This document shows, piece after piece, positions 1 to 64,000 of a stretch of 64,000 bases of DNA. The notes below the pieces were generated by a model that searched no databases, was not told the origin of the DNA, and saw only the letters and a list, made by a program, of their open reading frames with translations. The position numbers and the translations under genes were made by a program. Each line of letters starts with the position of its first letter. Position 1 is the first letter of the stretch. Where the stretch lies: the IMG/VR virus record IMGVR_UViG_3300009370_000002. One strand, given 5' to 3'. This DNA is from a virus.

Positions 1-1
1 T

Positions 2-2263
2 AAACTGCTTTACCTTTTTGGTAAGAAGTGCAGATGTTCCACCGCTCAAAGCAGTATAAGATGTGTTGCCTTTGCGAGAACCAGAAACATATGTAATGAC
101 GTTGTTGGCTGTGTCGATTTTGATATTGTCTAGCGAAAAGATAAAGCTGTACTCAAAATCACCCGATGGTTCGTGTGTGCTAGAGTCAAATTCCGATGGC
201 AATGCTCTTAAATAATCAACATAATCGTTATCGTGAACTCTTGACGTTGTACTATCTTTGGGGCGAATTCCGTATAAAGCTTTATATGGGTTCGCCGGAT
301 TTCCATCAGAACCAGAATTTCTGAGTATTAGTGATGGAAATTTGAACATAGCTGTTGCATTCGAAGGCAAACCTCCTGCGAAATCATTAATACCTGAATG
401 GCCACTGGCGGGAACTGAACCGGAACCTTTTACAAATACACCAGCAAATGAAGCCCCTGTACCTAGTGCCCTTGCAGAAGATACACCTTCACTTATATCA
501 AACCCTTTTGGTCGTCCTGGCCCGGTAAAGCCAAAGGGAAGATCGTTTGGTTGATATCCGCCATCTGATTTTTTCATTTCAACCCAGATATAACTTGAAC
601 GATTCTCAATATCTCCAATATAAATATATTTCTTAAGTGATTCGCTCCATGATGATATACGGAAATTACCAATTCTATCCTCAATATAATTTGAAGAGTT
701 GTTGTTCAGGTTGCAGTTTGTGAATTTCTCAAGAAGATTACCAGCAACATCTCTAACTGTAACTGAAAATGAAGGATAAGCATTAACATTGGCGTTTGGA
801 GCCAATTTGATATCTTCAATTCCAACCATTATTTCTTTTTGCAAATCATCTCCACCATGAAGACAGTGGAACCTAAACAAAGGATTAGCAGCGTATGTTT
901 CAATATTGTAATCTGTTGGCTCGTTACCTTCATCGTGAGAAATTACCCATCCAGTTTTTGCTTTAGTGTGTTCTTTTCTCTGGTATCCCCAATTTGCCTT
1001 ATTTGCATCTCCATCTGCCTTGTGCAGTGGAAGCAAAACAGCATACTGATTGCCGCTGGTGCTACTTGTTACAAATTGCTTTAAGCTTCTTTCAAAAGTC
1101 TCTCCAAGCCAATATGTTGCTTGATCAGCGCTTGGCGTCATTGTGGTGTTAACCTTTTGGGGGTTGGTGTTGAGTACGTTTCTGATATATTTTGAGCTTG
1201 ACTTGCTAAAATTGAACTTAAGAGTCGAGCCAATCTTTGCAGAAGCAGTATCATAAACATCAATCCCAAACATTAGTGAATCTCCAATAGACTCAATAAA
1301 TGTACAGGCGCTTGATGACTTGTTTGAATTCCCGTCTGGAACGGTACCAGATAGTGTCATATAACCAGAATCACAATAGAGAATTGCCCCAAGGGAACCA
1401 TACTTCCCTCCGGTAATCGCAGCCAAAGTTACGGATATTTGATCGTAAGTACCAGGTGCGCTAGCATCTTCTAATCCGCAATGCAGCCCACTGCTTGACG
1501 CCAATGCCACCGTAGAAGCTCCTAAGTTTCTAATCACCATAACTTTTGCATTACCACCATCGACTTCAACATCGACATTTAGAGTGCCATCATCTATTTT
1601 AACTTGAATTGCAGCTATGAGCGCTAATACAACACCCTCCTCGCTTCCAGCCGAAGAGATATCAACAGCGATGGCATCCGTTGTGGCCGCACCATTGGAT
1701 GAATAATCAAACTCAAATATTGTTGTTCCAACAGTAATGGTTTGTCCCTCATAATTAGAGAGGGTTGAAGTTGTGATTCCCACTTTACTACTTGCACCAC
1801 TGTCGGCTATACATGCAGCTTTATCAATAACAAAAAGCCCGTAAGCTGTTGAATTGTGTGCTGCGCTTGCACTTGGGACACACCCCGATGCTCCGCTTAC
1901 TTGCCAACCAGCAAAACCATTACTTGAAGGAGTATCAACTTGATCACCCAACAACCGAACAATTGTTACTGGGCTGTTGCCGGATGCTAACCACGCTTGA
2001 GCAGCATAAGAAGCGTATGTGGGAGCACTCATGTTCGGGCCGTCTCTCCATACGTCACCTGTGGCTGATAAGCCACCTGCGGTGGGTTTTCCGAAAACTT
2101 TTACATAGCTATCCCAGCTTGTAATCTTCACTGGTTCCATCGCTGGTCCCTTTAGTGTTCTTCCGATTATAATCGGTCCTAATTCATCTGGAACAGCCGG
2201 CATTGCCGAGTTGTCAATCTCACGTATGTTGATACCCGGTGATTGAAATGTGAATTCTGGCAT
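2..2263 (-). CDS. Contractile tail sheath protein (T4 gp18-like), partial, runs off the left edge
   Basis: Hand translation from ATG at 2263 gives MPEFTFQSPGINIREIDNSAMPAVPDELGPIIIGRTLKGPAMEPVKITSWDSYVKVFG, the SPG-x(3)-REID...GP...F-G N-terminus typical of sheaths. SD GAGGAG upstream. Absent from the ORF track, consistent with no stop inside the window; both ends translate open. Confidence 0.85.
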   Translation of the reverse strand, partial: MPEFTFQSPGINIREIDNSAMPAVPDELGPIIIGRTLKGPAMEPVKITSWDSYVKVFGKPTAGGLSATGDVWRDGPNMSAPTYASYAAQAWLASGNSPVTIVRLLGDQVDTPSSNGFAGWQVSGASGCVPSASAAHNSTAYGLFVIDKAACIADSGASSKVGITTSTLSNYEGQTITVGTTIFEFDYSSNGAATTDAIAVDISSAGSEEGVVLALIAAIQVKIDDGTLNVDVEVDGGNAKVMVIRNLGASTVALASSSGLHCGLEDASAPGTYDQISVTLAAITGGKYGSLGAILYCDSGYMTLSGTVPDGNSNKSSSACTFIESIGDSLMFGIDVYDTASAKIGSTLKFNFSKSSSKYIRNVLNTNPQKVNTTMTPSADQATYWLGETFERSLKQFVTSSTSGNQYAVLLPLHKADGDANKANWGYQRKEHTKAKTGWVISHDEGNEPTDYNIETYAANPLFRFHCLHGGDDLQKEIMVGIEDIKLAPNANVNAYPSFSVTVRDVAGNLLEKFTNCNLNNNSSNYIEDRIGNFRISSWSESLKKYIYIGDIENRSSYIWVEMKKSDGGYQPNDLPFGFTGPGRPKGFDISEGVSSARALGTGASFAGVFVKGSGSVPASGHSGINDFAGGLPSNATAMFKFPSLILRNSGSDGNPANPYKALYGIRPKDSTTSRVHDNDYVDYLRALPSEFDSSTHEPSGDFEYSFIFSLDNIKIDTANNVITYVSGSRKGNTSYTALSGGTSALLTKKVKQF

Positions 2264-2299
2264 AATAGTGTATCTCCTCTTAATTTTTTCTATTCACAA

Positions 2300-2307
2300 T
2301 AAATAGT
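2300..2307 (-). promoter_or_regulatory. Candidate late promoter motif ACTATTTA upstream of sheath gene
   Basis: Exact copy of an 8-mer that recurs in intergenic gaps upstream of structural genes. Confidence 0.55.
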
Positions 2308-2380
2308 AAGTTTGAGCCTAAATGGAATAGTTTTTGTTTTTTATCATCTTTAAAATTGTACTCACGGCTTTTTTTTGCTT

Positions 2381-3520
2381 TTAATCATCATCACAATCTG
2401 TCCCGTACACTTTTTCTCGATTATCTGGATTCCCATATTCGTTACCAGTTCCTTCCATATTTACCCACCCTTGTCCTGGAATTATATCCTGTGGGTTGAC
2501 TAGCCTCCACGATGTTTCGTAAGACACTTCTGTGTCTGCTTGGTCTGCACCTGTTGTTGCAGTTGTGGCTGCTTGGCTTTCGGGATCTGCAAATTGAAGC
2601 GCAGATGCTGCAATATAACACTGATCATTAATTGTGATTTGGCTAGGCCCGCTGTAGCCGCTGCCGTTACTGTTGGATTCTCCGAACCCACTTGAGTTCA
2701 GTTGTCCAGTCCCAGGAGTATATTCCATTTCTGTTACGGCATGGAGCTTGGCAATGGTTTCCCTTTTCACAATTTTCGGACGAGGCTCGTTAACACCTTC
2801 CCCAATAACATATCCAAGTACCTTAATATCAACTTTTGTTTGAAACTTCCTCTCCTCTTCATTCAAAGAGGCAAGATTGTTCTCTTGAGAGAATTCTTGT
2901 TGTATGAACGATTCAAACCTATGTCCATCCTGTTTGTAGACAAAATGATTAACTTGCCCCGTTTTGGATATAAATGGCAACACCATTTGATTCATTTGTT
3001 GTTGATATTCACAACGCAACGTGATAGAGTATGTTACTGCCACATATGTTGGTATGGGCACTAGATACTCATCCATAACTATCTCTCTGCCGTAGTCTGT
3101 CGAAAATGGGTTTCCTTTCCAATCGGCATTATTGAAATTTTTTGCATGTTGCCGGGCTGATGTCTTTTCTTGATTTATCTTTGACACAACTTTAAATGCG
3201 CCACCAACATAATCTCTACCTTGTCCTTTTCTTGGGCGTATGTCGGCTTGGATTGCCCCTTTGAAGGTAGGGTCTTTTTGCATCGATGTTCTTTCAACTG
3301 AGATTAGTGGCAATTTCAATTTACCGCTTGTGTCTCTCAATTGTACATCTGACTTTAATTGGTGTGCTCTTTCTGAACCTACCCAAATAACGGGAACTTT
3401 TCTGAACCCAGAATTCGTAAATACGTGTATATTGAATTCGTTTTTCAGATATTCTACGAGCCCAACGTCAATTGTCTCAAGCGTACATGGCTTTATTGGA
3501 AATACTTCATTATTCTGCAT
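2381..3520 (-). CDS. Putative tail completion / sheath stabiliser (T4 gp15-like) with low-complexity C-terminal extension
   Basis: Position between neck and sheath genes; PTYVAVTYSITLRCEYQQQMNQMVLPF resembles the gp15 core. Start moved from 3586 to ATG 3520 (GGAG SD, overlaps upstream stop). Confidence 0.5.
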   Translation of the reverse strand: MQNNEVFPIKPCTLETIDVGLVEYLKNEFNIHVFTNSGFRKVPVIWVGSERAHQLKSDVQLRDTSGKLKLPLISVERTSMQKDPTFKGAIQADIRPRKGQGRDYVGGAFKVVSKINQEKTSARQHAKNFNNADWKGNPFSTDYGREIVMDEYLVPIPTYVAVTYSITLRCEYQQQMNQMVLPFISKTGQVNHFVYKQDGHRFESFIQQEFSQENNLASLNEEERKFQTKVDIKVLGYVIGEGVNEPRPKIVKRETIAKLHAVTEMEYTPGTGQLNSSGFGESNSNGSGYSGPSQITINDQCYIAASALQFADPESQAATTATTGADQADTEVSYETSWRLVNPQDIIPGQGWVNMEGTGNEYGNPDNREKVYGTDCDDD

Positions 3521-4001
3521 TGAAAACTCCATCTCTTGCTCTGATGCACTCAGCTTGAATCTCAAACCTATGCTCAGGTTGTCCAAAAAGCAATTTTGGC
3601 TCTATTAACTTAACTATCTCGTAAAATATTGAACCGTACCTTACAAAGTCTCCTTCTCTCACATATAAGTCTTGATCTTCGGTGATTCTCTTCTTGTGAA
3701 ACTTGACACTTATCTTGGTTGTCTTATCAATGCCAACATTTTCCATATATTCTGTTTCAATTCCTTGATATTCAACCAAAGCAAAAACCCTAATGGGCGG
3801 AAGGAAGGTTTTTTCTATCGCTTCCCCATACAATGGGTGGAAATTTGTATGTTCGGCATCAATTCCGAAATAGAGTATCTGTTGCCCAACAACTCGCTCA
3901 GCAATTTCATCATTTACCTGCTTAACAAGGTTGCGTTCTTTCTCCCCCAAGAACATTGGTGGTGGAGGCTGTTCAGATTTTTTCCATTTATCGTCTGCCA
4001 T
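3510..4001 (-). CDS. Neck / head-closure protein (T4 gp14-like)
   Basis: LYGEAIEKTF...EGDFVRYGSIFYEI motif pattern; directly downstream of the gp13-like gene. Confidence 0.6.
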   Translation of the reverse strand: MADDKWKKSEQPPPPMFLGEKERNLVKQVNDEIAERVVGQQILYFGIDAEHTNFHPLYGEAIEKTFLPPIRVFALVEYQGIETEYMENVGIDKTTKISVKFHKKRITEDQDLYVREGDFVRYGSIFYEIVKLIEPKLLFGQPEHRFEIQAECIRARDGVFNAE

Positions 4002-4005
4002 AACG

Positions 4006-5247
4006 TTATCCTACGAATATCTTCAATGGAACCCGTTCCATAATAGCAGCAGAATTGTCAATGATTCCCTTATCTGTTTCCGACAGTTTGGGATAAGTCA
4101 TTTCTGCCAATTGCTCCTTAAGTTCATCTCTTAGAGCATTTTGTTCATCTTTAGCTTGGCTAAGTAAATCTGAGGCGTTCAGTGTAACCGATTCGCCCGG
4201 AATTGGTATAGCTCCTCCAAATTTGCCTCGAATCTGCCCAAGTGTCTCCTTTGAAAGCGCTAGTGCAAACCTCCTTATCCATTGTTTACCAATTGAATTA
4301 ATATTTTCATATGGGATGTTCTGAAATGGAAGCGTATTCATGTTATTGATGCCATCCTCGCCACCTCCATCACTCTCAAACGGGCCAGTGTCTACACTAA
4401 ATCGAACCCAGAACTTTTCTGGTGAGATAGAACTTGGGGTTGGGTATAATATCAGCTTGTTATCAATGATTTCATATGAATAGTGCGATGTTCTTGTATA
4501 TAAATGATCTTCATATTGAATTGCTTGTGCTTTGTTCTGCCAAGCAGGAATTACATTAAAGCTTGAATCATCGGCATACTGTCCATAGGTATGCATGTCA
4601 CCAGTGACGTTTAATCCGCCGTAGTAACCGTAAAATCGCCACATTTGCCTTGGGGTGATATAATATACCTGCCTAATCTTTACTCTATTAGTGCCAACTT
4701 TGCCATAAAATGGGAATGAAGATGAGTTATCAGATTGAGCCTTAAGCAAAGTCTGTAAATCATATTCTTGCTTTTGATTTACTGTATCAAAGGATGCTGA
4801 ATAGATGGGCTCAGTGCCTCCTACAACAGCTTCTGTGCTAAAGGTATCCCCTAACCTAAAGGCGTAATCAAAACGTAATTTTGGGTACTTTAAAGCCGCC
4901 CCTGTGCCTGTCTCAACTTCACCTTGGTAATCAAATGATGCTGTAGCTGCTCCAAGCGCAGATCCAAGAGCATTTTTTGCTTGATGAAGGTTAATAAGAT
5001 AAGAATACTCCAATACCGATTCTTCATAGTTAGCATATACATTCTTCTCTGTTAGTTCGATGTCTAGGACATCTCCACCCAGCTTCTTGTACGTATAAGC
5101 AACCTGTGCTACTGCTCCTGTAATAAAAGCAACAGAACCAGTATATGTTCCGATGGGACAGGCACCGGTAACATTGGCATGTGTTCCGGTTACCGGTAAT
5201 ATAATGGCGCTAGTAGAAGACGCCGGTGTTAGTGTTGGTAAAGCCAT
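4006..5247 (-). CDS. Neck protein (T4 gp13-like head-tail adaptor)
   Basis: C-terminal WIRRFALALSKETLGQIRGKFGGAIPIPGESVTLNASDLLSQAKDEQNALRDEL matches the gp13 pattern; SD GGAGG. Confidence 0.75.
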   Translation of the reverse strand: MALPTLTPASSTSAIILPVTGTHANVTGACPIGTYTGSVAFITGAVAQVAYTYKKLGGDVLDIELTEKNVYANYEESVLEYSYLINLHQAKNALGSALGAATASFDYQGEVETGTGAALKYPKLRFDYAFRLGDTFSTEAVVGGTEPIYSASFDTVNQKQEYDLQTLLKAQSDNSSSFPFYGKVGTNRVKIRQVYYITPRQMWRFYGYYGGLNVTGDMHTYGQYADDSSFNVIPAWQNKAQAIQYEDHLYTRTSHYSYEIIDNKLILYPTPSSISPEKFWVRFSVDTGPFESDGGGEDGINNMNTLPFQNIPYENINSIGKQWIRRFALALSKETLGQIRGKFGGAIPIPGESVTLNASDLLSQAKDEQNALRDELKEQLAEMTYPKLSETDKGIIDNSAAIMERVPLKIFVG

Positions 5248-5268
5248 TCATGAAACCTCCAGTCAACA

Positions 5269-5276
5269 TAAATAGT
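5269..5276 (-). promoter_or_regulatory. Candidate late promoter motif ACTATTTA upstream of neck gene
   Basis: Exact 8-mer about 21 nt upstream of ATG 5247. Confidence 0.55.
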
Positions 5277-5293
5277 TTCTCAAATGAGAAAGA

Positions 5294-5683
5294 TTACTGT
5301 GCCGCTGTGATAGCTCTTATAATGGTTGCTTTGGATGAGTTTCTTCTGACATTACACCCAATCTCCGAGGCAAGACTCAACAGTTCTTTCTTTGTCATTT
5401 TCTTCAAATCTTGAGTCTCCACTTGTTCTTCCTCTTCCAATTCGGGAGGAGGCTCTGTTGCCAAGAATTGCGGTTCGATAATAGCAGCGTTTGTGGGTTC
5501 GGTGGTTGTTTTTATATTGTCAATTGTTTGTAAAATTGTGTCACAAGTACTTGACACGCTTTTCATGCGTTCGAGGACAACTGAATTGTCTTCAACAACC
5601 TTTGTCATTTTTGCTTCTTGTTCTCTTATACGTCTTTGTTCAATTAGCCGCTTTCGTCTCAAGCGTTGTGATTTTCTAGCCAT
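5294..5683 (-). CDS. Small protein with basic N-terminus and C-terminal Rho-N/HeH-like helical domain
   Basis: DLKKMTKKELLSLASEIGCNVRRNSSKATIIRAI fits the Rho termination factor N-terminal-like motif; SD AGGAG. Confidence 0.6.
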   Translation of the reverse strand: MARKSQRLRRKRLIEQRRIREQEAKMTKVVEDNSVVLERMKSVSSTCDTILQTIDNIKTTTEPTNAAIIEPQFLATEPPPELEEEEQVETQDLKKMTKKELLSLASEIGCNVRRNSSKATIIRAITAAQ

Positions 5684-5757
5684 TGTAACTCCTTGTTAGT
5701 TGCTGTAATTAGACTGAAATCTGAAAAATTGTCCGAAAATAAAATTCGGGAAATTAG

Positions 5758-5780
5758 AAAAAGCCCACCGAAGTGAGCTT
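5758..5780 (-). terminator. Rho-independent terminator with C(UUCG)G tetraloop
   Basis: Minus strand AAGCTCAC-TTCG-GTGGGCTT followed by T-run, downstream of the gene at 5808..6239. Confidence 0.85.
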
Positions 5781-5807
5781 AGTCTTAATATTATGGAGAC
5801 TGTGGCG

Positions 5808-6239
5808 CTATTCTACTACGGCAGTGATAGCATTTACCTTCTGCGATTGCCCTGACATGAAGTAGTTTGTCCCATCAGACCAAATCTTAACATGGTCACC
5901 AGCACAGCAACCGGTTGTAAGAGTGATTTGCTCAGTACCTGTTTCGACCGCTGGCGGGTTGATTTGTACGTTGGGATCATTATCATCGATAGTTATGACA
6001 AATCCAAATACTAAATTTGTGCCTTGTGCTTGGATAGTAGTTTCAGCGGGGCTGGCTTTATCTACCCAAAATTCAGCCCACCAGCCTTTGCCACATTCGG
6101 CAACTGTTGGTAGTGTAAGGGTAGCAGTAGCTCCGCCACATGTAAACATAGTACCACAATCGGCAGCATTTAAAGTCTTAGTAGCAGTAACGTCTTCAAC
6201 TTTTCGTCGTTGAGCAGAATATCTTCCTAATTTAGCCAT
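5808..6239 (-). CDS. Hypothetical virion protein (possible capsid decoration/fibre)
   Basis: Directly downstream of the major capsid gene, own SD (AAGGAG) and motif; beta-rich, with a TLTLP motif also seen in the fibre genes. Confidence 0.55.
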   Translation of the reverse strand: MAKLGRYSAQRRKVEDVTATKTLNAADCGTMFTCGGATATLTLPTVAECGKGWWAEFWVDKASPAETTIQAQGTNLVFGFVITIDDNDPNVQINPPAVETGTEQITLTTGCCAGDHVKIWSDGTNYFMSGQSQKVNAITAVVE

Positions 6240-6295
6240 TTATTCAATCTCCTTATAATCAATAAATCTTTTATGCGTTAACTCGCATTCAGTAG

Positions 6296-6303
6296 TAAAT
6301 AGT
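6296..6303 (-). promoter_or_regulatory. Candidate late promoter motif ACTATTTA followed by a short leader hairpin
   Basis: Exact 8-mer, then ATGCG-AGTTAA-CGCAT hairpin (6273..6288) before the SD. Confidence 0.55.
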
Positions 6304-6310
6304 AGCCACA

Positions 6311-6345
6311 AAAAGAAAACCCCCAACCAAAATGGAAGGGGGTTT
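6311..6345 (-). terminator. Rho-independent terminator after the major capsid gene
   Basis: AAACCCCC...GGGGGTTT stem followed by TCTTTTT on the minus strand. Confidence 0.7.
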
Positions 6346-6367
6346 GTTTTTAACTTCTCAGTTTAGA

Positions 6368-8164
6368 TTAGCTTGAGCCGCTCTCACCAAGGAGTCCTCG
6401 AACGATGACAATGCCGTACATATCAGGACGTACCATTTTCTTCGCATAACGAGTCATGACCCCTTTACGAGGCACGAAGTCTTCAGGTCCGAAGATGGTA
6501 GGTGTGGTTTGTAGAGGCACGTAAGGTGCATACACATAACCAGACTCAAGGAAACTGTTTCCTTTACGTCCAATAAGAGCAACATTTCTTGGGAAGTAAG
6601 GATCAACGATAACGTCGAACTTACGACTTAGAGAACCAACCTTAACTGCTCCGATTTCGCCTTTGTCTGCGTCAGCAGTAACATTGGCACGGAACCCAGA
6701 GGTAAACTCAAGAATGTTAGCAATTTCAGGCCCACAAACTACGAAGTTTGCACCACCACGAAGTGTTTTCAAGTGGATTTGAGCAGAAACGTCATTGATG
6801 GTTTCAATAAGAGTCTCATACCATTCGCTTACGGTACCGGTGAAGTCAGGAGAAGCAGCAGTTGCTCCCAATTCTAAACCAGTTTGACGATTTACAAACA
6901 AACCAGGAGAACGACTCCAGTAATAAGTACCAGCAGTTGCGCCATTCACCAAATCAGCCAAGATTTCTCTGTCGATTTCAAGAGCAATTTGCTCCGAAAG
7001 GATAGAGGTAAGCTCAACTTCAGCATCCAAGTTATGATAAGCATTCAAGTCTTGTCCCAATTCGGGAGTCCACTTGGCTTTCAGCTTCTTGGTTTGTGCT
7101 GTAATGGCGATTGAATCAACCTTGATGTCGATTTCTGGAATTTCTTCAAGTCCTTCCATAACCATACCACTAGTCCACAAAAGTCCACCAGCAGCAGCGC
7201 CGGTTGTGGTTGTTGAGTCTTGAACAGGGACTTCAATATCTATATCAGCGGCAAGGCTTACGGTGGTTGTGGTTGCTTCTACAACTACAAAACGAACAGC
7301 AGCAGCGGCGGCGGTGAGAGAACTCTCTCCACTAGCTAATGATACTACACTAGTTAAGCGGCGGATAATTCTAGGATCGTCACTGGCTGCCAAATTTGTT
7401 TGAGCAGCCAACTCGCTTTCTATAATATTAAAAGCAGCCAGATTATTAAAATCGGCATTACCTGTATCGAATACTGATTTTGCAGCATCAATAACTACGG
7501 CTTTTGTACCAGTAAGCGTAAGAAGATCGGGATCATAATTAATCAGCTTCTTTTGAGCTTCAGTTGCAGCAGAAAGGGTGAATTGGTCCTTAATAGCTAA
7601 GGTGGCACCAGCATTTGCGGCTGTTACTGAACCAGTTGGAGAAGACCATGCGCCTCCAACAGCTTGACGCATACCGATGTTCTCTTTCAAAGTTGCACCA
7701 ACGATGTCAACACCACCAGTAACCTCTGAACCAACTTGGTTAGTGCCATAAATTGACTTATCATAAAGATTACCGAATCTGTCACCACCATCAGCAGTGG
7801 AAGCATCAGCACCAGATCCACCGCTTGGTGAATATTTAAAATCAAGGAAGAAGATGAGGCCAGATGGCAAACTCATCGGTTGAACGCTAACTAAGTCATT
7901 AGCGATAAGTCCGGCGAATACTCGTCGAACGATTGGGAATGCTACAGCGGCGAAACCTTCAACATCACCAGCACCCATAGATGAACTCTCACGAAGTAGT
8001 TCTTTTGCTTGGTTTTCAAGCAAGCGAGCCATAGTTGATTTCTTATGGTCGCTATCAAGGCCTTCAAGTAAACCGGTTTGTGTCCATTTATTAAGAAGAG
8101 CTTCCCCTTCCTGTTTCATGTCTCGGTTCACAATGCCTTCGGTAAGTTTTTGTACAATAGACAT
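6368..8164 (-). CDS. Major capsid protein (T4 gp23 family)
   Basis: VQPMSLPSGLIFFLDF, KLKAKWTPELGQDLNAYHNLDAEVELTSILSEQIALEIDREIL, GYVYAPYVPL, GVMTRYA are gp23-family motifs; SD AGGAGGT. Confidence 0.97.
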   Translation of the reverse strand: MSIVQKLTEGIVNRDMKQEGEALLNKWTQTGLLEGLDSDHKKSTMARLLENQAKELLRESSSMGAGDVEGFAAVAFPIVRRVFAGLIANDLVSVQPMSLPSGLIFFLDFKYSPSGGSGADASTADGGDRFGNLYDKSIYGTNQVGSEVTGGVDIVGATLKENIGMRQAVGGAWSSPTGSVTAANAGATLAIKDQFTLSAATEAQKKLINYDPDLLTLTGTKAVVIDAAKSVFDTGNADFNNLAAFNIIESELAAQTNLAASDDPRIIRRLTSVVSLASGESSLTAAAAAVRFVVVEATTTTVSLAADIDIEVPVQDSTTTTGAAAGGLLWTSGMVMEGLEEIPEIDIKVDSIAITAQTKKLKAKWTPELGQDLNAYHNLDAEVELTSILSEQIALEIDREILADLVNGATAGTYYWSRSPGLFVNRQTGLELGATAASPDFTGTVSEWYETLIETINDVSAQIHLKTLRGGANFVVCGPEIANILEFTSGFRANVTADADKGEIGAVKVGSLSRKFDVIVDPYFPRNVALIGRKGNSFLESGYVYAPYVPLQTTPTIFGPEDFVPRKGVMTRYAKKMVRPDMYGIVIVRGLLGESGSS

Positions 8165-8187
8165 TTTAATACCTCCTACAGTATGTT

Positions 8188-9411
8188 CTATTTGATACCA
8201 GCCAATTTCTTCATATGCTCTGCAAATGTGTACTCTTGTGCTGGTTTCTTTCTTCGTGGCATAATACCTGACAAATTCGACTTTCTGTTTACTGACTCGC
8301 TCAGTGATTTTGGCCCATCCTTCTTGGAGGTGCCCACTGTAGCCTTTAGAGTCTCATGGAGAGTCCTTGCTTCATCTGGTGTTTTTGCCGATGCGATGGC
8401 TTCAACAATTTTGTTTTTTTGTCGCTCATTCAAGGAGGCATCGCTTAATGTTTTGTTGCAATACAGCAACTTTGCGTTACTTAATAACGTTTCGTTGAGA
8501 CTAGAGCTAAGCTCCTCAACGATTTTCAATAAATCTTTTGTTTGTGTTTTCTGCTTTTGAATTGTCTCGTCGAGTTCTTCGATTTTCTTCTTATATTCTT
8601 CGTTCTCTTCGTTCTCTTCTTCATCGGACTCTTCTTTAGCCATTTGTTTTTCCTGATCATGCTTTAGGGTGCCCTGATCAGTGGTAATCCACCCTTTCTT
8701 ATCTTCACCCATATCAACCACTACTTCTTCGCTCAAAGCATCAAAAATCTCTTTCAATAAATCTTCTTCAAAGAGTGTGTCTGGTGTTTCTGCTTCAGGC
8801 TCTTCGGTGGCTTCTTCTTCAGGAGCAGCAAGCAAATCTTCCTCTCCGCCTTCTTCAGGAGCAGCAAGCAAATCTTCCTCTCCGCCTTCTTCAGGTGTCT
8901 CAAGGGTTTCTTTCTCTTCATCACTTAAGTGAAGGGTTTCCAAATCAATATCAAAATCCTCTGGATTAAATTCATATACGCTCATTCTTGCGTTTATCTC
9001 GCCGCCTGGAGTAACCCCTGCTGCCATTGGTATACTGTCGAGAACACTCGGTTCAGGGGAAGCAGTTGCTCCCATTCCCATATCCATTCCTGCGTCTTCT
9101 TCTTGCAAAAGAGCCTCATCAGCTTCTTGTACATCAGCTTCCAAGACTAAACTTGTCTTGTCTTCTCCGATGTATTGAATTCCAACTTTTCCGTCTTCGC
9201 TTTCTGTTGTAACTCTTGCAAATTTACCTTCATGCTGCACCAGTTGGTTGCGAGTCCAACGAGACTCTGAAACTTCTGACTCTATCATGCTATCCACCGC
9301 TTCTTTAATTTGTGGTGCATATTTTTCGATTATCGCTTGTTCAGCATTTTTTAGGGCAGCTTCTCTAAGCGCGGCCGCATCGACAATTGCTTGTTCTAAC
9401 ATTGAAGACAT
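8188..9411 (-). CDS. Prohead core / scaffolding protein (gp22-like position)
   Basis: Very acidic, coiled-coil, immediately upstream of the capsid gene; many LxE sites. Start placed at ATG 9411 (MSSMLEQAIVDA) with AGGAG SD. Confidence 0.7.
   Translation of the reverse strand: MSSMLEQAIVDAAALREAALKNAEQAIIEKYAPQIKEAVDSMIESEVSESRWTRNQLVQHEGKFARVTTESEDGKVGIQYIGEDKTSLVLEADVQEADEALLQEEDAGMDMGMGATASPEPSVLDSIPMAAGVTPGGEINARMSVYEFNPEDFDIDLETLHLSDEEKETLETPEEGGEEDLLAAPEEGGEEDLLAAPEEEATEEPEAETPDTLFEEDLLKEIFDALSEEVVVDMGEDKKGWITTDQGTLKHDQEKQMAKEESDEEENEENEEYKKKIEELDETIQKQKTQTKDLLKIVEELSSSLNETLLSNAKLLYCNKTLSDASLNERQKNKIVEAIASAKTPDEARTLHETLKATVGTSKKDGPKSLSESVNRKSNLSGIMPRRKKPAQEYTFAEHMKKLAGIK
8815..8895. repeat. 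36-bp perfect tandem repeat (2.25 copies) in the scaffold gene
   Basis: ttcttcaggagcagcaagcaaatcttcctctccgcc x2 plus a partial copy; encodes PEEGGEEDLLAA. Confidence 0.95.
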
Positions 9412-9447
9412 CAAATTTACTCCTAGGATTAATATATATATCAATCA

Positions 9448-9455
9448 TAAATAGT
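9448..9455 (-). promoter_or_regulatory. Candidate late promoter motif ACTATTTA upstream of scaffold-capsid genes
   Basis: Exact 8-mer in the intergenic gap. Confidence 0.55.
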
Positions 9456-9483
9456 CTTGACTTGTAGAAAAGGAACCAAAAGC

Positions 9484-12312
9484 TTATGATTGCAATCCTT
9501 GAGCGTTTGTAGCAGCCCCACCACCTATGAATGTCCAGCCAGAACCATTACTAACAAACATATATGTACCGTCTGCTTTCATTTTGTTAGCAGCGGCATT
9601 CAGCCCATTTACTCTTGAGCTTGAGCCATCGAATGTCAAATCACCAGTAGAACCAACAGCGACGATTAAAATTTGGCCATTAGTTCCGTTGTCGTTAAAC
9701 CTGATGCCTGTTTTGTCTCCGCCGTTAGAATCCACCCTTACAACAAGATTGTTTGTGTTTATCGAACTATCATTATTCATGCCAACAGAGCCAGCAGGAT
9801 CACCAATCAGGGTTCCGTAAACTGTTGTCGGCTTGCCGATACCAGAGCCAATCCCTAGCGCTGTTCCATGGGAATTGACTGATGCTCCGGTGCCTGGCCC
9901 TGCTTCTGCTACTTGAAATGAGATACTTCCACCGTCACCAGTCCCGGTTCCAGCACCACCTTGAATAGTCAAATTCCTTCCATCGACATCTGTGCCGGAA
10001 GAATCTGCAACTGTAAGAGTTGCTGTGCTTCCAAATGTTAGTGTGTTAGAATTGAACGTTAAATCTGATTCACATGTTACTGTTCCATCACCATCATCTG
10101 TTACAATCCTGTTCGCTCCTCCACCAAAACCAACATCTGTAAGGTCAAGATTAATTGCCGAAATTGAATTTACCCCACCAGAGTATCCCAAACCTGTCCC
10201 TGCGATAGAGCCTGTGATGCCAAGCTTATTCGCCACTGGTGTCCCACACACCAATGAGCCAGTTGTTTCGATATAGAGAGTACCAGAGCTATTAGCTAAG
10301 CCACCACCAGCCATGGCAGTAATCAAATCGTTAATAGACTCCTTCTTGGTAACATTGTCAGAACCATCAATGAACGCAAAACTATCATCAAGAGTATCCA
10401 CACCAGCACCAGCCAATTCGTTCAAATCAATATTCAAAGCAAGGATGCTATTAACTCCTCCGGTGTATGAAAGCCCATCACCAGCAATAGAGCCTGATAT
10501 ACCAACCCTATCGGAGACGACAATCGCAGCACCAGTAACAGCCACCTCTAGTCTACCAGTTCCACTATTAACCAAGCCATCACCAGCAATGTTGGTTACG
10601 AAAGTGCTAATTGTCATTTTCTTAGAAGCGTTGCCGTCATCAGCATCAATAAATGCAATACTATCTGCGCTGTATAGTGGGGTGCCTGACGGTAGTCCTG
10701 CTAAGTTAAGAGTTAATGCGCCACCAGCAGCAATAGTACCATCACCAGAGACATCAGCAAAGATTGCATCTTGAAGATTCGAGAATGTAATCTTTTTCTC
10801 TGTTCCATCATCTGAGAACATGAAGTGGTCGTCTGTTTGGTGAAGCCCTGTTCCACCAAGGGCAGAAAGGGCATCAATATCTGTTGTCCCTCCGCCTGCT
10901 GATGCGGTTACCTTCACTATTTGATTTGAACTGTTAACGCCCAGATAACTATTGGCATTTGCAAGAGTACCAGTAACAACATTAGGGATTGTTATGGCTA
11001 TTGGGTTGATTGTCAGTGCATCACCACCAGCGTCACCTATTGTTGCATTTCCGTGTATGGCAACATTGGCTGCTAAATCAATATCTCCACCACTTGGTGT
11101 AACCGTAAGTTTTCCTGCACTATTGACGGCAAATGTTGATGATGTGCTAGCATCATATGAAAGCTTAAGTTGGGTTGTTGAGCTAAAAACTTCCAATTTG
11201 GAGTCTGGATCTGTTACACCGATGCCGACATTTCCGTTAGAATTCAATGCGGTGATGGCTTCAATTCCACTTCCCATAGCTAATTTAAAATCACCACTGG
11301 CATTTTGGAATTGAAGATCTACCCCGGCACCCATATCAGTAAGCCCCAAAGTAAGTGATGGGGTTGAACCGGCTGTTCCATATATCTTTATATCACCCGG
11401 AACTGTGCTGTCTCCAAATTGGCCGACACCCGATACGTGAAGTGGGCGCTGTGGATTGTCCGTTCCAATACCCACTCTGCCGCTTGTTGAATCAACGTAT
11501 AGAGTTCCAGAACCGGAGATATCACCTGCAACGTTAAGGGTGCCGCCAATTTGGTAATTCCCAGAACCTGACATATTGCCTGTCAATGCTAACATACTGT
11601 TATCAAAGGACAAGTTGGATTGAACCTTTACTCCAGTTGAGTCAACCGAGACAACAACCTTATCTGCTAACGCACTTCCGTTTGTATATGATGATATCGG
11701 AACAACTGCACGGGATGCAACCTGTGCAACGGTAGCCTTCCGAGGGGCAGAGTCTGATGTACTATAAATTATAATTGAATCACTGTCTGCAATGGAACCA
11801 ACCAGTGTGGCTGCTCCGTTTGGATTAACCCTTAATCCGCTTGAGTCCTCAAGTCCAGAATTTGTCGCTAAAGTGATAGCACTAGCTAAGCCAGTAAGTC
11901 CAGCCGCAGAGCCATAGAATATGGAACCAGAGACATTTCCAGAACCAGAGATTGATGAGTTTTTGAAGTTCAGAACAGAACCGTCAAATGTCAAATTGGA
12001 TTCTACTGTCGCTTCGTCTGCATCCTTATACGTCAAGATGCCATCCGCCGTGCTTCCATCGAAGTTAACAGTTCCGATATTACTTAGTGTGCTCCCATCA
12101 CCATAGAACGCAGATGCAGAAACATTAACAGATGCAGAAACGTTCCCAATAACTGTTAAGTCGTTCTTAATCCTTCCTACTGATGCTGTTAATGAAAGAA
12201 AGTCTTTACTTCCAGATATAGATTGGTTGGTATGAGTATCGACGATATCTTCTACCGTACCTTGGGTTGCGCCTTGAAAATTGACGTTCTTGTTAAGAAT
12301 ATTGTATGACAT
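9484..12312 (-). CDS. Long fibre-like virion protein (942 aa)
   Basis: G/S/A/T-rich; GRVGIGTDNP and GNVGIGVTDP fibre-shaft repeats; four D-x-phi-x-phi-x-D...KKxT repeats. Confidence 0.7.
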   Translation of the reverse strand: MSYNILNKNVNFQGATQGTVEDIVDTHTNQSISGSKDFLSLTASVGRIKNDLTVIGNVSASVNVSASAFYGDGSTLSNIGTVNFDGSTADGILTYKDADEATVESNLTFDGSVLNFKNSSISGSGNVSGSIFYGSAAGLTGLASAITLATNSGLEDSSGLRVNPNGAATLVGSIADSDSIIIYSTSDSAPRKATVAQVASRAVVPISSYTNGSALADKVVVSVDSTGVKVQSNLSFDNSMLALTGNMSGSGNYQIGGTLNVAGDISGSGTLYVDSTSGRVGIGTDNPQRPLHVSGVGQFGDSTVPGDIKIYGTAGSTPSLTLGLTDMGAGVDLQFQNASGDFKLAMGSGIEAITALNSNGNVGIGVTDPDSKLEVFSSTTQLKLSYDASTSSTFAVNSAGKLTVTPSGGDIDLAANVAIHGNATIGDAGGDALTINPIAITIPNVVTGTLANANSYLGVNSSNQIVKVTASAGGGTTDIDALSALGGTGLHQTDDHFMFSDDGTEKKITFSNLQDAIFADVSGDGTIAAGGALTLNLAGLPSGTPLYSADSIAFIDADDGNASKKMTISTFVTNIAGDGLVNSGTGRLEVAVTGAAIVVSDRVGISGSIAGDGLSYTGGVNSILALNIDLNELAGAGVDTLDDSFAFIDGSDNVTKKESINDLITAMAGGGLANSSGTLYIETTGSLVCGTPVANKLGITGSIAGTGLGYSGGVNSISAINLDLTDVGFGGGANRIVTDDGDGTVTCESDLTFNSNTLTFGSTATLTVADSSGTDVDGRNLTIQGGAGTGTGDGGSISFQVAEAGPGTGASVNSHGTALGIGSGIGKPTTVYGTLIGDPAGSVGMNNDSSINTNNLVVRVDSNGGDKTGIRFNDNGTNGQILIVAVGSTGDLTFDGSSSRVNGLNAAANKMKADGTYMFVSNGSGWTFIGGGAATNAQGLQS

Positions 12313-12336
12313 TTATAAACCTCTGTGCTTTTACTA

Positions 12337-12344
12337 TAAATAGT
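12337..12344 (-). promoter_or_regulatory. Candidate late promoter motif ACTATTTA upstream of the 942-aa fibre gene
   Basis: Exact 8-mer immediately after the upstream stop codon. Confidence 0.55.
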
Positions 12345-13976
12345 TTAGTTCTGCAAAGCAGCAACTTGTGCTTTTAGTTCATCAATTTGCTCTTGTTGTT
12401 CTTGAATTGCTTTTGTTAAAATCGGAATCAAGGATGTATACGACATGGTTTTCAAATTATCAGGCATATCATCATTGGTTTCTGGACCTGTGTATATGGC
12501 GTCTGGGTATATTAACTCCACCTCTTGTGCGATAAAGCCAAAATCGTGGTTTGATGTTCTATCTGGATCAGTATTTTGTATTGGATCTGCCCAGTCGAAC
12601 TCAACAGGGTTTAGCAATTTCACCTTGTCAAGCACAGTGCCTAATGTAGATATGTTTTCTTTTACTCTGGAATCTGAAACACTTCCAACCGAGCCGCCTG
12701 TTACCTTAACATTTCCGTTCGCATCAACCTGTATTGCCTCTAAGCCGCTTCCTGCATCATGTTGCTCTAATCTTAGAACGAATGTTCCACGATTTGTAGT
12801 ACCAGTGTCACCTCTAGAAACTATCCTTGCACCTCTTTTGCTGTTGTACGCTGCGGAGTAAGAATCAAATGCGGCGCCTTGCCAACTATTTGTTCCCTCT
12901 CCTATTGTGACACCGGCTGCTGCGCTTTTTACGATAATTGCTCCATTTTCCAAAACAACATTCTGCCCTTCATCTATTCTCATTGCCTCTGTTAAAGAAA
13001 CCGCTCCGTCTTGTGTTGTGGAAAACACAATTTTGCCGGGCATATCGTTGTTGCCGGGCGAACTAAATCCCACCTTTGCTGTTATTGCTGCGGCATTGAC
13101 AAATTCATCGCCATCAGAGCCTTTAAATACAATTTCCCCAAGTATGTCACCAGACTGGACAACTGTATGAGATCCGTCTGTTGCGTTTCTACTTTTTGTA
13201 AACTGTAGCTCTGTTGAAAATTCATTATTGTTATTATGCTGTAGAACAAGATTACCATCTTGAATGTGCAACAATTGGTCTGGGGATGCTGTTCCAATGC
13301 CAACATTTCCAGCTTGCTCTATTGACATTCTAACAGCAGAATTGGTTTTAAATGCGAGATTATCATTAGTATAATCATTATACACAATCCACTTTCTTGT
13401 GCCGTTCTCATAAAGTTCTAACCCTGGATGACTATCAGTGTCTCCATTTATCTTGATTCTGGGATCATCGCCCTGAAGTTTGATGTTGCCATCAACATGT
13501 AATGCTTCGTCTGGGGAGCCAACGCCATTAATCCCAACCCTATTTGCAGAAGCATCCACTTTAAATGCCGGGTTCCCTTCTCCGGAGCCGTTGCCCTTAA
13601 CAATAAAGTCAATATTATTGCTTCCATCGTTAATAGTAAGCTCATGTGGAGCAGAACTCTTTTCTTCTAAAGTGAGGAATGCCTTGCCTCCTGCTTTGAC
13701 AGTTATATCGTCATCACTAAATCTTATCCATGTATCGGCATCTCCGTTGTGATAAATATATTGATCGACACCGATGTTTCCAGCTACATCAAGCGTATAG
13801 TCAGGGGTGGTGGTTCCAATACCAACAGCAGAACCAGAGATTACCATGACAGTAGAGCCGCTAGCCTCAAAGCCAATATAGTCTTCCTCGAAATCAATTC
13901 CTGTATTTCTATTGGCGTCATCGGAGCCGGATAAGTCCCCTATTATTTGATATCCTTTTGAATATTTGTAACTCAT
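12345..13976 (-). CDS. Fibre protein with C-terminal intramolecular chaperone (peptidase S74-like) domain
   Basis: VGIGTTTP repeats; C-terminal SDSRVKENI...LNPVEFDW...GFIAQEVELIYP...YTSLIPILTKAIQEQQEQIDELK is the autocleaving chaperone signature. Confidence 0.88.
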   Translation of the reverse strand: MSYKYSKGYQIIGDLSGSDDANRNTGIDFEEDYIGFEASGSTVMVISGSAVGIGTTTPDYTLDVAGNIGVDQYIYHNGDADTWIRFSDDDITVKAGGKAFLTLEEKSSAPHELTINDGSNNIDFIVKGNGSGEGNPAFKVDASANRVGINGVGSPDEALHVDGNIKLQGDDPRIKINGDTDSHPGLELYENGTRKWIVYNDYTNDNLAFKTNSAVRMSIEQAGNVGIGTASPDQLLHIQDGNLVLQHNNNNEFSTELQFTKSRNATDGSHTVVQSGDILGEIVFKGSDGDEFVNAAAITAKVGFSSPGNNDMPGKIVFSTTQDGAVSLTEAMRIDEGQNVVLENGAIIVKSAAAGVTIGEGTNSWQGAAFDSYSAAYNSKRGARIVSRGDTGTTNRGTFVLRLEQHDAGSGLEAIQVDANGNVKVTGGSVGSVSDSRVKENISTLGTVLDKVKLLNPVEFDWADPIQNTDPDRTSNHDFGFIAQEVELIYPDAIYTGPETNDDMPDNLKTMSYTSLIPILTKAIQEQQEQIDELKAQVAALQN

Positions 13977-14008
13977 GTTTTATCTCCATCTTAATTAGCT
14001 CCAAAAAC

Positions 14009-14040
14009 AAAAAAGGGCTGGTGCCCATAGGACACCAACC
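14009..14040 (-). terminator. Rho-independent terminator
   Basis: Minus strand GGTTGGTGTCC-TAT-GGGCACCAGCC (11-bp stem including G-U pairs) then CTTTTTTGTTTTT. Confidence 0.85.
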
Positions 14041-14066
14041 ACAATATTTGCACATCCAATCTTAGA

Positions 14067-17000
14067 TTAGAATACTCTCCATGTATCAGCAGCAACGTAT
14101 ACCAATTCGACAGCAGCGAATGGTGATTCTAAACGAATTGAGGTAGCACCATCAATTGTTTGAGAACCAGCTTTGTTGATTGTGATATAACGAGCAGCAG
14201 AGCAGTCAGAAGGAGCTTTAACCTTGACAGATTCACCAATAGTCATTCCAGCAGAAGCAGGAAGGGTTACGGAATCTTCACCATCATCGCTCATGTCAGC
14301 AAAATAGTTAACACCAACTGCAAGGGTTCCGCCATTAGCTTTAGTAGCAACAGCAACAGAACCCATATAAGTCTTAAGACGAGCCATGGTACATTTACGG
14401 TTAGTTCCGCCGGCACCATTGTCAACAATGAGCAAGTCAGCATCAACAAGAGCTTCCCCGATATCGGTTCCACCATCAATGTCAAGAGCAGCTATTGAAA
14501 GTGCGCCACCGTTACAAGCCAAAGTGGTAAAAGTACCAGCAGCAGCAGAAGCAGCACCAATTGCTACACCATCAATAGAACCACCGTTCATGTCAGCATT
14601 AGTAATTGTAACCGCAGAAGCAGCACCTAATGTCGCACCATCGATTGAACCACCATTAATATCTATAGTTGTAACGGTACCCAAGTTTGCACAAGTCATA
14701 CCAACTACAGTCCAAGTATCGCTAGCACTAATAGTAAGAGCCTTTGAAGTCTCAGCGGTACCAATAGTTGTAATATCAAGATAGTTCACCTCGGCAGGTG
14801 TAGCAGTAATAAGTGTAGCGCTAGAATTAGCGGGATTTGCAGCGAAAGCAGCAACCCAACCTTCATCAGACGAGTTACCTAAGTCAGGAAGGTGATAGGT
14901 GTGATCAGCAGTCGGATTTTCTGCTTTTAAGGTTGTCTCATATGCATCATCAGAAGAACCTTCAAATATAATACCGTTAGAAGTATCAATCATCTCAACA
15001 TTAACAGTTTTGGTGGTTCCCTGTACAGTTAAGTCACCAACTATAGTCAAGTCATCAGCAACAGTAACTACTGAAGTGCTATGCCCGAGGGTGATTGCAA
15101 CTCCTGATGTTTCGGTAGCAATCTTAAGAGTACCGGTTTTGTTTTTAATGTATGAGTGAGTGCCATCATGCACCAATTCCATATCTGTAGAAGCGCCAAT
15201 TTTAATACTTTTGCTATCGCCAATGTTGACATGACTTGTTACAGTTAAATCACCAGCAATAGATGTAATGGAATTGGCACCTTTGGCAACAGTTACGTCA
15301 ATCTCGTTATCTTCAGAGCCATCCTCAATCAAAAGACCAACTCCCTCGCCGCCATCATGATTGGCAACGCTAAAAGCCATTTTACCACCTTCATTATTAT
15401 TAGAAGCATCAGACACTTGAACTTGAATTTGTCCGAACTTAATATTGTCTTGGTTATCATCATCTGCGTAGAAAGAAATCATACCAGCAGAATCATTGTC
15501 AGCACCAGCAGCACCTTTATCCATTACGAAACGAAGTTCAGGACCATCTAAACCACTGTATGTGTTCTTAAGTGTAATAACTGGTTTATCTTCAGCAGAG
15601 CTAGCTACAGTGAAAGACGGTGTATCCATCGTAACAGCAGTTGATGCGTTTAAATCAATAGTAGGTGCAGTCATATCCAAAGTTGTTCCTGCATTGACTT
15701 CCATGTGTCCGGAGCCATCGGCACTGATGTTTTCTCCACCAGCGGCATCATAGAAAGATATTTTAGTGTTAGCACCAGCAAGCACCAATTCATCACCAGA
15801 CTGATCCCACAATAAATATTTACCTGTTGTATCGCCAAACATTTTAACATCTTGGCCGGTGCCATCAACACCAACGGTAACAGCACCATCAATTTGAACT
15901 GCTCCGTCGATGTCAACAGCATCAAGGTTAGCGATTCCATCGACATCGATGTTACCAGAAAAATCACCAGAAGCAGCATCTATCTCACCAGTAATAGTGA
16001 CGTTTCTAGCGCCTGAAATATCTGCATTGGCATCTAAAACCATTGCCTTAGAAGCAGCAGCAGTACCATTGGTAATGCCATCAAGCTTTTCTAAATCTGC
16101 TTCGCTCATATCAGCACTACCAATGATAAAAGAGCCAACTGCGGTTATAGAACCAGCAGTAGTCAAATTACCAGTAGAGGCTAATGTCATTTTAGCTGTT
16201 GCAGAAGCAGCAGCAGTTTCAGAATCAGCCGTTGTGAACACTAATTTTGTAGCATTAGCGTCTGCTGCGAAGGTTTCTTCTGCGATTGCATGAATACCAG
16301 CAGCAACTGTTGCTCCATCTGTACCATCAGAGTCACCAGCGGCGAATTCCATTGAAGCAATAACTTCATCTGCAATAACTGCGTCTTCTTCAGATTTCAA
16401 TTGTAAAACAACAGGTAAATTATCCCCTGTTCCAGTATGTGTTATTGTAAGCCCGACATCAGCAACATGAGTCAGGGTAACATCTTTATTAGCACCAAAG
16501 TGAATCACAGCAGCATCAGATAAAAGAATTAAATCATCACCGATAACAGCATCGGCTGCAACACTCAATCCACCGTCTGTCTGCAAGGAGCCATCAGTAG
16601 TAGAAGTTGCGTTAGTAGTGTCGTCCGTTTTAAGAATACCACTAAAAGTACCAGTGCTTCCAGCAACAGTAGTAAAAGTAGCAGCACCAGCAGAAGCCGC
16701 ACCGATAGTAACACCATCCATTGAACCACCGTTGATATCCACTGTGGTAAGTATTCCCATATCTGCGACAGTACGACCAACGTTTGTCCAGTTACCAGCC
16801 ATCGATGCGATGGTAGCTGCGCCGGCATCAGTTAAACCGTAAGCACCAACTGTCAAATTACCAGTGTCGATATCCAAGGCAACTTGGCCAGAAGTACCAA
16901 CAATTTTCAGTTGTTCTTCACTAGCATCCCACATCATGTAGTCGCCTGTGGTATCTGAGTGAAACGTAACATCCGCCCCAGCACCGTCCGAACCAACAGT

Positions 17001-17084
17001 TAAGGTGCCCTCGGATTCGACAGCGCCTTCTTGGGTTAAAGAACCGGATGCCGTGTAAGCACCCAGTTGAAATTTATAAGCCAT
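14067..17084 (-). CDS. Long Ala/Asp/Thr-rich fibre-like virion protein (1005 aa)
   Basis: Internal repeats (DINGGSxDGxTIGAAS; VGxDGxGxDVxxxxDTTGxYxxWD); C-terminal domain shared with the next two genes; SD AGGAGG. Confidence 0.7.
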   Translation of the reverse strand: MAYKFQLGAYTASGSLTQEGAVESEGTLTVGSDGAGADVTFHSDTTGDYMMWDASEEQLKIVGTSGQVALDIDTGNLTVGAYGLTDAGAATIASMAGNWTNVGRTVADMGILTTVDINGGSMDGVTIGAASAGAATFTTVAGSTGTFSGILKTDDTTNATSTTDGSLQTDGGLSVAADAVIGDDLILLSDAAVIHFGANKDVTLTHVADVGLTITHTGTGDNLPVVLQLKSEEDAVIADEVIASMEFAAGDSDGTDGATVAAGIHAIAEETFAADANATKLVFTTADSETAAASATAKMTLASTGNLTTAGSITAVGSFIIGSADMSEADLEKLDGITNGTAAASKAMVLDANADISGARNVTITGEIDAASGDFSGNIDVDGIANLDAVDIDGAVQIDGAVTVGVDGTGQDVKMFGDTTGKYLLWDQSGDELVLAGANTKISFYDAAGGENISADGSGHMEVNAGTTLDMTAPTIDLNASTAVTMDTPSFTVASSAEDKPVITLKNTYSGLDGPELRFVMDKGAAGADNDSAGMISFYADDDNQDNIKFGQIQVQVSDASNNNEGGKMAFSVANHDGGEGVGLLIEDGSEDNEIDVTVAKGANSITSIAGDLTVTSHVNIGDSKSIKIGASTDMELVHDGTHSYIKNKTGTLKIATETSGVAITLGHSTSVVTVADDLTIVGDLTVQGTTKTVNVEMIDTSNGIIFEGSSDDAYETTLKAENPTADHTYHLPDLGNSSDEGWVAAFAANPANSSATLITATPAEVNYLDITTIGTAETSKALTISASDTWTVVGMTCANLGTVTTIDINGGSIDGATLGAASAVTITNADMNGGSIDGVAIGAASAAAGTFTTLACNGGALSIAALDIDGGTDIGEALVDADLLIVDNGAGGTNRKCTMARLKTYMGSVAVATKANGGTLAVGVNYFADMSDDGEDSVTLPASAGMTIGESVKVKAPSDCSAARYITINKAGSQTIDGATSIRLESPFAAVELVYVAADTWRVF

Positions 17085-17117
17085 ATATATTTTCCTCCTT
17101 TGTAATATATGTTTATA

Positions 17118-17166
17118 GAGGTAGACAAACTACCCCAATATAGACTTGAGGGGTGTGACGCCCCTC
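17118..17166 (-). promoter_or_regulatory. Two GC-rich hairpins in the 5' leader of the 1005-aa fibre gene
   Basis: GAGGGG-CGTCACA-CCCCTC and GGGGTAG-TTTGT-CTACCTC on the minus strand, neither followed by a U-run. Confidence 0.55.
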
Positions 17167-17201
17167 GTTTATATATAGAGAGAGAAAACCAAATCTCCTA
17201 A

Positions 17202-18281
17202 CTAGTAAATGAAAAACTTATTAGACCCATTGGTGTAGATATTCACCGCAGCATAGGGACTTTCCAATATTAAAGCCCCAACACCGTCAATAGTATCAGT
17301 AGAACTTGCACTAATTATAATATTGTGAGTGTGTGATGCCCCACCTTCGTCCTTTACAATGAATGATTGCCCATTTAAGCAAACTGACGCTGAAGGTAGC
17401 GTTAGTGTCACAGCAGAGTCCACAGTATCTGTTTGAACAGAGACAATAAAGTCTGTTTTCAGCATTTGATAATTGGCTGCAACCACATTTCTCTTGTATG
17501 CAATTCCACCACCGAATTTCATTTGGAACGCATTTAAACCGAAGACTCTGTTTGGAGCCATATCGATGCCATGATTCAAGAGGTGCATAAAGCCAACTCG
17601 CATACCCTTAGTTGCACTACCAGAGCCGAACTTCATGCTTCCGTCTTTAACGCTTAATGACTCTCCACCAAAATAAATCGTGCTGCTAGAAACATACAAC
17701 GATCTCCATTGCTTAGTTGGAGAGCCCAAGTCGTATATATCACCAGTCCCAGGATACATATGTCCAGTCACAGACATAGCCTCACCACCACTTCCGCTTC
17801 CTGATACCTGTAAGGTGGAGCCACTGAATATAAGCCCAGCCGAGCCACTAATATCTCCTGAACCAGAATGAAATTGAATTGAATTGACTGGACCCTGGGC
17901 TGTTGCAGAGCCACCACCACCTGCACCAACGGATGATGTTAATACAACGTTGTTATTTGAGTCTAAAGCTAAATAGCTGCCGGTGCTAGCCGCAGTCCCG
18001 GCAACCACACCAGCTAGGTTCAATCCAGCAGATGCAGTCGTAGCTGGGATATTTAGCACATTGTTTGTGCCAAAAGTAAGACCAGCATTGGCATCTAAGG
18101 AATAATCAGCACCAGATTGATTATAAAACAAGATTCTTCTATTGCCTTGATTAGTGGTGCTGTTTGTGATTCCTAAAACTTTTTGTATTCCGGTTCCATC
18201 TCCAGTATAAGAACCACTAAAAGATCCAGTCGCTATTAAATCGGGGGCAGATATTGTTCCACTTAATGCATTGAATGCCAT
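17202..18281 (-). CDS. Fibre-like virion protein (359 aa)
   Basis: SGS-rich; YDLGSPTKQWRSLYV repeat; C-terminal TLPSAS...G..VKDEGG...DTIDG...LESPYAAVNIY...FIY domain. Confidence 0.65.
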   Translation of the reverse strand: MAFNALSGTISAPDLIATGSFSGSYTGDGTGIQKVLGITNSTTNQGNRRILFYNQSGADYSLDANAGLTFGTNNVLNIPATTASAGLNLAGVVAGTAASTGSYLALDSNNNVVLTSSVGAGGGGSATAQGPVNSIQFHSGSGDISGSAGLIFSGSTLQVSGSGSGGEAMSVTGHMYPGTGDIYDLGSPTKQWRSLYVSSSTIYFGGESLSVKDGSMKFGSGSATKGMRVGFMHLLNHGIDMAPNRVFGLNAFQMKFGGGIAYKRNVVAANYQMLKTDFIVSVQTDTVDSAVTLTLPSASVCLNGQSFIVKDEGGASHTHNIIISASSTDTIDGVGALILESPYAAVNIYTNGSNKFFIY

Positions 18282-18296
18282 TCAAGACTGCCTCCC

Positions 18297-18908
18297 TTAG
18301 TAAATGAACCACTTGCTTATCCCATCAGCGTATAATGTTAAAGCAACTGAATCTCCTTCTATTATGTAATTAGTTTGATGATCAATCTTATCTGCACCTG
18401 ATGCTGTTATTGCGATATGGGTATTTCCAGCTTGCGTTCTTGTCACCTGATATTCGTCTTTAATTGTGAGAATTCTCCCAGCGCCCTGAGTGCTGGCAGA
18501 AGGCAAAGTCAATGATACATACGCACTGGAGCTTATACCAATTATTGAATCGCAAGATGCCACAGCATAAGAAGCCGCTGTTACTTTATTGTAATACTGC
18601 CTAAAGGAACCAGATGCCATAATTAGACTACCAGTTAGTACATGGGTATCATCGCAATCATCACCAAACACAGTGCTACCGCTTAAGTTTATTTCTATCG
18701 TGTTTGTTTGGATAATATCAAATTGGTGCGCCTGAATTCCGCCGCTAATGATTAAGGAGCCCGTGAGGTAGACAGTTTTACTACCAGTGGCAAAAGTAAG
18801 GTTAGGACTACCAGTAAGAACCTGATTTACACCCGTATATTGGATGCTGCCTGTCGGACCTTGCCCTGTCACGGCACCAGAAAGATGTATCCACCCCATC
18901 ATGCTCAT
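18297..18908 (-). CDS. Fibre-like virion protein (203 aa), paralogue of the neighbouring gene
   Basis: Shares GQGPTGSIQY (vs AQGPVNSIQF) and the C-terminal TLPSAS...WFIY domain with 17202..18281. Confidence 0.65.
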   Translation of the reverse strand: MSMMGWIHLSGAVTGQGPTGSIQYTGVNQVLTGSPNLTFATGSKTVYLTGSLIISGGIQAHQFDIIQTNTIEINLSGSTVFGDDCDDTHVLTGSLIMASGSFRQYYNKVTAASYAVASCDSIIGISSSAYVSLTLPSASTQGAGRILTIKDEYQVTRTQAGNTHIAITASGADKIDHQTNYIIEGDSVALTLYADGISKWFIY

Positions 18909-18946
18909 TACATTTTACTCCGATTGTTATTCATTGGTATATCCTG

Positions 18947-19351
18947 CTAAAAAGTGCTAAAAGCTGCATACGGGTCGCCATTGCCAGCGAACGCAATTAC
19001 GTCTGCGCCGGCTATTTCTACAACAATAGATTGATTGTCTCCGCAAACAACAGCGGATCGTGATCCATCAGCAGGATTTACGTGCATTAGCTCACTCCAT
19101 CGCTGAGTAGCGTACAAATACGTATAAACATGTGTTACATTCTGACTTGAGCCCGAGCAATGAATAGTTACAAATCTTTGGTTTTCTGTTTTATACATCC
19201 CATTAGTAGGAGTTAAGTTTGATGCGGTATTTGCTATATCTTTACCGGTAAGAGTAGCAATGGTTGTTACAACAACCTCCACCCCGTCTGTTGCTGTTAT
19301 ATTTTTTGGTCTTCTTGTTCTTCCCCAACTGTTATAATTGTGTACTGCCAT
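18947..19351 (-). CDS. Hypothetical protein, probably virion-associated
   Basis: SD GGAGA; motif variant ACTACTTA at 19373..19380 upstream; sits in the structural cluster. Confidence 0.55.
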   Translation of the reverse strand: MAVHNYNSWGRTRRPKNITATDGVEVVVTTIATLTGKDIANTASNLTPTNGMYKTENQRFVTIHCSGSSQNVTHVYTYLYATQRWSELMHVNPADGSRSAVVCGDNQSIVVEIAGADVIAFAGNGDPYAAFSTF

Positions 19352-19380
19352 AATTAAATCTCCAATCTCTTATAAGTAGT

Positions 19381-19587
19381 CTATCTCTTCTGTTTTGCGA
19401 GTTCTTTCGCCCTTCTTCTGTCGGAGCGCTTATTTCTTCGTCTTCTTTTTTCTGATGGTTTCAAATAGCGCTGCTTTTCTCGATATTCGTCTATAATTCC
19501 AAGTTTCTTGACTTTTTTGCCAAATCTCTTTATTACTCTTTCGATGTTTTCGTTGCGTCTTGGGTAAACGACTAAGTTTGTTGCCAT
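19381..19587 (-). CDS. rpsU: Phage-encoded 30S ribosomal protein bS21
   Basis: 68 aa, highly basic; VVYPRRNENIERVIKRFGKKVKKLGIIDEYREKQRYLKPSEKRR matches the bS21 consensus (E-x-x-phi-K/R-R-F...YxKPS); SD GGAG. Confidence 0.9.
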   Translation of the reverse strand: MATNLVVYPRRNENIERVIKRFGKKVKKLGIIDEYREKQRYLKPSEKRRRRNKRSDRRRAKELAKQKR

Positions 19588-20024
19588 TATTTTTTCTCCA
19601 TCATTCTTTTGAATATTGTATTAGACTTGGTGCTTACCAAGTTTGATATGTCCACGCCTGGATCATTAGAATCAACTCCCGACAATGGCCCTTGTCCAGA
19701 ATTACCAGTAGGTGATGGAGCAGGAGTTGTACCTTCAAAGACGTTTACTCCGCCATATGCGTCTGATCCGATGGCACCGAGAAGCTTTTTCTTTCTTTCA
19801 AGTAAAGCCTGTTTGCTAGAGCTACCGGCCGCTGCCTTGGCATTAGCTATCCACCTTTCTTCACTAGTTTGTTCTCTTACAACTTTCTTCTGGGAGGGCG
19901 CTTTCAAGCCACGGGCAACCTCCGATATGATATGAGATAAAGCACCTTTATCTTCAAATATCACTTCCCTAATGCACTCCTTAATAAGAGGTTTGAGTAT
20001 TTTTTTCAATTCATCTTTTTTCAT
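19587..20024 (-). CDS. Hypothetical protein, possible prohead-associated
   Basis: Translationally coupled between protease and bS21; N-terminus LKPLIKECIREVIFE resembles the shared leader motif. Confidence 0.6.
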   Translation of the reverse strand: MKKDELKKILKPLIKECIREVIFEDKGALSHIISEVARGLKAPSQKKVVREQTSEERWIANAKAAAGSSSKQALLERKKKLLGAIGSDAYGGVNVFEGTTPAPSPTGNSGQGPLSGVDSNDPGVDISNLVSTKSNTIFKRMMEKK

Positions 20025-20650
20025 CAGTTTCTCAATATTTTGTTAAACAAGCCATCCAATATAATGCCTCTCTTCTCGTTGATTTTGTTTTCATACACTC
20101 TTGAGCCAACCGCTATGGTTTTTTCAGGATAAATATACGCATTTGGAGTTGAAGGTTCCGATACAATATCAAAGCAAATTAATTCAAAATCCTCTTGAAC
20201 AACTGTATTGCCGGCAACTTCGTTAACTGACCCAAGTCCCCGAGAAGATATTCCAAGCTTAATCCCAGAATTAATTAAGTCTTTTAAGATTCTTCCAGAT
20301 GGAGTGTCAAGAACCTTAATCTTACCCATGACATCATTCCCTTCCCACCACATGTCAGTAACAACATGAGATACATTTCTCAAGTTGATAACCGAGTCAT
20401 CAGGATGATCAAGTTCACCTAAAGCTCTGTTGTCCTTAATAACGTTCATGTAATTTTTGATTTCTTTTTGAAGAACCTTGCAAGGATATATTCTACCATT
20501 TCCGTTCTTCTTCTCACAAGTCTGGAGTCTACCAGACAAATAGAGGGCGCCATTTTCAACTTCCCTCTTTTCACGTTCGGTTAACAAATCTTGACAAATG
20601 CCATCTTTGCACAACTCGTAAAACTCTGTTAAAAGTTGCTTTACCGCCAT
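20024..20650 (-). CDS. Prohead core protein protease (T4 gp21 family)
   Basis: NGRIYP, ALGELDHPD, VSH, TPSGRILK, LGISSRGLGSV, FDIVSEPSTPNAY are gp21 signatures. Confidence 0.95.
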   Translation of the reverse strand: MAVKQLLTEFYELCKDGICQDLLTEREKREVENGALYLSGRLQTCEKKNGNGRIYPCKVLQKEIKNYMNVIKDNRALGELDHPDDSVINLRNVSHVVTDMWWEGNDVMGKIKVLDTPSGRILKDLINSGIKLGISSRGLGSVNEVAGNTVVQEDFELICFDIVSEPSTPNAYIYPEKTIAVGSRVYENKINEKRGIILDGLFNKILRN

Positions 20651-21102
20651 CTTCTTCTCCTCACGTACATCTGATTAACATCAACGCCGTGCGGTTGCCA
20701 GCTTTCAACATCTCCATTGGAATAATCAACATCAATTATTCCACTTTGCATTTTGGTTACATTTGTGATTTTAGGCAAACCTTCTATATCGGTACTCTCC
20801 GGATCCATGTCCCATGCGTTCTTCCATTTGGAATTAAGCATATAGAGACGGAAAAGCTCTCTACGCCCAAGGCTTAGTGACTGAAGATATTCATCTCTCA
20901 TGTTGTCGCGAATATAAGAATTGAGTAAATGCTTAACTGTCCCTGTCATAGGGGCACTTGACGCTACAGGCGCCTCGGGTGCAGTCTGCGGCTCAGCCAC
21001 GGCCTTGGGAGGCAAATCCATAGGCAGTTCCAATTGTGCATAATTTGCCTCTTTCATTACCTCTCTGACATATTGTTCCAATAGTTTTTTGGTTATCTTC
21101 AT
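20641..21102 (-). CDS. Hypothetical protein with shared N-terminal leader (MKITKKLLEQYVREVMKE)
   Basis: ORF track; coupled to neighbours; leader motif. Confidence 0.7.
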   Translation of the reverse strand: MKITKKLLEQYVREVMKEANYAQLELPMDLPPKAVAEPQTAPEAPVASSAPMTGTVKHLLNSYIRDNMRDEYLQSLSLGRRELFRLYMLNSKWKNAWDMDPESTDIEGLPKITNVTKMQSGIIDVDYSNGDVESWQPHGVDVNQMYVRRRRWR

Positions 21103-21407
21103 TGTTCCCGATTGCCTCTCATAGCCGCCTTTGCTGCTCTTATCTTATCCATAATTTTTGCGGCTTCAGATGCACCGAAAAGATTCGCTAGCTCTTCTTC
21201 TTGTCTTTTCAAATTTTGCTCTTCTCTTGGATCATCCACATAAGTACCCTCATCGGGATCACCAGCAGGAAGATTTCTTGGATCGGCCTCTCCTCTCCTC
21301 ATCCTTCCCATTCGTTTGTGGTGAACGTGGGCACCCATATCAAAATCATCCGATTCGGACAATACTTCACGAATCATTTTCATAAGTTGTTCAGTTGTTA
21401 ATTTCAT
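21099..21407 (-). CDS. Hypothetical protein with shared N-terminal leader (MKLTTEQLMKMIREVLSE)
   Basis: ORF track; leader motif; SD AGGA. Confidence 0.7.
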   Translation of the reverse strand: MKLTTEQLMKMIREVLSESDDFDMGAHVHHKRMGRMRRGEADPRNLPAGDPDEGTYVDDPREEQNLKRQEEELANLFGASEAAKIMDKIRAAKAAMRGNREQ

Positions 21408-21447
21408 TTTGTCAATTCCTATAAAATACCGGCGCTACCGGCGTGTG

Positions 21448-21501
21448 TCAACTTCCGCTACAGCAGCGTCGAACAGGTTGTAACATCCATTTCTTACTCA
21501 T
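21448..21501 (-). CDS. Candidate 17-aa micro-ORF MSKKWMLQPVRRCCSGS
   Basis: Hand-translated; AGGAG SD 6 nt upstream of the ATG; fills the gap between two genes; in frame with the upstream TAG. Confidence 0.5.
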   Translation of the reverse strand: MSKKWMLQPVRRCCSGS

Positions 21502-21510
21502 AATAAACTC

Positions 21511-21816
21511 CTAGTTGTAAAAAAGATTTATGCCTTCATCTCCAATAGCCATGGAAAGGCTATAAGAAGTTCCAGCAGATATAAAACCACAAATAAAGAA
21601 ATTCGCGATTGTATAGTCAAAAGTAAATAGTTCAGTGCCGCCATTTATCAAGAAAAGAAAGCAACCGACCCAAAAACCCATACAAAGAGGGCAGTGGAAT
21701 AACCAAGTCCACATTTTTTCAGGATTTTTCTCTGGCCTTATTGAGTGAAATATGCTGCCATAAACCAAAATAAAGGTAAGCCCAAAAGAGGCAAGCACAA
21801 AATAAAGTAATTCCAT
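21511..21816 (-). CDS. Small membrane protein with CxxC-x-GFW motif (DUF1360-like)
   Basis: Three hydrophobic segments, FHCPLCMGFWVG; start moved to ATG 21816 (GGAGA SD). Confidence 0.6.
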   Translation of the reverse strand: MELLYFVLASFGLTFILVYGSIFHSIRPEKNPEKMWTWLFHCPLCMGFWVGCFLFLINGGTELFTFDYTIANFFICGFISAGTSYSLSMAIGDEGINLFYN

Positions 21817-21855
21817 TAAATCTCCAATTTTTTTCGTCAAATACTATCAAATACA

Positions 21856-22422
21856 TCAATAGATGTATCTTCCATAAAGATAAGGGGCAAATAAACCATG
21901 CTGCTTGATGGAGCCCTTCTCCTCTTCATGTGGCACCTCACCAAGCTCAGTTGATTCTTCTTGGTCAGGATTTAATATCAAGTCTTCTATTGTATCATTA
22001 TAGCTATCATCCAAGAATGGCTTTTCTTCTATTAGCCATTTGCTTATTTCATACAATGCCATCTTGACTGAATCCACCTCTTTTGATTCGAGGAGGATTC
22101 CTTGTAATGAACCATACACATTTCCGCCTTCAATCGAGTCATACTGTACGATTCCTTTTTTTCTTAAATACTCAAATAATCTTTTCTCTGCGCCATAAAC
22201 CGAATCACACACAATATCTTTGGCAAAAGCCACAATCTTTTTCTTCTCAATCAAAACAATGATGTCGATTTCCTTATGGTCAAACACCATAATATCGCCA
22301 TTTAATGCTCTTCTCATATCGAGTTTGTACTCAACCACAGTGGTTTTCGGCCCAGAAATCTTAACTGTGATTGGTTCTGCTGTGGGTTGTAAGTTGCTTG
22401 ATATTTTCACGTTAATAGCCAT
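21856..22422 (-). CDS. Hypothetical protein in the head-assembly cluster
   Basis: 188-aa ORF, coupled, acidic C-terminus. Confidence 0.65.
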   Translation of the reverse strand: MAINVKISSNLQPTAEPITVKISGPKTTVVEYKLDMRRALNGDIMVFDHKEIDIIVLIEKKKIVAFAKDIVCDSVYGAEKRLFEYLRKKGIVQYDSIEGGNVYGSLQGILLESKEVDSVKMALYEISKWLIEEKPFLDDSYNDTIEDLILNPDQEESTELGEVPHEEEKGSIKQHGLFAPYLYGRYIY

Positions 22423-23234
22423 TATTTGTTTACCTCTGCAACCAAATCTTGGATATAAAAAATCTCTTTAACCACCTGTTCTGTAATTGGTGTGTTGGAG
22501 TAAGCGTCAAGTTGCTTTAAAACTTGCTTAGTTTTAGTCAAAAAAGACTCATTTTCAGTGATTTTTTGTTTATTGGTACACAAGTATACCTCAGCCTTAA
22601 GACGTGAAATTTCCTCGTTTATGAACGATTTAAGCCCTAGTCCATTATCGGAAAATGAGGTAATATAATTCATCAACAAATCTTTTTGTTCTTGCCTCAA
22701 GCTATTACCGTATGTTTGATTGAACTTCTTGGTGAATGTTTTGTAGGTGAGGTTATCAATATGATTCATTTCTTTATTTTTTCGCCTTTCTGAAGACATG
22801 AGTCCAACCAGGCGGCTCTCCACAAGAATGCGATTCTTTGCCTTAAGGCTTGAATTGAAGTATGCACCAACAGATGCAATGTCTTTATAGTTTGAAATAA
22901 AATTTGCAAAAGCAGAAGGGGACATTATTTCATTAATTTGCTTGATTAATTTTGTTTGCTGATTGAATATTGCTTTACGATTAAGGCTTTCAAAGTCCTT
23001 CTTCGTCTCAATAAGAAGTCGATGGGCAAATTCCGCCGACACTTTCTTACTCTCTAAGACAGATCGATAAATGTCCAAATCCTGCTTGAGTACAGAACCT
23101 TTCTTGAAATTTTCTTTAACGATGTTCATTATTTTTTGCTTTTTGTCTTGTTGGTTTCTGACGATTGCCTTTGTTAATTCTTTCATAAGACATTCGTAAA
23201 GAAAAGCGGTATTTCTTTTCTTATTGTGTTTCAT
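22422..23234 (-). CDS. Hypothetical basic helical protein next to the portal gene (MKHNKKRNTAFLYE...)
   Basis: Start moved to ATG 23234 with AGGAG SD; ACTATTTA copy at 23295..23302. Confidence 0.7.
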   Translation of the reverse strand: MKHNKKRNTAFLYECLMKELTKAIVRNQQDKKQKIMNIVKENFKKGSVLKQDLDIYRSVLESKKVSAEFAHRLLIETKKDFESLNRKAIFNQQTKLIKQINEIMSPSAFANFISNYKDIASVGAYFNSSLKAKNRILVESRLVGLMSSERRKNKEMNHIDNLTYKTFTKKFNQTYGNSLRQEQKDLLMNYITSFSDNGLGLKSFINEEISRLKAEVYLCTNKQKITENESFLTKTKQVLKQLDAYSNTPITEQVVKEIFYIQDLVAEVNK

Positions 23235-25134
23235 CCTGTGTCTCCTTTGATTTAAACAGACTCTCAACTAACTTGTTGATGTCGTGCTTTGTATTAAATA
23301 GTTTCTTTTCTTCGTTATCATGAGTCTCCATTATTCCACTTGCCATACTCTTTAGGCCGTCCTTACCACCATAGCCAGCCGGAAGAGATGCCCTTGGAGA
23401 AGAAGGTCTGCCAAACTCCCCAGCCGTCGCCACAGAAGAATAGTTTTGGCTTCTTCTGGATTTTCTCTTCTTTCCTGACATGTTGTATGGCCCTCTAGGA
23501 CTATCATCTCTCTTTGCTGGTGGCTCTGCTAAAAGAATGTCTTCTTCATCTCCACCGGTTTCCTCGGCTGGTTCCTCTCCACCCAAGTCACCACCTAAGT
23601 CACCTTCCAAATCACCACCAAGATCGCCGCCTAAGTCACCACCTAAGTCACCACCCAAATCTCCTCCTCCCTCTTCACCACCACCTTCTGCGGCACCTTC
23701 AAGTTTGGCTGTAAACTTTCTATCAAAGAACATTTCCCTTTGCATGCGAACAAACTCATCTTCTGATAGTCCTAGCAAATTTTCAGCAACCCATCGTTTG
23801 GAAAAGAATCCCTCCGTGGCTGAGCCTGCGATATCAAACTTTGCCTTCCAATGCTCTATTTCTTGAAGTTCGGCAATTTTGGATGGGTTATTGAGGCTGA
23901 GGCTAAATGAGAGCAAATCATCTCCTCTAAAGCCAAGCGTAAACAGGTGAACGATTCCTATCTTTTCCAATTCTGAAATCACCGCTCTTTGGAGTCTTTG
24001 GATTGTTCTGGCGAATCGAATATCTTTTTGAGCTAATGTTGTTTTGTCTTCTGTTGCTCCCTCGCCCATTGTCAAATAAGACTGCGGTATCTTAAGGGCT
24101 GAGAATAGTTTATCTCGTAGATACTTGACATCATCTACTTGTCCAGAATAGTCGCCACCTTTTAGTGACTCTATCTTCGTGTTGGAGGTTCCACCACGAA
24201 CTGGTATAAAATAATCCTCTTCTATTGATAATGGATTGTATCTCAAGTCAACTCTCCCTGTCTTTGGATCCACAACTTGGTGTCGTTTCATTTGAGTCAT
24301 TACCTTCTGCATGTATTGTTCAACGTCCTGTGGAGCGATAGAACCAACATCAACATAAAATGCTCGACGCTCTGGGGCACGAACAATTCGGTATGCCATC
24401 ATCGCATCCTCAAGGAGCGTTAGTTGCCTCCAAATCCGTCGAGCAGGCTCAAGCACTGAGGTACCATAGGGAACGTGTTTGTCATTTCCCATAATCCTAA
24501 AGTGTGCTACCTGCCAGTTTTCCAACGTTAGGGCTGCGCTGTTCCACTGAAACTGTACATAATTGGGATTTGATTCATCTTCGCCCTCCATTCGCTCAAC
24601 TTCTTGCGGAGGCAAGCCAATTGCGCTCCGAATGCCTGCGTCATCGTCAATATCCAAATACAAAAAGAAATCTCCATACTTACACATTGTTCTACACCAA
24701 CCAAACAAGTTGTGTTCAATGTTCATCACATCATGATATAATGCATGCAAGATTGTTTTTATTTCATCATTTGAACACTTTATCTTTAGCATATCGTGCA
24801 AGGCTGAATGTGTTGTCATCTCATCAGCATATATATCAAGGGACGAATTGATTTCGGGGGTGAACTCCATTTGATCAAAATCAACATAACGCTCAGAACG
24901 ATTTCTATTAGATATCATATTGATAGTGGTTACGTTCATTGGGTTGTATTCTGATTTTTTGAATTGTTTCCCGGAAGCTGACTTAAATCTTTTAGCATAT
25001 GTGTCCAAATGTCTTCGTTTTATTTGTCTACCTGACTGCGTTCGACGCTGGGTTATTGGTCCGGAAAAAAGCCTTGTTAACGCTCTGAATAATCCAGACT
25101 CCTCATTATACGGGTTTTTATTGTTTTTAGCCAT
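23221..25134 (-). CDS. Portal vertex protein (T4 gp20 family)
   Basis: PYGTSVLEPARRIWRQLTLLEDAMMAYRIVRAPERRAFYVDVG, EEDYFIPVRGG, DDVKYLRDKLFSALKIP are gp20 motifs. Confidence 0.95.
   Translation of the reverse strand: MAKNNKNPYNEESGLFRALTRLFSGPITQRRTQSGRQIKRRHLDTYAKRFKSASGKQFKKSEYNPMNVTTINMISNRNRSERYVDFDQMEFTPEINSSLDIYADEMTTHSALHDMLKIKCSNDEIKTILHALYHDVMNIEHNLFGWCRTMCKYGDFFLYLDIDDDAGIRSAIGLPPQEVERMEGEDESNPNYVQFQWNSAALTLENWQVAHFRIMGNDKHVPYGTSVLEPARRIWRQLTLLEDAMMAYRIVRAPERRAFYVDVGSIAPQDVEQYMQKVMTQMKRHQVVDPKTGRVDLRYNPLSIEEDYFIPVRGGTSNTKIESLKGGDYSGQVDDVKYLRDKLFSALKIPQSYLTMGEGATEDKTTLAQKDIRFARTIQRLQRAVISELEKIGIVHLFTLGFRGDDLLSFSLSLNNPSKIAELQEIEHWKAKFDIAGSATEGFFSKRWVAENLLGLSEDEFVRMQREMFFDRKFTAKLEGAAEGGGEEGGGDLGGDLGGDLGGDLGGDLEGDLGGDLGGEEPAEETGGDEEDILLAEPPAKRDDSPRGPYNMSGKKRKSRRSQNYSSVATAGEFGRPSSPRASLPAGYGGKDGLKSMASGIMETHDNEEKKLFNTKHDINKLVESLFKSKETQDETQ
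23578..23670. repeat. Degenerate 12-bp tandem repeat encoding (GGDL)n in the portal C-terminus
   Basis: About seven GGDL/EGDL units with synonymous variation. Confidence 0.85.
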
Positions 25135-25142
25135 AATTTATC

Positions 25143-26726
25143 TTATCCTTTGTAAATCCACATAAATTCTTTGATTTGTTCTATTTGTTCTTCATACTTC
25201 TGATTATGCGTTTGAGTATATCCACTCATGCCTTTTATAGCAGTATTCATGACACTATCACTCTTATACATAGAATTTAACATCGCTTTTTTGTATTCTA
25301 TGTCTCTTTTATTAACGTGCATAGCCGTATCCCTCACCCAGCAAGCAATTGCCAAAGCCATTACTAAGTCATCATTATAAGAGCGCATTGCTTGCGGTTT
25401 ACCATTATGCCAAATGAAAGTTTTAAGCTCATGGTATATTCTTGTTGAATATGTTTTAATCATTTTGTTTCTTATAAACTCTTCAAGTTTGGCAACAATC
25501 AGTGGTCGTGTTTTAATCGAGGTTGTGAACCCTGCAACTGCATTTGTCATTGCTTCTCCTTGGTATGCCTCTACATACTCATGAGTTGATTTTATGGAAT
25601 AATACAAGTTAGAATAACCCAAGGTAGTCAACTTCTCTAATATTGAAATACCAATGCCATTATTCTCAACTACCAATAAACAATTTCCAAACTCCGTTCC
25701 CGCTGAAAATAGCATTTGAGAATACATATCCAAATTTGGCTTACCTTGATATTCGGCTACAACTTCCATAGATTCCAGTTTAATAACGTGAAAAACAGAA
25801 TTATCTGCACCGTCTCCTCTAGCCACATCTGCGACAAGTAAGTATGTATTGCCCTCATTATACTTCTCCCACATCCACATGTTTCTATCATACCCGACTC
25901 GATATTCGGGCTCTCTAGCGTTTGAATTAATCCAAGCTAAATCCTCGGGATGAATTACAGTATCTCCAGAAGTGTTGAAGTTACAAAGCAATTCCTGAGC
26001 TATTTGCCTTTTGGACATATTTTTGGTTTCTTTTTCAAACCACCCTTTATCTCTCTCTGGGTGTACATCCCACATCAGCTTTATTGGGTTAAATTCATTC
26101 TCGGCATCCACAGCCCCTATATATGTCTTGTGAAACCAATTCCCTGTGCCTTTTGGTGTTGAAAGTGCAATGCAGCGGCCGCCTGTTGCTAAAGTGGAGT
26201 AAATCGCAGTCCAAATATCATCCATCTTCTCAACATGTGCAGCTTCGTCTACAACCAACAAAGACAATGCTTCTGAGCGGCCAGCATCCTCTGAGGTGGG
26301 TACTGCCTTAATTATTGAACCGTTTGACAATTCAAATGATGTTCTGTTATCAACAGAAATCTGAGCAACCTTCATCCAATCTGGTAGATTTTTCATCATA
26401 CTCTTCACTTTCTTAACAAGATTGGCTGCTGTGCTGAATTTTGTTGCAAGAACAACGATGCTTTTTTCTTTGTGAAAGAGCATAAACCAAACACAATAAG
26501 CAGCAGTGATTGTTGAAATTCCAAGTTGTCTTGCTTTCAGTATTATATTGAAACGAAAATCATTATAGTCATTAAGCAAATCATCTTGATAAGGATAAGT
26601 CTTAAAGCCTATTAGCCCTCTCATGGGATGACTTATACGACAATAGTTGTTAATAAAGTATTGCGAATTCTTACCAGACTTAACAATTTCCTTTACTATT
26701 TCCTTTTTGGTTAAACGGAATGCCAT
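25143..26726 (-). CDS. Terminase large subunit (T4 gp17-like)
   Basis: Walker A LKARQLGIST, Walker B LLVVDEAAH, coupling motif STPKG, nuclease ADVARGDGAD and YNDDLVMA. Confidence 0.96.
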   Translation of the reverse strand: MAFRLTKKEIVKEIVKSGKNSQYFINNYCRISHPMRGLIGFKTYPYQDDLLNDYNDFRFNIILKARQLGISTITAAYCVWFMLFHKEKSIVVLATKFSTAANLVKKVKSMMKNLPDWMKVAQISVDNRTSFELSNGSIIKAVPTSEDAGRSEALSLLVVDEAAHVEKMDDIWTAIYSTLATGGRCIALSTPKGTGNWFHKTYIGAVDAENEFNPIKLMWDVHPERDKGWFEKETKNMSKRQIAQELLCNFNTSGDTVIHPEDLAWINSNAREPEYRVGYDRNMWMWEKYNEGNTYLLVADVARGDGADNSVFHVIKLESMEVVAEYQGKPNLDMYSQMLFSAGTEFGNCLLVVENNGIGISILEKLTTLGYSNLYYSIKSTHEYVEAYQGEAMTNAVAGFTTSIKTRPLIVAKLEEFIRNKMIKTYSTRIYHELKTFIWHNGKPQAMRSYNDDLVMALAIACWVRDTAMHVNKRDIEYKKAMLNSMYKSDSVMNTAIKGMSGYTQTHNQKYEEQIEQIKEFMWIYKG

Positions 26727-26732
26727 TAAACA

Positions 26733-27284
26733 TTAGCCCTTTTTCCTTGTATCGTTTTGAGGGCGCTTGTTCTTATTGTCTAAATCTAAGAATTTCCGCC
26801 ATGAATCTTCGATATTTCTGTTCTCAGAGCCTCCAGCATCAGGGTCAGCCTTAACGCCCGAAATATTGAAATACTGATGTGCTTGAACAAAGTTGCGAAC
26901 TCTCGAAACAGAAGAAGCCAAAATGTGAATATCCCCTTCTTTTGTGAGGGTTACACCTTTTCCGGTGATAACTTTGTATTCTTTCTGAAGAAACTTTTTA
27001 ATCTCGTTTATCATTCGAGCCATCTCATCCTCAAAGCCGCCACCATATATTTCTTTTAACATGATATCTGCTTGATAATGAATACAAAGCTGACTTCCAG
27101 CAAATTTGACACTAAAACCATCATTGATTCTCTTATCAATAAGGGCATCGCCCTCTTCTCTTTTCAAGCCAACCTTACGAATTTTGCCATCATGAGAAAA
27201 TCTTTCGTCATGAGCGCCGTCATATCCATTGGCAGCAGCCTGTGCTATTCCTTGGATTATTTCCAAAATATTTGATTCAGCCAT
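26733..27284 (-). CDS. Hypothetical protein
   Basis: 183-aa ORF coupled to neighbours. Confidence 0.65.
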   Translation of the reverse strand: MAESNILEIIQGIAQAAANGYDGAHDERFSHDGKIRKVGLKREEGDALIDKRINDGFSVKFAGSQLCIHYQADIMLKEIYGGGFEDEMARMINEIKKFLQKEYKVITGKGVTLTKEGDIHILASSVSRVRNFVQAHQYFNISGVKADPDAGGSENRNIEDSWRKFLDLDNKNKRPQNDTRKKG

Positions 27285-27669
27285 TGTTGGGTCTCCATCC
27301 TAATGTCCATCGTTTCTCTCTGCCTTCTACCCATTGTATATAGCACTTAAAGCAACAATCAAACTTAGACATATAAACATCATCTTTTGACTTAAATGAG
27401 TACGTACTACACACAGGACAAGAACGCTTTGATTCTTTTGTAAGTAGTTTCTTGGATATGAAAACTCCATTTACCTCCTCTTCTGAAGACTCTTGCTCTA
27501 TTTGATGAGAGTGAAGTGTTTTCAAATCATTAAGATATTTTTTTTCTTTATCGTCTGACCATTCGCTTTTTGGGTGTTGGACTGTTTCGTTTCCGTATTT
27601 TTCCACTATTGCATTTTCAACCTTAATAGCATAATTGGGATCTTTACTTTTCACTCCTACTCCTATCAA
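27277..27669 (-). CDS. Hypothetical protein with C-terminal Cys cluster (possible zinc finger)
   Basis: CPVC...CCFKC. Confidence 0.65.
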   Translation of the reverse strand: MIGVGVKSKDPNYAIKVENAIVEKYGNETVQHPKSEWSDDKEKKYLNDLKTLHSHQIEQESSEEEVNGVFISKKLLTKESKRSCPVCSTYSFKSKDDVYMSKFDCCFKCYIQWVEGREKRWTLGWRPNNG

Positions 27670-27929
27670 CCAGCAGCCTGAATGGCGGCTTTGATTACTT
27701 TATCAACTGCGCCTGCTAGTGTTTCATCTCCAGCGGCTTTTGCAATTTCTATTGCCTTTTTCAATATGATATCGTTTATTTGACTGCCAACCTCTTCGGC
27801 TGCATCTCCTGCTTTATCTCCAATGTCACCAAAATCAACAGCGGCTTCTTCTTCTGCAAGTGTTATCTCATTATACAAATCAACTTCTTCTTTAATAATC
27901 TGCTTTAATCTTTGTTCTGTTATTTTCAT
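27666..27929 (-). CDS. Hypothetical protein with shared N-terminal leader (MKITEQRLKQIIKEEVD)
   Basis: ORF track; leader motif; SD GGAG. Confidence 0.7.
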   Translation of the reverse strand: MKITEQRLKQIIKEEVDLYNEITLAEEEAAVDFGDIGDKAGDAAEEVGSQINDIILKKAIEIAKAAGDETLAGAVDKVIKAAIQAAG

Positions 27930-27941
27930 TTTCTGTCTCCT

Positions 27942-28346
27942 TTATTTTACAGCATGCATGATTCCAATTGATGTCAACACACCAGCAACAAAGCCACCTG
28001 CTAACCAAAAACCATCTTTACTTGGTTTAATTAGTTTCTTAAGTTGTTCATTCTCATCTTTCTTTATTGTAATCATATCATTCAGCCTCTGATCGTCAGC
28101 TTCACACCTTGCCTCTAATAAATCGTATTTATGCTTTTCTTCAGCTTTGGCTCTGCCTTTGTGGTACTCTATCTCAATGGTGCATTGTTGTGCTTTGTAG
28201 CGGTTCTCCACTATAAGCTTAGATACAGCCTCTGAATTAAATAGTCTTCCATCGAAGGGTGCTTTTTGGCCCTTCTTTAAGACAACAAATTCTGGCTCTG
28301 CTCCATATGCAACAGGAAAAGCCAGTAACAATAACATTAAAATCAT
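27942..28346 (-). CDS. Exported protein with signal peptide, coiled coil and C-terminal TM segment (spanin-like topology)
   Basis: MILMLLLLAFPVAYGA signal; GFWLAGGFVAGVLTSIGIMHAVK C-terminal hydrophobic segment. Confidence 0.55.
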   Translation of the reverse strand: MILMLLLLAFPVAYGAEPEFVVLKKGQKAPFDGRLFNSEAVSKLIVENRYKAQQCTIEIEYHKGRAKAEEKHKYDLLEARCEADDQRLNDMITIKKDENEQLKKLIKPSKDGFWLAGGFVAGVLTSIGIMHAVK

Positions 28347-28353
28347 TTTTACC

Positions 28354-28599
28354 TCACTGAATATTTTTGGTTGATTGGTTAATCTCTAATGTAAAATCTT
28401 TTCTGAGTTTGATTAGTGGATTAAAGTTTGCCTTCTTTCTTTCCAAGACAAGTGCTCCTTGGGGCTTTACCAATTCACCCTCAAGCTCTAGGGCTTCAAA
28501 ATCAATTTCTGTCTTATCCTTATAAACAACTTTTGGCTCATCGTTTGCAATGGAATATGGGCTGTACGCCAAGAGGGCTATAATAAAGCACTTTTTCAT
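28354..28599 (-). CDS. cglF: Secreted protein resembling adventurous gliding motility protein CglF/GltF
   Basis: Signal peptide, then VVYKDKTEIDF...LEGELVKPQG..VLERKKANFNPLIKLRKDF..E...S..N, closely following the CglF/GltF pattern as I recall it (KKTxIDF-x(4)-EGELTKPEG-x(4)-RK-x(2)-F-x(2)-LIKxRxxF); 81 aa. Confidence 0.72.
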   Translation of the reverse strand: MKKCFIIALLAYSPYSIANDEPKVVYKDKTEIDFEALELEGELVKPQGALVLERKKANFNPLIKLRKDFTLEINQSTKNIQ

Positions 28600-29396
28600 T
28601 GTTCTTGCCTCATAGCTGCCATTTGTTCTCTGATTGCATCAATCAATTGTTCTTCCATCGTTGGGTCTTGAACATCTACGCTTCCAGTATCTCCTTTGCC
28701 CCACACGGCATCTCTATCAGGCGAGGGGCTTTCTCTTTCTGCTTCTAACGATTTATAAGTTACTGGTGGAAGTCTGCTTGTCGGGCCGGACTTATCAGTC
28801 TTTACCATGTTGCCTCTTCTATCTATTGCCCAGTCTCCAACATAAACCCAGTTTTTGCCTATGGAGCCTCCCATAGCATCATGGCCCTTTACCTTGCCAT
28901 GTATATAGCCATATGGTGAAACATAAGCTTCATATTCTCTCCAACTGTCAAGGGATTTATCTCGCATGAAATTAGCAATTTCCCTGGTTGATGAAATTTT
29001 CCTAGATGGAAGATTCTCTTCGGGATATCCTTTCATGATTATTTCCACTGTTGAGCGAGGAGGATCATCATCAGGTAATGAACCCTCCCTTTCATAAGGA
29101 TTCCAAGTTGCCATCTTGTGGCCTGCTCGGGCGTTATCATATACAGCTTGCTTCATATACTCTTCTTTTGTCATCGCCAATCTCTTGTGGGACTTTTCGC
29201 TTGCTGCATCCCATTCTTTCCCGGCAGAGACAGCTATCTGATATGCGGTAGACTTCGGATCAAGTTTTTCCCACCACTTAGCCTCATTTAAAAGTTGAAA
29301 GAAATCAATCTTACTCCAAGGCAATTTGCTTTCAACAACTGCTCTAATTCTTTCTTCTGTCATTATTTTCTTGAGCAATTCGTTTGAAACTTTCAT
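28596..29396 (-). CDS. Hypothetical protein with leader variant (MKVSNELLKKIMTEE)
   Basis: 266-aa ORF; ATGA-coupled at both ends; ends with LIDAIREQ. Confidence 0.7.
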   Translation of the reverse strand: MKVSNELLKKIMTEERIRAVVESKLPWSKIDFFQLLNEAKWWEKLDPKSTAYQIAVSAGKEWDAASEKSHKRLAMTKEEYMKQAVYDNARAGHKMATWNPYEREGSLPDDDPPRSTVEIIMKGYPEENLPSRKISSTREIANFMRDKSLDSWREYEAYVSPYGYIHGKVKGHDAMGGSIGKNWVYVGDWAIDRRGNMVKTDKSGPTSRLPPVTYKSLEAERESPSPDRDAVWGKGDTGSVDVQDPTMEEQLIDAIREQMAAMRQEQ

Positions 29397-29566
29397 TTAC
29401 TCTTTCTCCTTATAAGCTTGTTTGTTTTGGCAATCTCGGAGTGAAGCTCGCTAATTTCTTGTTCTATATTATCCAATCGCATCTGAGTTGTATAATAGAA
29501 GCCACCAAGTATTGCGATTACACTTCCAACTGTTAATGCTGTTTTGATATCAATTTCTGTTTTCAT
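29393..29566 (-). CDS. 57-aa single-TM plus coiled-coil protein (not in the ORF track)
   Basis: Hand translation MKTEIDIKTALTVGSVIAILGGFYYTTQMRLDNIEQEISELHSEIAKTNKLIRRKSK; ATGA overlaps at both ends. Confidence 0.75.
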   Translation of the reverse strand: MKTEIDIKTALTVGSVIAILGGFYYTTQMRLDNIEQEISELHSEIAKTNKLIRRKSK

Positions 29567-29964
29567 CCTTTTTGAATTCCCAATTCTTGTTCTAAAATCC
29601 TATCTATCTCTTCGGGGCTGTGTTTTGCTTTTTGTACCATTTTCTTGATTGCCTCTTTTTGGCTGTGGGTTGTGTTCCACTTGTCTTCTTCATACTTCTC
29701 TTCAATTTTCTTAACCGCTTCAGAGTATCTTTTGTTTGCTTCTTCTCTTTTCTTAATCTCAAGCTCATGCGCTCTCTCAATTGCCTCTTTCTCTTTCTTG
29801 TACTGCTCTTTGGCTAGATTCGCCTGAAGTTTGATGCTACCTGCGCTCCTTCTGCCTAACGTATAAGCAATAACAAAGATAGTTAATAATACTAACCAGC
29901 GCCAATGCTGCCGACAGAAGACACCAGCTATCTTAAGATATTTAAGCGCAGCTAACCAAGTCAC
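29563..29964 (-). CDS. N-terminal TM plus long coiled coil (i-spanin/Rz-like topology)
   Basis: WRWLVLLTIFVIAYTLG then a charged heptad region. Confidence 0.5.
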   Translation of the reverse strand: MTWLAALKYLKIAGVFCRQHWRWLVLLTIFVIAYTLGRRSAGSIKLQANLAKEQYKKEKEAIERAHELEIKKREEANKRYSEAVKKIEEKYEEDKWNTTHSQKEAIKKMVQKAKHSPEEIDRILEQELGIQKG

Positions 29965-31010
29965 ACCCTTGCACCTCTTGCAGCAGCAACCTTCTTTAAG
30001 TCTTCAACCAAGCCAGCGGCTCCACGTTGCTGTTGCCAAGATACCAAATCACCAGTGTTTGCTCGATAACCATCGCCCATGCCAGCATAAGACATCCATT
30101 CACCCCATTGCCTTGCGGCATCTGGGCCTGCGGCTCCTGCTGTATACATCTTGTCGAGTTCAATCATCATGCCGCTCTCAGTCATTCCAGAGAGTTTAAG
30201 ATTCTCAACGATTGACCAAACATCAGTGTCCATCTCCAATACTTCACTGATACCCTCTTCTACCGGGCTACCATACATGTGTGCAGACATGGCTTCATAC
30301 TCTCTACACGCTTTTTCATCACCAGCATCACATTTTGCTTTCATGTCCATTAGGTAATCTTCTTCTCGGGACTGCTCTTGAACCTTCCCAAATTCCTCTC
30401 TTATCATCTGCTTGAGTTGTTCTGAGGTTATGTTCAGCGACTCTTGAAAGCCAAAGAAGCCGGGCTTCTTGGCGTATTGCCCAGCAGCAGTTTTACTTTG
30501 TATCCAATCCATCGTAGATTCAAATTTGCCTTTTTTCCAATCACTTTTGAAATCCTGCATCAACTTTGCAGTTAGTGATTCTGGGCGGTATTTACCAAAA
30601 TCCATTGCACCACCTTCGGCACCAGACTTCAAAAACTTCAACAAATCTGCTTCAGCTTGGGCCTCCAATTTCCTACTATAAGGCACTGAATAGTCTCGTT
30701 CTGGTGCTTTTCTTTTACCGCTGTCTTGAGCTTTGTCAAGCATTTGTCTCATATCTTCTTCTTCGTCTGCTTTGAAAACACCTGATGCGATAGCGTTGGT
30801 ATAAGCCTTTATTATAGCAGCCTTGTCACCAGAATCTCTTGCGAGTGTAATTTTAGCTCTTTGTCTTGATTTCTCAGCTTGCTCTTCTCGGTTAAATTTA
30901 TCCAACTCGGAAGGGACAACATCATCATGTCGCCCACGAGTTTGGAAGTCCATGTCTCCACGGATTGATTCTCTAATCAGTTGCCTAAGTTGTTTGGTTG
31001 TTAATTTCAT
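29961..31010 (-). CDS. Hypothetical protein with shared leader (MKLTTKQLRQLIRES) and an internal second copy
   Basis: Internal LNITSEQLKQMIREEF. Confidence 0.7.
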   Translation of the reverse strand: MKLTTKQLRQLIRESIRGDMDFQTRGRHDDVVPSELDKFNREEQAEKSRQRAKITLARDSGDKAAIIKAYTNAIASGVFKADEEEDMRQMLDKAQDSGKRKAPERDYSVPYSRKLEAQAEADLLKFLKSGAEGGAMDFGKYRPESLTAKLMQDFKSDWKKGKFESTMDWIQSKTAAGQYAKKPGFFGFQESLNITSEQLKQMIREEFGKVQEQSREEDYLMDMKAKCDAGDEKACREYEAMSAHMYGSPVEEGISEVLEMDTDVWSIVENLKLSGMTESGMMIELDKMYTAGAAGPDAARQWGEWMSYAGMGDGYRANTGDLVSWQQQRGAAGLVEDLKKVAAARGARV

Positions 31011-31014
31011 CAGC

Positions 31015-31377
31015 TTATTCCTCCATGTGAGATGCCATTTGGCGTAATGATTCTTGGCTATTGTTTGAAGCTGAAAGGCGCATACCTTTTTGCCTATAAC
31101 CTTGTGCCTTTAGTGCTTCTATTACCTCACCCAAGTCTCCGCCGCCCATACCACTAGGGTAGTATTGTGAGCCGCGACTTTGTTCTGGTTCGATAATTCC
31201 GATGACGCCATTGTTATAATCATACTGTCCAAAACTCTGTGGTTTTCCAGAAACGCCACCGACAACTCCATATCTAAAGTCATACTTCATCATCTTATCA
31301 ACGTCCTGCGCTCTGCCCATCATTTCGTTGAGTTCTTCTTTAATAATCTGTTTAAGTTGTTTTTGTGTCAATTTCAT
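31015..31377 (-). CDS. Hypothetical protein with shared leader (MKLTQKQLKQIIKEELNE)
   Basis: Start moved to ATG 31377. Confidence 0.7.
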   Translation of the reverse strand: MKLTQKQLKQIIKEELNEMMGRAQDVDKMMKYDFRYGVVGGVSGKPQSFGQYDYNNGVIGIIEPEQSRGSQYYPSGMGGGDLGEVIEALKAQGYRQKGMRLSASNNSQESLRQMASHMEE

Positions 31378-31655
31378 CACATTTGCCCTCCATTTTTCCA
31401 AACTTTAACCATATCGATGACAGATTGTCCACCGACATAAATCATCGCAATCAAGCCCCATGTGTCTGGGTCCAAGTCTGCCCAGACAAGAAGTCCAGTT
31501 GCAACCAAGAACACGAACAGCTTTCGTGAAATTGCCTTTGAAAGGATAACGTCCATTACCCCAACCTTGTTAACTAAGTCTACGGCTTCACAGCCGGTGC
31601 AGTCTTGCACATCACAATGTGCCTCTTCTACTTCAACATCATTTTGTTCGCTCAT
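31377..31655 (-). CDS. Putative holin-like membrane protein
   Basis: SRKLFVFLVATGLLVW and WGLIAMIYVGGQSVIDMVK, two TM segments; Cys/His-containing acidic N-terminus. Confidence 0.5.
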   Translation of the reverse strand: MSEQNDVEVEEAHCDVQDCTGCEAVDLVNKVGVMDVILSKAISRKLFVFLVATGLLVWADLDPDTWGLIAMIYVGGQSVIDMVKVWKNGGQM

Positions 31656-31936
31656 TATTTATTCCTCTTTTTTGATTCTTGCATCATTCCGCCCATGGCC
31701 ATTTCCAAAGCTTGCATGATACTTCCTTCCCTTGGGGGTTGGATGTTTTTCGCAGCTTGTGAGCTATCAAGAAGCTGTTTAAACTCAGCAGCAAGTTGTT
31801 GGATAGCTTGTTGATCAAAACCTTGTGCGGCTCTGTGGGTGTGTCCTGTCCATGTCTCATGCCCTTCACCAATAGAGTGCTTCAATTCTTCTTTGATAAT
31901 CTCTTTCAGTTGTTCTGCTGTTAACTTCATCGGCAT
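31655..31936 (-). CDS. Hypothetical protein with shared leader (MKLTAEQLKEIIKEELKH)
   Basis: SD AAGGAG; leader motif. Confidence 0.7.
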   Translation of the reverse strand: MPMKLTAEQLKEIIKEELKHSIGEGHETWTGHTHRAAQGFDQQAIQQLAAEFKQLLDSSQAAKNIQPPREGSIMQALEMAMGGMMQESKKRNK

Positions 31937-31941
31937 TCTCC

Positions 31942-34900
31942 TTATACATTTACCTTTGCGTAACCATCGACTTTGTCTATGTCGATTGTCATGTCCACAA
32001 CGTCCTTCAAAGAGTCAAGATGAGAGATTAATATTACAGTCTTGAATTGATTCTTAATGATTCGTAAAAGATTTGTAAAACCTTCCATATGTTCTTGGTC
32101 TAAAGCCGTAGCAGGTTCATCAAGTATAAATAGTTCGCTTTTTGGCAAATTTGTTATTGAAATCAAAGCTAAACGTATTGCCATCGATGCAAGTGTCTTT
32201 TCTGCTCCTGAGCCCATTGATAGTGGGCGAGGATCATAGTATGGGTGCTTGATGTTTATATCGAGCTTATCACCGCTTGATTCAAAGAACACTTCAAACT
32301 CCACAATATTGCTGAGTATCTTTGCTATCTCTTCATTAAGAAGAGGGAGCTTTTGCTTAATGATGTTGTAGGGTATGCCGTTAGGATGCATACACTGCAT
32401 AAATAAGTCATATGCAACCCACTCTTCCTCGATAGTCTCAAGCTCTTTCTTGTTTGCCTGTAGTGACTTGAGGGTTGCTTGTGCTGCTCCTTGTTCGACA
32501 AGAAACTTGGTTATCTTATCTTGACACTTATCGTATTGTTCCTTCTTCTGTCTTACTGTTTTTTCTATAGCGGTTCGTTCTCGAATTAAAGTCCCAAGAT
32601 TTTCGATAGCCTCTCGGTTGTCTTCATACTCTTCTACCTTGGCATCAAGTTCAGCAATTTCATTAACCAACAGTTTAACTTTGTTTTGGTTTGAAGTGAG
32701 AGTTAGGCTCCTTGTCTCAATCAGTCTTTGAGCCTTCTCAATCTGAACTTGATAATCATGATACTCAGTCATCCTGATATCGACAGTTTGTATGTCTAGG
32801 GCGTCGAAATCGCTTATTAAATCAGCTTTCATGCTCTCAAGGTGCCCTAGCCTAGCTTTAACATTTGGAAGCGATTTTTCGGCGTTTTTGGCGTCCTTAA
32901 CAAACTTGTTATCAGAGCAGTATTTACAATTCGGATCATACTTGTGGTTGTGAAGCATGTTGATTTTGTCCACCAAGTTGTTGCGGTCTTGCAACAGCGT
33001 AGATGCTGTATCTCTAATCCTGGCTATGTCGTTCTTTATTTCGTTTGCCTCTTCCTTAATGGAGAGCAAATCCTCCATGTCAATCTTCTTGACATTTTCT
33101 TGACAACTTTCTAATGACTCCTTCGCAGATTGTATTTCTGCTTCAATATTTGTGTTGTTTTGCAAGAGCATTGTGCGGCTTCTTGATTTTTGATTTATTG
33201 TCTTATTGACACCATCTATATCAATTATTTCAGCAGGTATGCTATCAATCTTATTGACAACTTCAGATAACTCCTGTAGAAGCTCTTCTTTGCGAACTTG
33301 CATGATGGAACAAATATTTCTTTGTTTCTCAATATCTTCAGCTACCTCTTCAAGAATTTCAACATTCTTTTGAATCTCCTTATCCCAAGGCTTCTCATTT
33401 AGCTTTTTAATAAGCCCTTTCATTTCTGCTGCATCTTTTTTGGCAAGCTTAAACTTCTTATCAAACACTTGCAAATCAAGAAACTTCGCAAGAATCTCTT
33501 TGCGCTTTGTCACGCCCTCTTTAACAAAGGAGAGAGAGTCAAGCTGGGATGACATGGATGTCAATAAGAAATCCTCCATTGTCCCAAACCGTTTGCGGAT
33601 ATTAGCATCCGTTTGATTTCTGGTTGTGCCATTCATACTTTCATCTTCGGAAATTAGCGAAAAGTCTAAATCGACTTTTGCCTCGATGGTTTCCTTTCCT
33701 CGCAATCGCTTTTTGTATTTCTCAAGGTTGCGGCATACTTGGTACGTCTTATCTCCGATATCAATTTGAACTTTACCCTTGGCTCTCTCTCGATTTTGGT
33801 TAATTACGTGGACGTTTTTCCTTTCACCTTTTGATGTTGAATTAAACAACGTGAATAAGAGGCTATCAATAATGCTAGACTTTCCGGAGTAATTACGGCC
33901 GAAGATTCCAACAAGTCCTCTGAGGTTTTCGAAGTTGACACTGTTTTTTTCACTATAGTTGAACAGGTTGTCCCATTCGAGCTTTTTGATTTTCCAAATA
34001 ACATTTCTTGATATCTCCTCGCCTTGTTCGGCTAAAATGTTATACTTTTTATTGTATTCGAGTACTTTGTCTATTACGGAGGTTTGAAGCTCCATTTCCG
34101 ATAAGTAGTCACGTATATGCTTTTCTTGCACAGATATATTTCTTAAGTTTTCTGAAATAACACTATTGGCATAATTTCCATCATCATGATGAGAGTGGGA
34201 CTCCTTCCCATTAAGAGTTGTAACCGAAAACGGATTCCATCTTGCTTCAGCAATTGCTCTTGCCTTTCTAAGCTTATCTGACGGGAGATTCGTTCTTGAT
34301 ACTATTCTTAAGCGGCAGTTCCTAGGGGCATGGGCGTCATCAGGGAATGATCCATCCTTATTAAGCCTGACGGTGATGAATGGCCTGGGATTAGATATAT
34401 GAACACTCTTGACATTAAAATCATCTTTGTTCTGTATCTTCCACAAAAGGTAGCCCTTTTGGGGAGACTCTGAAAACTTCTGTTGAATTGTGGAACCACA
34501 ATACCGAACTCTACCCTCAGTGTCTAACGATTGTTGTCTGTGGATGTCGCCGAGCATTGTGTAATCAAAATCTCTGAAAATTGAAATATCATCGTCTCCA
34601 ACATCCATTGTCCAATTCGCCCCTGTCTTAGAGCCTGCTATTGCTCCATGATAAAGAGCAACATTAACTTTGTGCGCCTGTGTTGGCTTTATCCAGTTGC
34701 CTCTGTCAAAGATTGACAACACGTTGAGACACAAACCATCATCAATGTGAATTTCACCAGAGTCCTTCATAAGGTGAAGCCTAGGGTGATTTAGTGCATT
34801 AACTATTGGCGTAAGGGCATCCTGCCTACTGTCGTTCTTAAGGTTGCCATCATGGTTTCCGAGAATGACATATGTCGGAGCTATGTTTGCCAAAGACGAC

Positions 34901-35094
34901 AAAAACTCAGCGCAAAGTTGAAAGTACTCTGGGCTGAGTTGTGTTTTTGTGTGGGCGATGTCGCCGCAATGAACAATGCAATCAGGTTGCTCTGCTACTA
35001 AGGACTCATACAAATTGCGAAATGCAATTCTGTATTCATCGTGATATTTCAAATTGCGAATATGAGTATCCGCCAAGTGTGCTATTGTATACAT
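31942..35094 (-). CDS. Fused Mre11/SbcD nuclease - Rad50/SbcC ATPase (T4 gp47-gp46-like)
   Basis: Metallophosphoesterase motifs ADTH, GD, GNHD, GDIH; Walker A GRNYSGKSS; zinc hook CKYC; signature MGSGAE; Walker B ILDEP; H-loop LISH. Confidence 0.93.
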   Translation of the reverse strand: MYTIAHLADTHIRNLKYHDEYRIAFRNLYESLVAEQPDCIVHCGDIAHTKTQLSPEYFQLCAEFLSSLANIAPTYVILGNHDGNLKNDSRQDALTPIVNALNHPRLHLMKDSGEIHIDDGLCLNVLSIFDRGNWIKPTQAHKVNVALYHGAIAGSKTGANWTMDVGDDDISIFRDFDYTMLGDIHRQQSLDTEGRVRYCGSTIQQKFSESPQKGYLLWKIQNKDDFNVKSVHISNPRPFITVRLNKDGSFPDDAHAPRNCRLRIVSRTNLPSDKLRKARAIAEARWNPFSVTTLNGKESHSHHDDGNYANSVISENLRNISVQEKHIRDYLSEMELQTSVIDKVLEYNKKYNILAEQGEEISRNVIWKIKKLEWDNLFNYSEKNSVNFENLRGLVGIFGRNYSGKSSIIDSLLFTLFNSTSKGERKNVHVINQNRERAKGKVQIDIGDKTYQVCRNLEKYKKRLRGKETIEAKVDLDFSLISEDESMNGTTRNQTDANIRKRFGTMEDFLLTSMSSQLDSLSFVKEGVTKRKEILAKFLDLQVFDKKFKLAKKDAAEMKGLIKKLNEKPWDKEIQKNVEILEEVAEDIEKQRNICSIMQVRKEELLQELSEVVNKIDSIPAEIIDIDGVNKTINQKSRSRTMLLQNNTNIEAEIQSAKESLESCQENVKKIDMEDLLSIKEEANEIKNDIARIRDTASTLLQDRNNLVDKINMLHNHKYDPNCKYCSDNKFVKDAKNAEKSLPNVKARLGHLESMKADLISDFDALDIQTVDIRMTEYHDYQVQIEKAQRLIETRSLTLTSNQNKVKLLVNEIAELDAKVEEYEDNREAIENLGTLIRERTAIEKTVRQKKEQYDKCQDKITKFLVEQGAAQATLKSLQANKKELETIEEEWVAYDLFMQCMHPNGIPYNIIKQKLPLLNEEIAKILSNIVEFEVFFESSGDKLDINIKHPYYDPRPLSMGSGAEKTLASMAIRLALISITNLPKSELFILDEPATALDQEHMEGFTNLLRIIKNQFKTVILISHLDSLKDVVDMTIDIDKVDGYAKVNV

Positions 35095-35282
35095 TAATCC
35101 TCCGGGTTAAGTTTCTTTTCCATCATGTTCATGGTTCGCTTTATTATTGGAAGCGCGCCCTTAAGAACATGATAGTGCTCTTCATTATCCAATATCGCCA
35201 TCGTCATCATTATTATCTGGCGATATATGCCTTTCAGTTTCATATAGTCTCGTTCCAAGTACTCTTTGTCTTTATTCATCAT
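35094..35282 (-). CDS. Hypothetical protein (62 aa)
   Basis: Coupled ORF. Confidence 0.55.
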   Translation of the reverse strand: MMNKDKEYLERDYMKLKGIYRQIIMMTMAILDNEEHYHVLKGALPIIKRTMNMMEKKLNPED

Positions 35283-35500
35283 GCCTCCCTGAAGATTCTT
35301 ATATAACCTTCCATTGTTGTTATGCCACCAACATGGTAGCCCAAATCATATTGGTTGATTATCTTTGATACAATCGTTTTTAATCGGCTTGAGTTGCCTG
35401 TTATAATTTTCATTTCCTTACCCCAATTGGTATTGATAAACTTATGGCATTTGTGTGGTACGTCTTCATATCTCACGCCATGTAAGTCCAATTCATTCAC
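35279..35500 (-). CDS. Stand-alone Smr-domain protein
   Basis: ELDLHG...IITG motif pair typical of Smr domains; 73 aa. Confidence 0.7.
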   Translation of the reverse strand: MNELDLHGVRYEDVPHKCHKFINTNWGKEMKIITGNSSRLKTIVSKIINQYDLGYHVGGITTMEGYIRIFREA

Positions 35501-36435
35501 ATTATTCTCCTTAGCTCATCCATCAAGAAATAGTCATCATGGTCAATTGCTTGAGCCATCTGTTTTCGAGACAAAAAAGTACGTAGCGGCATTTCGGCGA
35601 TGTCCTCAAAGCCACTCGTATCAATCTTATAGAGTTCTATATCATAGTATAACATATTTTTGATGATTTGTCCAGTCTTTTTTTCAGCATCTTTGTCAAA
35701 TGCCATGTAGACTGGTGTATCGTTGAGGGCAATAGCTTGGAATAGTTTTGTCTTGTCTCGGAGAGTTGAGCCCAGAACGGGGATAGCGTTTTCCCCAGCC
35801 GCTATGGCATCAAAAACGCCTTCTACGAGAGTGATGGGCTCATCCCAGTCTACGTGGAGTTCGTTGAAAATAATGTCCTTCTCAGCCGGGGGGTTGAGGT
35901 ATCTCCACTTATGTCCAACATAGGAACGAGCGATGAAATAATTCACATCTCCGTTGTTATTGAAGGAGGGGATGATGATCCTGCCTCCATATCTACCCTC
36001 TGCACAATAGCCAATCTTCCATCGGAGAATCTCCTTCTTTGTGATGTCTCTGCTCTTGAGATAATCGAGAGCTTTCTTGGATGAACGAGGCAGATGTTTG
36101 TTGCAGAGCGAGATAAACTCCTCGGGGAGAGGAACCGTCTGTTCTTCCTCTATGTTATTGATTTCATTGAAGATTTCGTCAAACTCTGATAAGTCGAGTC
36201 TACCTTCAAGTTCAAGCCACTTCTGTCTCTGCTGGTATGATCCGAATTTGCGAACGATACGATAAGCGTTCTTGCCTCGCCTGTCGCAAACCCAACAATG
36301 CCAACCTCGCTTGAGATTGATTGCAAGCTTCTTCTTGTGATGATTGCAATACGGACAATGATAGTAGAGTTCTCCACCTTGAGGGGTGTTGGGCCTTCCA
36401 AGAATGTCCGATAATATTCTAATCTTTTGTTCCAT
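35497..36435 (-). CDS. DNA primase (DnaG/gp61-like)
   Basis: Zinc finger CPYCNHH...HCWVC; RIIIPS; TOPRIM EGVFDAI and FDKDA. Confidence 0.92.
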   Translation of the reverse strand: MEQKIRILSDILGRPNTPQGGELYYHCPYCNHHKKKLAINLKRGWHCWVCDRRGKNAYRIVRKFGSYQQRQKWLELEGRLDLSEFDEIFNEINNIEEEQTVPLPEEFISLCNKHLPRSSKKALDYLKSRDITKKEILRWKIGYCAEGRYGGRIIIPSFNNNGDVNYFIARSYVGHKWRYLNPPAEKDIIFNELHVDWDEPITLVEGVFDAIAAGENAIPVLGSTLRDKTKLFQAIALNDTPVYMAFDKDAEKKTGQIIKNMLYYDIELYKIDTSGFEDIAEMPLRTFLSRKQMAQAIDHDDYFLMDELRRIM

Positions 36436-36604
36436 TTATCACCTCCAAGTTTTCCACTCGTACTATTTCAACTCTTCCATCTGTCATAAGAACATAAGCC
36501 GCCACACAATACACAACATCCTGTATCTCTGTAACTATACCAATACGGCCATCATTCCCGTTGGGAACCCACTGATCACATTTTACCAAATCACCTATCT
36601 TCAC
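36419..36604 (-). CDS. MKIGDLV-family small SH3/KOW-like protein, copy 1
   Basis: GTG start; KIGDLVK...GIVT...LEVIN. Confidence 0.75.
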   Translation of the reverse strand: MKIGDLVKCDQWVPNGNDGRIGIVTEIQDVVYCVAAYVLMTDGRVEIVRVENLEVINGTKD

Positions 36605-36987
36605 TTATCACCTCCATCCGGTTCTTTTTCTACTCTATAGAAGGCAACAACATCATAAATATCGTTGCATGTCTGACCGTGTGCATATGCAATACCTCGC
36701 CAATTGCAATCGCCTACATCTGTGTCTGGGTGGCAATCTCTTTTGATTTCGCCCATAGAAGTCTCAACCCAACAATCTAGATGATCGACATCACATTGCA
36801 CCGCACTAATAGTTACTGATGCGCCCGGATAACCCTCCTCTGCCATTTCTTCATACTCTTCACATTCCCAAGTAACGTCTGATATATATACTGCTTCATA
36901 ACCTGGATGGTATGAAGACGTAGGAATATAGAACCCTTCACATGATGATAGTACCAATGATGCTATAATATATTTATCTATTTTCAT
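36601..36987 (-). CDS. Putative Cys-rich lipoprotein
   Basis: Lipobox-like LSSC after a hydrophobic stretch; six further Cys. Confidence 0.6.
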   Translation of the reverse strand: MKIDKYIIASLVLSSCEGFYIPTSSYHPGYEAVYISDVTWECEEYEEMAEEGYPGASVTISAVQCDVDHLDCWVETSMGEIKRDCHPDTDVGDCNWRGIAYAHGQTCNDIYDVVAFYRVEKEPDGGDK

Positions 36988-37196
36988 TTTTTCCTCCCAA
37001 CTGCGATTACGTCACCCTCTTTGCACTTACGAGAGTAGACATGTATTGTCGTGGGCGAGTACTTATGAAACAAAGAATCATAAATCTCGATTGTGCATAC
37101 GCCCTTTTCTGCTTTGTCTACTGTTCCTATGATTGTGTATTCAACCTTGGGCTTTGAGTGCGCCAAGCATCCCACAAATAATAATATGTTAATCAT
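36984..37196 (-). CDS. Putative small lipoprotein
   Basis: MINILLFVGC; two further Cys. Confidence 0.55.
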   Translation of the reverse strand: MINILLFVGCLAHSKPKVEYTIIGTVDKAEKGVCTIEIYDSLFHKYSPTTIHVYSRKCKEGDVIAVGRKK

Positions 37197-37377
37197 TTAT
37201 CACCTCCAAATCTTGACCAAACTTGAATACTGTGCCGCCATCGGCAATCCAATAAACCTTCCAACCATATTCTCGTGAACGAGCAATGATGACTCCAACT
37301 CGGTTTTCAACCTCTTGGGGGCTGTACTCGACATTTTTCCATTTCTTCCTTAGTTTTACCAAATCACCGATTTTCAT
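37189..37377 (-). CDS. MKIGDLV-family protein, copy 2
   Basis: MKIGDLVK...VGVII...WKVYW...LEVIND; start at ATG 37377. Confidence 0.75.
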   Translation of the reverse strand: MKIGDLVKLRKKWKNVEYSPQEVENRVGVIIARSREYGWKVYWIADGGTVFKFGQDLEVIND

Positions 37378-37537
37378 TTTCAAAATAACCCCCCGTAACC
37401 ACCTCTAAGTTGGTAAAGTAAGTCCACTTAATATTAGCGGTTTCCGACTCATAAATATGTATCACATGTCCGTCTATAGCCACAACTATGCCAATGGCAT
37501 TACTGCGTTTCCAGCGCACTAAATCACCCACCTTCAT
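37364..37537 (-). CDS. MKIGDLV-family protein, copy 3 (57 aa, not in the ORF track)
   Basis: Hand translation MKVGDLVRWKRSNAIGIVVAIDGHVIHIYESETANIKWTYFTNLEVVTGGYFENENR. Confidence 0.75.
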   Translation of the reverse strand: MKVGDLVRWKRSNAIGIVVAIDGHVIHIYESETANIKWTYFTNLEVVTGGYFENENR

Positions 37538-37709
37538 TGACTACCTCCAAATATTCTATTTTGTATTTTGAGTGCCCTCCGTGGCACCAAACAACCCAAA
37601 CTATTTCATCTATATGGGTGCCGCCCTGTCTTGGCCAATGTTCCCTTCTTGATGTCACCACACCAATCCTATGGAAATACTTACACCTTACTAAGTCTCC
37701 GATTTTCAT
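37524..37709 (-). CDS. MKIGDLV-family protein, copy 4
   Basis: MKIGDLVR...IGVVT...VVW...LEVVNE. Confidence 0.75.
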   Translation of the reverse strand: MKIGDLVRCKYFHRIGVVTSRREHWPRQGGTHIDEIVWVVWCHGGHSKYKIEYLEVVNEGG

Positions 37710-37863
37710 TTATCTTCTCCATGTGCTTTTCAGGCGCCATTATCATTATAAGATTTTCAATCATGGCAATCACCCACCACCTTGTATCTCTATCACGAAT
37801 ACTATACTTATTTAATATAATAGCATAACCACCATTATAACGAACCAAATCACCGATTTTCAC
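37681..37863 (-). CDS. MKIGDLV-family protein, copy 5
   Basis: GTG start; KIGDLVR...MEKINE. Confidence 0.7.
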   Translation of the reverse strand: MKIGDLVRYNGGYAIILNKYSIRDRDTRWWVIAMIENLIMIMAPEKHMEKINENRRLSKV

Positions 37864-38032
37864 AGTATGCCTCCAAATGATATACCTGTTCCCACTCTAC
37901 GGTACCAGCACTAAACCAATAAACCTTAATAAACTTAATCCACCTTGAGTCAAGCTGGAGTATTATACCGCAACCATGATAAAGCTCGTTATCGTTTCGA
38001 GCACATACCAAATCACCAACTTCAAACTTCAC
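37850..38032 (-). CDS. MKIGDLV-family protein, copy 6
   Basis: Probable GTG start at 38032; KFEVGDLV...GIIL...VYW...LEAYCE. Confidence 0.7.
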   Translation of the reverse strand: MKFEVGDLVCARNDNELYHGCGIILQLDSRWIKFIKVYWFSAGTVEWEQVYHLEAYCENR

Positions 38033-38177
38033 CAACCAATTCCAAGCACTGTTCAAGGACAATGGACTCTCTGCCATCATCCCACTCTACCAATATCCAC
38101 CAAACGCTATGCCTGAAGACTGGCCCTTTAGATATTCCAATACCATCTTTGAACTTTACTCTGGTTCCCACTTTCAT
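38022..38177 (-). CDS. MKIGDLV-family protein, copy 7
   Basis: ATG 38177 with GGAGG SD; MKVGTRVK...VEW...LELV. Confidence 0.7.
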   Translation of the reverse strand: MKVGTRVKFKDGIGISKGPVFRHSVWWILVEWDDGRESIVLEQCLELVGEV

Positions 38178-38226
38178 ATTCTTCCTCCGATAAATTGAAT
38201 ATAACACGTTTAGAGATTCTGTCAAA

Positions 38227-38439
38227 TTAATTTCCAACCAGCACTAACCATTTTTCTGCATATGGTTTTGTTTCATTCGTGGCTGGGAAATGTATATCCC
38301 ACATAACAGCGCCCCTATCATATGTAACCTCAAGTATTTCCCTCCAGCCCAATTGCCTCACGATTATGCCTACTTCATCTGGTTCATATGAGAATACTGC
38401 CACTCTCACCAAATCCCCCAATTTAAACTTCGGCTTCAT
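38227..38439 (-). CDS. MKIGDLV-family protein, copy 8
   Basis: KFKLGDLVR...VGIIV...LVLV. Confidence 0.7.
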   Translation of the reverse strand: MKPKFKLGDLVRVAVFSYEPDEVGIIVRQLGWREILEVTYDRGAVMWDIHFPATNETKPYAEKWLVLVGN

Positions 38440-38578
38440 ATGGCTCTAGATTCAAAACCCACTCACTCTTTGTTGTGCCATCCAACTGCAAAACATACCA
38501 GACTTTTTTGGCAACCTTTCGAATTAAAACCACCGGCTGTCTTTCTATCATTGTCTGTACCAGATCACCTACTTTCAT
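38423..38578 (-). CDS. MKIGDLV-family protein, copy 9 (51 aa, not in the ORF track)
   Basis: Hand translation MKVGDLVQTMIERQPVVLIRKVAKKVWYVLQLDGTTKSEWVLNLEPYEAEV. Confidence 0.75.
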   Translation of the reverse strand: MKVGDLVQTMIERQPVVLIRKVAKKVWYVLQLDGTTKSEWVLNLEPYEAEV

Positions 38579-38729
38579 GCACTACCTCCAAATTGGAAAT
38601 TGGTTCCATATAAATATATTCTTTTCCTGCCCACAATACTTCCACAAGACACTCGCTTATTACCCCAACAACCAACCCAAAAGCTATATGGCTATCTGAG
38701 GCAAAGCGAACCAAATCACCGACCTTCAT
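38565..38729 (-). CDS. MKIGDLV-family protein, copy 10 (54 aa, not in the ORF track)
   Basis: Hand translation MKVGDLVRFASDSHIAFGLVVGVISECLVEVLWAGKEYIYMEPISNLEVVHESR. Confidence 0.75.
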   Translation of the reverse strand: MKVGDLVRFASDSHIAFGLVVGVISECLVEVLWAGKEYIYMEPISNLEVVHESR

Positions 38730-38883
38730 TGATTACCTTTAAGTATTTTTTTTCTTCAAACTCTGTTTGTGGCTTGTCACCAGGCTTCCATTTAACAACG
38801 ACGATTTCGCCCATCAAGTGTACAATTTCGCCTGTTCCAAGGGCGGGTCTCCATTTCCTTATAACTTTATCTCCGATTTTCAT
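38716..38883 (-). CDS. MKIGDLV-family protein, copy 11 (55 aa, not in the ORF track)
   Basis: Hand translation MKIGDKVIRKWRPALGTGEIVHLMGEIVVVKWKPGDKPQTEFEEKKYLKVINEGR. Confidence 0.75.
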   Translation of the reverse strand: MKIGDKVIRKWRPALGTGEIVHLMGEIVVVKWKPGDKPQTEFEEKKYLKVINEGR

Positions 38884-39064
38884 TTACCACCTCCAAATCT
38901 TCTATTCTAACGTTTTGAATTGCGTTATAGTCTATCCAATGCACTGTGGCATATTTTTTGTCTATTATTGCGATAACTGTCCCGTATCCATACATTAACT
39001 CTGGTGCCTTGTATGGGCTGGCGTCTATTACCAATGAGCCAACTTTTATGGTGTCTTCTTTCAT
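38867..39064 (-). CDS. MKIGDLV-family protein, copy 12
   Basis: IKVGSLV...GTVI...VHW...LEVVNE. Confidence 0.7.
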   Translation of the reverse strand: MKEDTIKVGSLVIDASPYKAPELMYGYGTVIAIIDKKYATVHWIDYNAIQNVRIEDLEVVNENRR

Positions 39065-39090
39065 ATAACATAGTATGAAATGAATGTCAA
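39062..39090 (-). promoter_or_regulatory. Possible sigma70-type promoter at the head of the small-ORF array
   Basis: Perfect TTGACA, 17-nt spacer ending TGT, imperfect -10 TATATG that overlaps the annotated ATG. Confidence 0.45.
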
Positions 39091-39091
39091 A

Positions 39092-39250
39092 TTATTTTGA
39101 TTGATTTAAATAATTATTAAAGCAAACATAAGTAAACACACCACTCAAGGCACACCAAAACCAACTTGAAGTTGCAAATGCAAACCAAAAAAAATAAAAG
39201 TTAAGTACGGCACAAAACAAACTTACCCATTTACTGTTTAAAAAATTCAT
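39092..39250 (-). CDS. 52-aa aromatic-rich two-TM membrane protein (not in the ORF track)
   Basis: Hand translation MNFLNSKWVSLFCAVLNFYFFWFAFATSSWFWCALSGVFTYVCFNNYLNQSK; AGGAG SD; ATGA overlap with the resolvase stop. Confidence 0.7.
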   Translation of the reverse strand: MNFLNSKWVSLFCAVLNFYFFWFAFATSSWFWCALSGVFTYVCFNNYLNQSK

Positions 39251-39780
39251 CTCGACTCCTTTTCAATAAGTAGTCCTGCTCTGGCAATAACAACAGAATC
39301 TGCCATATCATCGGTTCCAGGCTTGGGGTTTCCATATCTTGTATACTCAACAACAAAATCTTTTGGATACTGATTCTGCGCCCATTCAATGACTTTGAGC
39401 TTTGTATTTTCACCCCTCTTTATTTTCAAACCAACTAACCCACGGGCTTTGTTTGCCGCTATCAATGTTGCCGAAGTTCCATACAGGTTTCGTACCATCC
39501 ACGATACCATACCATTAAAACGCTGGAGTTTTGCCATTGTCATTGCAGTTGTCTTCCCTCCAGAAAACATTATGAATGGTGCCTCAATATATATTTCTTT
39601 TATATAATATTTGTTATAATTAATTTGCAAATATCTCTCTAATTCAAAACATCTATCTTCTAATGTGCCTTTAGAGTTTAGTTTAATTACTTGACAATCA
39701 AGTAAGTCTGCGTTAGAATTCAGTATGGTTATGCCAACCTTGCTTGTACTAACATCCAAGCCTAAAATAGTTTCTTTCAT
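39247..39780 (-). CDS. RuvC-like Holliday junction resolvase
   Basis: ILGLDVSTS, IYIEAP, DDMADSVVIA acidic catalytic motifs of the RNase H-fold RuvC family. Confidence 0.85.
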   Translation of the reverse strand: MKETILGLDVSTSKVGITILNSNADLLDCQVIKLNSKGTLEDRCFELERYLQINYNKYYIKEIYIEAPFIMFSGGKTTAMTMAKLQRFNGMVSWMVRNLYGTSATLIAANKARGLVGLKIKRGENTKLKVIEWAQNQYPKDFVVEYTRYGNPKPGTDDMADSVVIARAGLLIEKESR

Positions 39781-39787
39781 AACTTAC

Positions 39788-39816
39788 ATTATAACATATT
39801 TTTTGTGGATTGTCAA
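39788..39816 (-). promoter_or_regulatory. Consensus sigma70 promoter with extended -10
   Basis: TTGACA-N17(ending TGT)-TATAAT, perfect consensus; ATG follows after 7 nt. Confidence 0.9.
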
Positions 39817-39819
39817 ATA

Positions 39820-40422
39820 TTATTTCAAACTTGCTCTTTGAAAATTGCTTAACCCTTTCTGTAGTTCTGGGTTTGTTTGTTGTGCGTAGTCTAAAGCGCC
39901 GGATGCCTTATCGAGTGCTTGCTGGCCGGTGAAGTTGCCTTCTATGCTACTGTTGTTTGGCGCTTTGACTTTCAAGGTGGCATGTGCATCTGCTCCGGAA
40001 ACCTTCGAGAGAACAAAAAGATACTCCAAACCATTATCGCACCGAATATCAATAGAGAGTTCTTTGCCTGTGACTTGTTGCGTTTTCATCGCAACCTCTT
40101 CCAAGCTCATCTTGCACTCTTCTGTTGTCATTTCCATCATCGAAGTTTGAATCTCTTCGCCGGCATCTGACATCTGTGTGGATTTTGCTGCTGTCATTGC
40201 TTTGTGTACGTCACCCTTTTGGATTTGAGTATTTACGATTTGGTTTTCAACATTCCAATTTTCAACTGCTGCTTTGGCTACATTTGGAGCAAATCCAGTT
40301 TTGGCGATAAGAAGCCCAACGATGAGTTCCTTCAAAGTGATTTCATCCAATTGTTTCTTTTCTTTTGCGTCTTGTATCTCTTCGTTAATAATTCGCTTCA
40401 AATCTTCGCTAGTAATGTTCAT
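39820..40422 (-). CDS. Hypothetical protein with shared leader (MNITSEDLKRIINEEIQ)
   Basis: Start at ATG 40422, AAGGA SD; ACTATTTA motif at 40443..40450. Confidence 0.7.
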   Translation of the reverse strand: MNITSEDLKRIINEEIQDAKEKKQLDEITLKELIVGLLIAKTGFAPNVAKAAVENWNVENQIVNTQIQKGDVHKAMTAAKSTQMSDAGEEIQTSMMEMTTEECKMSLEEVAMKTQQVTGKELSIDIRCDNGLEYLFVLSKVSGADAHATLKVKAPNNSSIEGNFTGQQALDKASGALDYAQQTNPELQKGLSNFQRASLK

Positions 40423-40442
40423 TTTCAAATTCCTTTTGACAT

Positions 40443-40450
40443 TAAATAGT
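40443..40450 (-). promoter_or_regulatory. Candidate late promoter motif ACTATTTA
   Basis: Exact 8-mer immediately after the upstream stop, about 21 nt before ATG 40422. Confidence 0.55.
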
Positions 40451-41698
40451 TTAAAGCAAGTCATACTTCAACTTAAACGTCAAGTCTTTGTCTTCTTCTT
40501 TTCGATAAGGGCGAGCAGTTTCAGCTACCATAATCAAATTGTCATGCTTATCATATATGCCTATCTTTGTGATATATGTAGTCTTCGCAAATGTAGCATC
40601 ATGCCCAACATACGAAGAAGACACCACATTCTTAATTGGAGACTCAAATTCATGATAATGCATAGATGAAGTTTGAACGCTGTTATAATCGGTTGCCGTT
40701 TGATCCAAAAAGGTTGGACTATTTGACCAATTATACTCACCCTTTTCAGCGGAACAGATAAGCGTCATTGTATTTTTATACGAAATGCCTTTGAAATTCA
40801 TTGAGAAACTAGCAGACGCCAAGGTAGCATGATGTGTTATGCCATCGTTTGCACCGGCTCCGAACCATCGCCATGACGCTGAGGCGGCTGATGAAGCATC
40901 ATATATTATTGAATTTCCACTGTCTAACGCAGGAGAAATAAAGTGATTTGCTGTGAATGCGTTACCTGCTGTGGAGGACGAAGGAAACACAAATACACCT
41001 TCATCGTAATAAACCAACCCAATAACTGAGCCTGAGTTCGAGCCATAATTCTGGATGAGTTCTCCATTTTTCCTATCATCAATTGCTGATGCTATTAGTG
41101 TTCCTGTGATGAAGTACTTAAGAGTGACGGAGCCCTTATTTATAGACGAGCCATAAAATATCGATGGAACATTAATCATATTCAAAGAGTCACTTAACAC
41201 CTCATCTTGAAGCAAGAACCTCTTACTGTGAACTGAATATTTTTGCTTTCCAACATTATAAAGAGATCTTGCCCTTTTGTTCTCAATATGCGTTGTGTTA
41301 TTTCCAAATGTATGAGTCGATGCAGTAGAATAAATTCTTGTAATGCTAGCGGACAAAGGATAGCTTCCTGTCACAATGGTGCTGAAGTGAGTCTTCTCTT
41401 GTCCATACGGAGGAATATAAGAGAAGGAATTAAGATTGCTTCTTAAGTCCAGGTTAAAGCCTCTCTGAACAAACGGATATGCCAAGTTTGCTTTTTGACT
41501 TGGATCTCTATTGATGTTTAATTCATAGAGACTTACATACCCTTTTGGAACATTCTTATATGTTGCATCTTTGGAGCCAGATATGTTAGGAGTTCCATCC
41601 AAGTATACTTCAGAGTTATAAATGAAGAAGTCCAGTTCTGGGTGCATCTTCAATCGATTAATGAAAATACCGTCATTTCCAAAAAGCTTTTTAGGCAT
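40451..41698 (-). CDS. Putative baseplate/tail structural protein
   Basis: C-terminal YITKIGIYDKHDNLIMVAETARP motif reminiscent of tail-collar/baseplate domains; paralogue of the next gene. Confidence 0.55.
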   Translation of the reverse strand: MPKKLFGNDGIFINRLKMHPELDFFIYNSEVYLDGTPNISGSKDATYKNVPKGYVSLYELNINRDPSQKANLAYPFVQRGFNLDLRSNLNSFSYIPPYGQEKTHFSTIVTGSYPLSASITRIYSTASTHTFGNNTTHIENKRARSLYNVGKQKYSVHSKRFLLQDEVLSDSLNMINVPSIFYGSSINKGSVTLKYFITGTLIASAIDDRKNGELIQNYGSNSGSVIGLVYYDEGVFVFPSSSTAGNAFTANHFISPALDSGNSIIYDASSAASASWRWFGAGANDGITHHATLASASFSMNFKGISYKNTMTLICSAEKGEYNWSNSPTFLDQTATDYNSVQTSSMHYHEFESPIKNVVSSSYVGHDATFAKTTYITKIGIYDKHDNLIMVAETARPYRKEEDKDLTFKLKYDLL

Positions 41699-42831
41699 TA
41701 GTAGTCTAGTCTTGCCCGTAGGGTGTATTCGATTGTGGGATCTTTCCTGAGAGGCTCTGAGAGCTTCCCAACTGCCAAGAGGGTATCATTATCATCATAA
41801 AGCCCAATGCTTGTAATATATGATATTGGAGTATCTGTTGCATCGACTTTAACCACTATCGAGCTTTGATTTAGATATGTTGGGTTCGAAGAATAATTCA
41901 TATCACTGTGTTTGAGGCGACAGAAATAAATTGTAGAGTTCAACTCAACGGTATTATTGAAGCTCAAATCGAACATTCTGTTTCTCAGGCCATTTGCTGA
42001 GGCCGAGATTGATGAACTAGCCAAAAGGTGATTCATTGTTTTGGTGCCATCCAAAATTGATGCACCGACAGTATCAATAAGAATTCCACCTGCCGATGCT
42101 GTGGTGAATACTGATGCAGTGATTACGGCTACCCCGGCTTGATAAAATATCAACCCTGCTTTCTGCCCTCCCGCAAGTGTACCAGCATCTGTTGTAAGTA
42201 AGTCGGCAGGCGATGAAGTACTCCCTGTGGCAGCAGTGGTATCGGCAATAAGAAGCCCATATTCACCTACGGGTGAATTAATTTTATAATTGGTATCTGC
42301 GCTGACATCTGAAAGTTTTATTCGATGATAGTGTGCGCCACCATCATAAACCAGAGAAGATGAAACTCCTAACTCTAGATTAAAAGAGCCTTTCTTGATT
42401 TCATCTTTCATCAAAAGACGAGAAAAGGTAATAAAGATACACTCTTTCATTTTGTCAGTTGTTGTTCCTATTAAGTCGCCATCACTATCAAAAAGCTTAA
42501 TTGAACCAGTGTTATCATATCCATATAATACCTGTGCCATTTGATTATAGATGTTTATCTTTTTTGAATTTTGCGTGTTCGCTGAATTGCTTAAGTTTGA
42601 AGAAGCTGCATACCCAAACGTGATATCAAATATATGATTTGCAGATGAGCTTAAATATGGATAATCATAAACAGACTGAAACATTCCATGAGAATAATCC
42701 TTAATATTGTTGTCTGAATAAGTACCTGATACGATAGTTCCAGTTATTGGAATCGCTTCATGTAAAAGTGTTTTTGTGCTAATTTTATCGTCTTCTTCGC
42801 TTATTGGTATGCTTGTGTTATTTTCCGCCAT
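41698..42831 (-). CDS. Putative baseplate/tail structural protein
   Basis: C-terminal NYSSNPTY...YITSIGLYDDNDTLLAVGKLSEP. Confidence 0.55.
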   Translation of the reverse strand: MAENNTSIPISEEDDKISTKTLLHEAIPITGTIVSGTYSDNNIKDYSHGMFQSVYDYPYLSSSANHIFDITFGYAASSNLSNSANTQNSKKINIYNQMAQVLYGYDNTGSIKLFDSDGDLIGTTTDKMKECIFITFSRLLMKDEIKKGSFNLELGVSSSLVYDGGAHYHRIKLSDVSADTNYKINSPVGEYGLLIADTTAATGSTSSPADLLTTDAGTLAGGQKAGLIFYQAGVAVITASVFTTASAGGILIDTVGASILDGTKTMNHLLASSSISASANGLRNRMFDLSFNNTVELNSTIYFCRLKHSDMNYSSNPTYLNQSSIVVKVDATDTPISYITSIGLYDDNDTLLAVGKLSEPLRKDPTIEYTLRARLDY

Positions 42832-42853
42832 GATTGTTTACTCCGTTATTTTA

Positions 42854-43822
42854 TCAACTGCCGACATTCTTTACATATCGTATTGGTATCTCTAAAGTAT
42901 ACCCTGTGTCTACACTTGTAACTTTTACCAATGTATCAATGTAGTTCACATTATTCGTTCCCGTAGTTCCGCTTCGCCTCATCATACTGGTTGTTCCTCC
43001 GAACTTTGTAAAATAAAAATCAGAGTTCTTAAGGTGGGTGGATGGTATTACTTGAAACCTTAGCGAATTGAATCGGAATCCTGCTATAACATGCTCCCCT
43101 CCAGATGTTTGAGCGTTGAAAACCGGATGAAGATAATCTGATGGCGCATCTATAATGTAAGATGCTATCATATCATCATCCCTATATGTGTGTGTTAGCG
43201 GAGTTCCGCGCCATGCGATTGAACCTAGTCTACTGTCCATTTCTATAATATACGTATCCATATCCGATGCACCACCATCAGGGGGAACATCAAGGCCAAC
43301 TGCGCTATTATCATATCCGGTTTCAATATATATGGTTGTGCCTTTATCGCTACTGTTTCCATCGAAAATAAAGCCTGTAATTGCATCGCCGTTGGTATCA
43401 TATCCAACTGAATCGACGTTAGTATTATAATTCCCAACGCCTGCTGTCTCGTCATTCACCGCAACCATAAACGAGCCGCTAGAATGCATAGCGGTTCTAC
43501 CAGTGCTATCCAAGCCGGTGCCGGTATAAATTTGATTAAGCTTTGCAACAGGCAAGTATAACAAATCTTGAGAGTCATACGTCACCAACAACGAACTCAT
43601 ATTTGAAGAATTGTTGGTAAATGATTCAAATATAGGAGTCTGCAAAATTTGCAAGTCTTGATATGCAGAGCCAGTATTTGAATCAAAAAGTCCATAATTA
43701 ATTTCATCGTCAGCACACTTAAAGTGGGTTATCGTAAAACTTCCTTCAGAAAGAAGTTTCCTACCCTCGTCTGTCAATACTACATCAAATATAATATCTC
43801 CACTATTATCTTGAAAACCCAT
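42854..43822 (-). CDS. Putative virion structural protein
   Basis: N-terminal DVVLTDEGRKLLSEG...F...DDEINY, paralogous to the N-terminus of 49444..50469. Confidence 0.55.
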   Translation of the reverse strand: MGFQDNSGDIIFDVVLTDEGRKLLSEGSFTITHFKCADDEINYGLFDSNTGSAYQDLQILQTPIFESFTNNSSNMSSLLVTYDSQDLLYLPVAKLNQIYTGTGLDSTGRTAMHSSGSFMVAVNDETAGVGNYNTNVDSVGYDTNGDAITGFIFDGNSSDKGTTIYIETGYDNSAVGLDVPPDGGASDMDTYIIEMDSRLGSIAWRGTPLTHTYRDDDMIASYIIDAPSDYLHPVFNAQTSGGEHVIAGFRFNSLRFQVIPSTHLKNSDFYFTKFGGTTSMMRRSGTTGTNNVNYIDTLVKVTSVDTGYTLEIPIRYVKNVGS

Positions 43823-43860
43823 AAATTTACTCCTATTTGATTATAATTATCACAAAATAA

Positions 43861-46104
43861 TTAATTTTCTGGTTTTTGTTGGTAATTAAAAATTAAATTA
43901 AAATCAACTTTTTTTCCAGTGCTTTTTGATTCTAGTCTTAATTTTATAAAGTCCTTACTAAGCTTATTATAATTCCACACACTATCTTCCAATCCCTTAT
44001 CGCCCAAAACTATATTATTATTCACTGCTGTTATTGCATCATTGCCGCTTGAATCGTAAGAATTCATGGTTAGATGTCTTTCATTAAAAGATATTTTCAT
44101 ATATTTCCTAAATGATACGTTAAATGAAAAATCATCAGATTCCGGCATTTCGTACACTTTAGCGTTTAAAATCGTTTCATCAGAATCTTTTATTTTTTCC
44201 ACCTCATAAACAACAGATGGATTCGAAAAATTATCCCGATGTGTTAAGCACCTAAATAAATAGTAATATTTTTTACCATGTTCCAGCATATGATCAATAG
44301 TAGCTGATTTTTTTAATTTTCTAGAAAACCTATCTAGTTCGCCACTGTCAATTACATGATAGAGTTTATCACTAAAATCTTTAATAGTTCTTGGTGGGAC
44401 ATCCATCCTATAAATTTCATACATCCCATATGCAGCAACCGGTGACGTATAAGGGTATTCGGTTTTTGCATAAGTTTGCAATTTACTAATATATTCAGTA
44501 TCCGATTCACTTATCATTTTTAAATGTTTTCTGCCGTGTGGTGTGATATCTGTTGTTGGTGGGATACCTACTGATATTTTTATTTTAAAATCGGCATTTT
44601 TATAATTTGAAAACCTAACTATTGGTTTACCAGGTGGTGGCTCAACCACTGCCAACTCTACCATTCCATTGGTTACTTCAAAAATTCTAACTCTAGGACT
44701 CACCCCCATATCAAAAACAAATCCGTCCGAGCGTTCCACTTTTGGTCGAAAAGAAATATCGTATACAACAGCAGCATAAAATGTTGTCATTATGTATTCA
44801 TAAACAGTGCCATACTGTATTTGTGTATCAATAAATTGAGAAACATTTTCGTTATTAAAAAAATAAAAATTCTGAATTGGTTCCATTCCGCCTCTTTTTC
44901 TTTTTGCAATTTTAAATGCCACTGCTTCGGTTTTACAAAAACTCCTGTCATAAAATAACTCTTTAAAGTTTTTTATATTATCTGCAATATACGTTTGCAT
45001 CTGAGCTTCAAGAATCGCGGTTGAATCTAAAATCCCGAAATCACTAAAACCATCTTTTTCTATCTCAACATTGTCCGGGTCGTACAAAGATAAATTACTA
45101 TTACCTTTTATAAAAAGAGCATAGTTAGTGTTATTTAACCCAAATGGTTTTAATCTCCAAGGATACACACGCACAACAGATTCGCCATCAACCGCATGTG
45201 TACGGTAGTTGTTATTTATAAAATCGCCCCTTAGTGTCTTTAAAAATATATTTGCATAACCAGATTTTTTTATTCTTTCTCCAAAGCCTTTGATAATCGG
45301 GCTAGAAGCGGGAATAGAAACACAATTAAAAAATGGAACATCATATAAGTCTTTAGGATTTGGAGCACGGGACGGTGTATAAGAAAAAAACATATTTTTC
45401 TTATTAGGCCTAAGGGCATCATTATTAATTAACCCATGCTTTGCATAATTGTGAAAATAATTACTTTCATAATTATACCCATTATGCCAATTGAATTTAT
45501 ATATATTTCCATTGCCTTTTTGGTTTGTTGGGTAAGAATTAACCATTGCATACTCCCTCATCTCTATATGACTATCATTATTCAAATAAGTAATTGCACT
45601 CAATTCATTCGGGTATTGTTTTTGGTACCACCCAAACATATAACAAGGAAGGCTTAATTCCGAACTGCCTATGGTTGCATTTTCATAATCTATCATTTGA
45701 AGATTGTAATAAGAATATGAACCACCCCATTTAAATATAGTATTCTTTCTTATTGATTCATCTACATCATCACTAATATCTTTATAATTTATATTAATTC
45801 TTTCATAAGTAAAATCCATTTTACCAGAACTCATGTCAAGGTAAAGTTGCTCTTTCAATCTTTTTGCTGCATCAGTATGGGCTTCAACAACACAATCGCC
45901 CCTTGTTCTTTTTATCGGAAAACCATCTTCATTATACTCGACTGTGGAGCCTACAGCCTCCACATCAAATGCCAGGCCTCCCTCTTCCGTCCCTACTTTT
46001 TCTATTACTCCACCATGAGATGTCATTTTTATGCCAAAAGTATCAAAAAACCCCTCAATAAGGCTAACATTATCTTGTTTTGAATGTACATTCTTAGTAG
46101 TCAT
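43861..46104 (-). CDS. Large hypothetical protein (747 aa), probably virion-associated
   Basis: Long ORF in the structural block; AT-rich. Confidence 0.6.
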   Translation of the reverse strand: MTTKNVHSKQDNVSLIEGFFDTFGIKMTSHGGVIEKVGTEEGGLAFDVEAVGSTVEYNEDGFPIKRTRGDCVVEAHTDAAKRLKEQLYLDMSSGKMDFTYERININYKDISDDVDESIRKNTIFKWGGSYSYYNLQMIDYENATIGSSELSLPCYMFGWYQKQYPNELSAITYLNNDSHIEMREYAMVNSYPTNQKGNGNIYKFNWHNGYNYESNYFHNYAKHGLINNDALRPNKKNMFFSYTPSRAPNPKDLYDVPFFNCVSIPASSPIIKGFGERIKKSGYANIFLKTLRGDFINNNYRTHAVDGESVVRVYPWRLKPFGLNNTNYALFIKGNSNLSLYDPDNVEIEKDGFSDFGILDSTAILEAQMQTYIADNIKNFKELFYDRSFCKTEAVAFKIAKRKRGGMEPIQNFYFFNNENVSQFIDTQIQYGTVYEYIMTTFYAAVVYDISFRPKVERSDGFVFDMGVSPRVRIFEVTNGMVELAVVEPPPGKPIVRFSNYKNADFKIKISVGIPPTTDITPHGRKHLKMISESDTEYISKLQTYAKTEYPYTSPVAAYGMYEIYRMDVPPRTIKDFSDKLYHVIDSGELDRFSRKLKKSATIDHMLEHGKKYYYLFRCLTHRDNFSNPSVVYEVEKIKDSDETILNAKVYEMPESDDFSFNVSFRKYMKISFNERHLTMNSYDSSGNDAITAVNNNIVLGDKGLEDSVWNYNKLSKDFIKLRLESKSTGKKVDFNLIFNYQQKPEN

Positions 46105-49100
46105 CTTTCATGCCTCCTCCGCTGGATCCGCCTCGTGTCTTGTTACCAGTATCCGGTATTTGCCGAACGTTGGTAATTTTGTGACTATCACCTACCCAGA
46201 GCGACTTATCAGCAGACACCACACCAGAATTAGCAGCATTGAAAGAATTAGCTAATCTGTTGGCAATAGTTTTGGATGTTCTGAGCTTGTGTGATTTCTT
46301 TGTAGGAGATAATGTATGCCCATGCGGAGCGGAGCCACGAACACCATGCAATTTAAAGCAATTTGGATAACATACGCTTTTAGCTGGTTGAACTTTCCAA
46401 TTAACAATTTTGTGTCTGTGTCTTACATTTGAATCAGATGGATGAATAAATTCAGCGGTATATCCGTTGCCGTTGCCATCTACATGCCATTCATGATGAT
46501 GATTGGAGTTGTGACTTGTCCTACCTCCTGTTTTCTTTCTTGCAACATTCTTATCTTCTAATAGGAACACTCCACCATATACTAAAAAGTTCTCTTTTTT
46601 CTTTGGTATTCCCACATTTTCATATTTTTCCATTATGCACAGTTTATTATGCCCCCCAATAGCACTATAATTAACACTTGTCATGTCCTTAAGAATGGGT
46701 TCTGACATGTCATACGTGCCGTCATTTGCAATTGGAAAACCATCTATAAACTTCACTTTTTGAATATTTCCATACATTTGGTATGCAAACTCCTCAGTTT
46801 TTGGATTTTTAAAAATGTCTTGTTTATTTAATAAATAATTTGAACGGACAGATTGTGAACGGTTGAACATCAACGAACGAACCTGCAATGGTATATCTTC
46901 TGGCTTTATGTCTTTTGAAACCAGCCCACTGTAAAACACGCTCTTTTTATTATTTAAATCAAACGCAGCTATGGTTTGGATTTTACCTTTTTTAGTAAAT
47001 GCCATCGCGCTACTAATTTTATCTAAGCGTTCTATTTTCTTCTTACGAGATAGCGCCCTTGTTATTATACTAGTATTAGAGACAAAAGCGGATGCATTTC
47101 CTAAAAATTCTGTTGCCTTTAGCGGTAATGTTTCTTTTGCTTCTTCTCTTTCCTTGGTTATTAAATCTATTGATATGCTTGACTTCAGCGCTTTGGAGAG
47201 TAAGTTTGTTTTATAAGTTTGCTTAAGGCTTTTTTTCCTGATTCGCCTTATCTTATTAAAGGATTTTAAACTAACTTTAGAAGAAATCGTCTTTGTGTCC
47301 AGCAAATCATTTCCCACGAAAATTGTCTGGGGTGTAAAATACAAATGGGCATCCCTTTTAACATCAAGAAGTTGATTCATTACTCCCTTATCTATATTAG
47401 GTGGCGATTCAAAAGGAACACTCACAGTTGACTTAAAATATTTCGAAAATTCTACATTCGATCGATTATCAAAATTAGCTTTATTAATTGCAAGCTTGTT
47501 ATCAAAATTAAAATATTCGTATTTAACACCACTTTTCTTTTTAAGAAAAAACTTTTTAAAAGCAAAATTTGTTGAAATTATTCCTATTTTTTTCAATTTT
47601 TTTGTTTTTATATTCCTCCCTTTATTGCCACCGCGCATAGTAGGATATTTTACTTTGTATTTTTTTGTCAACGACTCAATTACCATCTGCACCTCTTTTT
47701 GTGCCGAAGTTAAAATCTGGGGGGTGGCAGTGGCAAAATTCACTTTTGTATCTATTTGAATTTCATCTGGGCTGAGTCCTAGCATAAGACAAGCCCTGTC
47801 TAATGACTCAATCCCCCTTACTATTGGAGATGCCTCCAGTGCGTTTATCGTTTCACCTCCGATTGTCCTCCCATTCATCCTAACATTTTGTTTATTAAAA
47901 TATTTTTGAATAAATGTGCCACTTATTTTGTCCTCTGTGGTGTTGTATGCTTTTGCTTTAACAACTTTATTTTTAATAAGTGTCAACTCTTTGCTGAGTG
48001 CTATGATGTTTTTTAATACTCCCTTTACGTAAGAATGGAAAACGTCTTCTATATCCATAGACACAGAGTATGTGTATCTTCCTGATGGAGCTTTTTTCAT
48101 AGTATTATCTATGAAGTAGAGTGTTTTAAGCTCGTTAGGCAACCCAGCATCGACAAATTCTAATGAGGCATTTATTCTCGGATATGGATTTTTTTTCACC
48201 AGATCGCCTCTATTAAGAAATCCTATTTTACTTTTACTTTTTCTCAAATTTAAATAAGCAATGGTGCTGGTTGATATTTTCTTTTGGCGCCTCTTTCTTT
48301 CTCGAAGTGACTTTTTGCCATTCTTTAAGGTTGCTCTTTTTGCAGAATGTTGGTAGCTGTGTTTTTCAACCTTTATGCTTGAAATATTGGCTTTTTTTGC
48401 AATCTCCATAAAAAGCTCCTTATCAATGCTATATATTTGCTTTCCTATGGGGCTTTTGTTTAATAGTATATTGCATAAATTTAAAATAAAATATTTATGC
48501 AATCTCCCTGATGTATCGACTTGATCATCTAATTCATACACAAAAGAACGATTTTTGGCTTTGCTTATCTTTTTCAAAAGTTTGCTGTGTCTATTCTTGC
48601 GTTTTAAGTTTTTTGGCTTATCCTTATCAGGCAGCGGCCAGCCTCCTGGATCGTGGGCTAATGAAAATGCCAAATCAGAATCCCACTTATTCATAATGCC
48701 GCTGGGCATATTATATATTACTATATCATTGTCAACCATTTTTCTTGCTAATGTGGGGTTGAATTTTTTCCCTCTTATATTTCCTTTCCATTGTTTTGTG
48801 CCTTTGTTATAAACTGCCAGCCCGTGCCACACGGAACCATCTAAAGAATTTTTAAACTGTGGTATTTTTTTTAACTTTTTGCCATTCTTAAAGAGTGGCA
48901 CTTCTTTTAGCGCACCACTTAAATCAAGATTAGTTTTTAATTTTTTGGGGCTCCTTTTTGCTTTGATTTTCCTCATCATATTTTTAGTACCAAGTTTAGG
49001 TTTTGTTGTTTTTTTAGACATTTTCTTTTGGACTTTCATTTTATCCAAATCATATGAAGTAAACAAAAACAAAGAAGAATCATTAGATATTTTTCTTTTT

Positions 49101-49444
49101 AAATTAATGACTAGAGTATAAGAAAACACCCTATATAAACCATCGCCTGAGATACTTGTTGCTTTTGGGCTTGAAGCAGAAACAAACACTACATCGTCAT
49201 CAGTAAGCACCTTTCTTCCTGCTGTAACTGCTTCAATTGTTTTTTTGCCTTCCACCAAAGCCGCACCTATTCGAATTCTTGATTTTGTATCTTTTTTATC
49301 AAACCACTTAGACTTTCTAATACTGATATAATCCAATAAATTTACCTTTACCTTAAGAATAGTGGAGCCAACACGCTCAGTAATTACTGCGCTTTTCAAA
49401 TGAACATTCGGCAGCGTTTTTAAAGATATAACATTATCAGACAT
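46094..49444 (-). CDS. Large Lys-rich hypothetical protein (1116 aa) with His-rich C-terminal motif
   Basis: Long ORF; HNSNHHHEWH...HRHKI...PHGHTL near the C-terminus. Confidence 0.6.
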   Translation of the reverse strand: MSDNVISLKTLPNVHLKSAVITERVGSTILKVKVNLLDYISIRKSKWFDKKDTKSRIRIGAALVEGKKTIEAVTAGRKVLTDDDVVFVSASSPKATSISGDGLYRVFSYTLVINLKRKISNDSSLFLFTSYDLDKMKVQKKMSKKTTKPKLGTKNMMRKIKAKRSPKKLKTNLDLSGALKEVPLFKNGKKLKKIPQFKNSLDGSVWHGLAVYNKGTKQWKGNIRGKKFNPTLARKMVDNDIVIYNMPSGIMNKWDSDLAFSLAHDPGGWPLPDKDKPKNLKRKNRHSKLLKKISKAKNRSFVYELDDQVDTSGRLHKYFILNLCNILLNKSPIGKQIYSIDKELFMEIAKKANISSIKVEKHSYQHSAKRATLKNGKKSLRERKRRQKKISTSTIAYLNLRKSKSKIGFLNRGDLVKKNPYPRINASLEFVDAGLPNELKTLYFIDNTMKKAPSGRYTYSVSMDIEDVFHSYVKGVLKNIIALSKELTLIKNKVVKAKAYNTTEDKISGTFIQKYFNKQNVRMNGRTIGGETINALEASPIVRGIESLDRACLMLGLSPDEIQIDTKVNFATATPQILTSAQKEVQMVIESLTKKYKVKYPTMRGGNKGRNIKTKKLKKIGIISTNFAFKKFFLKKKSGVKYEYFNFDNKLAINKANFDNRSNVEFSKYFKSTVSVPFESPPNIDKGVMNQLLDVKRDAHLYFTPQTIFVGNDLLDTKTISSKVSLKSFNKIRRIRKKSLKQTYKTNLLSKALKSSISIDLITKEREEAKETLPLKATEFLGNASAFVSNTSIITRALSRKKKIERLDKISSAMAFTKKGKIQTIAAFDLNNKKSVFYSGLVSKDIKPEDIPLQVRSLMFNRSQSVRSNYLLNKQDIFKNPKTEEFAYQMYGNIQKVKFIDGFPIANDGTYDMSEPILKDMTSVNYSAIGGHNKLCIMEKYENVGIPKKKENFLVYGGVFLLEDKNVARKKTGGRTSHNSNHHHEWHVDGNGNGYTAEFIHPSDSNVRHRHKIVNWKVQPAKSVCYPNCFKLHGVRGSAPHGHTLSPTKKSHKLRTSKTIANRLANSFNAANSGVVSADKSLWVGDSHKITNVRQIPDTGNKTRGGSSGGGMKDDY

Positions 49445-50469
49445 TAGTCACAATCCTCCAAATCCCCTTCCTCAACAGACGAGCCATAAATATTAACAAT
49501 CTCATCATCCATTATATCAGGGCACAATATTTCATCATCCAAAAATATATTTTCAATCTCGTAATCTTGAACTCTGTTGCATATCTCATTGTCATCTATT
49601 TCTCTATCACGAAGTATAGTTAAATAATAACTTAAAAACTCCGGATTCAAAACAGGCCCATCGGGATTATCAGCTTGTAAATCAAAATGATTGTCAAACA
49701 GAATTTCATCTGTTGCCTTGTTATCTACCAAAATATCATTTTTGATAGTAAATTGTTTCGGGGGAAACTTCAGCTTGGTATAAGATATACCAGCAGAAGA
49801 AGAATTCACTTTAAACGCTGTCATGGAGTAATTATCCTTTTCATCAAATCCGCCCTCTTCTGCTATTCTCATGATTGGATTTACAAATTTGATTTGAAAT
49901 CCAGAACCATCATTATATGGTAAATCATCTACCTCATGTGTGTGGCTATCTGTATAAACTGATTCGTAGTTTTTTATATAACTTGAGGAAATATACATGT
50001 TTATAGGGATTTGTGGAATTGGGACACCATCAATATTAACAGAAGAATAGTAAGTCTTAATATCATTTACAACAAATTCGCCACCATAAAGATTAACCTT
50101 AAGTGCTGAATTGCTTTTAAAATCGTAAGTACAAGTCCCAAGACACTCATTATTTGTTGAAATAACATCATCAGATGTTGGTTGTCTTACTTCTTTCTTG
50201 TTTACTGTTGGTTTCTTCATAAATTTTTTAATATTGGTTTCAACTCCTGATATGTTTGAACTCGTCTTTAACTTTGGCGTTTCGTCTTTAATCCTTACAT
50301 GGGTGCTGTTTTGTGCCTCTGATATCCCAAAGGAATTAGAATCATATATCACACCATCATCAAACATTTTGTATGAATGCGGCTTCAATTTCCCTATTGA
50401 TAAAAGATATTTCCCATAGGGAGTTAGCTCTATTTTCATTACTTCTTCTTTTTTGTTAAAGAAAGTCAT
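49444..50469 (-). CDS. Putative virion structural protein
   Basis: IELTPYGKYLLSIG...FDDGVIYD N-terminus, paralogous to 42854..43822. Confidence 0.55.
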   Translation of the reverse strand: MTFFNKKEEVMKIELTPYGKYLLSIGKLKPHSYKMFDDGVIYDSNSFGISEAQNSTHVRIKDETPKLKTSSNISGVETNIKKFMKKPTVNKKEVRQPTSDDVISTNNECLGTCTYDFKSNSALKVNLYGGEFVVNDIKTYYSSVNIDGVPIPQIPINMYISSSYIKNYESVYTDSHTHEVDDLPYNDGSGFQIKFVNPIMRIAEEGGFDEKDNYSMTAFKVNSSSAGISYTKLKFPPKQFTIKNDILVDNKATDEILFDNHFDLQADNPDGPVLNPEFLSYYLTILRDREIDDNEICNRVQDYEIENIFLDDEILCPDIMDDEIVNIYGSSVEEGDLEDCD

Positions 50470-50484
50470 CTAATGCAATCCCCG

Positions 50485-53400
50485 TTATTCATCCTCTCCT
50501 CCAAAGAAACTCTCATATATATTGGTGTCGGGATTGGAACCAACCTCATCGGTGATTGCTTTTCTTGTTAAACCACCTAATAACTTACTTTTTCCCGAAG
50601 GAGAAAGGCTTAAATTAATTCCCGCTCTTGTTTTGGGCATTTCTTCTGGTTTTGTGAGTATGCCTGTGGCTGATTTGTCTATTTGCAGCTTCTCTATATC
50701 CATATCCGAAAACCTCACTTGTGACCTAATTTTAATTAGTTCAACGAAAGAAAAGAAATCGTATGGCCAATTATATGATATGGCTCGGTTTGGCTCGTTT
50801 GCAACTAAAACATTCTCGGGTATCTCTTGCCTAGCGCCTTGCACATTTTTCTTCCAATAATTGGATTCACCCGACTTCAAATACATTTTATTATAATAAT
50901 TGACACTAGCCCTTTGCTTAACCTTAAATAATAACCACTTAACTTTAGGATTATTAATTATATCCGCCTGTGATAATATTTCTTTTTCCTCAGAAATAAG
51001 ATTGCATGCCACGGCTGAACGAAGCACTGAATGGCTTTTGGCAGAAGGCGGCAACAAGCCTTGCCACATATACTGTAGGTCTTCTTTATTAAAACTGTGC
51101 TCGAATTTAAGAATAAACATGGCGAACGGCTTTATACTTTCTGGGTATCTTACAAAGTCCATCTGAGGAGGTATAACAAAATCTCGCATCCTCTCCACCA
51201 TCAACCTCACAGAATCACCAGGGTAATTGCCCTCTCCCTTTAAATTTGGCAACTTCTGGCTCCAATAGACAGAATCTGCTCTTCCGTCGATAATCGCTTT
51301 TGCGGCTTCAATAATTTCCCTAGCTTTGTCTGATTCTTCGGCAATATTGAAAAATTCCTTCCCATCTGATCCCTCTATGAACGGCACAAGAACAATGCCC
51401 TCCTTAACTATCACATTGTCTGCGAGGTTTCCGAGTTTTTGTTTTTCACTGCTGAAGCCCAAAACATCCGCCAGGGATGCCGAAGGTTGATAAGTAGCAG
51501 CACCACCCGGAGCAATTGCCTTTTGCCATGATACGGGAACATCATGAACTTGAAGATAAATGCCTTCATCAAAATTTGGAATTTTGCCAAACTGGTGCCA
51601 CATCCCACGGGGAATAGAAGCAGAGGAGGGATTATTGCAGGATGTGATGGTGGATATGTCTTCGTAATCTTTGAAATTCAATATTGGAGTTTCAAATTTC
51701 GTTTGAATAACCCATCTTGTATTTTCTTGGTTATCAACAACCTCTTGATTAAATTCTCCAACCTTAGCTTGCCCAAAAAGATTAACAGAAGCGTTTATTT
51801 GCATGGCATTATCATTCATTACATCAACCGCTTGCGGGCCTGTTGAAGTGTTGTTGCTGGGTGTCACTGTGTCTTTGGGATACAACTGTTCGCTATCAAA
51901 CCTATAATAATTAACAGTGCTACCAGCTATTATCTCAGCCAATGGAATTTTCCCGTCTCTTGGTGCTTTATAAGTTATATCTGCCCACGCACGTCCATGA
52001 TAATACGGGGGTGTAAATGGATAATTGAGTCCTTTCGAGTGACCAGAATAAATCTTATGGGGACCTGCTGATTTATCCCACTCTATTCCAGTTACAGAGG
52101 GCACGTTTCTACTGCCTATAGAAGTAGCGGCAGGATACTCGAAATGCCCTCCGGTTTCTGGACCAAATGCTGATGGCCTTGAATACATTGTTATTGTTTC
52201 TTTCTGTATTCCGTCTGAAATATCTTGTGGAGGCCTATACGGGAACCCGTTCGCTCCTGTAACAAAGGGTCTTGGAAATTTCATGCTTCGATACATCGAA
52301 ACCCTCATTGCATATGTCGAACCTGATGTCATCGTTCCTATGCCTTGTTGCGGTTGAGATGCTATAGTTGTGAAATTTTTCCCTTGCAAAAAGAAATTTG
52401 GGATTTCTGCCAAAAAATTATGAGCCATTTTTGCATATAAATTGTCTCCTCCACCATCCCAACTAGCAGCGGTAGAACCTGTGATGGCAAATTCCCTCCA
52501 ACTAGCGCTAGTATCAACTTCCATATTTGAAAGAAGAACATCTGCTAAATACTTGTGGGGCTCCACTAATGCTTCAAACGGTATCCTTTCATCAAATAAG
52601 CTTTTTGTATGATAAGTTGGAAGCGTCAGAGACGGGGAATTTGTTTCAACATCATCAGTATAGACAGGATAATCGCATGCAACACCCGCCTTTATAGTGT
52701 TGAATAGCGTACCAGGGGCAAACAGAGGAGCTATTAAAGGTTGCGCTGAAGCGGATACGTTAAATGAAAAACTTCCAAAAGGCCAACCGAGGAGGCGGCT
52801 CCCAGTTGTAAAGCTAATATAATTCGAATAAGAATTGTAAAATTGCTTTGCCAACTCAACAGAACGCTGTACAGGATAAAACCCGTTGTAAGGCAAGAAC
52901 TTAGATATAGCATTACATCTTATAATTAGTTTAGATGGCTCCACAAAGTCTTCGTGATCTTCTAAAATAAAATCAAAACTTTTCATTAAATCAGTTGTAG
53001 AGTAAACATCATAAAAGCGCCCAGTTGTACTATCAGAATAATTTGACAAGCCTCCGGTTATACTGATGAAATTATCAATCGGGGCACTAACTGGTTCCGT
53101 TTGGTAATGTTCAACAAAATTACTAATTCTAAACTCTGATACGATTGAATAATCCTTGCCTATAAGTCTTATATCTTGGGCATAGTCTTCATAAGAATCA
53201 TAAAATGGTTTAGAATTTGCTTGAGATGGGGCATCCCAATTGGCTTCTCCTCCATACCTATGCTGCAAAAATGTCATATCATCGGAGGCAGCAACCCCAA
53301 GAAGCCCCGTTGGAGATGTCACTGATTGTGATTTGTGGGCAACATGTCGCCTAGCATACATTGGACCGGGAGAAATTCTGTTGTTTACAGTTTCTGCTGT

Positions 53401-54486
53401 GAGTCCCGCACCACTTAGATGTTCAGCGGCTTGGACATAGTGATTCCATAAAACCCCAAATGACGAAGTCTTCCCACAGGTTCCTATGCACGATGGATAC
53501 TTCAACCCCATATGATTAACAAGCGGAGTTGAGCGAGTTTGCCAATCTGGGCTTACATCCAATGGCCATACACTGGCTGTTAAGTATGCGCTAGTTGCTT
53601 CTGCCAGAACCGGGTGCTGGTTAGTAACTTGCCTGTTTGTTAATGTATCTCTCCATGAAAATGAAAATGTCGTTCTGCCTCGGGTATACTTCTTAAACGT
53701 GTATATTTCTCTTGGGAATACTGTATCTCGATATGTAAATCCACGAAACACATCTATTGGGCTAGCTACGGCATCCAATCCACCTCCCAAATATGTTGAT
53801 GTAATGCCATCATAATTTATCAATGCTTCATTTACAAATGATGGCTCCATTTCTTCCAACTGGCCCAATAAGCTTTCCCTAATACCCAAAATATTATTCA
53901 TTTCTTGATTCGTGAACTTGTAAATACCGTTATTAAACGACTCTTTTATTCTTATGTCAATTATCTCAAGATTACCATCACCAAACGCATCAGGCTGAAA
54001 AATGCGATACCCCAAGTCCCAAATTAGTGGTCTGTGCCTTGAAACAACCGATGGTTCATCAAGTATTATTTGTTCGCCATATTGTGGCATTTGTTGAGTT
54101 TGTTGATTGTTTTGAGTTATAATCAATGGCACTGGGCGTTTCAAAACTGAAATAGTATTGTTTTGTTTTTGTTTTCTAGTTAGTGGATTGTTGCCTATCA
54201 TTATTGACTTGTACCCTGGGAAGCCTCCTGGGCCATTCCTATGAAGCATCAGGGCAGGAAAATGGGAAGCAGTAGTCGGCAGCTTATGAGAAAATGAAGT
54301 GTTCTTATACTTTATCAACGAAGATACTTGGATTTCTGATGGTGCAGAATAAATCCCTGTATAGCCAGGGCTTGCATATACAGTAGCGCCATCAGAAAGA
54401 TTTTCTGTTATTTCCTCGCCATCCCAGCCTACCGGCTCATAAATGAAAGTGTTTAATCCTACAAAGTCTACATAATAATTCGCCAT
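50485..54486 (-). CDS. Large virion structural protein, probably baseplate/tail
   Basis: Start moved to ATG 54486 (MANYYVDF, GGAG SD); located between structural genes. Confidence 0.6.
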   Translation of the reverse strand: MANYYVDFVGLNTFIYEPVGWDGEEITENLSDGATVYASPGYTGIYSAPSEIQVSSLIKYKNTSFSHKLPTTASHFPALMLHRNGPGGFPGYKSIMIGNNPLTRKQKQNNTISVLKRPVPLIITQNNQQTQQMPQYGEQIILDEPSVVSRHRPLIWDLGYRIFQPDAFGDGNLEIIDIRIKESFNNGIYKFTNQEMNNILGIRESLLGQLEEMEPSFVNEALINYDGITSTYLGGGLDAVASPIDVFRGFTYRDTVFPREIYTFKKYTRGRTTFSFSWRDTLTNRQVTNQHPVLAEATSAYLTASVWPLDVSPDWQTRSTPLVNHMGLKYPSCIGTCGKTSSFGVLWNHYVQAAEHLSGAGLTAETVNNRISPGPMYARRHVAHKSQSVTSPTGLLGVAASDDMTFLQHRYGGEANWDAPSQANSKPFYDSYEDYAQDIRLIGKDYSIVSEFRISNFVEHYQTEPVSAPIDNFISITGGLSNYSDSTTGRFYDVYSTTDLMKSFDFILEDHEDFVEPSKLIIRCNAISKFLPYNGFYPVQRSVELAKQFYNSYSNYISFTTGSRLLGWPFGSFSFNVSASAQPLIAPLFAPGTLFNTIKAGVACDYPVYTDDVETNSPSLTLPTYHTKSLFDERIPFEALVEPHKYLADVLLSNMEVDTSASWREFAITGSTAASWDGGGDNLYAKMAHNFLAEIPNFFLQGKNFTTIASQPQQGIGTMTSGSTYAMRVSMYRSMKFPRPFVTGANGFPYRPPQDISDGIQKETITMYSRPSAFGPETGGHFEYPAATSIGSRNVPSVTGIEWDKSAGPHKIYSGHSKGLNYPFTPPYYHGRAWADITYKAPRDGKIPLAEIIAGSTVNYYRFDSEQLYPKDTVTPSNNTSTGPQAVDVMNDNAMQINASVNLFGQAKVGEFNQEVVDNQENTRWVIQTKFETPILNFKDYEDISTITSCNNPSSASIPRGMWHQFGKIPNFDEGIYLQVHDVPVSWQKAIAPGGAATYQPSASLADVLGFSSEKQKLGNLADNVIVKEGIVLVPFIEGSDGKEFFNIAEESDKAREIIEAAKAIIDGRADSVYWSQKLPNLKGEGNYPGDSVRLMVERMRDFVIPPQMDFVRYPESIKPFAMFILKFEHSFNKEDLQYMWQGLLPPSAKSHSVLRSAVACNLISEEKEILSQADIINNPKVKWLLFKVKQRASVNYYNKMYLKSGESNYWKKNVQGARQEIPENVLVANEPNRAISYNWPYDFFSFVELIKIRSQVRFSDMDIEKLQIDKSATGILTKPEEMPKTRAGINLSLSPSGKSKLLGGLTRKAITDEVGSNPDTNIYESFFGGEDE

Positions 54487-54487
54487 T

Positions 54488-57400
54488 TTATACTCCAAAA
54501 ATCTCTGAGGCGGACGGAAAGATGATTGCTTCCAGCGTCTCATATGATACATCATCACTTATCGTTACATTTGTCACTGATATTGAGTGGTTGTCTTCCC
54601 CGGACGAATCAAAAAACTGTGATGTGCTATCTTTTTGTTCTCCGTTGTTGGCGCTGTTACTACCAAATCTATAGTGCGCTTTCAGATAAGATGTATAAGA
54701 CACAGTCGGATCTCCATCTCTACCCAAGCCATAAATATCGGAACTGTACGCCTCATGGTTCCAAGCCCATATTGTTACATTATCAATGTCCCCTTGGAAC
54801 CTTCTTGTCCCAGACGCATGATTACCTATATTGCAGTCCTCTGTTCCTATACCATTCCATACTAATGGAATACCACCGGAACCTACGGATGCCCATGTTA
54901 GCTGGGTTCCATTAATCCATATTTTAGGATCATTTGATATCGAAGTGGCTGGGTAAGAAACAAACAAATGAGTCCATTCACCCTCCTCAACCACATTAGA
55001 ATTTGAAGTCCAAATCTTGGATGCGCCAGCCCATCTTGTCACAAAATAAATCTTATTTGTCACTCCCTCTATATACATCCCAACACAGCCACTAGAGGAA
55101 TATCCTCCAAACCAAAATACCACAGAATTCTGGGAGGAATCAGTTTCATTTTTTCTAAACCATGTCGAAAATGCCATTCTATCAGTGCCTGCCTGCCCTA
55201 TAAGTGCATCCCACGTTGCTGCTGTTCCGACATTAATTGCGCTGTCAGCGCTGCCAAAAGAAGCATAATAATCATGTATCGTTTCTTCCAGCAGGCCACT
55301 GGGGGGAGCATATCCTGTTATTCTTTGGTTTGCTCTCCAACTTCCTGAACCACTCACCGCTGCGTTAATCCACCCATATTGAAATTCGCTTCTAGGCAAA
55401 GGAGACACAATATGCGTATTATCATGTCTTGAACCCAGGTACGAAGTCATGCCTGAACCAGTAAAGAAGTATCTCATTGAAGTGTTTCTGTGCTGCTTGT
55501 AGAACGAAGCATCAGCGGCATACGTAGTAGATGAAACAGCGCCATACTTTGAGTCTATACCAAATTTTCCGCAATGCCTTGTTAGGTGAGACTTTAGCCC
55601 TTCACGTTTCCCAAGATGGTCATTCAATCTAATTCTCCCGGCTTCACCACTGGAGTTTCCACGAACTGTCAAATTCCTATACGCCATAGCATTGTGAACA
55701 GAATATTCTCTTGAATAAACATCCAAATAGGCAGCAGATTCCACTTCTGGGCCGCCGGGTGCCGAAAACTTTGAGGTAATTACCACTTCTGATCTGCTAT
55801 TGTCTCCGCTTATCTTTCTTCCAGGCACAGCCAACACAACATCAAAAACTGAGGGTGAGGGAGTGGCTCCACCAGAAAAACCACTAGCACTATAAAAGGT
55901 ATGATTAGACACATGCATATTTGAAGCAGTTAGTCTGTATGACGCATAATTTACATTCTCGTCACTAGATGTTAGATGAAAAACTGCTTCACTAGGAGAA
56001 GTGACGATGTTTATTATTCCAAAAACAGAATGGTCTTTTATGGATTGAGAAAGCCGATTCCAAAATTGTAAGTTTGTTTCGCCAAATGTTCCTGATACTG
56101 GAATATTAGAGCCTGCTGGGGTTGGATCAAGAACATTAACTATTTCGAATTTCGGATCCGCCAAAAAAGAAAAGCTAGAACTAATATGAATTGTATCATC
56201 AAGCGCAGCGCCGGAAAGGTATCCACCCTGTATTGCTTCAGTTGCTGTAATAAAGTTTTGGCAGGCTGGGGTGCTCACTACTAAGGTGGAATTATAATCT
56301 GAACCCCCAACAGCCGCAGTCATATGGAATAAAGCATACTTTTCATTTTGCAAAGTACCAGTAGTTGAGAGTACAGTCGTACTATTTTTAATGTACGTGT
56401 TGGCTGGGGTGACATCGCCATGGGATTCAAGATTATTGCCCCTACCTGAAGAGTCGTTAAGTAGCTTCCCGGCATTATATGGGCCGTCACCACAGGTATA
56501 GTGTGCCTTTATATTTGAACTGCTAATGAAACAATTCATAACGGAACCCATTGTTCCAGAATTCCAGAGTTCAAATCTATCAGCCACGCTCAGGTTTATG
56601 CCTCCCCAGATTGTTATGTCGTCAATGTGCCCGACAAATGGTGATGAACCAGTAGTCCAACCAAGGGAATGAGTTCCAAGTGAGCCGGTGCCACTATTTA
56701 AGAGCCATATTCCCCCATCACTTCTGTTCAATTCTGCATGGGTGTGATAACTGGGAGACCAAGCGGTTCCCCCAATGAAAGTGCTCACCGTTGCTGGTGA
56801 AACGGGCAAATAGCTGCTTGCCGCAGCATTGTCAATATACAAGTATGCAGAACCGGTTCCTTTCAATGCATTTTTATCATGTTGTAAGACAATTTGGCGC
56901 CATCGATTATTAGCTACGCCTGGACTATATAGCTCTGCGAAAGCACCTGGCCACTCCCAGCGAACCATTACTGTTTGAGCAGGATTGGTGTAATTGGTGT
57001 AGTGAGCCTCGTAACGAAGATTTGTTCCCGTTAAATACATTTCCCTAGATAATGCTGACTGGATTGATGCCCCAGATCCACTTCTAAAGGAAAAAATAGT
57101 CCTCTTATCTCTATCGGCTGATTCGTTTTTAAAATTTACCCATGCACTAAACGCAAAGTGTGTGTCATAAATATTGAAGTCAGATATCGAACTAGCAGTT
57201 ATCGCCACAGCAGGACCGCCAAGAGTACCGGTAGCATATATCGCTTCACTGTATGTCGGTGAAGGTACAGTGTAGGTAGTGATGTATTTTCCAGAAAATG
57301 CGGCATTAAGCTTAATTGAGACTGCATTCCAAAAACTGCTAGTATTTGTGGAAACAATGCCAGTGGCAACATAATAATTGTTACCAGCATCAGCAGTTGC

Positions 57401-60400
57401 TGTCGAGCCTGATTCGATAATCAGGTTCTTTGCGCCACCCAGTATTGGACTATTGAACGCAAGATAAGTATCATCCACCTGCCCTCCAAGTCCAAGCTGT
57501 TTTATCCTAAAGCTACCAGAGGCAGACCCAGAATGAGCAGAGCCCGTAACTGTGAACTTTCCGGTGGTTTTCGCACCAGATTTATCGTCTGGTTGCCTGT
57601 TGCTAATGCCATCACCGAGACCTTCACCAATATATCCAAAAACTGGACCTTGAGACTGGGAATGTGGCATTTGCCCAAACAAGGACATCGGGTGGGTAGT
57701 GTGGGGGAGGATATTGCGAATTCTTGGAGTCAAATAATATTCAATACTTGAACTTACTCTAAACAGGACATTGTTTTGTTTTCTCCCAACTGTGGAGTGT
57801 ACTTCATATTTCCTGTTGTAATTTCCGACACGGTTACCAACGGTATCGTGCTTGATATTTTTGATATTCACTGGGCGCTTTGCTTTCTCTTCTCTGAACC
57901 AAGTTGCTTTCTTCTTGGCAATATCTGGATACTTCAGGTACAGAGGGTGAGTCGGATCAGCCGTTGCACCATAATCGGCAGGAACAAAACCAAAAGCGCC
58001 ATCAGTATCTGTGTTATAGTCGTGCTCTCCAAATAACATCATCCATGCCTCGGCTCGTGTGTATCTGTTGTCAAGATTGTTCGGGGGAGCCGTTTGGGTA
58101 TCGTCATCTCGCAATGATGTATTATAGCGAGTCAACGGAATGTGACGAGATTGGTGTCCGCCAACCCAAGTTTCGACAAATGGTCCTTGCATGGGTATTT
58201 CATTAGATATGTCTATCGTGTCTGAATGCAAGTTTGCAACATTGACAGTATTCTTGTAATTGTTGTTAATGGCTTTATTGTACCCCGTTGACACCGATTC
58301 AGACATCAAATTCATTGGAAGGGCTTTAATTCCCTTAATATTATAAGAATAGCTATAATTATCATTAAGGGCGTCCAGAGAATAATACCCATCGGTATAC
58401 TTCAGTGTATAAACTTGACAGTTCCATTTTTCTTTATACGATGGATCCACGACATCAACACAATCGCTTTCTGCTACTAAGCCTTGCCCGGCTCCCAAAC
58501 CAATAGAAAGGATGTTTATTGGGGCGTTAAAGCCACCAATATCTGTTGTTGGGCTATGAGGCTTCACCGTATCCAGAATCAAAATTCTGTTTTTAGCAAC
58601 AGGATAATTCACCCCACCTGCTATGGTGTCTTTTATCTTTGCGTCAAATGTATATACTTTATTCAAAGAACGAATAGCAAAGGTGTTGCCATCATAAACC
58701 TGAGAAGTGGCAATGTCGTACACTTTTGGAGGCTTATTATTATTATTTCTGTGTATATTGTCTCGTAGTGTATCAATTCCTTCCGCTGCAATAGGCGCTG
58801 GGGCTGGTTCTGGTTCGTTGAATTTTCTTCTCATTTTTTGCCAAAGACAATGTTTGTTATTGGGTATAGGAGAATTCGGAGGAGGAGCATGCCCATGCTT
58901 CCAGCTATACCTTAGTTCGGCTGCGCCTTTGGCAGAGGAGATTGGTTCCTTAGCTTGTGGAGCAGTAAACGGCAACCTTTCTACATACTTACTTCTTTCC
59001 AACAAATGACTTTCCACAACATTTTTTATTGAATCGCTGAATCTTGCCGATGCTGGTAAAAGCTGACTTATTCCATACGATACGCTTGCATCAATCCACT
59101 TAAAATATTCAAAATATCTTTCTGGATCAGGATCATTAGGAATCTTATCAAAGAAAATCTGCTTTAAATCATCTATTGATTTATATGAATGACGATATCG
59201 ATTAATAGGGTTACCTATCATATTGCTGAAATCCTGCACTGTTGAAAACAAATTTATCATCTCGTCAGATATGATTCCATAAGGGCTTTTTTCAAAAGAG
59301 AAATAAATATCATTACGATCATTATCTTGAAAGAACGCCTCTTTTTCTTCCGATACTATGTTTACCCCATCAGCAGAATATGCTGATTCTGGTGTTCTTC
59401 TTTTTGCAGAATAAATGCTTATTTTATCAACAACATCATTTGAATCAGCAGTAAAACCATATCCCTTACCATCGTGCATCCTATTTGTTATATTACCCAA
59501 AAAAGAATATCTAGCAGCAGAGTTGACAGAGCCAGACGATTTATCTGAAAAGACAAACTCACCAGACGAGTTACTGCCTGTGACGGTGCCAAAGTCCCAA
59601 TGCAATGCTAATGTTTCTATCTTCGGAACATTTAAGTCAGGCGTTGCGAATAAGCTGTCTGTTCTTTGAGAAAACTCCGTTCCGAAGTTGGTAGAATCAA
59701 ACGCATGCTGCTTGATGTCTTCATCAGGTAAATAACTCTGCCAATATCGCACTTGGGACAACAGAACATCTGAGCGTTCCAGAACAGAACCAGTATAATT
59801 TGTTCTATGAGCGCCGCCATACACTCTTTTTGCGCTAGAAAGTAAGCTTTTGCCTATAGCATTAGAAACACTAGCAGTTACCAAAAATGGCCCATTATCA
59901 ACTATCTCACCAGTAGTGTTGACACCATAAAACTCAACTATATAATTTTTTGATGAATTGGTTGAACCAGTTATCCCAGCATAAGGGTAATCTTCATGCC
60001 TAACCCTAGCTGCCAGAAGCCACTTCTGGTTGTCATATGCCATGCGATACAAAGAAGATGAAACCTTTACTCCAGAACCAGTGAGAACAAACTTGACATG
60101 TTGACTTTCAACTTCATCTCTAACAGTATACATCCTAAGATAATAGTCACTAGTGTGCCACGTATAATCAGAAGCACTTGAAGTCATCGCCCTATGAAAC
60201 CCAGCTACCGATGAAGACAAAAAAGAAGTGTAGAAATACCCGGTTTCTGATTCTTTCAACTTTTTCGGCAAAATAAAGTCAGCCTCCAAAGTCAAAGAAG
60301 AATACTGCTCAGTATCTCCCTCGGAGCCAGTAATGTAGGTTATGCCTCCCGATGAACTTTGAAAAACAGTAGACGACATACTTGAGTCGCTATTGAATTT

Positions 60401-62266
60401 TACTGCTGGTTTGATAACAGTTTTGTATTCATAGTTGTCCTTCACCAAAACAGTAGAATTATCACAATACATGTTGACTTTTATCAGTTCTGTGTCAATC
60501 CCAAAACACCTGAAGAAATTTCGAAAAGACTTTTCAGTGCCCTTGGTTTTGTTAATATATGTCAAATTATTATAAATGTTTTGGTAAATAATGTTCTTCA
60601 CTTTTTCGATGTCACCAGCAAAGACTTCATTTCTGTCTTTGTCTCGGAAGCTCTCCAGCACGTCAGCTTCCAAAAATAACTCTGGCATCACGAAGCCTCT
60701 ATCTCTCAATACATCTTTTGCTAAAACGTTTGGTGACAAAGAGCCTGTGTTGTACGAAATATTCCTTACTTTGTTCATTGCGCCGATTTGAGCATTGGCG
60801 GTATCAAAATAGCTTGCAAGAATTTGACACAAATATTCAACATTCTTACCATTCATCTCATCTTCTTCCAATATCCAAGTGGGAAGAAGATGGTAAAATA
60901 AGCTTGTGTTCTCTTGATCTTGCATACTTCCAGAGGTTTGCATCTCTGTTTGTTTGGCGGATACGGTTGGATGATATGAATAGATGATTGGATCTTTGAA
61001 CTCGCTAGCTGCTTTACCCGATAACACCATAGCAGAGTCAGCGCTTCTTGCGCCTGAAGTGTATCCTGTCCATACGCCATTGGTGATACGACCAGAATAA
61101 TCCAACACGGTGGAGTCTTGGGATGTCGCTGTTATTCCTTCATTGAACTTGTAATATACCCCAAGCTCTTTGTTATACTCACTTTTGTTATTTCCGCCGC
61201 CAAGTTGGCTGAACCAATTTAGTCCTATGTCTCCTGGTGTAAGTGCTTTTTTCCAATAGCGAAATTCGTCCATAGAGCCCGAAAATTTGCCATCTCCACG
61301 AACAAGGGTACCTACCCCTACCGGGGCGGTATTAAGTGCCCCTATGGTGGCACATAGCCCCTTAGAGAGCCCTTTTATGTTACCTATGTCATTAGCATTA
61401 GTCGTCGTCTTCTGGAGAGTCCCATCTTGATAAAACTTAATTGTCATATTGCTGCTGTCTTTCTTCAAAGATACAGCATAATGATGCCAAGTGCTGTCTG
61501 CTATTGTTAGCGATGCTGGTGCTATGTTCGAGGTACCAGTGGCTGAACCGGAGTTCCAAGTAAGGGTAAAGTTATTTGAGTTATCGATATTAAGCAATAT
61601 TCTGCCGTAAGTCGCATCACCTTCTGTTTCTTGATTCCACAAATCAAAAATAACTTCCTTTGTTGCTTTTGTCGCGTCGAAAGCGTCCTTCTTCAGCCAA
61701 AACTCAATAGTGCTACCAGAAACTGAGGCGAACTCTAAACCAGAACCTTTCTTTGAACCACTTACCACATCATATATCATAGAAGCATCAAAGGTGCTGC
61801 TTATTGGTTTACCAGTCATGCCAGTAGAGGCTGTGTGGATTCCGCCCTTGATATAGACATATTCTTTTACTACAGCATCATTATAGCCAGAGCCGTCAAG
61901 GGAGCCATCAAAGCCTTGATATCCAAGGTTTATATAGCCATTTGTCCTAGGGTACACATACTCAAAGATGTATCTATCAAGGTGCGTTGATTCGTTTTCA
62001 AACTCTACCTTCTCTGCCAATGTCCCATCATATGGGTAATGGTTGTAAATCCTCTTGAAAGCATATTCGTAATAGAGTTTGGCAGAGCCATACTTTGCAA
62101 AGTTCGAAGCTGTTGAAAAGTCAATAGGAGGAACATATATCTCCTTCTGTCTTTGTTTTGCTTGAATGTATTCATTTGATTCTGCACCGACAGATGCTGA
62201 TGTCAGACTATCAGAGTGTTTTTCAAACGGACTAACTTTTACGTCAAATAAGTCTTTAATGCTCAT
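54488..62266 (-). CDS. Giant baseplate wedge/tail protein (2592 aa) with LamG/ConA-like domains
   Basis: YINKTKGTEKSFRNFFRCFGI resembles the wedge (gp7/P2 gpI-like) motif; three LamG-like segments (WHHYAV...FSGSMDEFRYW; WRQIV...FVGHIDDITIW; WTHLF...FQGDIDNVTIW). Confidence 0.7.
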   Translation of the reverse strand: MSIKDLFDVKVSPFEKHSDSLTSASVGAESNEYIQAKQRQKEIYVPPIDFSTASNFAKYGSAKLYYEYAFKRIYNHYPYDGTLAEKVEFENESTHLDRYIFEYVYPRTNGYINLGYQGFDGSLDGSGYNDAVVKEYVYIKGGIHTASTGMTGKPISSTFDASMIYDVVSGSKKGSGLEFASVSGSTIEFWLKKDAFDATKATKEVIFDLWNQETEGDATYGRILLNIDNSNNFTLTWNSGSATGTSNIAPASLTIADSTWHHYAVSLKKDSSNMTIKFYQDGTLQKTTTNANDIGNIKGLSKGLCATIGALNTAPVGVGTLVRGDGKFSGSMDEFRYWKKALTPGDIGLNWFSQLGGGNNKSEYNKELGVYYKFNEGITATSQDSTVLDYSGRITNGVWTGYTSGARSADSAMVLSGKAASEFKDPIIYSYHPTVSAKQTEMQTSGSMQDQENTSLFYHLLPTWILEEDEMNGKNVEYLCQILASYFDTANAQIGAMNKVRNISYNTGSLSPNVLAKDVLRDRGFVMPELFLEADVLESFRDKDRNEVFAGDIEKVKNIIYQNIYNNLTYINKTKGTEKSFRNFFRCFGIDTELIKVNMYCDNSTVLVKDNYEYKTVIKPAVKFNSDSSMSSTVFQSSSGGITYITGSEGDTEQYSSLTLEADFILPKKLKESETGYFYTSFLSSSVAGFHRAMTSSASDYTWHTSDYYLRMYTVRDEVESQHVKFVLTGSGVKVSSSLYRMAYDNQKWLLAARVRHEDYPYAGITGSTNSSKNYIVEFYGVNTTGEIVDNGPFLVTASVSNAIGKSLLSSAKRVYGGAHRTNYTGSVLERSDVLLSQVRYWQSYLPDEDIKQHAFDSTNFGTEFSQRTDSLFATPDLNVPKIETLALHWDFGTVTGSNSSGEFVFSDKSSGSVNSAARYSFLGNITNRMHDGKGYGFTADSNDVVDKISIYSAKRRTPESAYSADGVNIVSEEKEAFFQDNDRNDIYFSFEKSPYGIISDEMINLFSTVQDFSNMIGNPINRYRHSYKSIDDLKQIFFDKIPNDPDPERYFEYFKWIDASVSYGISQLLPASARFSDSIKNVVESHLLERSKYVERLPFTAPQAKEPISSAKGAAELRYSWKHGHAPPPNSPIPNNKHCLWQKMRRKFNEPEPAPAPIAAEGIDTLRDNIHRNNNNKPPKVYDIATSQVYDGNTFAIRSLNKVYTFDAKIKDTIAGGVNYPVAKNRILILDTVKPHSPTTDIGGFNAPINILSIGLGAGQGLVAESDCVDVVDPSYKEKWNCQVYTLKYTDGYYSLDALNDNYSYSYNIKGIKALPMNLMSESVSTGYNKAINNNYKNTVNVANLHSDTIDISNEIPMQGPFVETWVGGHQSRHIPLTRYNTSLRDDDTQTAPPNNLDNRYTRAEAWMMLFGEHDYNTDTDGAFGFVPADYGATADPTHPLYLKYPDIAKKKATWFREEKAKRPVNIKNIKHDTVGNRVGNYNRKYEVHSTVGRKQNNVLFRVSSSIEYYLTPRIRNILPHTTHPMSLFGQMPHSQSQGPVFGYIGEGLGDGISNRQPDDKSGAKTTGKFTVTGSAHSGSASGSFRIKQLGLGGQVDDTYLAFNSPILGGAKNLIIESGSTATADAGNNYYVATGIVSTNTSSFWNAVSIKLNAAFSGKYITTYTVPSPTYSEAIYATGTLGGPAVAITASSISDFNIYDTHFAFSAWVNFKNESADRDKRTIFSFRSGSGASIQSALSREMYLTGTNLRYEAHYTNYTNPAQTVMVRWEWPGAFAELYSPGVANNRWRQIVLQHDKNALKGTGSAYLYIDNAAASSYLPVSPATVSTFIGGTAWSPSYHTHAELNRSDGGIWLLNSGTGSLGTHSLGWTTGSSPFVGHIDDITIWGGINLSVADRFELWNSGTMGSVMNCFISSSNIKAHYTCGDGPYNAGKLLNDSSGRGNNLESHGDVTPANTYIKNSTTVLSTTGTLQNEKYALFHMTAAVGGSDYNSTLVVSTPACQNFITATEAIQGGYLSGAALDDTIHISSSFSFLADPKFEIVNVLDPTPAGSNIPVSGTFGETNLQFWNRLSQSIKDHSVFGIINIVTSPSEAVFHLTSSDENVNYASYRLTASNMHVSNHTFYSASGFSGGATPSPSVFDVVLAVPGRKISGDNSRSEVVITSKFSAPGGPEVESAAYLDVYSREYSVHNAMAYRNLTVRGNSSGEAGRIRLNDHLGKREGLKSHLTRHCGKFGIDSKYGAVSSTTYAADASFYKQHRNTSMRYFFTGSGMTSYLGSRHDNTHIVSPLPRSEFQYGWINAAVSGSGSWRANQRITGYAPPSGLLEETIHDYYASFGSADSAINVGTAATWDALIGQAGTDRMAFSTWFRKNETDSSQNSVVFWFGGYSSSGCVGMYIEGVTNKIYFVTRWAGASKIWTSNSNVVEEGEWTHLFVSYPATSISNDPKIWINGTQLTWASVGSGGIPLVWNGIGTEDCNIGNHASGTRRFQGDIDNVTIWAWNHEAYSSDIYGLGRDGDPTVSYTSYLKAHYRFGSNSANNGEQKDSTSQFFDSSGEDNHSISVTNVTISDDVSYETLEAIIFPSASEIFGV

Positions 62267-62270
62267 AATT

Positions 62271-63998
62271 TTATTCCACTACTCTAAACTTGAATTCGTA
62301 TGGTTGTTCAATATAGCTCTTGGTATATCCGTCATAAAAAGAATATTTCAAAGCATATTGGTATCCAGCTTCAAATACCGTCATCGGCAAATCAAAATAG
62401 TTACCAGAACCGTCATATGACAGGGATGTATATTTGACTGAACCAGTTCCATATGGTATAACTTCGTACTCATCAACAACTCTCAGTACCCTATATGATG
62501 CCGAAACCATCGTCAAACTCTCTGGTTTGCTCTTGGCAACCGTATATATGTTTGGAGACCACGATTTACTTCTTACATATAATCTTAATCGTGGCGTTTG
62601 CTCTTTGTTGTACTCTGGCATCAAATTTGGCATTGATAAGACATAAGTCGAATTAACAGGTTCAGTAGACGGATTAAATACCTTCGGCTCAAACGCAGAA
62701 CCAGTTAATACCTGTTCACCGCCAAAAGACCAAACATCAACCAAATATGGATATGTACTAGTTACCACGCTCTTGGTAGTTGCAACTTCCACATAATACA
62801 CACCTTTACTGCTGCGTGTAGACTTCAAAGAAGCAACAGCCGTTCCATCGGAGTTCAAAAACCCTCTAGCTGTTCCCTCTGGTATTGTTCCCGAAGAATA
62901 ATATAAAGATGCAGTTGGAACGTTAGTTGTGGCATTGCCAATATCCACTAGTTGAGAGTTATAATAATTATAAAAATAAAGCCTATTAAGGTTATCTGAA
63001 AATGTCGGCTTTACAGAACTGCTAATTGTAAACTTATTTCTATCATCTTTTACAACATCTTCATATTGCGCTTCTATACATGGCTGGAGATAATAAAATT
63101 CCGTTGCTCTTCCGAAGAACATCTTAGTGAAATACGATTTTCTTACGCCACCGGTATGATGCAATATGCCATCCACAAGCTCTTGTGCTTTTATGGCAGC
63201 ATCACCAGAAGCAGAAGATGAATAGTATGGTTCATAATCCTGGGCTGTTTTGATTATTATTCCATCGTTTATCTTATCCCCCAAAACGTTACCATCACTA
63301 TCTATCCATTGCTCTACTAGTGGAGTTATATCAATATCAAGATGCTCATTTCCTTTAGAGATGGTTTGTGTAAAGGACGAACTATCATCAGTAAAGTAAT
63401 CTCCACCAGGAAGAGTCCACTTCGTACCACTTACACCGGCTTGTGCCTGGGATATTGTTAGTCCTTCCATAGTGCCAGATATTGTACTTTCTACTGATTT
63501 TCCAGAAGTGCTAGCTGTCACTGTTACCACTTCGCCGCTTCGATTTGCACTAAATGCGCCGTGCTCGCTTGCTGCGGAGTGAAACTGTATTGCAAAGCTC
63601 GTTTTTGGAGTCCAATACGTGGACGGAGTTAAGCCACCAAGAGTTCCAACGGTTGAAGCTGCTACCATAGAGCCTGATGCACTGGCAGTCACAAACACGA
63701 TGGTGCCGGATATATTTGCACTAAATGCAGCATGACTATTAACTGTTGAGTGGAATATTTTCATAATACTGCTGCTAGCTTCTGATGCCACCGAATAGGA
63801 TATACCACTCAGTGTTCCAGCGGTTGAAGTTGCTGTGCTGGGTCCAGAGGTACTAGCTGTCACATATACAACATTACCAGATATATTTGCACTAAATGCA
63901 GAATGGGCATTAATCGTTGACTGAAACTCTGTAGCGAAATTTGTTCTTGTGCAGTTGCAACCATCTGAAACATCAACCTTGACTTGGTTTGTTATGCC
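62271..63998 (-). CDS. Tail/baseplate-associated structural protein, partial (starts beyond the right edge)
   Basis: Frame stays open upstream of the track start to the window edge; three internal AFSANxSG repeats. Confidence 0.6.
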   Translation of the reverse strand, partial: GITNQVKVDVSDGCNCTRTNFATEFQSTINAHSAFSANISGNVVYVTASTSGPSTATSTAGTLSGISYSVASEASSSIMKIFHSTVNSHAAFSANISGTIVFVTASASGSMVAASTVGTLGGLTPSTYWTPKTSFAIQFHSAASEHGAFSANRSGEVVTVTASTSGKSVESTISGTMEGLTISQAQAGVSGTKWTLPGGDYFTDDSSSFTQTISKGNEHLDIDITPLVEQWIDSDGNVLGDKINDGIIIKTAQDYEPYYSSSASGDAAIKAQELVDGILHHTGGVRKSYFTKMFFGRATEFYYLQPCIEAQYEDVVKDDRNKFTISSSVKPTFSDNLNRLYFYNYYNSQLVDIGNATTNVPTASLYYSSGTIPEGTARGFLNSDGTAVASLKSTRSSKGVYYVEVATTKSVVTSTYPYLVDVWSFGGEQVLTGSAFEPKVFNPSTEPVNSTYVLSMPNLMPEYNKEQTPRLRLYVRSKSWSPNIYTVAKSKPESLTMVSASYRVLRVVDEYEVIPYGTGSVKYTSLSYDGSGNYFDLPMTVFEAGYQYALKYSFYDGYTKSYIEQPYEFKFRVVE

Positions 63999-64000
63999 GG

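Follow-up and report, generated by a model that had tools for sequence, protein, structure and literature searches.

The window analysed here, a stretch of 64,000 nucleotides from an uncultured marine T4-like phage (IMG/VR record IMGVR_UViG_3300009370_000002), raises the question of why the same 16-residue peptide opens eight unrelated small proteins, all of them encoded by open reading frames on the minus strand. The first-pass annotation had listed eight N-terminal copies of this peptide, here called the leader, together with a second, internal copy in the protein starting at 31010. All nine were recovered on the minus strand at the following positions, the part of each protein behind the leader being referred to as its cargo:

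20641..21102, minus strand: leader gene 1, 153 aa, MKITKKLLEQYVRE; directly upstream of the protease gene, in the position of T4 gp68
21099..21407, minus strand: leader gene 2, 102 aa, MKLTTEQLMKMIRE; occupying the T4 gp67 position
27666..27929, minus strand: leader gene 3, 87 aa; cargo replaced in the closest relative, with the breakpoint (27880) at the leader end
28596..29396, minus strand: leader gene 4, 266 aa, MKVSNELLKKIMTEE; inserted or deleted cleanly as an entire gene in comparison with the closest relative (L001)
29961..31010, minus strand: leader gene 5, 349 aa; two leader-cargo modules fused
30387..30437, minus strand: internal leader copy in leader gene 5, LNITSEQLKQMIREE; CTG codon, no Shine-Dalgarno, preceded by F-Q-E-S
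31015..31377, minus strand: leader gene 6, 120 aa, MKLTQKQLKQIIKEE
31655..31930, minus strand: leader gene 7, 91 aa, MKLTAEQLKEIIKEE; start at 31930, not 31936
39820..40422, minus strand: leader gene 8, 200 aa, MNITSEDLKRIINEE

The copies follow the pattern MK[IL]T..QLKQIIKEE[LI], with a 16-residue consensus of M-K-[IL]-T-K-x-Q-L-K-Q-I-I-K-E-E-[LI], and L8 and E14 are invariant among the leaders of the window. A loose form of the pattern matched nine times in the window against a mean of 1.0 over 50 shuffles, a count that misses the copy at 21102 and takes in one unrelated match at 26854; a profile HMM of the leader, built as the annotation had proposed, retrieved nine of nine copies. The start of the seventh gene had been placed at 31936 and was corrected to 31930, where the leader Met lies, the ATG at 31936 falling within the Shine-Dalgarno spacing. 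That the proteins are unrelated behind the leader was borne out by the leader-stripped cargo parts, which share no BLASTP similarity with one another at E<1e-4.

Among 214 unique leaders, conservation is highest at M1, T4, L8, I11, I12, and E14, and counting back from E14 as P1 places L8 at P7, I11 at P4, and I12 at P3. Position 8 is Leu or Ile in 214/214 and position 11 is Ile, Leu, or Met in 205/214, giving hydrophobic residues of the targeting type at P7 and P4, and position 12 is Ile in 198/214 (Val in 13) and position 14 Glu in 202/214, giving the ending of a gp21-type motif. In the capsid-targeting sequence (CTS) of T4, the cleavage motif of gp21 is (L/I)-x-E, and in the CTS of IPIII, residues 4 and 7 serve targeting and residues 8 and 10 processing, i.e., P7, P4, P3, and P1 (PMC9026906). 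The N-terminus shared by T4 IPII and IPIII (MKTYQEFIAE, T4 record) spaces its hydrophobic residues and Glu as the leader does, and that of T4 gp24 (MAKINELLRE) has this spacing too. In the T4 CTS, an Asp at P1 prevents processing. A simple P3/P1 logic does not account for E15 and the hydrophobic residue 16, which are conserved as strongly as the cleavage residues, and hydrophobic-hydrophobic-x-E motifs, frequent throughout the proteins of the window, have no discriminating power on their own. The amphipathic helix described in the annotation stood in part: amphipathicity is moderate (hydrophobic moment 0.40) and not strong, since 7.5% of shuffles reach the same value. Leaders resemble one another slightly more within genomes than between them (0.614 vs 0.576, permutation p=0.0025), a difference too slight to make a case for receptor co-evolution.

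The head genes of the window provide the setting in which such a motif could act:

20024..20650, minus strand: prohead protease of the T4 gp21 type (Pfam Peptidase_S77, E=2e-35)
19587..20024, minus strand: 145-aa protein immediately following the protease; its N-terminus loosely resembles the leader (LIKE, CIRE, VIFE)
6368..8164, minus strand: major capsid protein of the gp23 type (tblastn against T4-like and far-T4 phages)
7988..7999, minus strand: predicted maturation site of the capsid protein, L-L-R-E/S (residues 56-59; the slash marks the cut), with a leader-type ending
8188..9444, minus strand: candidate scaffold in the gp22 position, acidic (pI 4.4), with many hydrophobic-x-E sites
23221..25134, minus strand: portal protein of the T4 gp20 type (Pfam Portal_T4, E=1.9e-79)

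The presence of a gp21-type protease, claimed in the annotation, was upheld by 38% identity to T4 gp21 with aligned GELDHP and SSRGLGS motifs, and the N-terminus of the window protease carries QLLTE(9) in parallel to QLLIE(9) of T4 gp21. An S77 protease was present in 5/5 large contigs retrieved via a leader protein and not via the protease, a co-occurrence of no diagnostic value, since the protease is universal among T4-like phages. In the window and 16 relatives, the predicted capsid-protein site reads L-[LV]-[KR]-E/[SA], which aligns with ELLRE/S of T4 gp24. The candidate scaffold, which had no match in a Pfam search, is a possible docking partner of the leader, and the 145-aa protein, kept in 62 related loci, is a candidate core protein. 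A leader gene was recognisable next to the protease in only 23/78 relatives.

Relatives of about 180 kb carry 6-14 leader copies per genome (6-14 leader genes in the four complete genomes counted), and the leader profile matched 9,976 protein clusters in public ocean metagenomes; the resulting figure of about 10,000 leader-bearing clusters at 50% identity, all of them unannotated, is a lower bound. Of 98 profile matches in related loci and the window, 98 lie on the gene strand and all but two start at Met or Val, the exceptions being the internal copy of the window and a match (L051) that begins at a Leu one codon after the Met. Searches of cultured phages found the leader in none: the profile had 0 matches in the far-T4 phages immuto (Flavobacterium) and RM378, in which the protease is annotated or expected, and one weak match in Mel-JY01. 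A nucleotide search of GenBank phages with the head region of the window returned no close relative, tblastn of one cargo protein against the same phages returned nothing, and a full-text literature search found no paper, either with the leader peptide strings or on CTSs in uncultured T4-like phages.

In contrast to this peptide, the cargo is hypervariable, with 113 leader proteins falling into 89 cargo families. Cargo of the window has homologues in 0-1 related loci (1 for leader gene 1), whereas most of the neighbour genes interleaved with the leader genes have them in 16-84 loci and two small ones in 5. In the comparison with the closest relative, whose protease is 93% identical, DNA homology crosses the leader of leader gene 3, ends with it at 27880, and resumes past the stop codon, which indicates that the cargo was swapped. 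The cargo is mostly acidic (median pI 5.1, 79/109 below pI 6) and hydrophilic (negative GRAVY). Searches of 107 leader proteins against Pfam and PHROGs yielded just a few DUFs and unnamed PHROGs, the protein of leader gene 4 had neither a Pfam match nor an Atlas look-alike, and an ESM Atlas search for look-alikes of two cargo proteins gave nothing usable. One Atlas model of a cargo has a pLDDT of 0.43, and one cargo domain, 75-88% identical across stand-alone genes, is predicted to be a helical bundle (pLDDT around 80). As regards their surroundings, the leader genes are interleaved with genes for small membrane or signal-peptide proteins, and some adjoin replication or recombination genes.

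Many of the profile matches are chains of 2-4 leader-cargo modules. Between 2 and 4 leader copies were found in 30 of the best 120 matches and in 147/149 newly returned sequences among the best 150 matches, one open reading frame (L119) holding 4; 10 long multi-copy proteins searched against Pfam gave nothing beyond a few DUFs. The internal copies, encoded in GC-richer codons, often lack a start codon or Shine-Dalgarno, and in about 40% of them the Met is gone and the remaining peptide is kept. A hydrophobic-or-Ala-x-E site lies within 7 residues (<=7) before the internal copy in 63% of cases vs 28% in the background. The second module of the 349-aa protein occurs elsewhere as a stand-alone gene with 85% identity, its internal leader being homologous to the leader at the N-terminus of such genes, and the protein is therefore a two-module fusion; AlphaFold predicts this module to be all-helical (mean pLDDT 73), and a Foldseek search of the model against the PDB gave no match at E<=0.001.

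We consider it probable that the leader acts as a propeptide for capsid targeting, in the manner of the T4 CTS, and is cut by the phage's own gp21-type protease. How the protein docks, where it is cut, and what becomes of the cargo we infer as follows. As a short N-terminal helix, the leader would attach a freshly translated protein to the prohead's scaffolding core, with L8 and I11 as the counterparts of Y4 and F7, which serve targeting in T4 IPIII; the serine protease would cut after Glu14 (Ile12 at P3, Glu14 at P1) and free the cargo inside the head. Leader and cargo together would form a mobile unit traded among related phages by recombination at the leader, and units strung in chains of 2-4 would be separated by the protease at the hydrophobic-x-E flanking each internal leader. 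The portable, protease-cleavable address tag put forward in the first-pass annotation agrees with every point that could be tested from sequence, as the CTS-like residue pattern, the motif of the capsid site, the swap at the leader boundary, and the modules found both standing alone and chained all point to it. The annotation's further idea of ejection into the host as an injected effector drew no support from cargo that is mostly acidic and hydrophilic and has no recognisable domains. Leader genes 1 and 2, the neighbours of the protease gene, more likely encode core proteins of the T4 gp67 and gp68 kind, which may, as part of the prohead core, be degraded; the scattered hypervariable leader genes more likely encode internal proteins, and these may be ejected. 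Several observations count against the CTS reading: immuto and RM378 lack the leader, the cargo is mostly acidic, unlike the basic T4 IPII and IPIII, the helix is only moderately amphipathic, conservation of E15 and residue 16 exceeds the P3/P1 logic, a minority of relatives have a leader gene abutting the protease, and some leader genes stand beside replication or recombination genes, so that their expression need not be late.

Other explanations would place the conserved feature elsewhere. If it lay in the nucleic acid, the leader would matter as a hotspot of recombination or as an A-rich 5' coding region that boosts the initiation of translation, with the peptide a by-product. The A-rich N-terminal copies (AAA, GAA, and ACA codons) and the break in homology between relatives at the leader end, as expected of a recombination site in the leader-coding segment, fit this explanation, which is nonetheless very improbable and is largely refuted by the codon data: five different codons encode Leu8, which is invariant in the window, codons differ at 49% of identical leader residues, and the mean nucleotide identity of the leader-coding segments is 63%. 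The internal copies likewise hold the peptide in GC-richer codons without a start codon or Shine-Dalgarno, and those that have lost the Met leave the rest of the peptide intact. DNA upstream of the leader genes has nothing in common among them, and in these upstream regions neither a common promoter nor the T4 late promoter TATAAATA was seen. The different codons, this nucleotide identity, and the unshared upstream DNA together indicate that the leader is conserved as a peptide and is not the product of recent DNA duplication, and the five codons for Leu8 argue for selection at the protein level. It is also rather improbable, if less so, that the peptide is recognised by another phage or host partner, such as a modifying enzyme (as with RiPP leaders), a chaperone, or a membrane- or DNA-bound assembly, with the capsid uninvolved. 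The interleaving with genes for small membrane and signal-peptide proteins, the partial proximity to replication genes, and the conservation of E15 and L16 beyond the needs of cleavage would suit such a partner; the spacing of the conserved residues fits the mapped T4 CTS, the predicted capsid-protein cut site ends alike, and a protease-type motif is enriched at the junctions of internal copies, all of which speak against it. A RiPP-like leader serving a radical-SAM maturase was rejected, as the radical-SAM domain (PF04055) occurs in just 1/5 complete leader-bearing genomes, each of which has several leader genes.

A closer competitor, which we regard as unlikely, accepts that the leader targets the prohead and is clipped and differs in the role of the cargo. 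The small, acidic, hydrophilic cargo proteins would be expendable core or scaffold filler of the T4 gp67, gp68, and gp22 type, degraded and expelled before DNA packaging, their sequences drifting as bulk properties alone matter. In a comparison with T4 gene order, two leader genes occupy the gp67/gp68 position just upstream of the protease, which is consistent with filler, as are the median pI, the negative GRAVY, the near-zero Pfam and PHROG matches, and the low pLDDT of one Atlas model, and T4 core proteins are indeed cut to fragments that exit the head (PMC9026906). Against it stand the good conservation and predicted helical-bundle fold of at least one cargo domain, the clean cassette swaps and indels between near-identical phages, which resemble accessory-gene turnover and not drift, and the number of different fillers (6-14 per genome), which seems too many.

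If the capsid-targeting reading of the leader is right, one 16-residue profile marks the likely capsid-internal proteome of widespread uncultured ocean phages and gathers about 10,000 orphan families into one definable class, whose location can be tested and whose members might help to take over the host or to counter its defences. With the multi-module chains, the concept of capsid targeting known from T4 would come to include the processing of polyproteins within a phage head, and the cargo swaps at the leader boundary suggest how such repertoires get shuffled. More tentatively, abundant uncultured marine T4-like phages could possess a huge, fast-exchanging repertoire of proteins, loaded into the capsid by the one leader they have in common, made partly as protease-split chains and delivered with the DNA as first-wave effectors, for which acidic anti-defence or DNA-mimic proteins are conceivable examples. 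Were this so, the phages would have an effector system built of cassettes and delivered by the virion, on a far larger scale than the internal proteins of T-even phages.

Among known systems, the T4 CTS is the nearest, and the leader appears to be a variant of that kind for which no precedent was found in papers. Both are extreme N-terminal peptides of 10-19 residues on otherwise unrelated proteins, with an M-K-(x)-T start, hydrophobic residues at P7, P4, and P3, Glu at P1, and cargo that is hypervariable between relatives, and both belong to phages encoding a gp21-type protease, a gp20-type portal, and a gp23-type capsid protein. The annotation's suggestion of a tool for cargo packaging is not new, given that the T4 CTS has already been used as a tag to package GFP, beta-galactosidase, and nucleases (PMC9026906). 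The likeness to the T4 CTS lies in pattern alone and not in sequence homology, the leader HMM scoring about 0 bits on IPI, IPII, IPIII, gp24, and Alt. The leader is also longer (14-16 residues vs 10), is carried by 6-14 genes per genome where T4 has a handful, precedes mostly acidic cargo where T4 IPII and IPIII are basic, occurs as internal copies in multi-module chains without a T4 counterpart, and is known here from sequence alone. Encapsulins, compartments of the HK97 fold, likewise use a short, portable cargo-loading peptide to bring unrelated cargo into a shell; such peptides usually sit at the C-terminus, bind to the shell protein itself, and are retained without proteolytic removal, and they share portability with the leader without homology. 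In the giant phages phiKZ, 201phi2-1, and SPN3US, propeptides are long and inner-body or ejection proteins undergo multiple cleavage, with an S/A-x-E motif (PMC5694885, PMC9026906). As proposed here, a gp21-related protease cuts after Glu in many of their head proteins, with several cuts per protein, and the SPN3US paralogues gp53 and gp54 have identical N-termini; their propeptides, however, often exceed 100 residues, have S/A-x-E as their motif, and do not form one short tag on unrelated cargo or in chains. According to Repoila et al. (1994), as cited in PMC3012670, the polymorphic ip loci of T-even phages encode diverse proteins with the CTS alone in common. On that account, the loci resemble the present system in keeping the leader while cargo is replaced between close relatives and in their often tandem clustering (31010/31377/31930 here), and they differ in that the exchange boundary is mapped here to the last codons of the leader and the repertoire extends to about 10,000 marine metagenome clusters.

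A 16-residue leader of the form MK[ILV]T..QL..II.EE stands at the start of eight minus-strand ORFs in the window (named by start coordinate: 21102, 21407, 27929, 29396, 31010, 31377, 31930, and 40422), and a ninth copy is internal to the 349-aa ORF at 29961-31010 (-). The proposal in the first-pass annotation that eight proteins share one leader is confirmed and considerably enlarged, the sole correction to its coordinates being 31930 in place of 31936. A loose version of the pattern was matched nine times, as opposed to a mean of 1.0 in shuffles. The eight genes share no upstream DNA, and every one of them is preceded by a separate ribosome-binding site; the copies use different codons at 49% of identical residues (mean nucleotide identity 63%), with the invariant Leu8 encoded by five different codons; and the internal copy has GC-richer codons, the first of them CTG, and lacks a Shine-Dalgarno sequence. 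These sequence features place the selection on the leader peptide itself.

The window, with all of its genes on one strand, belongs to an uncultured T4-like ("far-T4") myovirus. Its capsid protein is 42-49% identical, over parts of the protein only, to those of its nearest cultured relatives, Flavobacterium phage immuto, Microcystis phage Mel-JY01, and Rhodothermus phage RM378.

Head genes and leader-interleaved genes of the window
6368-8164 (-), gp23-type capsid protein
20024-20650 (-), prohead protease, Peptidase_S77 (S77; family match E=2e-35; 38% identity to T4 gp21)
in the window, portal, gp20-type
in the window, large terminase, T4-type
21511-21840 (-), small predicted membrane/signal-peptide protein
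27942-28346 (-), small predicted membrane/signal-peptide protein
28354-28599 (-), small predicted membrane/signal-peptide protein
29393-29566 (-), small predicted membrane/signal-peptide protein
31377-31655 (-), small predicted membrane/signal-peptide protein

The second gene after the protease in the head operon (19381-19587, -) encodes ribosomal protein bS21 (Pfam Ribosomal_S21, E=2.6e-13). The sole sizeable intergenic gap of this operon, which immediately precedes leader gene 21407, is occupied by a GC-rich hairpin, cacgccggtagcgccggt (21412-21510, -), possibly a terminator or attenuator. A single 1050-aa ORF (31942-35094, -), with a leader gene directly downstream, fuses a Metallophos nuclease domain (SbcD/gp47-like) to an SMC_N/AAA_23 ATPase (SbcC/gp46-like). 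At 36419-39064 (-), roughly twelve ORFs of 51-70 aa stand in tandem and overlap head to tail, with a common start (MK(I/V)GDLV), a common end (..LEV(I/V)NE..), and variable middles; for one member, Pfam gave no match.

A leader profile was built from the nine window copies and run on the window and eighty related IMG/VR loci retrieved through the protease, a count the first-pass annotation had proposed, and it matched 98 sites, all on the gene strand. All but two start with Met or Val, the exceptions being the window's internal copy and a match in locus L051 that begins at Leu, one codon past a Met. In near-complete relatives (178-186 kb), the matches number 6-14 per genome, and the 484-kb uncultured phage LR756508.1, which has S77-like protease matches within a 576-aa frame, bears a tandem cluster of small genes (186500-195500) with the divergent form M[KRQ][LI][ST]E..L..IV[KR]EE; cultured phages immuto and RM378 gave zero profile matches. 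The consensus of 214 unique leaders is M1 K2 [IL]3 T4 K5 x Q7 L8 K9 Q10 I11 I12 K13 E14 E15 [LI]16. Against 1.84 billion cluster representatives, a 29-position profile returned 9,976 proteins at E<=0.001, which is probably an undercount because single-copy leaders pass this threshold only if near consensus, with an opposite bias from hypervariable cargo, which inflates the number of clusters. Wherever the source carries a name, the matches come from the Tara and GOS marine metagenomes, and a literature search found no paper containing the peptide. In a sister clade (L066-L080; protease 48-58% identical), the gene directly upstream of the protease begins MKSFLKEIESKF, a shorter leader closer in look to those of T4 IPI/IPIII (MKTFKEF/MKTYQEF); leaders seem to differ from clade to clade.

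As the first-pass annotation had held, the protein parts following the leader (the cargo) are unrelated, having no BLASTP similarity to one another once the leader is stripped; grouped by cargo, 113 unique leader proteins make up 89 families. Hardly any cargo can be recognized: among 107 leader proteins, four matched DUF-type Pfam families and about a dozen matched PHROGs, all unnamed; one of ten long chains contained a Pfam DUF. The cargo is short, with a median of 109 aa, hydrophilic, and mostly acidic (median pI 5.1), whereas T4 IPII and IPIII are basic. Acidic cargo would fit scaffold-like fillers and acidic effector proteins alike, and its ejection into the host, put forward as an inference in the first-pass annotation, is something we only infer.

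Homologues of the window's cargo occur in 0-1 related loci, compared with 16-84 for most interleaved neighbour genes and 5 for two small neighbours. The closest relative of the window is L001 (93% identity in the protease). At gene 27929, the homology of the two DNAs runs at ~84% through the leader, ends at 27880, the leader end, and resumes just past the stop codon; the proteins have 17 of their first 20 residues in common and then nothing. A clean indel between these phages accounts for the whole 266-aa gene at 28596-29396 (-). Leader-cargo units behave as exchangeable cassettes. The small predicted membrane or signal-peptide proteins that alternate with leader genes are, unlike the cargo, kept in many relatives.

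These units also behave as links of protease-separable chains. Two to four leaders were present in 30 of the 120 best matches of a 5.8-billion-protein search and in 147 of the 149 sequences that were new among the top 150 from the cluster representatives. One ORF of locus L119 has four copies, the internal ones having a Thr, an Ile, and a Glu codon in first place and no Shine-Dalgarno sequence. Modules are spaced at a median of ~140 residues, the stretch just before an internal copy typically reads ..hydrophobic-x-E-(N/S/G)-K, and hydrophobic-or-Ala-x-E lies <=7 residues upstream in 63% of these copies (background, 28%). One chain of this kind is the 349-aa protein of the window, the second module of which (158 aa) occurs elsewhere as an independent gene that opens with Met and the leader (85% identity) and also in 111-aa versions that have in common a conserved, Trp-rich domain of ~95 residues (..DAARQWGEWMSYAG..SWQQQRG..; window 29964-30250, -, and P0121-P0128). 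This domain, with neither a matching PDB fold nor a Pfam family, was modeled as an all-helical bundle (mean pLDDT 73, core ~80-88) with the leader within a long N-terminal helix.

The best-supported mechanism, which we regard as probable, is that of a propeptide like the T4 capsid-targeting sequence (CTS): the leader would dock the protein to the prohead core and be removed by the gp21-type protease. An S77 protease was found in all five contigs retrieved independently of it; since, to our knowledge, every T4-like phage has one, this support is necessary without being discriminating. Recognition by a non-capsid partner, such as a modifying enzyme, a chaperone, or a membrane- or DNA-bound assembly, seems unlikely; points in its favor are that E15 and L16 are conserved as well as the cleavage residues, that the leader helix is only moderately amphipathic, that some leader genes adjoin a primase gene and an SbcCD-like gene, and that a recognizable leader gene abuts the protease in only 23 of 78 relatives. 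A radical-SAM maturase tag fails because the domain is present in just one of five complete leader-bearing genomes, and the codon usage together with the internal copies rules out an element acting at the level of nucleic acid.

For the CTS-like propeptide, the T4 record provides the N-termini MKTYQEFIAE (IPII/IPIII), MKTFKEF..ITE (IPI), and MAKINELLRE (gp24). gp21 cleaves after L/I-x-E, and in the IPIII CTS residues 4 and 7 serve targeting and residues 8 and 10 processing (PMC9026906). These are P7, P4, P3, and P1 relative to the cleaved Glu, the same places held by the leader's four best-conserved internal positions (L8, I11, I12, and E14), and the leader also opens M-K-x-T; however, homology is undetectable (profile ~0 bits on T4 proteins), and the resemblance is one of functional pattern. 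A second, independent view of protease preference comes from the capsid protein, the N-terminal region of which aligns with T4 gp23/gp24 and contains a predicted maturation site, ..ELLRE/SSS (slash, cleavage), kept as L-[LV]-[KR]-E/[SA] in 16 relatives and in register with gp24 ELLRE/S. It ends like the leader's ..QIIKE/E, one leader reading ..QLIRE/S, and the window protease's own N-terminus (QLLTE-9) resembles that of T4 gp21 (QLLIE-9).

What the first reader, a model, noticed from the sequence alone, without database searches (positions are those of the whole stretch)
28354..28599. Phage-encoded homologue of the myxobacterial gliding-motility protein CglF/GltF
Seen: an 81-aa ORF with a signal peptide and mature region PKVVYKDKTEIDFEALELEGELVKPQGALVLERKKANFNPLIKLRKDFTLEINQSTKNIQ, ATGA-coupled to the upstream gene in a cluster of membrane and exported proteins. 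Established: CglF/GltF is a small exported component of the Agl-Glt gliding machinery of Myxococcus and related predatory bacteria. The pattern match is from memory. Inference: the host may be a Myxococcota- or Bdellovibrionota-like glider, and the phage copy could act as a decoy that jams or remodels the outer-membrane gliding complex (superinfection exclusion if that complex is the receptor, or motility control during infection). I know of no described phage gliding-gene mimic.
Basis: partly seen in the sequence, partly recalled or inferred. Interest (0 to 1): 0.85.

Follow-up and report, generated by a model that had tools for sequence, protein, structure and literature searches.

The report
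Phage copy of gliding linker GltF
A large uncultured marine phage, like many other large aquatic phages, carries an intact, exported copy of GltF, the small periplasmic linker of the myxobacterial gliding-type envelope machine; this points to one uncultured Myxococcota class as host and suggests the phage supplies or re-tunes that machine late in infection.

Summary
The ORF is real but on the minus strand (28354-28599, 81 aa). It matches CglF/GltF (NF033764, E 1e-13, 51 bits; cut-off 90, which true operon copies of the same lineage also miss at 53-59 bits). Its mature part is 67% identical to gltF in a gltC-D-E-F-G-cglE operon of a Myxococcota MAG. The window is a T4-like phage (assembly contig 195 kb). 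Homologues lie in at least 84 IMG/VR loci, none beside other glt genes. The gene is under strong purifying selection (dN/dS 0.015-0.06) and keeps 32 of 39 host-invariant residues, including both predicted docking ends. All viral copies group with one uncultured Myxococcota class (97/94 support) and are scattered through it, so capture was probably repeated. A candidate late-promoter motif suggests late expression. Best reading: a working periplasmic linker that keeps or re-tunes the host Glt machine (0.45); a jamming decoy is second (0.25). I found no paper on it, but this scan reported the same gene before on other phage DNA.

The parts
28354..28599 (-). gltF/cglF homologue, 81 aa
   Evidence: NF033764 E 1.2e-13; 42/63 mature residues identical to operon gltF of Myxococcota MAG GCA_036131855.1
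28546..28599 (-). predicted Sec signal peptide, residues 1-18
   Evidence: basic N-end, hydrophobic core, conserved Ala18; evolves much faster than the mature part; inference, no SignalP run
28465..28518 (-). residues 28-45, equivalent of the GltF strand predicted to pair with the GltG TonB-like C-terminal domain
   Evidence: mapped by C-terminal offset from PMC11761067, colinear HMM match; T30, I32, F34, G41 invariant in hosts and phages. Binding is inferred
28360..28392 (-). C-terminal helix, residues 70-80, equivalent of the helix predicted to insert in the GltC crevice
   Evidence: AF2 model helix 70-80, otherwise extended; E72 and S76 kept; PMC11761067
32127..32134 (-). candidate late-promoter motif ACTATTTA heading the run of abutting genes that contains gltF
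   Evidence: 11 copies on the coding strand against 1 on the other, several just upstream of head and neck genes; gene gaps of -4 to +4 down to gltF; function inferred
29563..29964 (-). conserved neighbour, 133 aa, one transmembrane segment plus coiled coil, weakly Rz-spanin-like
   Evidence: PHROG 1327 E 0.002; directly upstream of gltF in relative L007
29393..29566 (-). neighbour, 57 aa, one transmembrane segment plus coiled coil
   Evidence: weak PHROG spanin/holin hits E 0.004-0.02
27942..28346 (-). conserved downstream neighbour, 134 aa, hydrophobic N- and C-ends, virus-only family of unknown function
31377..31655 (-). conserved small membrane protein, 92 aa (holin-like only by shape)
   Evidence: no family hit; 66-71% identical in relatives; hydrophobic segment

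Best explanation
The phage captured gltF from its host, a member of one uncultured Myxococcota class, and keeps it as a working part. Shown: homology, phage location, intact mature sequence, purifying selection, grouping with that class. Inferred: the protein is made late, exported by Sec, and in the periplasm docks like host GltF, one strand on the TonB-like C-terminal domain of GltG and the C-terminal helix in GltC. It would replace a small, unfolded and probably short-lived linker after host expression is shut off. The proton-driven inner-to-outer-membrane Glt machine would keep working, or be re-tuned, in the infected cell (movement, feeding or envelope coupling) while a 200-kb phage assembles. 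The logic is that of cyanophage psbA. My odds: true GltF 0.97; host in this class 0.85; acts on the host Glt machine 0.8; as a working copy 0.45.
For: HMM match. Operon copies 58% identical overall, 67% in the mature part. 32 of 39 positions at least 90% conserved in hosts are identical and the other 7 are mostly conservative. dN/dS 0.015 against L001 and 0.06 against L117. Both predicted docking ends are kept across viral copies, whereas a blocker needs only one. Viral plus class sequences form one starred branch, 97/94; viral copies were never one clade in 200 bootstrap trees; AU p 0.031 and 0.060. One copy per genome and no GltG C-terminal domain in five large phage records, so partners must be the host's. 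Candidate late motif within 110 nt upstream in 10 of 35 dereplicated viral loci against 1.4 expected, 0 of 21 cellular loci. Two natural proteins fuse a GltF-like motif to an AgmX/PglI (GltG-type) C-terminal domain. The same phages carry exported MIDAS-type proteins of a family that is multicopy in this class.
Against: No expression data and no test of binding. The docking model is itself only an AlphaFold prediction (PMC11761067). Excess of an intact two-ended linker can also uncouple a complex, so intactness does not exclude jamming. It is not shown that this class glides: its operon order resembles the nfs paralogue cluster, so the machine may do something else. Fast turnover of GltF is inferred; the only hint is processing of a GltF-mCherry fusion (PMC3169522). 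The phage bS21 gives only weak, inconclusive support for the host. The tree rests on 61 columns.
Confidence: 0.45

Rival explanations
1. Jamming decoy. Overproduced phage GltF occupies GltG and GltC separately and uncouples the motor from the outer-membrane complex. This stops gliding, saves proton motive force, or disables a Glt-dependent entry route (superinfection exclusion).
For: Intact binding ends and probable strong late expression fit titration. Only one small part of the machine is carried. Phage inhibitors of type IV pili are a precedent (own knowledge). A few lineage-specific changes exist, such as G36A, D53E and V77T.
Against: No viral copy seen has lost either docking end, though one end would be enough to block. 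GltF is periplasmic, not a surface receptor (PMC11761067, PMC4488436). A late-type motif fits exclusion poorly. No evidence that Glt is a phage receptor.
Confidence: 0.25
2. Lysis helper. The protein loosens inner-to-outer-membrane Glt bridges at lysis, working with neighbouring spanin-like and holin-like genes.
For: In this phage group it sits among conserved small membrane genes, two with weak Rz/holin PHROG hits, in a probable late unit.
Against: The hits are weak (E 0.002-0.07). Most other phage groups carry gltF in unrelated neighbourhoods.
Confidence: 0.12
3. It is a general docking peptide for GltG/AgmX-type C-terminal domains and acts on a non-motility envelope system of the host (uptake, secretion, or positioning of the phage's own MIDAS lipoproteins).
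For: The GltF motif recurs inside large secreted proteins and VIT-vWA proteins. Genomes of the class often hold 2-5 paralogues. All five phage records carry MIDAS-type exported proteins.
Against: The phage protein is far closer to the operon gltF (36-42 of 63) than to the adjacent paralogue (24 of 63).
Confidence: 0.12
4. Neutral recent capture, or a bacterial fragment misassembled into the contig.
For: None beyond the gene's cellular origin.
Against: GC 0.37 and GC3 0.38 match phage genes, not host gltF (GC3 0.65-0.92). Six independent contigs carry it in the same place. It is syntenic in relatives with saturated synonymous sites.
Confidence: 0.01

Closest known systems
GltF = CglF of Myxococcus xanthus (MXAN_4868; NCBIfam NF033764)
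   Same: Small exported protein; colinear match over the mature region; extended with a C-terminal helix in the AF2 model, as described for GltF (PMC11761067).
   Different: Encoded by a phage, alone, without gltE or gltG; 51 bits, under the 90-bit equivalog cut-off; nearest relatives are in an uncultured class, not Myxococcia; function untested.
Operon gltF of an uncultured Myxococcota class (MAGs GCA_036131855.1, GCA_040384145.1, GCA_020632755.1)
   Same: 57-67% identical in the mature part; same starred clade.
   Different: Host copies lie in OMP-OMP-gltC-gltD-gltE-gltF-gltG-cglE operons with high GC3; phage copies have phage codon usage and often a late-type motif upstream.
NfsF and other GltF paralogues (spore-coat Nfs machine)
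   Same: Same family; GltA-H are paralogues of NfsA-H (PMC4488436), so the family does not imply gliding.
   Different: Not tested which of the two machines the host operon behaves like.
Cyanophage psbA and other host-maintenance auxiliary genes (own knowledge)
   Same: Intact, selected copy of one host subunit, captured more than once.
   Different: Here the target is an envelope force-transducing machine, not metabolism; the benefit is unshown.
Phage inhibitors of type IV pili and periplasmic exclusion proteins such as Tip, Aqs1, Cor, Llp (own knowledge)
   Same: Small phage proteins acting on a host surface machine.
   Different: Those are not full-length homologues of a host subunit.

Membership tests
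CglF/GltF (NF033764) | Significant profile match over the mature region | tested here: met
   E 1.2e-13, residues 17-80 on profile 25-88
CglF/GltF (NF033764) | Score at or above the curated equivalog cut-off of 90 bits | tested here: not met
   50.8 bits. True operon copies of the nearest class score 53-59, so the cut-off excludes that lineage too: homologue of the family, not the NCBI equivalog
CglF/GltF (NF033764) | Closest cellular homologues are gltF genes between gltE and gltG | tested here: met
   L029, L036, L205, L206, L207
CglF/GltF (NF033764) | Cleavable signal peptide, periplasmic location | tested here: inconclusive
   Shape and conserved Ala18 fit; no predictor or experiment
CglF/GltF (NF033764) | Largely unfolded alone, with a C-terminal helix | tested here: met
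   AF2: pTM 0.24, no strands, helix 70-80
CglF/GltF (NF033764) | Encoded in a glt operon | tested here: not met
   No GltD, E, G or CglE near any viral copy; no GltG C-terminal domain in five phage records
CglF/GltF (NF033764) | Binds GltG C-terminal domain and GltC | not testable with these tools
CglF/GltF (NF033764) | Supports A-motility | not testable with these tools
   Needs complementation
Phage auxiliary (host-derived) gene | Flanked by phage hallmark genes | tested here: met
   Terminase, portal, prohead protease, major capsid, primase in the window
Phage auxiliary (host-derived) gene | Kept in related phages under purifying selection | tested here: met
Phage auxiliary (host-derived) gene | Expressed during infection | not testable with these tools
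Superinfection-exclusion protein | Blocks adsorption or DNA entry of related phage | not testable with these tools
   No cultured phage carries the gene

The most novel reading that the evidence does not exclude
Several lineages of large aquatic phages have repeatedly captured the same single linker of the Glt envelope machine, together with MIDAS-type surface proteins, to control movement or surface adhesion of infected predatory Myxococcota. This would be a phage-encoded working part of a bacterial motility machine, and a marker gene that ties hundreds of orphan large phages to one uncultured class.
Probability: 0.5. Interest if true: 0.8.

Novelty: new variant of a known kind. Interest (0 to 1): 0.64.

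Why it matters
Few phages of Myxococcota are known, and I found no paper on a phage-borne gliding gene (most subscription journals are not searched). The gene gives a host marker for a widespread set of roughly 185-317 kb marine and freshwater phages. Repeated capture of GltF alone singles it out as the limiting or regulatory part of the Glt machine. That makes the predicted GltG-GltF-GltC bridge testable in M. xanthus with natural variants. If the working-copy reading holds, viruses keep a predator's envelope motor running during infection, which extends auxiliary genes from metabolism to cell mechanics.

Tried and rejected
Complex prediction of phage GltF with the GltG C-terminal domain: tool busy three times, then unavailable; nothing was folded. 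Folding a natural GltF-motif plus C-terminal-domain fusion (P0554 tail): the domain folded, the motif stayed under pLDDT 50 with only two rows covering it; no verdict (a first alignment was misaligned and dropped). No whole genome held for the window. No Pfam, PHROG or PDB match. No match in 50,697 GenBank phages or in PLSDB. Bdellovibrionota as host rejected for lack of support. bS21 as a second host marker: 3 of 4 weak hits were in the class, inconclusive. Naming the class: the tool withholds names and accession searches found nothing; UBA796 or UBA9042 are guesses from memory. MYXO-CTERM search on metagenome contigs not possible. Sigma-70 promoter and terminator scan: no excess over shuffles. 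No tmRNA in relative G125, one tRNA-Arg, so an earlier agent's tmRNA argument could not be checked here. Pathak and Wall 2012 was not held.

Full report
Observation. The ORF lies on the minus strand, 28599 to 28354, 81 aa; the plus strand is closed. Its ATG overlaps the stop of a 266-aa ORF as ATGA. The N-terminus looks like a Sec signal peptide ending at Ala18, which is conserved in at least 90% of homologues. The window is a T4-like phage: large terminase, portal, prohead protease, major capsid protein, primase and a bS21 gene. The protein is recorded on a 195-kb contig and sits in the same place on six ENA and Logan contigs. GC and GC3 of the gene (0.37, 0.38) match the phage, not host gltF genes (GC3 0.65-0.92).

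Identity. NCBIfam NF033764 (CglF) matches residues 17-80 at E 1.2e-13, 50.8 bits, under the 90-bit cut-off. Pfam, PHROGs and PDB give nothing. The nearest cellular homologues lie between gltE and gltG. In MAG GCA_036131855.1, which NCBI labels Myxococcota, the order is two myxobacterial OMP barrels, gltC, a gltD-like TPR gene, gltE, gltF, gltG, cglE. Its GltF is 42/63 identical to the mature phage protein. These true operon copies score 53-59 bits, so missing the cut-off reflects distance from Myxococcus, not decay.

Spread in phages. A profile scan found 84 IMG/VR stretches and at least 490 in metagenome contigs. None of the IMG/VR loci has GltD, GltE, GltG or CglE within the 6-8 kb fetched. 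Close relatives keep the gene upstream of the terminase. Other large phages carry it in quite different neighbourhoods. Four records rated at least 90% complete (185-317 kb) and one partial record each have one copy and no GltG C-terminal domain. No cultured phage has it.

Selection. In the mature part dN/dS is 0.015 against L001 and 0.06 against L117; synonymous sites are saturated in most other pairs while dN stays at 0.1-0.27. Of 39 positions at least 90% conserved in cellular copies, 32 are identical in this phage; the rest are mostly conservative. The signal peptide evolves much faster.

Host. One operon-bearing MAG is a held species genome, G130. In its class, 172 of 182 genomes match the phage protein. 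In an even sample of the phylum, the 18 class genomes with a match all outrank every other genome, though the margin at the bottom is small, 55 against 53 bits; the profile search shows the same split. In a rooted tree, viral and class sequences form one branch at 97/94 apart from the best hits of other classes. Viral copies are scattered inside it: never one clade in 200 bootstrap trees, at least five changes forced by starred branches. AU tests of viral monophyly gave p 0.031 and 0.060. With 61 columns this is moderate evidence for repeated capture. I could not name the class. The Bdellovibrionota hit is a phage-like contig in a MAG whose phylum otherwise lacks a match. bS21 adds little.

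What GltF does. In M. xanthus gltF is needed for gliding and for GltD clusters at focal adhesions, and was found only in Myxococcales and Bdellovibrionales (PMC3169522). An AlphaFold model has GltF unfolded alone, with one strand on the TonB-like C-terminal domain of GltG and the C-terminal helix in a GltC crevice (PMC11761067). By C-terminal offset these map to phage residues 28-45 and about 67-81. My model of the phage protein is extended with a helix at 70-80. Two natural proteins join a GltF-like motif to an AgmX/PglI C-terminal domain, which fits that pairing. GltA-H are also paralogues of the spore-coat NfsA-H proteins (PMC4488436), so gliding in the host is not established.

Timing. ACTATTTA occurs 11 times on the coding strand of the window and once on the other, often just before head and neck genes. 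One copy at 32134 heads the run of abutting genes that includes gltF. In other phage groups a CTAWTTA motif lies within 110 nt of the gltF start in 10 of 35 dereplicated loci against 1.4 expected, and in 0 of 21 cellular loci. These loci are not fully independent. I infer late expression; the motif's role as a promoter is untested.

Company. Relative G125 and the other four records encode exported MIDAS-type proteins, weakly like CglD and the Bdellovibrio MIDAS adhesin, some with choice-of-anchor D domains. The family has 3-34 copies in all 41 class genomes sampled; at E 1e-11 it matches 9 of 9 class genomes and 9 of 42 others. This agrees with the host assignment but is not specific.

Mechanism. 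A blocker needs one binding face, yet viral copies keep both, under strong selection, after several captures. I therefore favour a working linker that keeps or re-tunes the host machine late in infection (0.45).

Novelty. Searches of the held literature found no phage-borne glt gene, and a 2026 survey of myxobacterial viruses does not mention one in its main text (10.64898/2026.09.14.751636). This scan had already reported the gene on other phage DNA; those notes agree but are not independent evidence. I class it as a new variant of a known kind, a host-derived phage gene aimed at a new type of target. Interest 0.64.

Noticed in passing
window 20641-40464, minus strand: Many unrelated ORFs start with the same short leader (MK-hydrophobic-T...L-K-x-I-I-x-E-E type), also common in other gltF-bearing phages; possibly a capsid-targeting signal.
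   Followed up: no
window 19381-19587 (-): Phage-encoded ribosomal protein bS21 (TIGR00030 E 8e-12) beside the prohead protease gene; only weak matches to Myxococcota bS21.
   Followed up: partly
L195:16507-17427 and L202:14937-16538 (relative G125); also G126-G129: Exported MIDAS-type proteins, one with choice-of-anchor D domains and a weak CglD match (E 2e-9), present in all five gltF-bearing phage records tested.
   Followed up: partly
P0254 residues 466-633; P0554 = L289:5001-7400: Natural VIT-vWA proteins ending in a GltF-like motif followed by an AgmX/PglI C-terminal domain.
   Followed up: partly
P0216, P0219, P0240, P0316; L286, L287: Large secreted proteins (970-1400 aa) without Pfam hits that carry an internal near-complete GltF motif.
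   Followed up: partly
L207:5185-5442; L029:3116-3343; L142:108-320: A second, diverged gltF-like gene sits directly upstream of gltF in many operons of the class.
   Followed up: no
window minus strand 2307, 5276, 6303, 9455, 12344, 21631, 23302, 28245, 32134, 40450, 44264: Strand-biased ACTATTTA motif upstream of structural genes, a candidate late promoter that reads as the reverse complement of the T4-type late consensus; 21 against 2 in G125.
   Followed up: partly
L026 (JBBAUR010000108.1): A phage-like 8.9-kb contig with gltF is binned in a Bdellovibrionota MAG, probably in error.
   Followed up: partly
window 36419-39064 (-): Run of short genes starting MK(I/V)GDLV, a family of paralogous small proteins also seen in the relatives.
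   Followed up: no
L196:13027-14046; L203:15536-16288; L032:2299-3389: Other host-like genes in gltF-bearing phages: a glutamine-synthetase-like ORF (by eye), an exported trypsin-like protease, and SAM decarboxylase plus spermidine synthase directly after gltF.
   Followed up: no

Follow-up and report, generated by a model that had tools for sequence, protein, structure and literature searches.

The closest described counterparts of the locus analysed here are the PeSL (promoter-early stem-loop) cassettes found in the hyperplastic regions of T4-type phages (Arbiol et al. 2010, PMC2839356; Comeau et al. 2014, PMC4122927). The locus is an array of twelve small genes in a 64-kb stretch of viral DNA (the window, which is the entire sequence that was analysed). 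In both systems small non-essential genes occupy variable regions between T4-type core genes, a short repeated regulatory sequence flanks each gene, close relatives differ there by whole genes inserted, deleted or replaced, and sigma70-like early promoters are present. The repeats themselves differ: that of the PeSL cassettes is an intergenic promoter plus terminator, whereas that of the array is a dual-coding overlap of ribosome-binding site, start and previous stop, and thus couples translation, not transcription. The twelve array genes have two or three promoters among them, and a promoter and terminator scan of the array found no terminators between the units. Moreover, the array units all share one fold, whereas the ORFans flanked by PeSL elements are unrelated to each other.

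Integron cassette arrays are comparable in being one-directional chains of small, mostly promoterless, exchangeable genes behind an upstream promoter, with contents that differ between close relatives. Unlike integrons, the array leaves no space for attC sites, given overlaps of 11-29 nt between adjacent genes; no integrase turned up in the ORFs scanned, and exchange presumably proceeds by general recombination on the ~30 nt that the junctions have in common. Small genes of unknown or host-directed function under host-type promoters also fill non-essential regions of T4 (its early regions) and of Bacillus phage SPO1 (its host-takeover module). Those genes are mutually unrelated and no common junction chains them. 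The array resembles these clusters in setting many small genes behind host-type promoters, but consists of a single fold in 4-30 copies per locus.

At the level of structure the array proteins compare with KOW, SH3 and Tudor barrels (Spt5, the NusG KOW, eL14/uL24, the Mind bomb SH3 repeat, the UBE2O SH3 and the N-terminal SH3 of Hpy99I), with which they share the five-stranded barrel, the RT, n-Src and distal loops and, leading into the last strand, a short 3-10 turn. (Small beta-barrel domains of this type are surveyed in bioRxiv 10.1101/140376.) However, they stand alone and are not part of a NusG/Spt5 or ribosomal protein, and their signature, MK(V/I)GDLV ... G(I/V)V ... VxW ... LEV, is distinct. 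YorP of SPbeta (PDB 2heq; Z 6.3) and the DUF4314 proteins of actinophages are similar in size and fold, and DUF4314 and uncharacterised phage proteins are among the BFVD structural matches, but neither YorP nor DUF4314 gives a significant sequence match and chained arrays have not been reported for them.

Gene content and promoters of the array

The array lies in an accessory ('hyperplastic') gap between the RuvC-like and primase genes of a marine T4-superfamily myophage, uncultured and about 190 kb long. Its features, in the direction of reading (all on the minus strand), are as follows.

39788..39816, minus: sigma70-consensus promoter, TTGACA-N17-TATAAT with TG extension (12/12), before the RuvC-like gene
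39247..39780, minus: RuvC-like Holliday-junction resolvase (PHROG 159, E 5e-12), upstream flank
39092..39250, minus: ORF for a 52-aa hydrophobic protein, preceding cassette 1
39062..39090, minus: promoter-like element, TTGACA-N17-TATATG; its -10 overlaps the ATG of cassette 1
38867..39064, minus: cassette 1 ('PYKAPE' subfamily), 65 aa with an N-terminal extension; profile E 4e-21
38867..38896, minus: example of a dual-coding junction, TTGGAGGT (LEV codons serving as ribosome-binding site), then spacer, next ATG and previous stop
38716..38883, minus: cassette 2, 55 aa; profile E 2e-18
38565..38729, minus: cassette 3, 54 aa; copy modelled with AlphaFold2
38423..38578, minus: cassette 4, 51 aa; profile E 6e-11
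38227..38439, minus: cassette 5, 70 aa, lacking the LEV end and followed by a 49-nt gap; profile E 3e-12
38198..38225, minus: internal sigma70-type promoter, TTGACA-N16-TATATT with TG extension (11/12), in the 49-nt gap before cassette 6
38022..38177, minus: cassette 6, 51 aa from the ATG at 38177, with its own GGAGG site; matches the profile
37850..38080, minus: cassette 7, 76 aa from an ATG, or 60 aa from a GTG at 38032; profile E 4e-22
37681..37863, minus: cassette 8, 60 aa from a GTG; most divergent copy, barrel modelled with AlphaFold2
37524..37709, minus: cassette 9, 61 aa; profile E 3e-18
37364..37537, minus: cassette 10, 57 aa; profile E 2e-18
37189..37383, minus: cassette 11, 62 aa from the ATG at 37377
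36984..37196, minus: unrelated ORF with a lipoprotein signal, 70 aa, lipobox LFVGC, inserted in the chain
36601..36987, minus: unrelated acidic ORF, 128 aa, pI 4.2, 7 Cys, lipobox LSSC
36419..36604, minus: cassette 12, 61 aa from a GTG; profile E 5e-20; its tail overlaps the primase start by 17 nt
35497..36435, minus: DNA primase (PHROG 47, E 2e-36), conserved downstream flank
near 38565-38591, 37850-37876, 37524-37550, 37189-37209 and 36419-36448, minus: junctions equivalent to the example, from reading of the sequence

A preliminary description of this DNA had proposed twelve paralogous ORFs in a single array. Paralogy is borne out: the twelve minus-strand ORFs between 36419 and 39064 (51-76 aa) share one profile (E 4e-22 to 6e-11), and this profile, built from the twelve, matches exactly these ORFs within the 64-kb window, without a 13th match elsewhere in it. 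Contiguity is not, since the two unrelated ORFs with lipoprotein signals, which have no match in Pfam or PHROG searches, separate copy 11 from copy 12. Most neighbours overlap, as had also been described (by 17, 14, 14, 17, 11 (or 59), 14, 29, 14 and 14 nt; the GTG start of cassette 7 restores the usual short overlap), and the 49 nt between copies 5 and 6 are the only real gap within the cassette chain. Four array ORFs are shorter than 60 aa (55, 54, 51 and 57 aa), which would explain their omission from an ORF track with a 60-aa floor.

Cassette 1 has no Shine-Dalgarno site and its ATG falls inside the promoter-like -10. The element at 39062-39090, to which early expression of the array had previously been attributed, has a counterpart (TAATTTGACA-N17-TAT..) at the same place in the related loci L001, L002 and L006, and so is conserved in four phages including this one. 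However, its -10 lacks the final T, which accounts for its absence from the promoter scan, and as this -10 overlaps the ATG, the element cannot drive cassette 1 as annotated; stronger sites also exist. The promoter at 38225-38198 shares with it a TAATTTGACA...TGTTATAT motif. The TTGACA-N17-TATAAT-N7-ATG geometry before the RuvC-like gene is kept in seven related phages with different spacer sequences, and the site at 39816-39788 is likely to be the start of the transcript entering the array. No RNA run was found to contain the sequence. The array would then be transcribed with its flanking genes from early-looking sigma70-type promoters at 39816-39788 and 38225-38198, and perhaps 39090-39062.

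Fold of the array proteins

That the array proteins form an SH3/KOW/Tudor-like barrel, as first suggested from residue pattern alone, agrees with structure prediction for the two copies modelled. The AlphaFold2 model of cassette 3, a typical copy (pLDDT 92), is a five-stranded barrel with strands at residues 6-9, 17-23, 28-33, 39-43 and 47-49, and a low-confidence tail at 50-54; that of cassette 8, the most divergent copy, is the same barrel (pLDDT 86.9; this model leans on the family alignment). The top structural matches are all SH3-fold barrels that span the whole model (KOW domains of Spt5, NusG and eL14, Tudor, SH3, UBE2O and Hpy99I), with Foldseek TM of 0.7-0.84, Z of 6-8 to KOW, SH3 and Tudor domains over the whole 54-residue model, and VIA Z of up to 8.0 (the Spt5 KOW, 53/54 residues). 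Among viral proteins none of the structural neighbours is annotated. In Pfam and PHROG searches none of the array proteins reaches a family threshold (the best Pfam match, SH3_17, scores 15 bits against a cut-off of 27.7), and the family has weak profile similarity to HERC2 and L24. It is nearly certain that the array comprises twelve real genes, each encoding a free-standing SH3-fold (KOW/Tudor-like) beta-barrel of 50-65 aa.

A fixed scaffold with variable loops had been anticipated as well, and the 677 unique family members bear this out: extra residues are nearly confined to the points after profile positions 19 and 32, in the RT loop (49% of members) and the n-Src loop (78%, with as many as 35 aa). 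This confinement is why a reading of the array as a library of binders fits the structure.

Dual-coding junctions and probable cassette exchange

The conserved protein ends are in large part nucleotide-level dual coding. In a consensus drawn from 54 junctions, the LEV codons (TTG GAG GTn) double as the Shine-Dalgarno site of the gene that follows, whose ATG/GTG-AAA-GTn-GGT-GA gives, in another reading frame, the tail N/S-E-S/N/G-R-stop. Codon choice in 677 family genes bears the same mark: the Glu of LEV is GAG in 94% (42% at other Glu codons) and the Leu is xTG in 77% (37% elsewhere). Third-codon positions of MKVGDLV are variable in the consensus, which points to protein-level selection there. 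The C-terminal LEV is intact in only ~7 of the 12 copies.

The tail of a cassette is set by what follows it. Cassette 12 ends in ..LEVINGTKD, as dictated by the start of primase, and L001, L002 and L006 each have a different last cassette, ending in ING/MNG/IDG-RKD, before the same primase start; thus ..INGTKD, ..INGRKD, ..MNGRKD and ..IDGRKD are found on four different cassettes whenever primase is next. The same kind of junction joins the two lipoprotein-type ORFs into the chain. A coupled, dual-coding junction is accordingly highly probable. Each array gene would be translated separately, by coupling to the gene before it, with LEV, the last structural strand, providing the following gene's Shine-Dalgarno site and the disordered tail being that gene's start in another frame.

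A set of 75 related loci, fetched with primase as query, shares a conserved p415-RuvC-primase-SbcCD backbone. A RuvC homologue is present in 48 of the 75, and adjoins primase directly in the most distant ones; a RuvC-primase gap of 2.8-7 kb, filled with 4-14 different family members, is confined to the clade whose primases are at least 85% identical. In L001, L002, L003, L006 and L135 a hydrophobic ORF of 46-53 aa, equivalent to that at 39092-39250, separates RuvC from the first cassette.

Comparison of array content and order among these phages, which had been recommended as a check, shows whole-gene differences with breaks at junctions. Orthologues of cassette 1 are the first copy in L001, L002, L003, L006 and L135 (83% identical in the last). 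L135 is the closest array, of order 1,3,4,X,5,6,X,9,11,X. It lacks cassette 2 (75% identical to an L006 copy in a different array position) and cassette 10, so that copy 9 joins copy 11 directly. Cassette 4 has orthologues in L001 and L135; cassette 5 is 90% identical in L135, cassette 6 84% (with a further orthologue in L002) and cassette 9 73% (59% in L002), and cassette 7 has no close orthologue among the fetched loci. Cassette 11 and the last cassette of L002 are 88.5% identical in nucleotides over a block whose limits are the two junctions (dN/dS 0.10). The ORF at 36984-37196 has 98% nucleotide identity in L135 and 51% amino acid identity in L001.

DNA homology blocks start and stop at junctions. 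The breaks with L135 (38869/38738, 38436, 37714, 37378 and 37208) all fall at them, and homology to relatives resumes inside the last junction, 1-24 nt before the primase ATG (11-13 nt before it in five of seven relatives). Contigs from four marine metagenome runs (one study) also diverge at junction positions (37376/7, 37844 and 38710/13), with joints whose sides are only 21-25 nt and which the repeat may have produced during assembly. The best matches limited to a junction are 32-49 nt long and 86-94% identical, and contiguous identity is often 10-14 nt; with nucleotide identity between junctions only moderate, it is from the breakpoints that junction recombination is deduced. On these grounds cassette exchange at the junction is probable, at a confidence just below that placed in coupling. 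Units would be gained, lost, replaced and moved as cassettes at the shared ~30-nt junction, most likely by homologous or microhomology recombination without a dedicated recombinase.

Selection, possible functions and spread

BLASTP finds no matching pair among the twelve array proteins, yet 8 of the 12 cassettes have orthologues in other phages, 58-90% identical, and dN/dS of orthologous cassettes is 0.10-0.28, computed outside overlapped codons. On these results, the twelve copies are ancient subfamilies under purifying selection, not products of ongoing hypervariation. Of the conserved ends and hypervariable middles described earlier, the ends are largely dual coding, and the middles reflect old subfamily divergence. 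Purifying selection of this kind would fit stable housekeeping-like roles as well as counter-defence.

SH3-fold domains usually bind their ligands with the face that the RT and n-Src loops form. With the barrel core fixed and variation placed in these loops, each array protein would most likely have its own target among host or defence components, bound early in infection. A putative binder or host-takeover function is offered tentatively, at somewhat less than even confidence; if true, the chain would amount to a collection of host-takeover or counter-defence binders that can be reshuffled. The explanation as a whole (gene chain, coupled junction, cassette exchange and binder set) is modestly favoured.

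Considerably less probable is that the proteins are nucleic-acid binders of the KOW, Sso7d/Cren7 or Hfq type, acting on one kind of ligand as RNA or DNA chaperones or as modulators of transcription or translation. The best structural matches (the KOW domains of Spt5, NusG and eL14, with the ssDNA-binding PWWP and OapB), a setting amid genes for replication and recombination (RuvC, primase and SbcCD) and a Trp after strand 3 kept in 61% of family members all speak for this, but charge does not. Net charge within the array runs from -4 to +4 and pI from 4.5 to 9.8, the family median pI is 5.3 with 57% of members acidic, and the only charged positions that are conserved, K2, D5 and the LEV Glu, fall within start, neighbour-stop and ribosome-binding-site stretches; nor do the array proteins match Pfam KOW even at E<=1.

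It is slightly less probable still that the chain is mainly a selfish or neutral by-product of a self-coupling junction that lets units insert, be expressed free of cost, accumulate and shuffle. Copy number and content do vary freely on near-identical backbones, the whole region is dispensable in distant relatives, and the unrelated lipoprotein genes share the junction type. Against this stand the low dN/dS, subfamilies kept across phages at the identities given above, a cassette 1 position conserved in six phages, and a family retained by hundreds of phage contigs, at a median of 10 copies per locus. That the proteins are subunits of one hetero-oligomer or scaffold, a single machine and not a library, is very improbable: metagenomes hold fusions in which a very similar domain occurs in 2-7 tandem copies, and coupled translation would give similar amounts of neighbouring products, but only 4 of 1064 phage-locus ORFs are multi-domain, and array composition differs between close relatives, which implies that there is no fixed stoichiometric set.

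The family comprises at least 6344 clusters (E<=1e-3). Its junction pattern occurs in 85 viral stretches as against 2 occurrences in 596 Gb of bacterial genomes, from which the family appears to be nearly absent. The 87 fetched loci together hold 995 copies, with a maximum of 30 in one locus, and always on one strand per locus.

The array and its genomic setting

Twelve small ORFs (copies, or cassettes, 1-12, numbered from the RuvC side; 36419-39064, minus strand) lie between a RuvC-like resolvase gene and the DNA primase gene and share the pattern MK(V/I)GDLV ... G(I/V)V ... VxW ... LEV. Each is stand-alone and 51-76 aa long. A profile of the twelve copies matches exactly those twelve in the 64 kb (E 5e-20 to 6e-11), confirming the array of twelve related ORFs proposed in the preliminary description. 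The chain is broken before its last copy by two lipoprotein-signal ORFs that are unrelated to the family:

39247-39780, minus strand: RuvC-like resolvase, upstream flank of the array
39092-39250, minus strand: hydrophobic ORF of 52 aa, between RuvC and cassette 1
36984-37196, minus strand: lipoprotein-signal ORF, lipobox LFVGC
36601-36987, minus strand: lipoprotein-signal ORF, lipobox LSSC, pI 4.2, 7 Cys
35497-36435, minus strand: DNA primase, downstream flank of the array

Hydrophobic ORFs of 46-53 aa occupy the equivalent position in five related viral loci (L001, L002, L003, L006 and L135, the last having the closest array), and a cassette of the 'PYKAPE' subfamily always comes next. The lipoprotein gene at 36984-37196 is 98% identical in nucleotide sequence in L135. 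The products of both lipoprotein-type ORFs may serve in superinfection exclusion or receptor masking, and their presence hints at a diderm host. Orthologous array copies of related phages have dN/dS of 0.10-0.28 (unsaturated dS only, with overlapped codons excluded).

The long ORFs of the window are all on the minus strand and include the major head protein, portal, large terminase, tail sheath and tail fibre. The head protein is nearest to those of Flavobacterium phage immuto, Microcystis phage Mel-JY01 and Rhodothermus phage RM378, at less than 50% identity to each, and a near-identity search with 15 kb of the window against cultured and deposited phages gave no match. The sequencing runs that contain the window's DNA are marine metagenomes, with no RNA run listed among them, and metagenome contigs as long as 195 kb also carry array proteins. 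The window is therefore a piece of a marine myophage, uncultured and distantly of the T4 superfamily, whose size can be put at roughly 190 kb from the lengths of the contigs.

The dual-coding junction and transcription signals

The conserved ends of the array proteins are dual-coding. Neighbouring array genes overlap by 11-29 nt, within a junction of ~30 nt. The codons of LEV (TTG GAG GTn) contain a GGAGGT Shine-Dalgarno site placed 5-6 nt ahead of the next start, and reading the next gene's ATG/GTG-AAA-GTn-GGT-GA(T) one base earlier yields the tail that follows, N/S-E-S/N/G-R-stop. Codon choice is correspondingly skewed: among 677 unique family genes, GAG encodes the Glu of LEV in 94% (42% at other Glu codons), and TTG or CTG the Leu in 77% (37% elsewhere). 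The tail tracks the neighbour, not the cassette to which it belongs; the primase start comes after four different last cassettes, one in the window and one in each of three relatives, and for that reason all four finish with ..ING/MNG/IDG-(T/R)KD. Third-codon positions of MKVGDLV vary freely, so this stretch is under selection at the protein level as well. (From the tail Ser codon, AGT, a share of about 44% GTG starts had been expected; counted directly, starts are 25% GTG and 62% ATG.)

Within the array, the sole terminator-like site on the coding strand is a weak 5-pair stem. The absence of terminators and the overlaps imply that the array would be expressed as one translationally coupled operon. 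Only two strong promoters are found on the coding strand of this region:

39816-39788, minus strand: σ70-type promoter of perfect consensus, TTGACA-N17-TATAAT with TG extension; the RuvC ATG is 7 nt on
38225-38198, minus strand: σ70-type promoter (11/12) occupying the array's only intergenic gap

No ribosome-binding site precedes the RuvC-like gene, and its promoter-N7-ATG geometry is kept in seven phages (the window, L001-L004, L006 and L008) despite differing spacer sequences, which suggests that it is transcribed early into a leaderless mRNA. The TTGACA/TATAAT promoters, together with the strong GGAGG sites, would speak against a host from the Bacteroidota. Another σ70-like promoter, at 39062..39090, had been proposed to drive early expression of the array. 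Similar elements occupy the corresponding site of three relatives (four phages, counting the window), but the -10 of this element (TATATG) overlaps the annotated ATG of cassette 1. Cassette 1 lacks a ribosome-binding site and has an N-terminal extension, with ATA, GTT or TTG where other copies carry ATG (in the window, L001, L002 and L006).

Fold, family and spread of the array proteins

AlphaFold2 predicts five strands for copy 3 (80-sequence family alignment; pLDDT 92), with a low-confidence C-terminal tail, and the same barrel for copy 8, the most divergent (pLDDT 86.9, from a model that depends on the same family alignment). Both models present an SH3-fold small β-barrel by its structural definition: a closed barrel, about 50-60 residues in size, built from five antiparallel strands and bearing RT, n-Src and distal loops. 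The best 50 matches in VIA are all SH3-fold domains aligned over residues 1-54 (Z 6.1-8.0, rmsd 1.2-3.1), and Foldseek gives TM 0.7-0.84 to SH3-fold barrels. Whole-model matches in Foldseek and VIA-align comprise the KOW domains of Spt5, NusG and eL14, Hpy99I SH3, UBE2O, Tudor, PWWP, NdhS, R67 DHFR and YorP. The SH3/KOW-like barrel fold, initially read from the residue pattern, is thus supported by two models and by structural matches that are exclusively SH3-fold.

Assignment to KOW or to a named SH3 family is unsupported. No Pfam or PHROG family reaches threshold for the array copies; KOW (PF00467 and the Spt5 KOW families) is absent for ten of the twelve even at E<=1, and neither a NusG/Spt5 context (NGN domain) nor a ribosomal-protein context was found for the family ORFs, which stand alone. 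Of the Pfam SH3-clan families SH3_17, MSSS, SH3_15 (Mind bomb repeat), DUF4314 and DUF1918, none is matched by any copy at the curated cut-off, the best scores being 15.1 bits for SH3_17 (cut-off 27.7) and 12.6 for MSSS (cut-off 26.8). Sub-threshold PHROG matches concern families of unknown function, PDB sequences searched with a profile gave only marginal matches (the HERC2 Mib domain and L24), and BFVD matches are all to uncharacterised proteins. The ESM Atlas yielded unnamed clusters; its named entries (UBE2O SH3-C, DsrB, R67 DHFR and DUF4314, at 0.84-0.86) are at chance level. The long multi-repeat proteins that ranked highest in the search of representative sequences were rejected as a family assignment, being a heterogeneous set with Mind bomb SH3, Tudor_5, KOW and unnamed repeats. 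SH3_15, Tudor_5 and KOW are significant only in these long proteins, picked up through summed weak repeats, and the resemblance is one of generic SH3-fold likeness only.

BLASTP among the twelve copies matches no pair at E<=1e-3, yet for eight of the twelve other phages carry orthologues at 58-90% identity. The copies accordingly represent old subfamilies, and recent tandem duplication is rejected as the origin of the array. The family profile finds at least 6344 clusters (E<=1e-3) among 1.84 billion representatives. The DNA pattern of the junction occurs in 85 IMG/VR stretches vs two occurrences, both in MAGs, in 596 Gb of bacterial and archaeal genomes. In 87 loci (fetched with that pattern or containing it) there are 995 copies, always on a single strand, with a median of 10 and a maximum of 30 per locus. 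A tblastn search with two typical members against cultured and deposited phages gave nothing meaningful, queries so short detecting close relatives only. Among 1064 family ORFs in phage loci, 1060 are single-domain and four multi-domain; fusion partners, sought as a clue to function, are lacking in the sense that none of the 1064 is fused to a known domain.

Two variant forms were observed. Six metagenome proteins (P0124, P0127, P0133, P0139, P0156 and P0204) and the locus L076 repeat a very similar domain (FKVGDRV ... LELV, with a period of about 60 aa) two to seven times in tandem and in frame, and so are fused counterparts of the chained mini-genes. A subfamily of ~125 aa opens with the first two strands of the family, continues with a long insertion and has a W.P.DWL motif conserved at its C-terminus; it is found in four loci:

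L081, 12031-12423
L107, 8457-8837
L150, 8623-8982
L151, 12111-12512

Probable exchange of cassettes and possible function

The gene order p415, RuvC, primase, SbcCD is kept across 75 viral loci fetched with the primase as query. In the most distant relatives RuvC adjoins the primase directly; a gap of 2.8-7 kb between the two is confined to the clade whose primases are at least 85% identical, where it holds 4-14 family members in a set that differs phage by phage. The RuvC-primase gap is, by this restriction and phage-specific content, a hyperplastic accessory region. In some relatives it also holds typical accessory cargo:

L002 5021-5341 and L006 3800-4120: ClpS adaptor homologue (E 6e-29)
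L002 5390-5992: class II aldolase
L001 6551-7468: UvdE UV endonuclease
L004 7577-8017: HNH endonuclease (HNH/recombinase-like ORF)

When the window is compared with L001-L008 and L135, blocks of DNA homology begin and end at junctions. The block containing the primase starts 1-24 nt before its ATG (11-13 nt in five of seven relatives), and a block delimited by both junctions matches cassette 11 to the last cassette of L002 at 88.5% identity. Matches of the junction only (32-49 nt, 86-94% identity) connect non-orthologous positions. In L135 the copies run 1, 3, 4, X1, 5, 6, X2, 9, 11, X3, followed by the lipoprotein gene; copies 2, 7, 8 and 10 are missing or replaced, and all breaks are at junctions. 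Comparison of array content and order in related phages, which the preliminary description had called for, thus reveals differences by whole genes. Contigs cover the array in four metagenome runs of one study, and others diverge at junctions 37376/7, 37844 and 38710/13. (Three contig 'joints' skipping 130-1331 nt between junctions were set aside as evidence of deletions; their sides are only 21-25 nt.)

The closest known parallel to this behaviour is provided by the PeSL (promoter-early stem-loop) cassettes of T4-type phages, each of which is flanked by a σ70-like early promoter and a stem-loop terminator in an intergenic spacer (PMC2839356, PMC4122927). In both systems, the ends of insertions, deletions and replacements between close relatives fall in a repeated element. 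In the PeSL system that element is a promoter-terminator unit, whereas in the array, whose overlapping genes are not individually flanked by promoter and terminator, it is a translational overlap; the cargo of the array, unlike that of PeSL, is one protein family. The array can be said to work like the PeSL system, but shared breakpoint behaviour does not make it a member. The layout is also integron-like, but attC sites are absent, since most units have no intergenic space, and no integrase (IntI tyrosine recombinase) was found among the larger window ORFs scanned against Pfam and PHROGs.

What varies among family members is largely confined to two loops. The barrel core is fixed, and nearly all insertions lie either in the RT loop (in 49% of members) or in the n-Src loop (in 78%, reaching 35 aa); these loops are the usual binding face of SH3-fold domains. 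Within the array, pI ranges from 4.5 to 9.8, and the family is mostly acidic. A nucleic-acid ligand common to the array proteins is disfavoured by this spread of charge and by the acidic majority. The best-supported reading, put forward tentatively, is that the array specifies small binders directed against different host or defence components, as is suggested by the fixed core with variable loops, the spread of charge, the host-type promoters and the accessory location. The genes, their fold, the coupled junction and the exchange of cassettes stand much more firmly than these putative binders do.

A wider proposal, rather unlikely to hold as a whole, would make the junction a recombinase-free cassette system, in which one ~30-nt sequence serves as protein end, ribosome-binding site and start, stop, and recombination site, and through which large marine phages would plug any unit into an expressed chain, drawing on thousands of SH3-fold binders with a separate defence or takeover target neutralised by each. 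If true, this would give phages their own counterpart of the defence islands and integrons of bacteria. If the main reading of the array holds, it adds a second, mechanistically different form of modular shuffling beside the PeSL model in T4-type phages, acting at the level of translation and thereby guaranteeing expression of any inserted unit. It would also define a very large, unannotated, stand-alone SH3-fold family (thousands of clusters, 4-30 copies per locus) of abundant uncultured marine phages; its fixed scaffold with variable RT and n-Src loops would be a natural place to find new inhibitors of bacterial defence or central host machinery, and a ready-made natural scaffold library.

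Outside the array, a 1050-aa ORF (31942-35094, minus strand) encodes a fused SbcCD, with an N-terminal calcineurin-like phosphoesterase (SbcD/Mre11-like) and an SMC/SbcC-like ATPase, and is kept in most related loci. The window also contains three giant ORFs:

54488-62266, minus strand: 2592 aa
50485-54558, minus strand: 1357 aa
46094-49444, minus strand: 1116 aa

The first and third have no match in PHROG at E<=1e-5. On the non-coding strand of the 2592-aa ORF lies a perfect (12/12) σ70 consensus (59919-59946, plus strand), which is either a chance occurrence or an antisense promoter.
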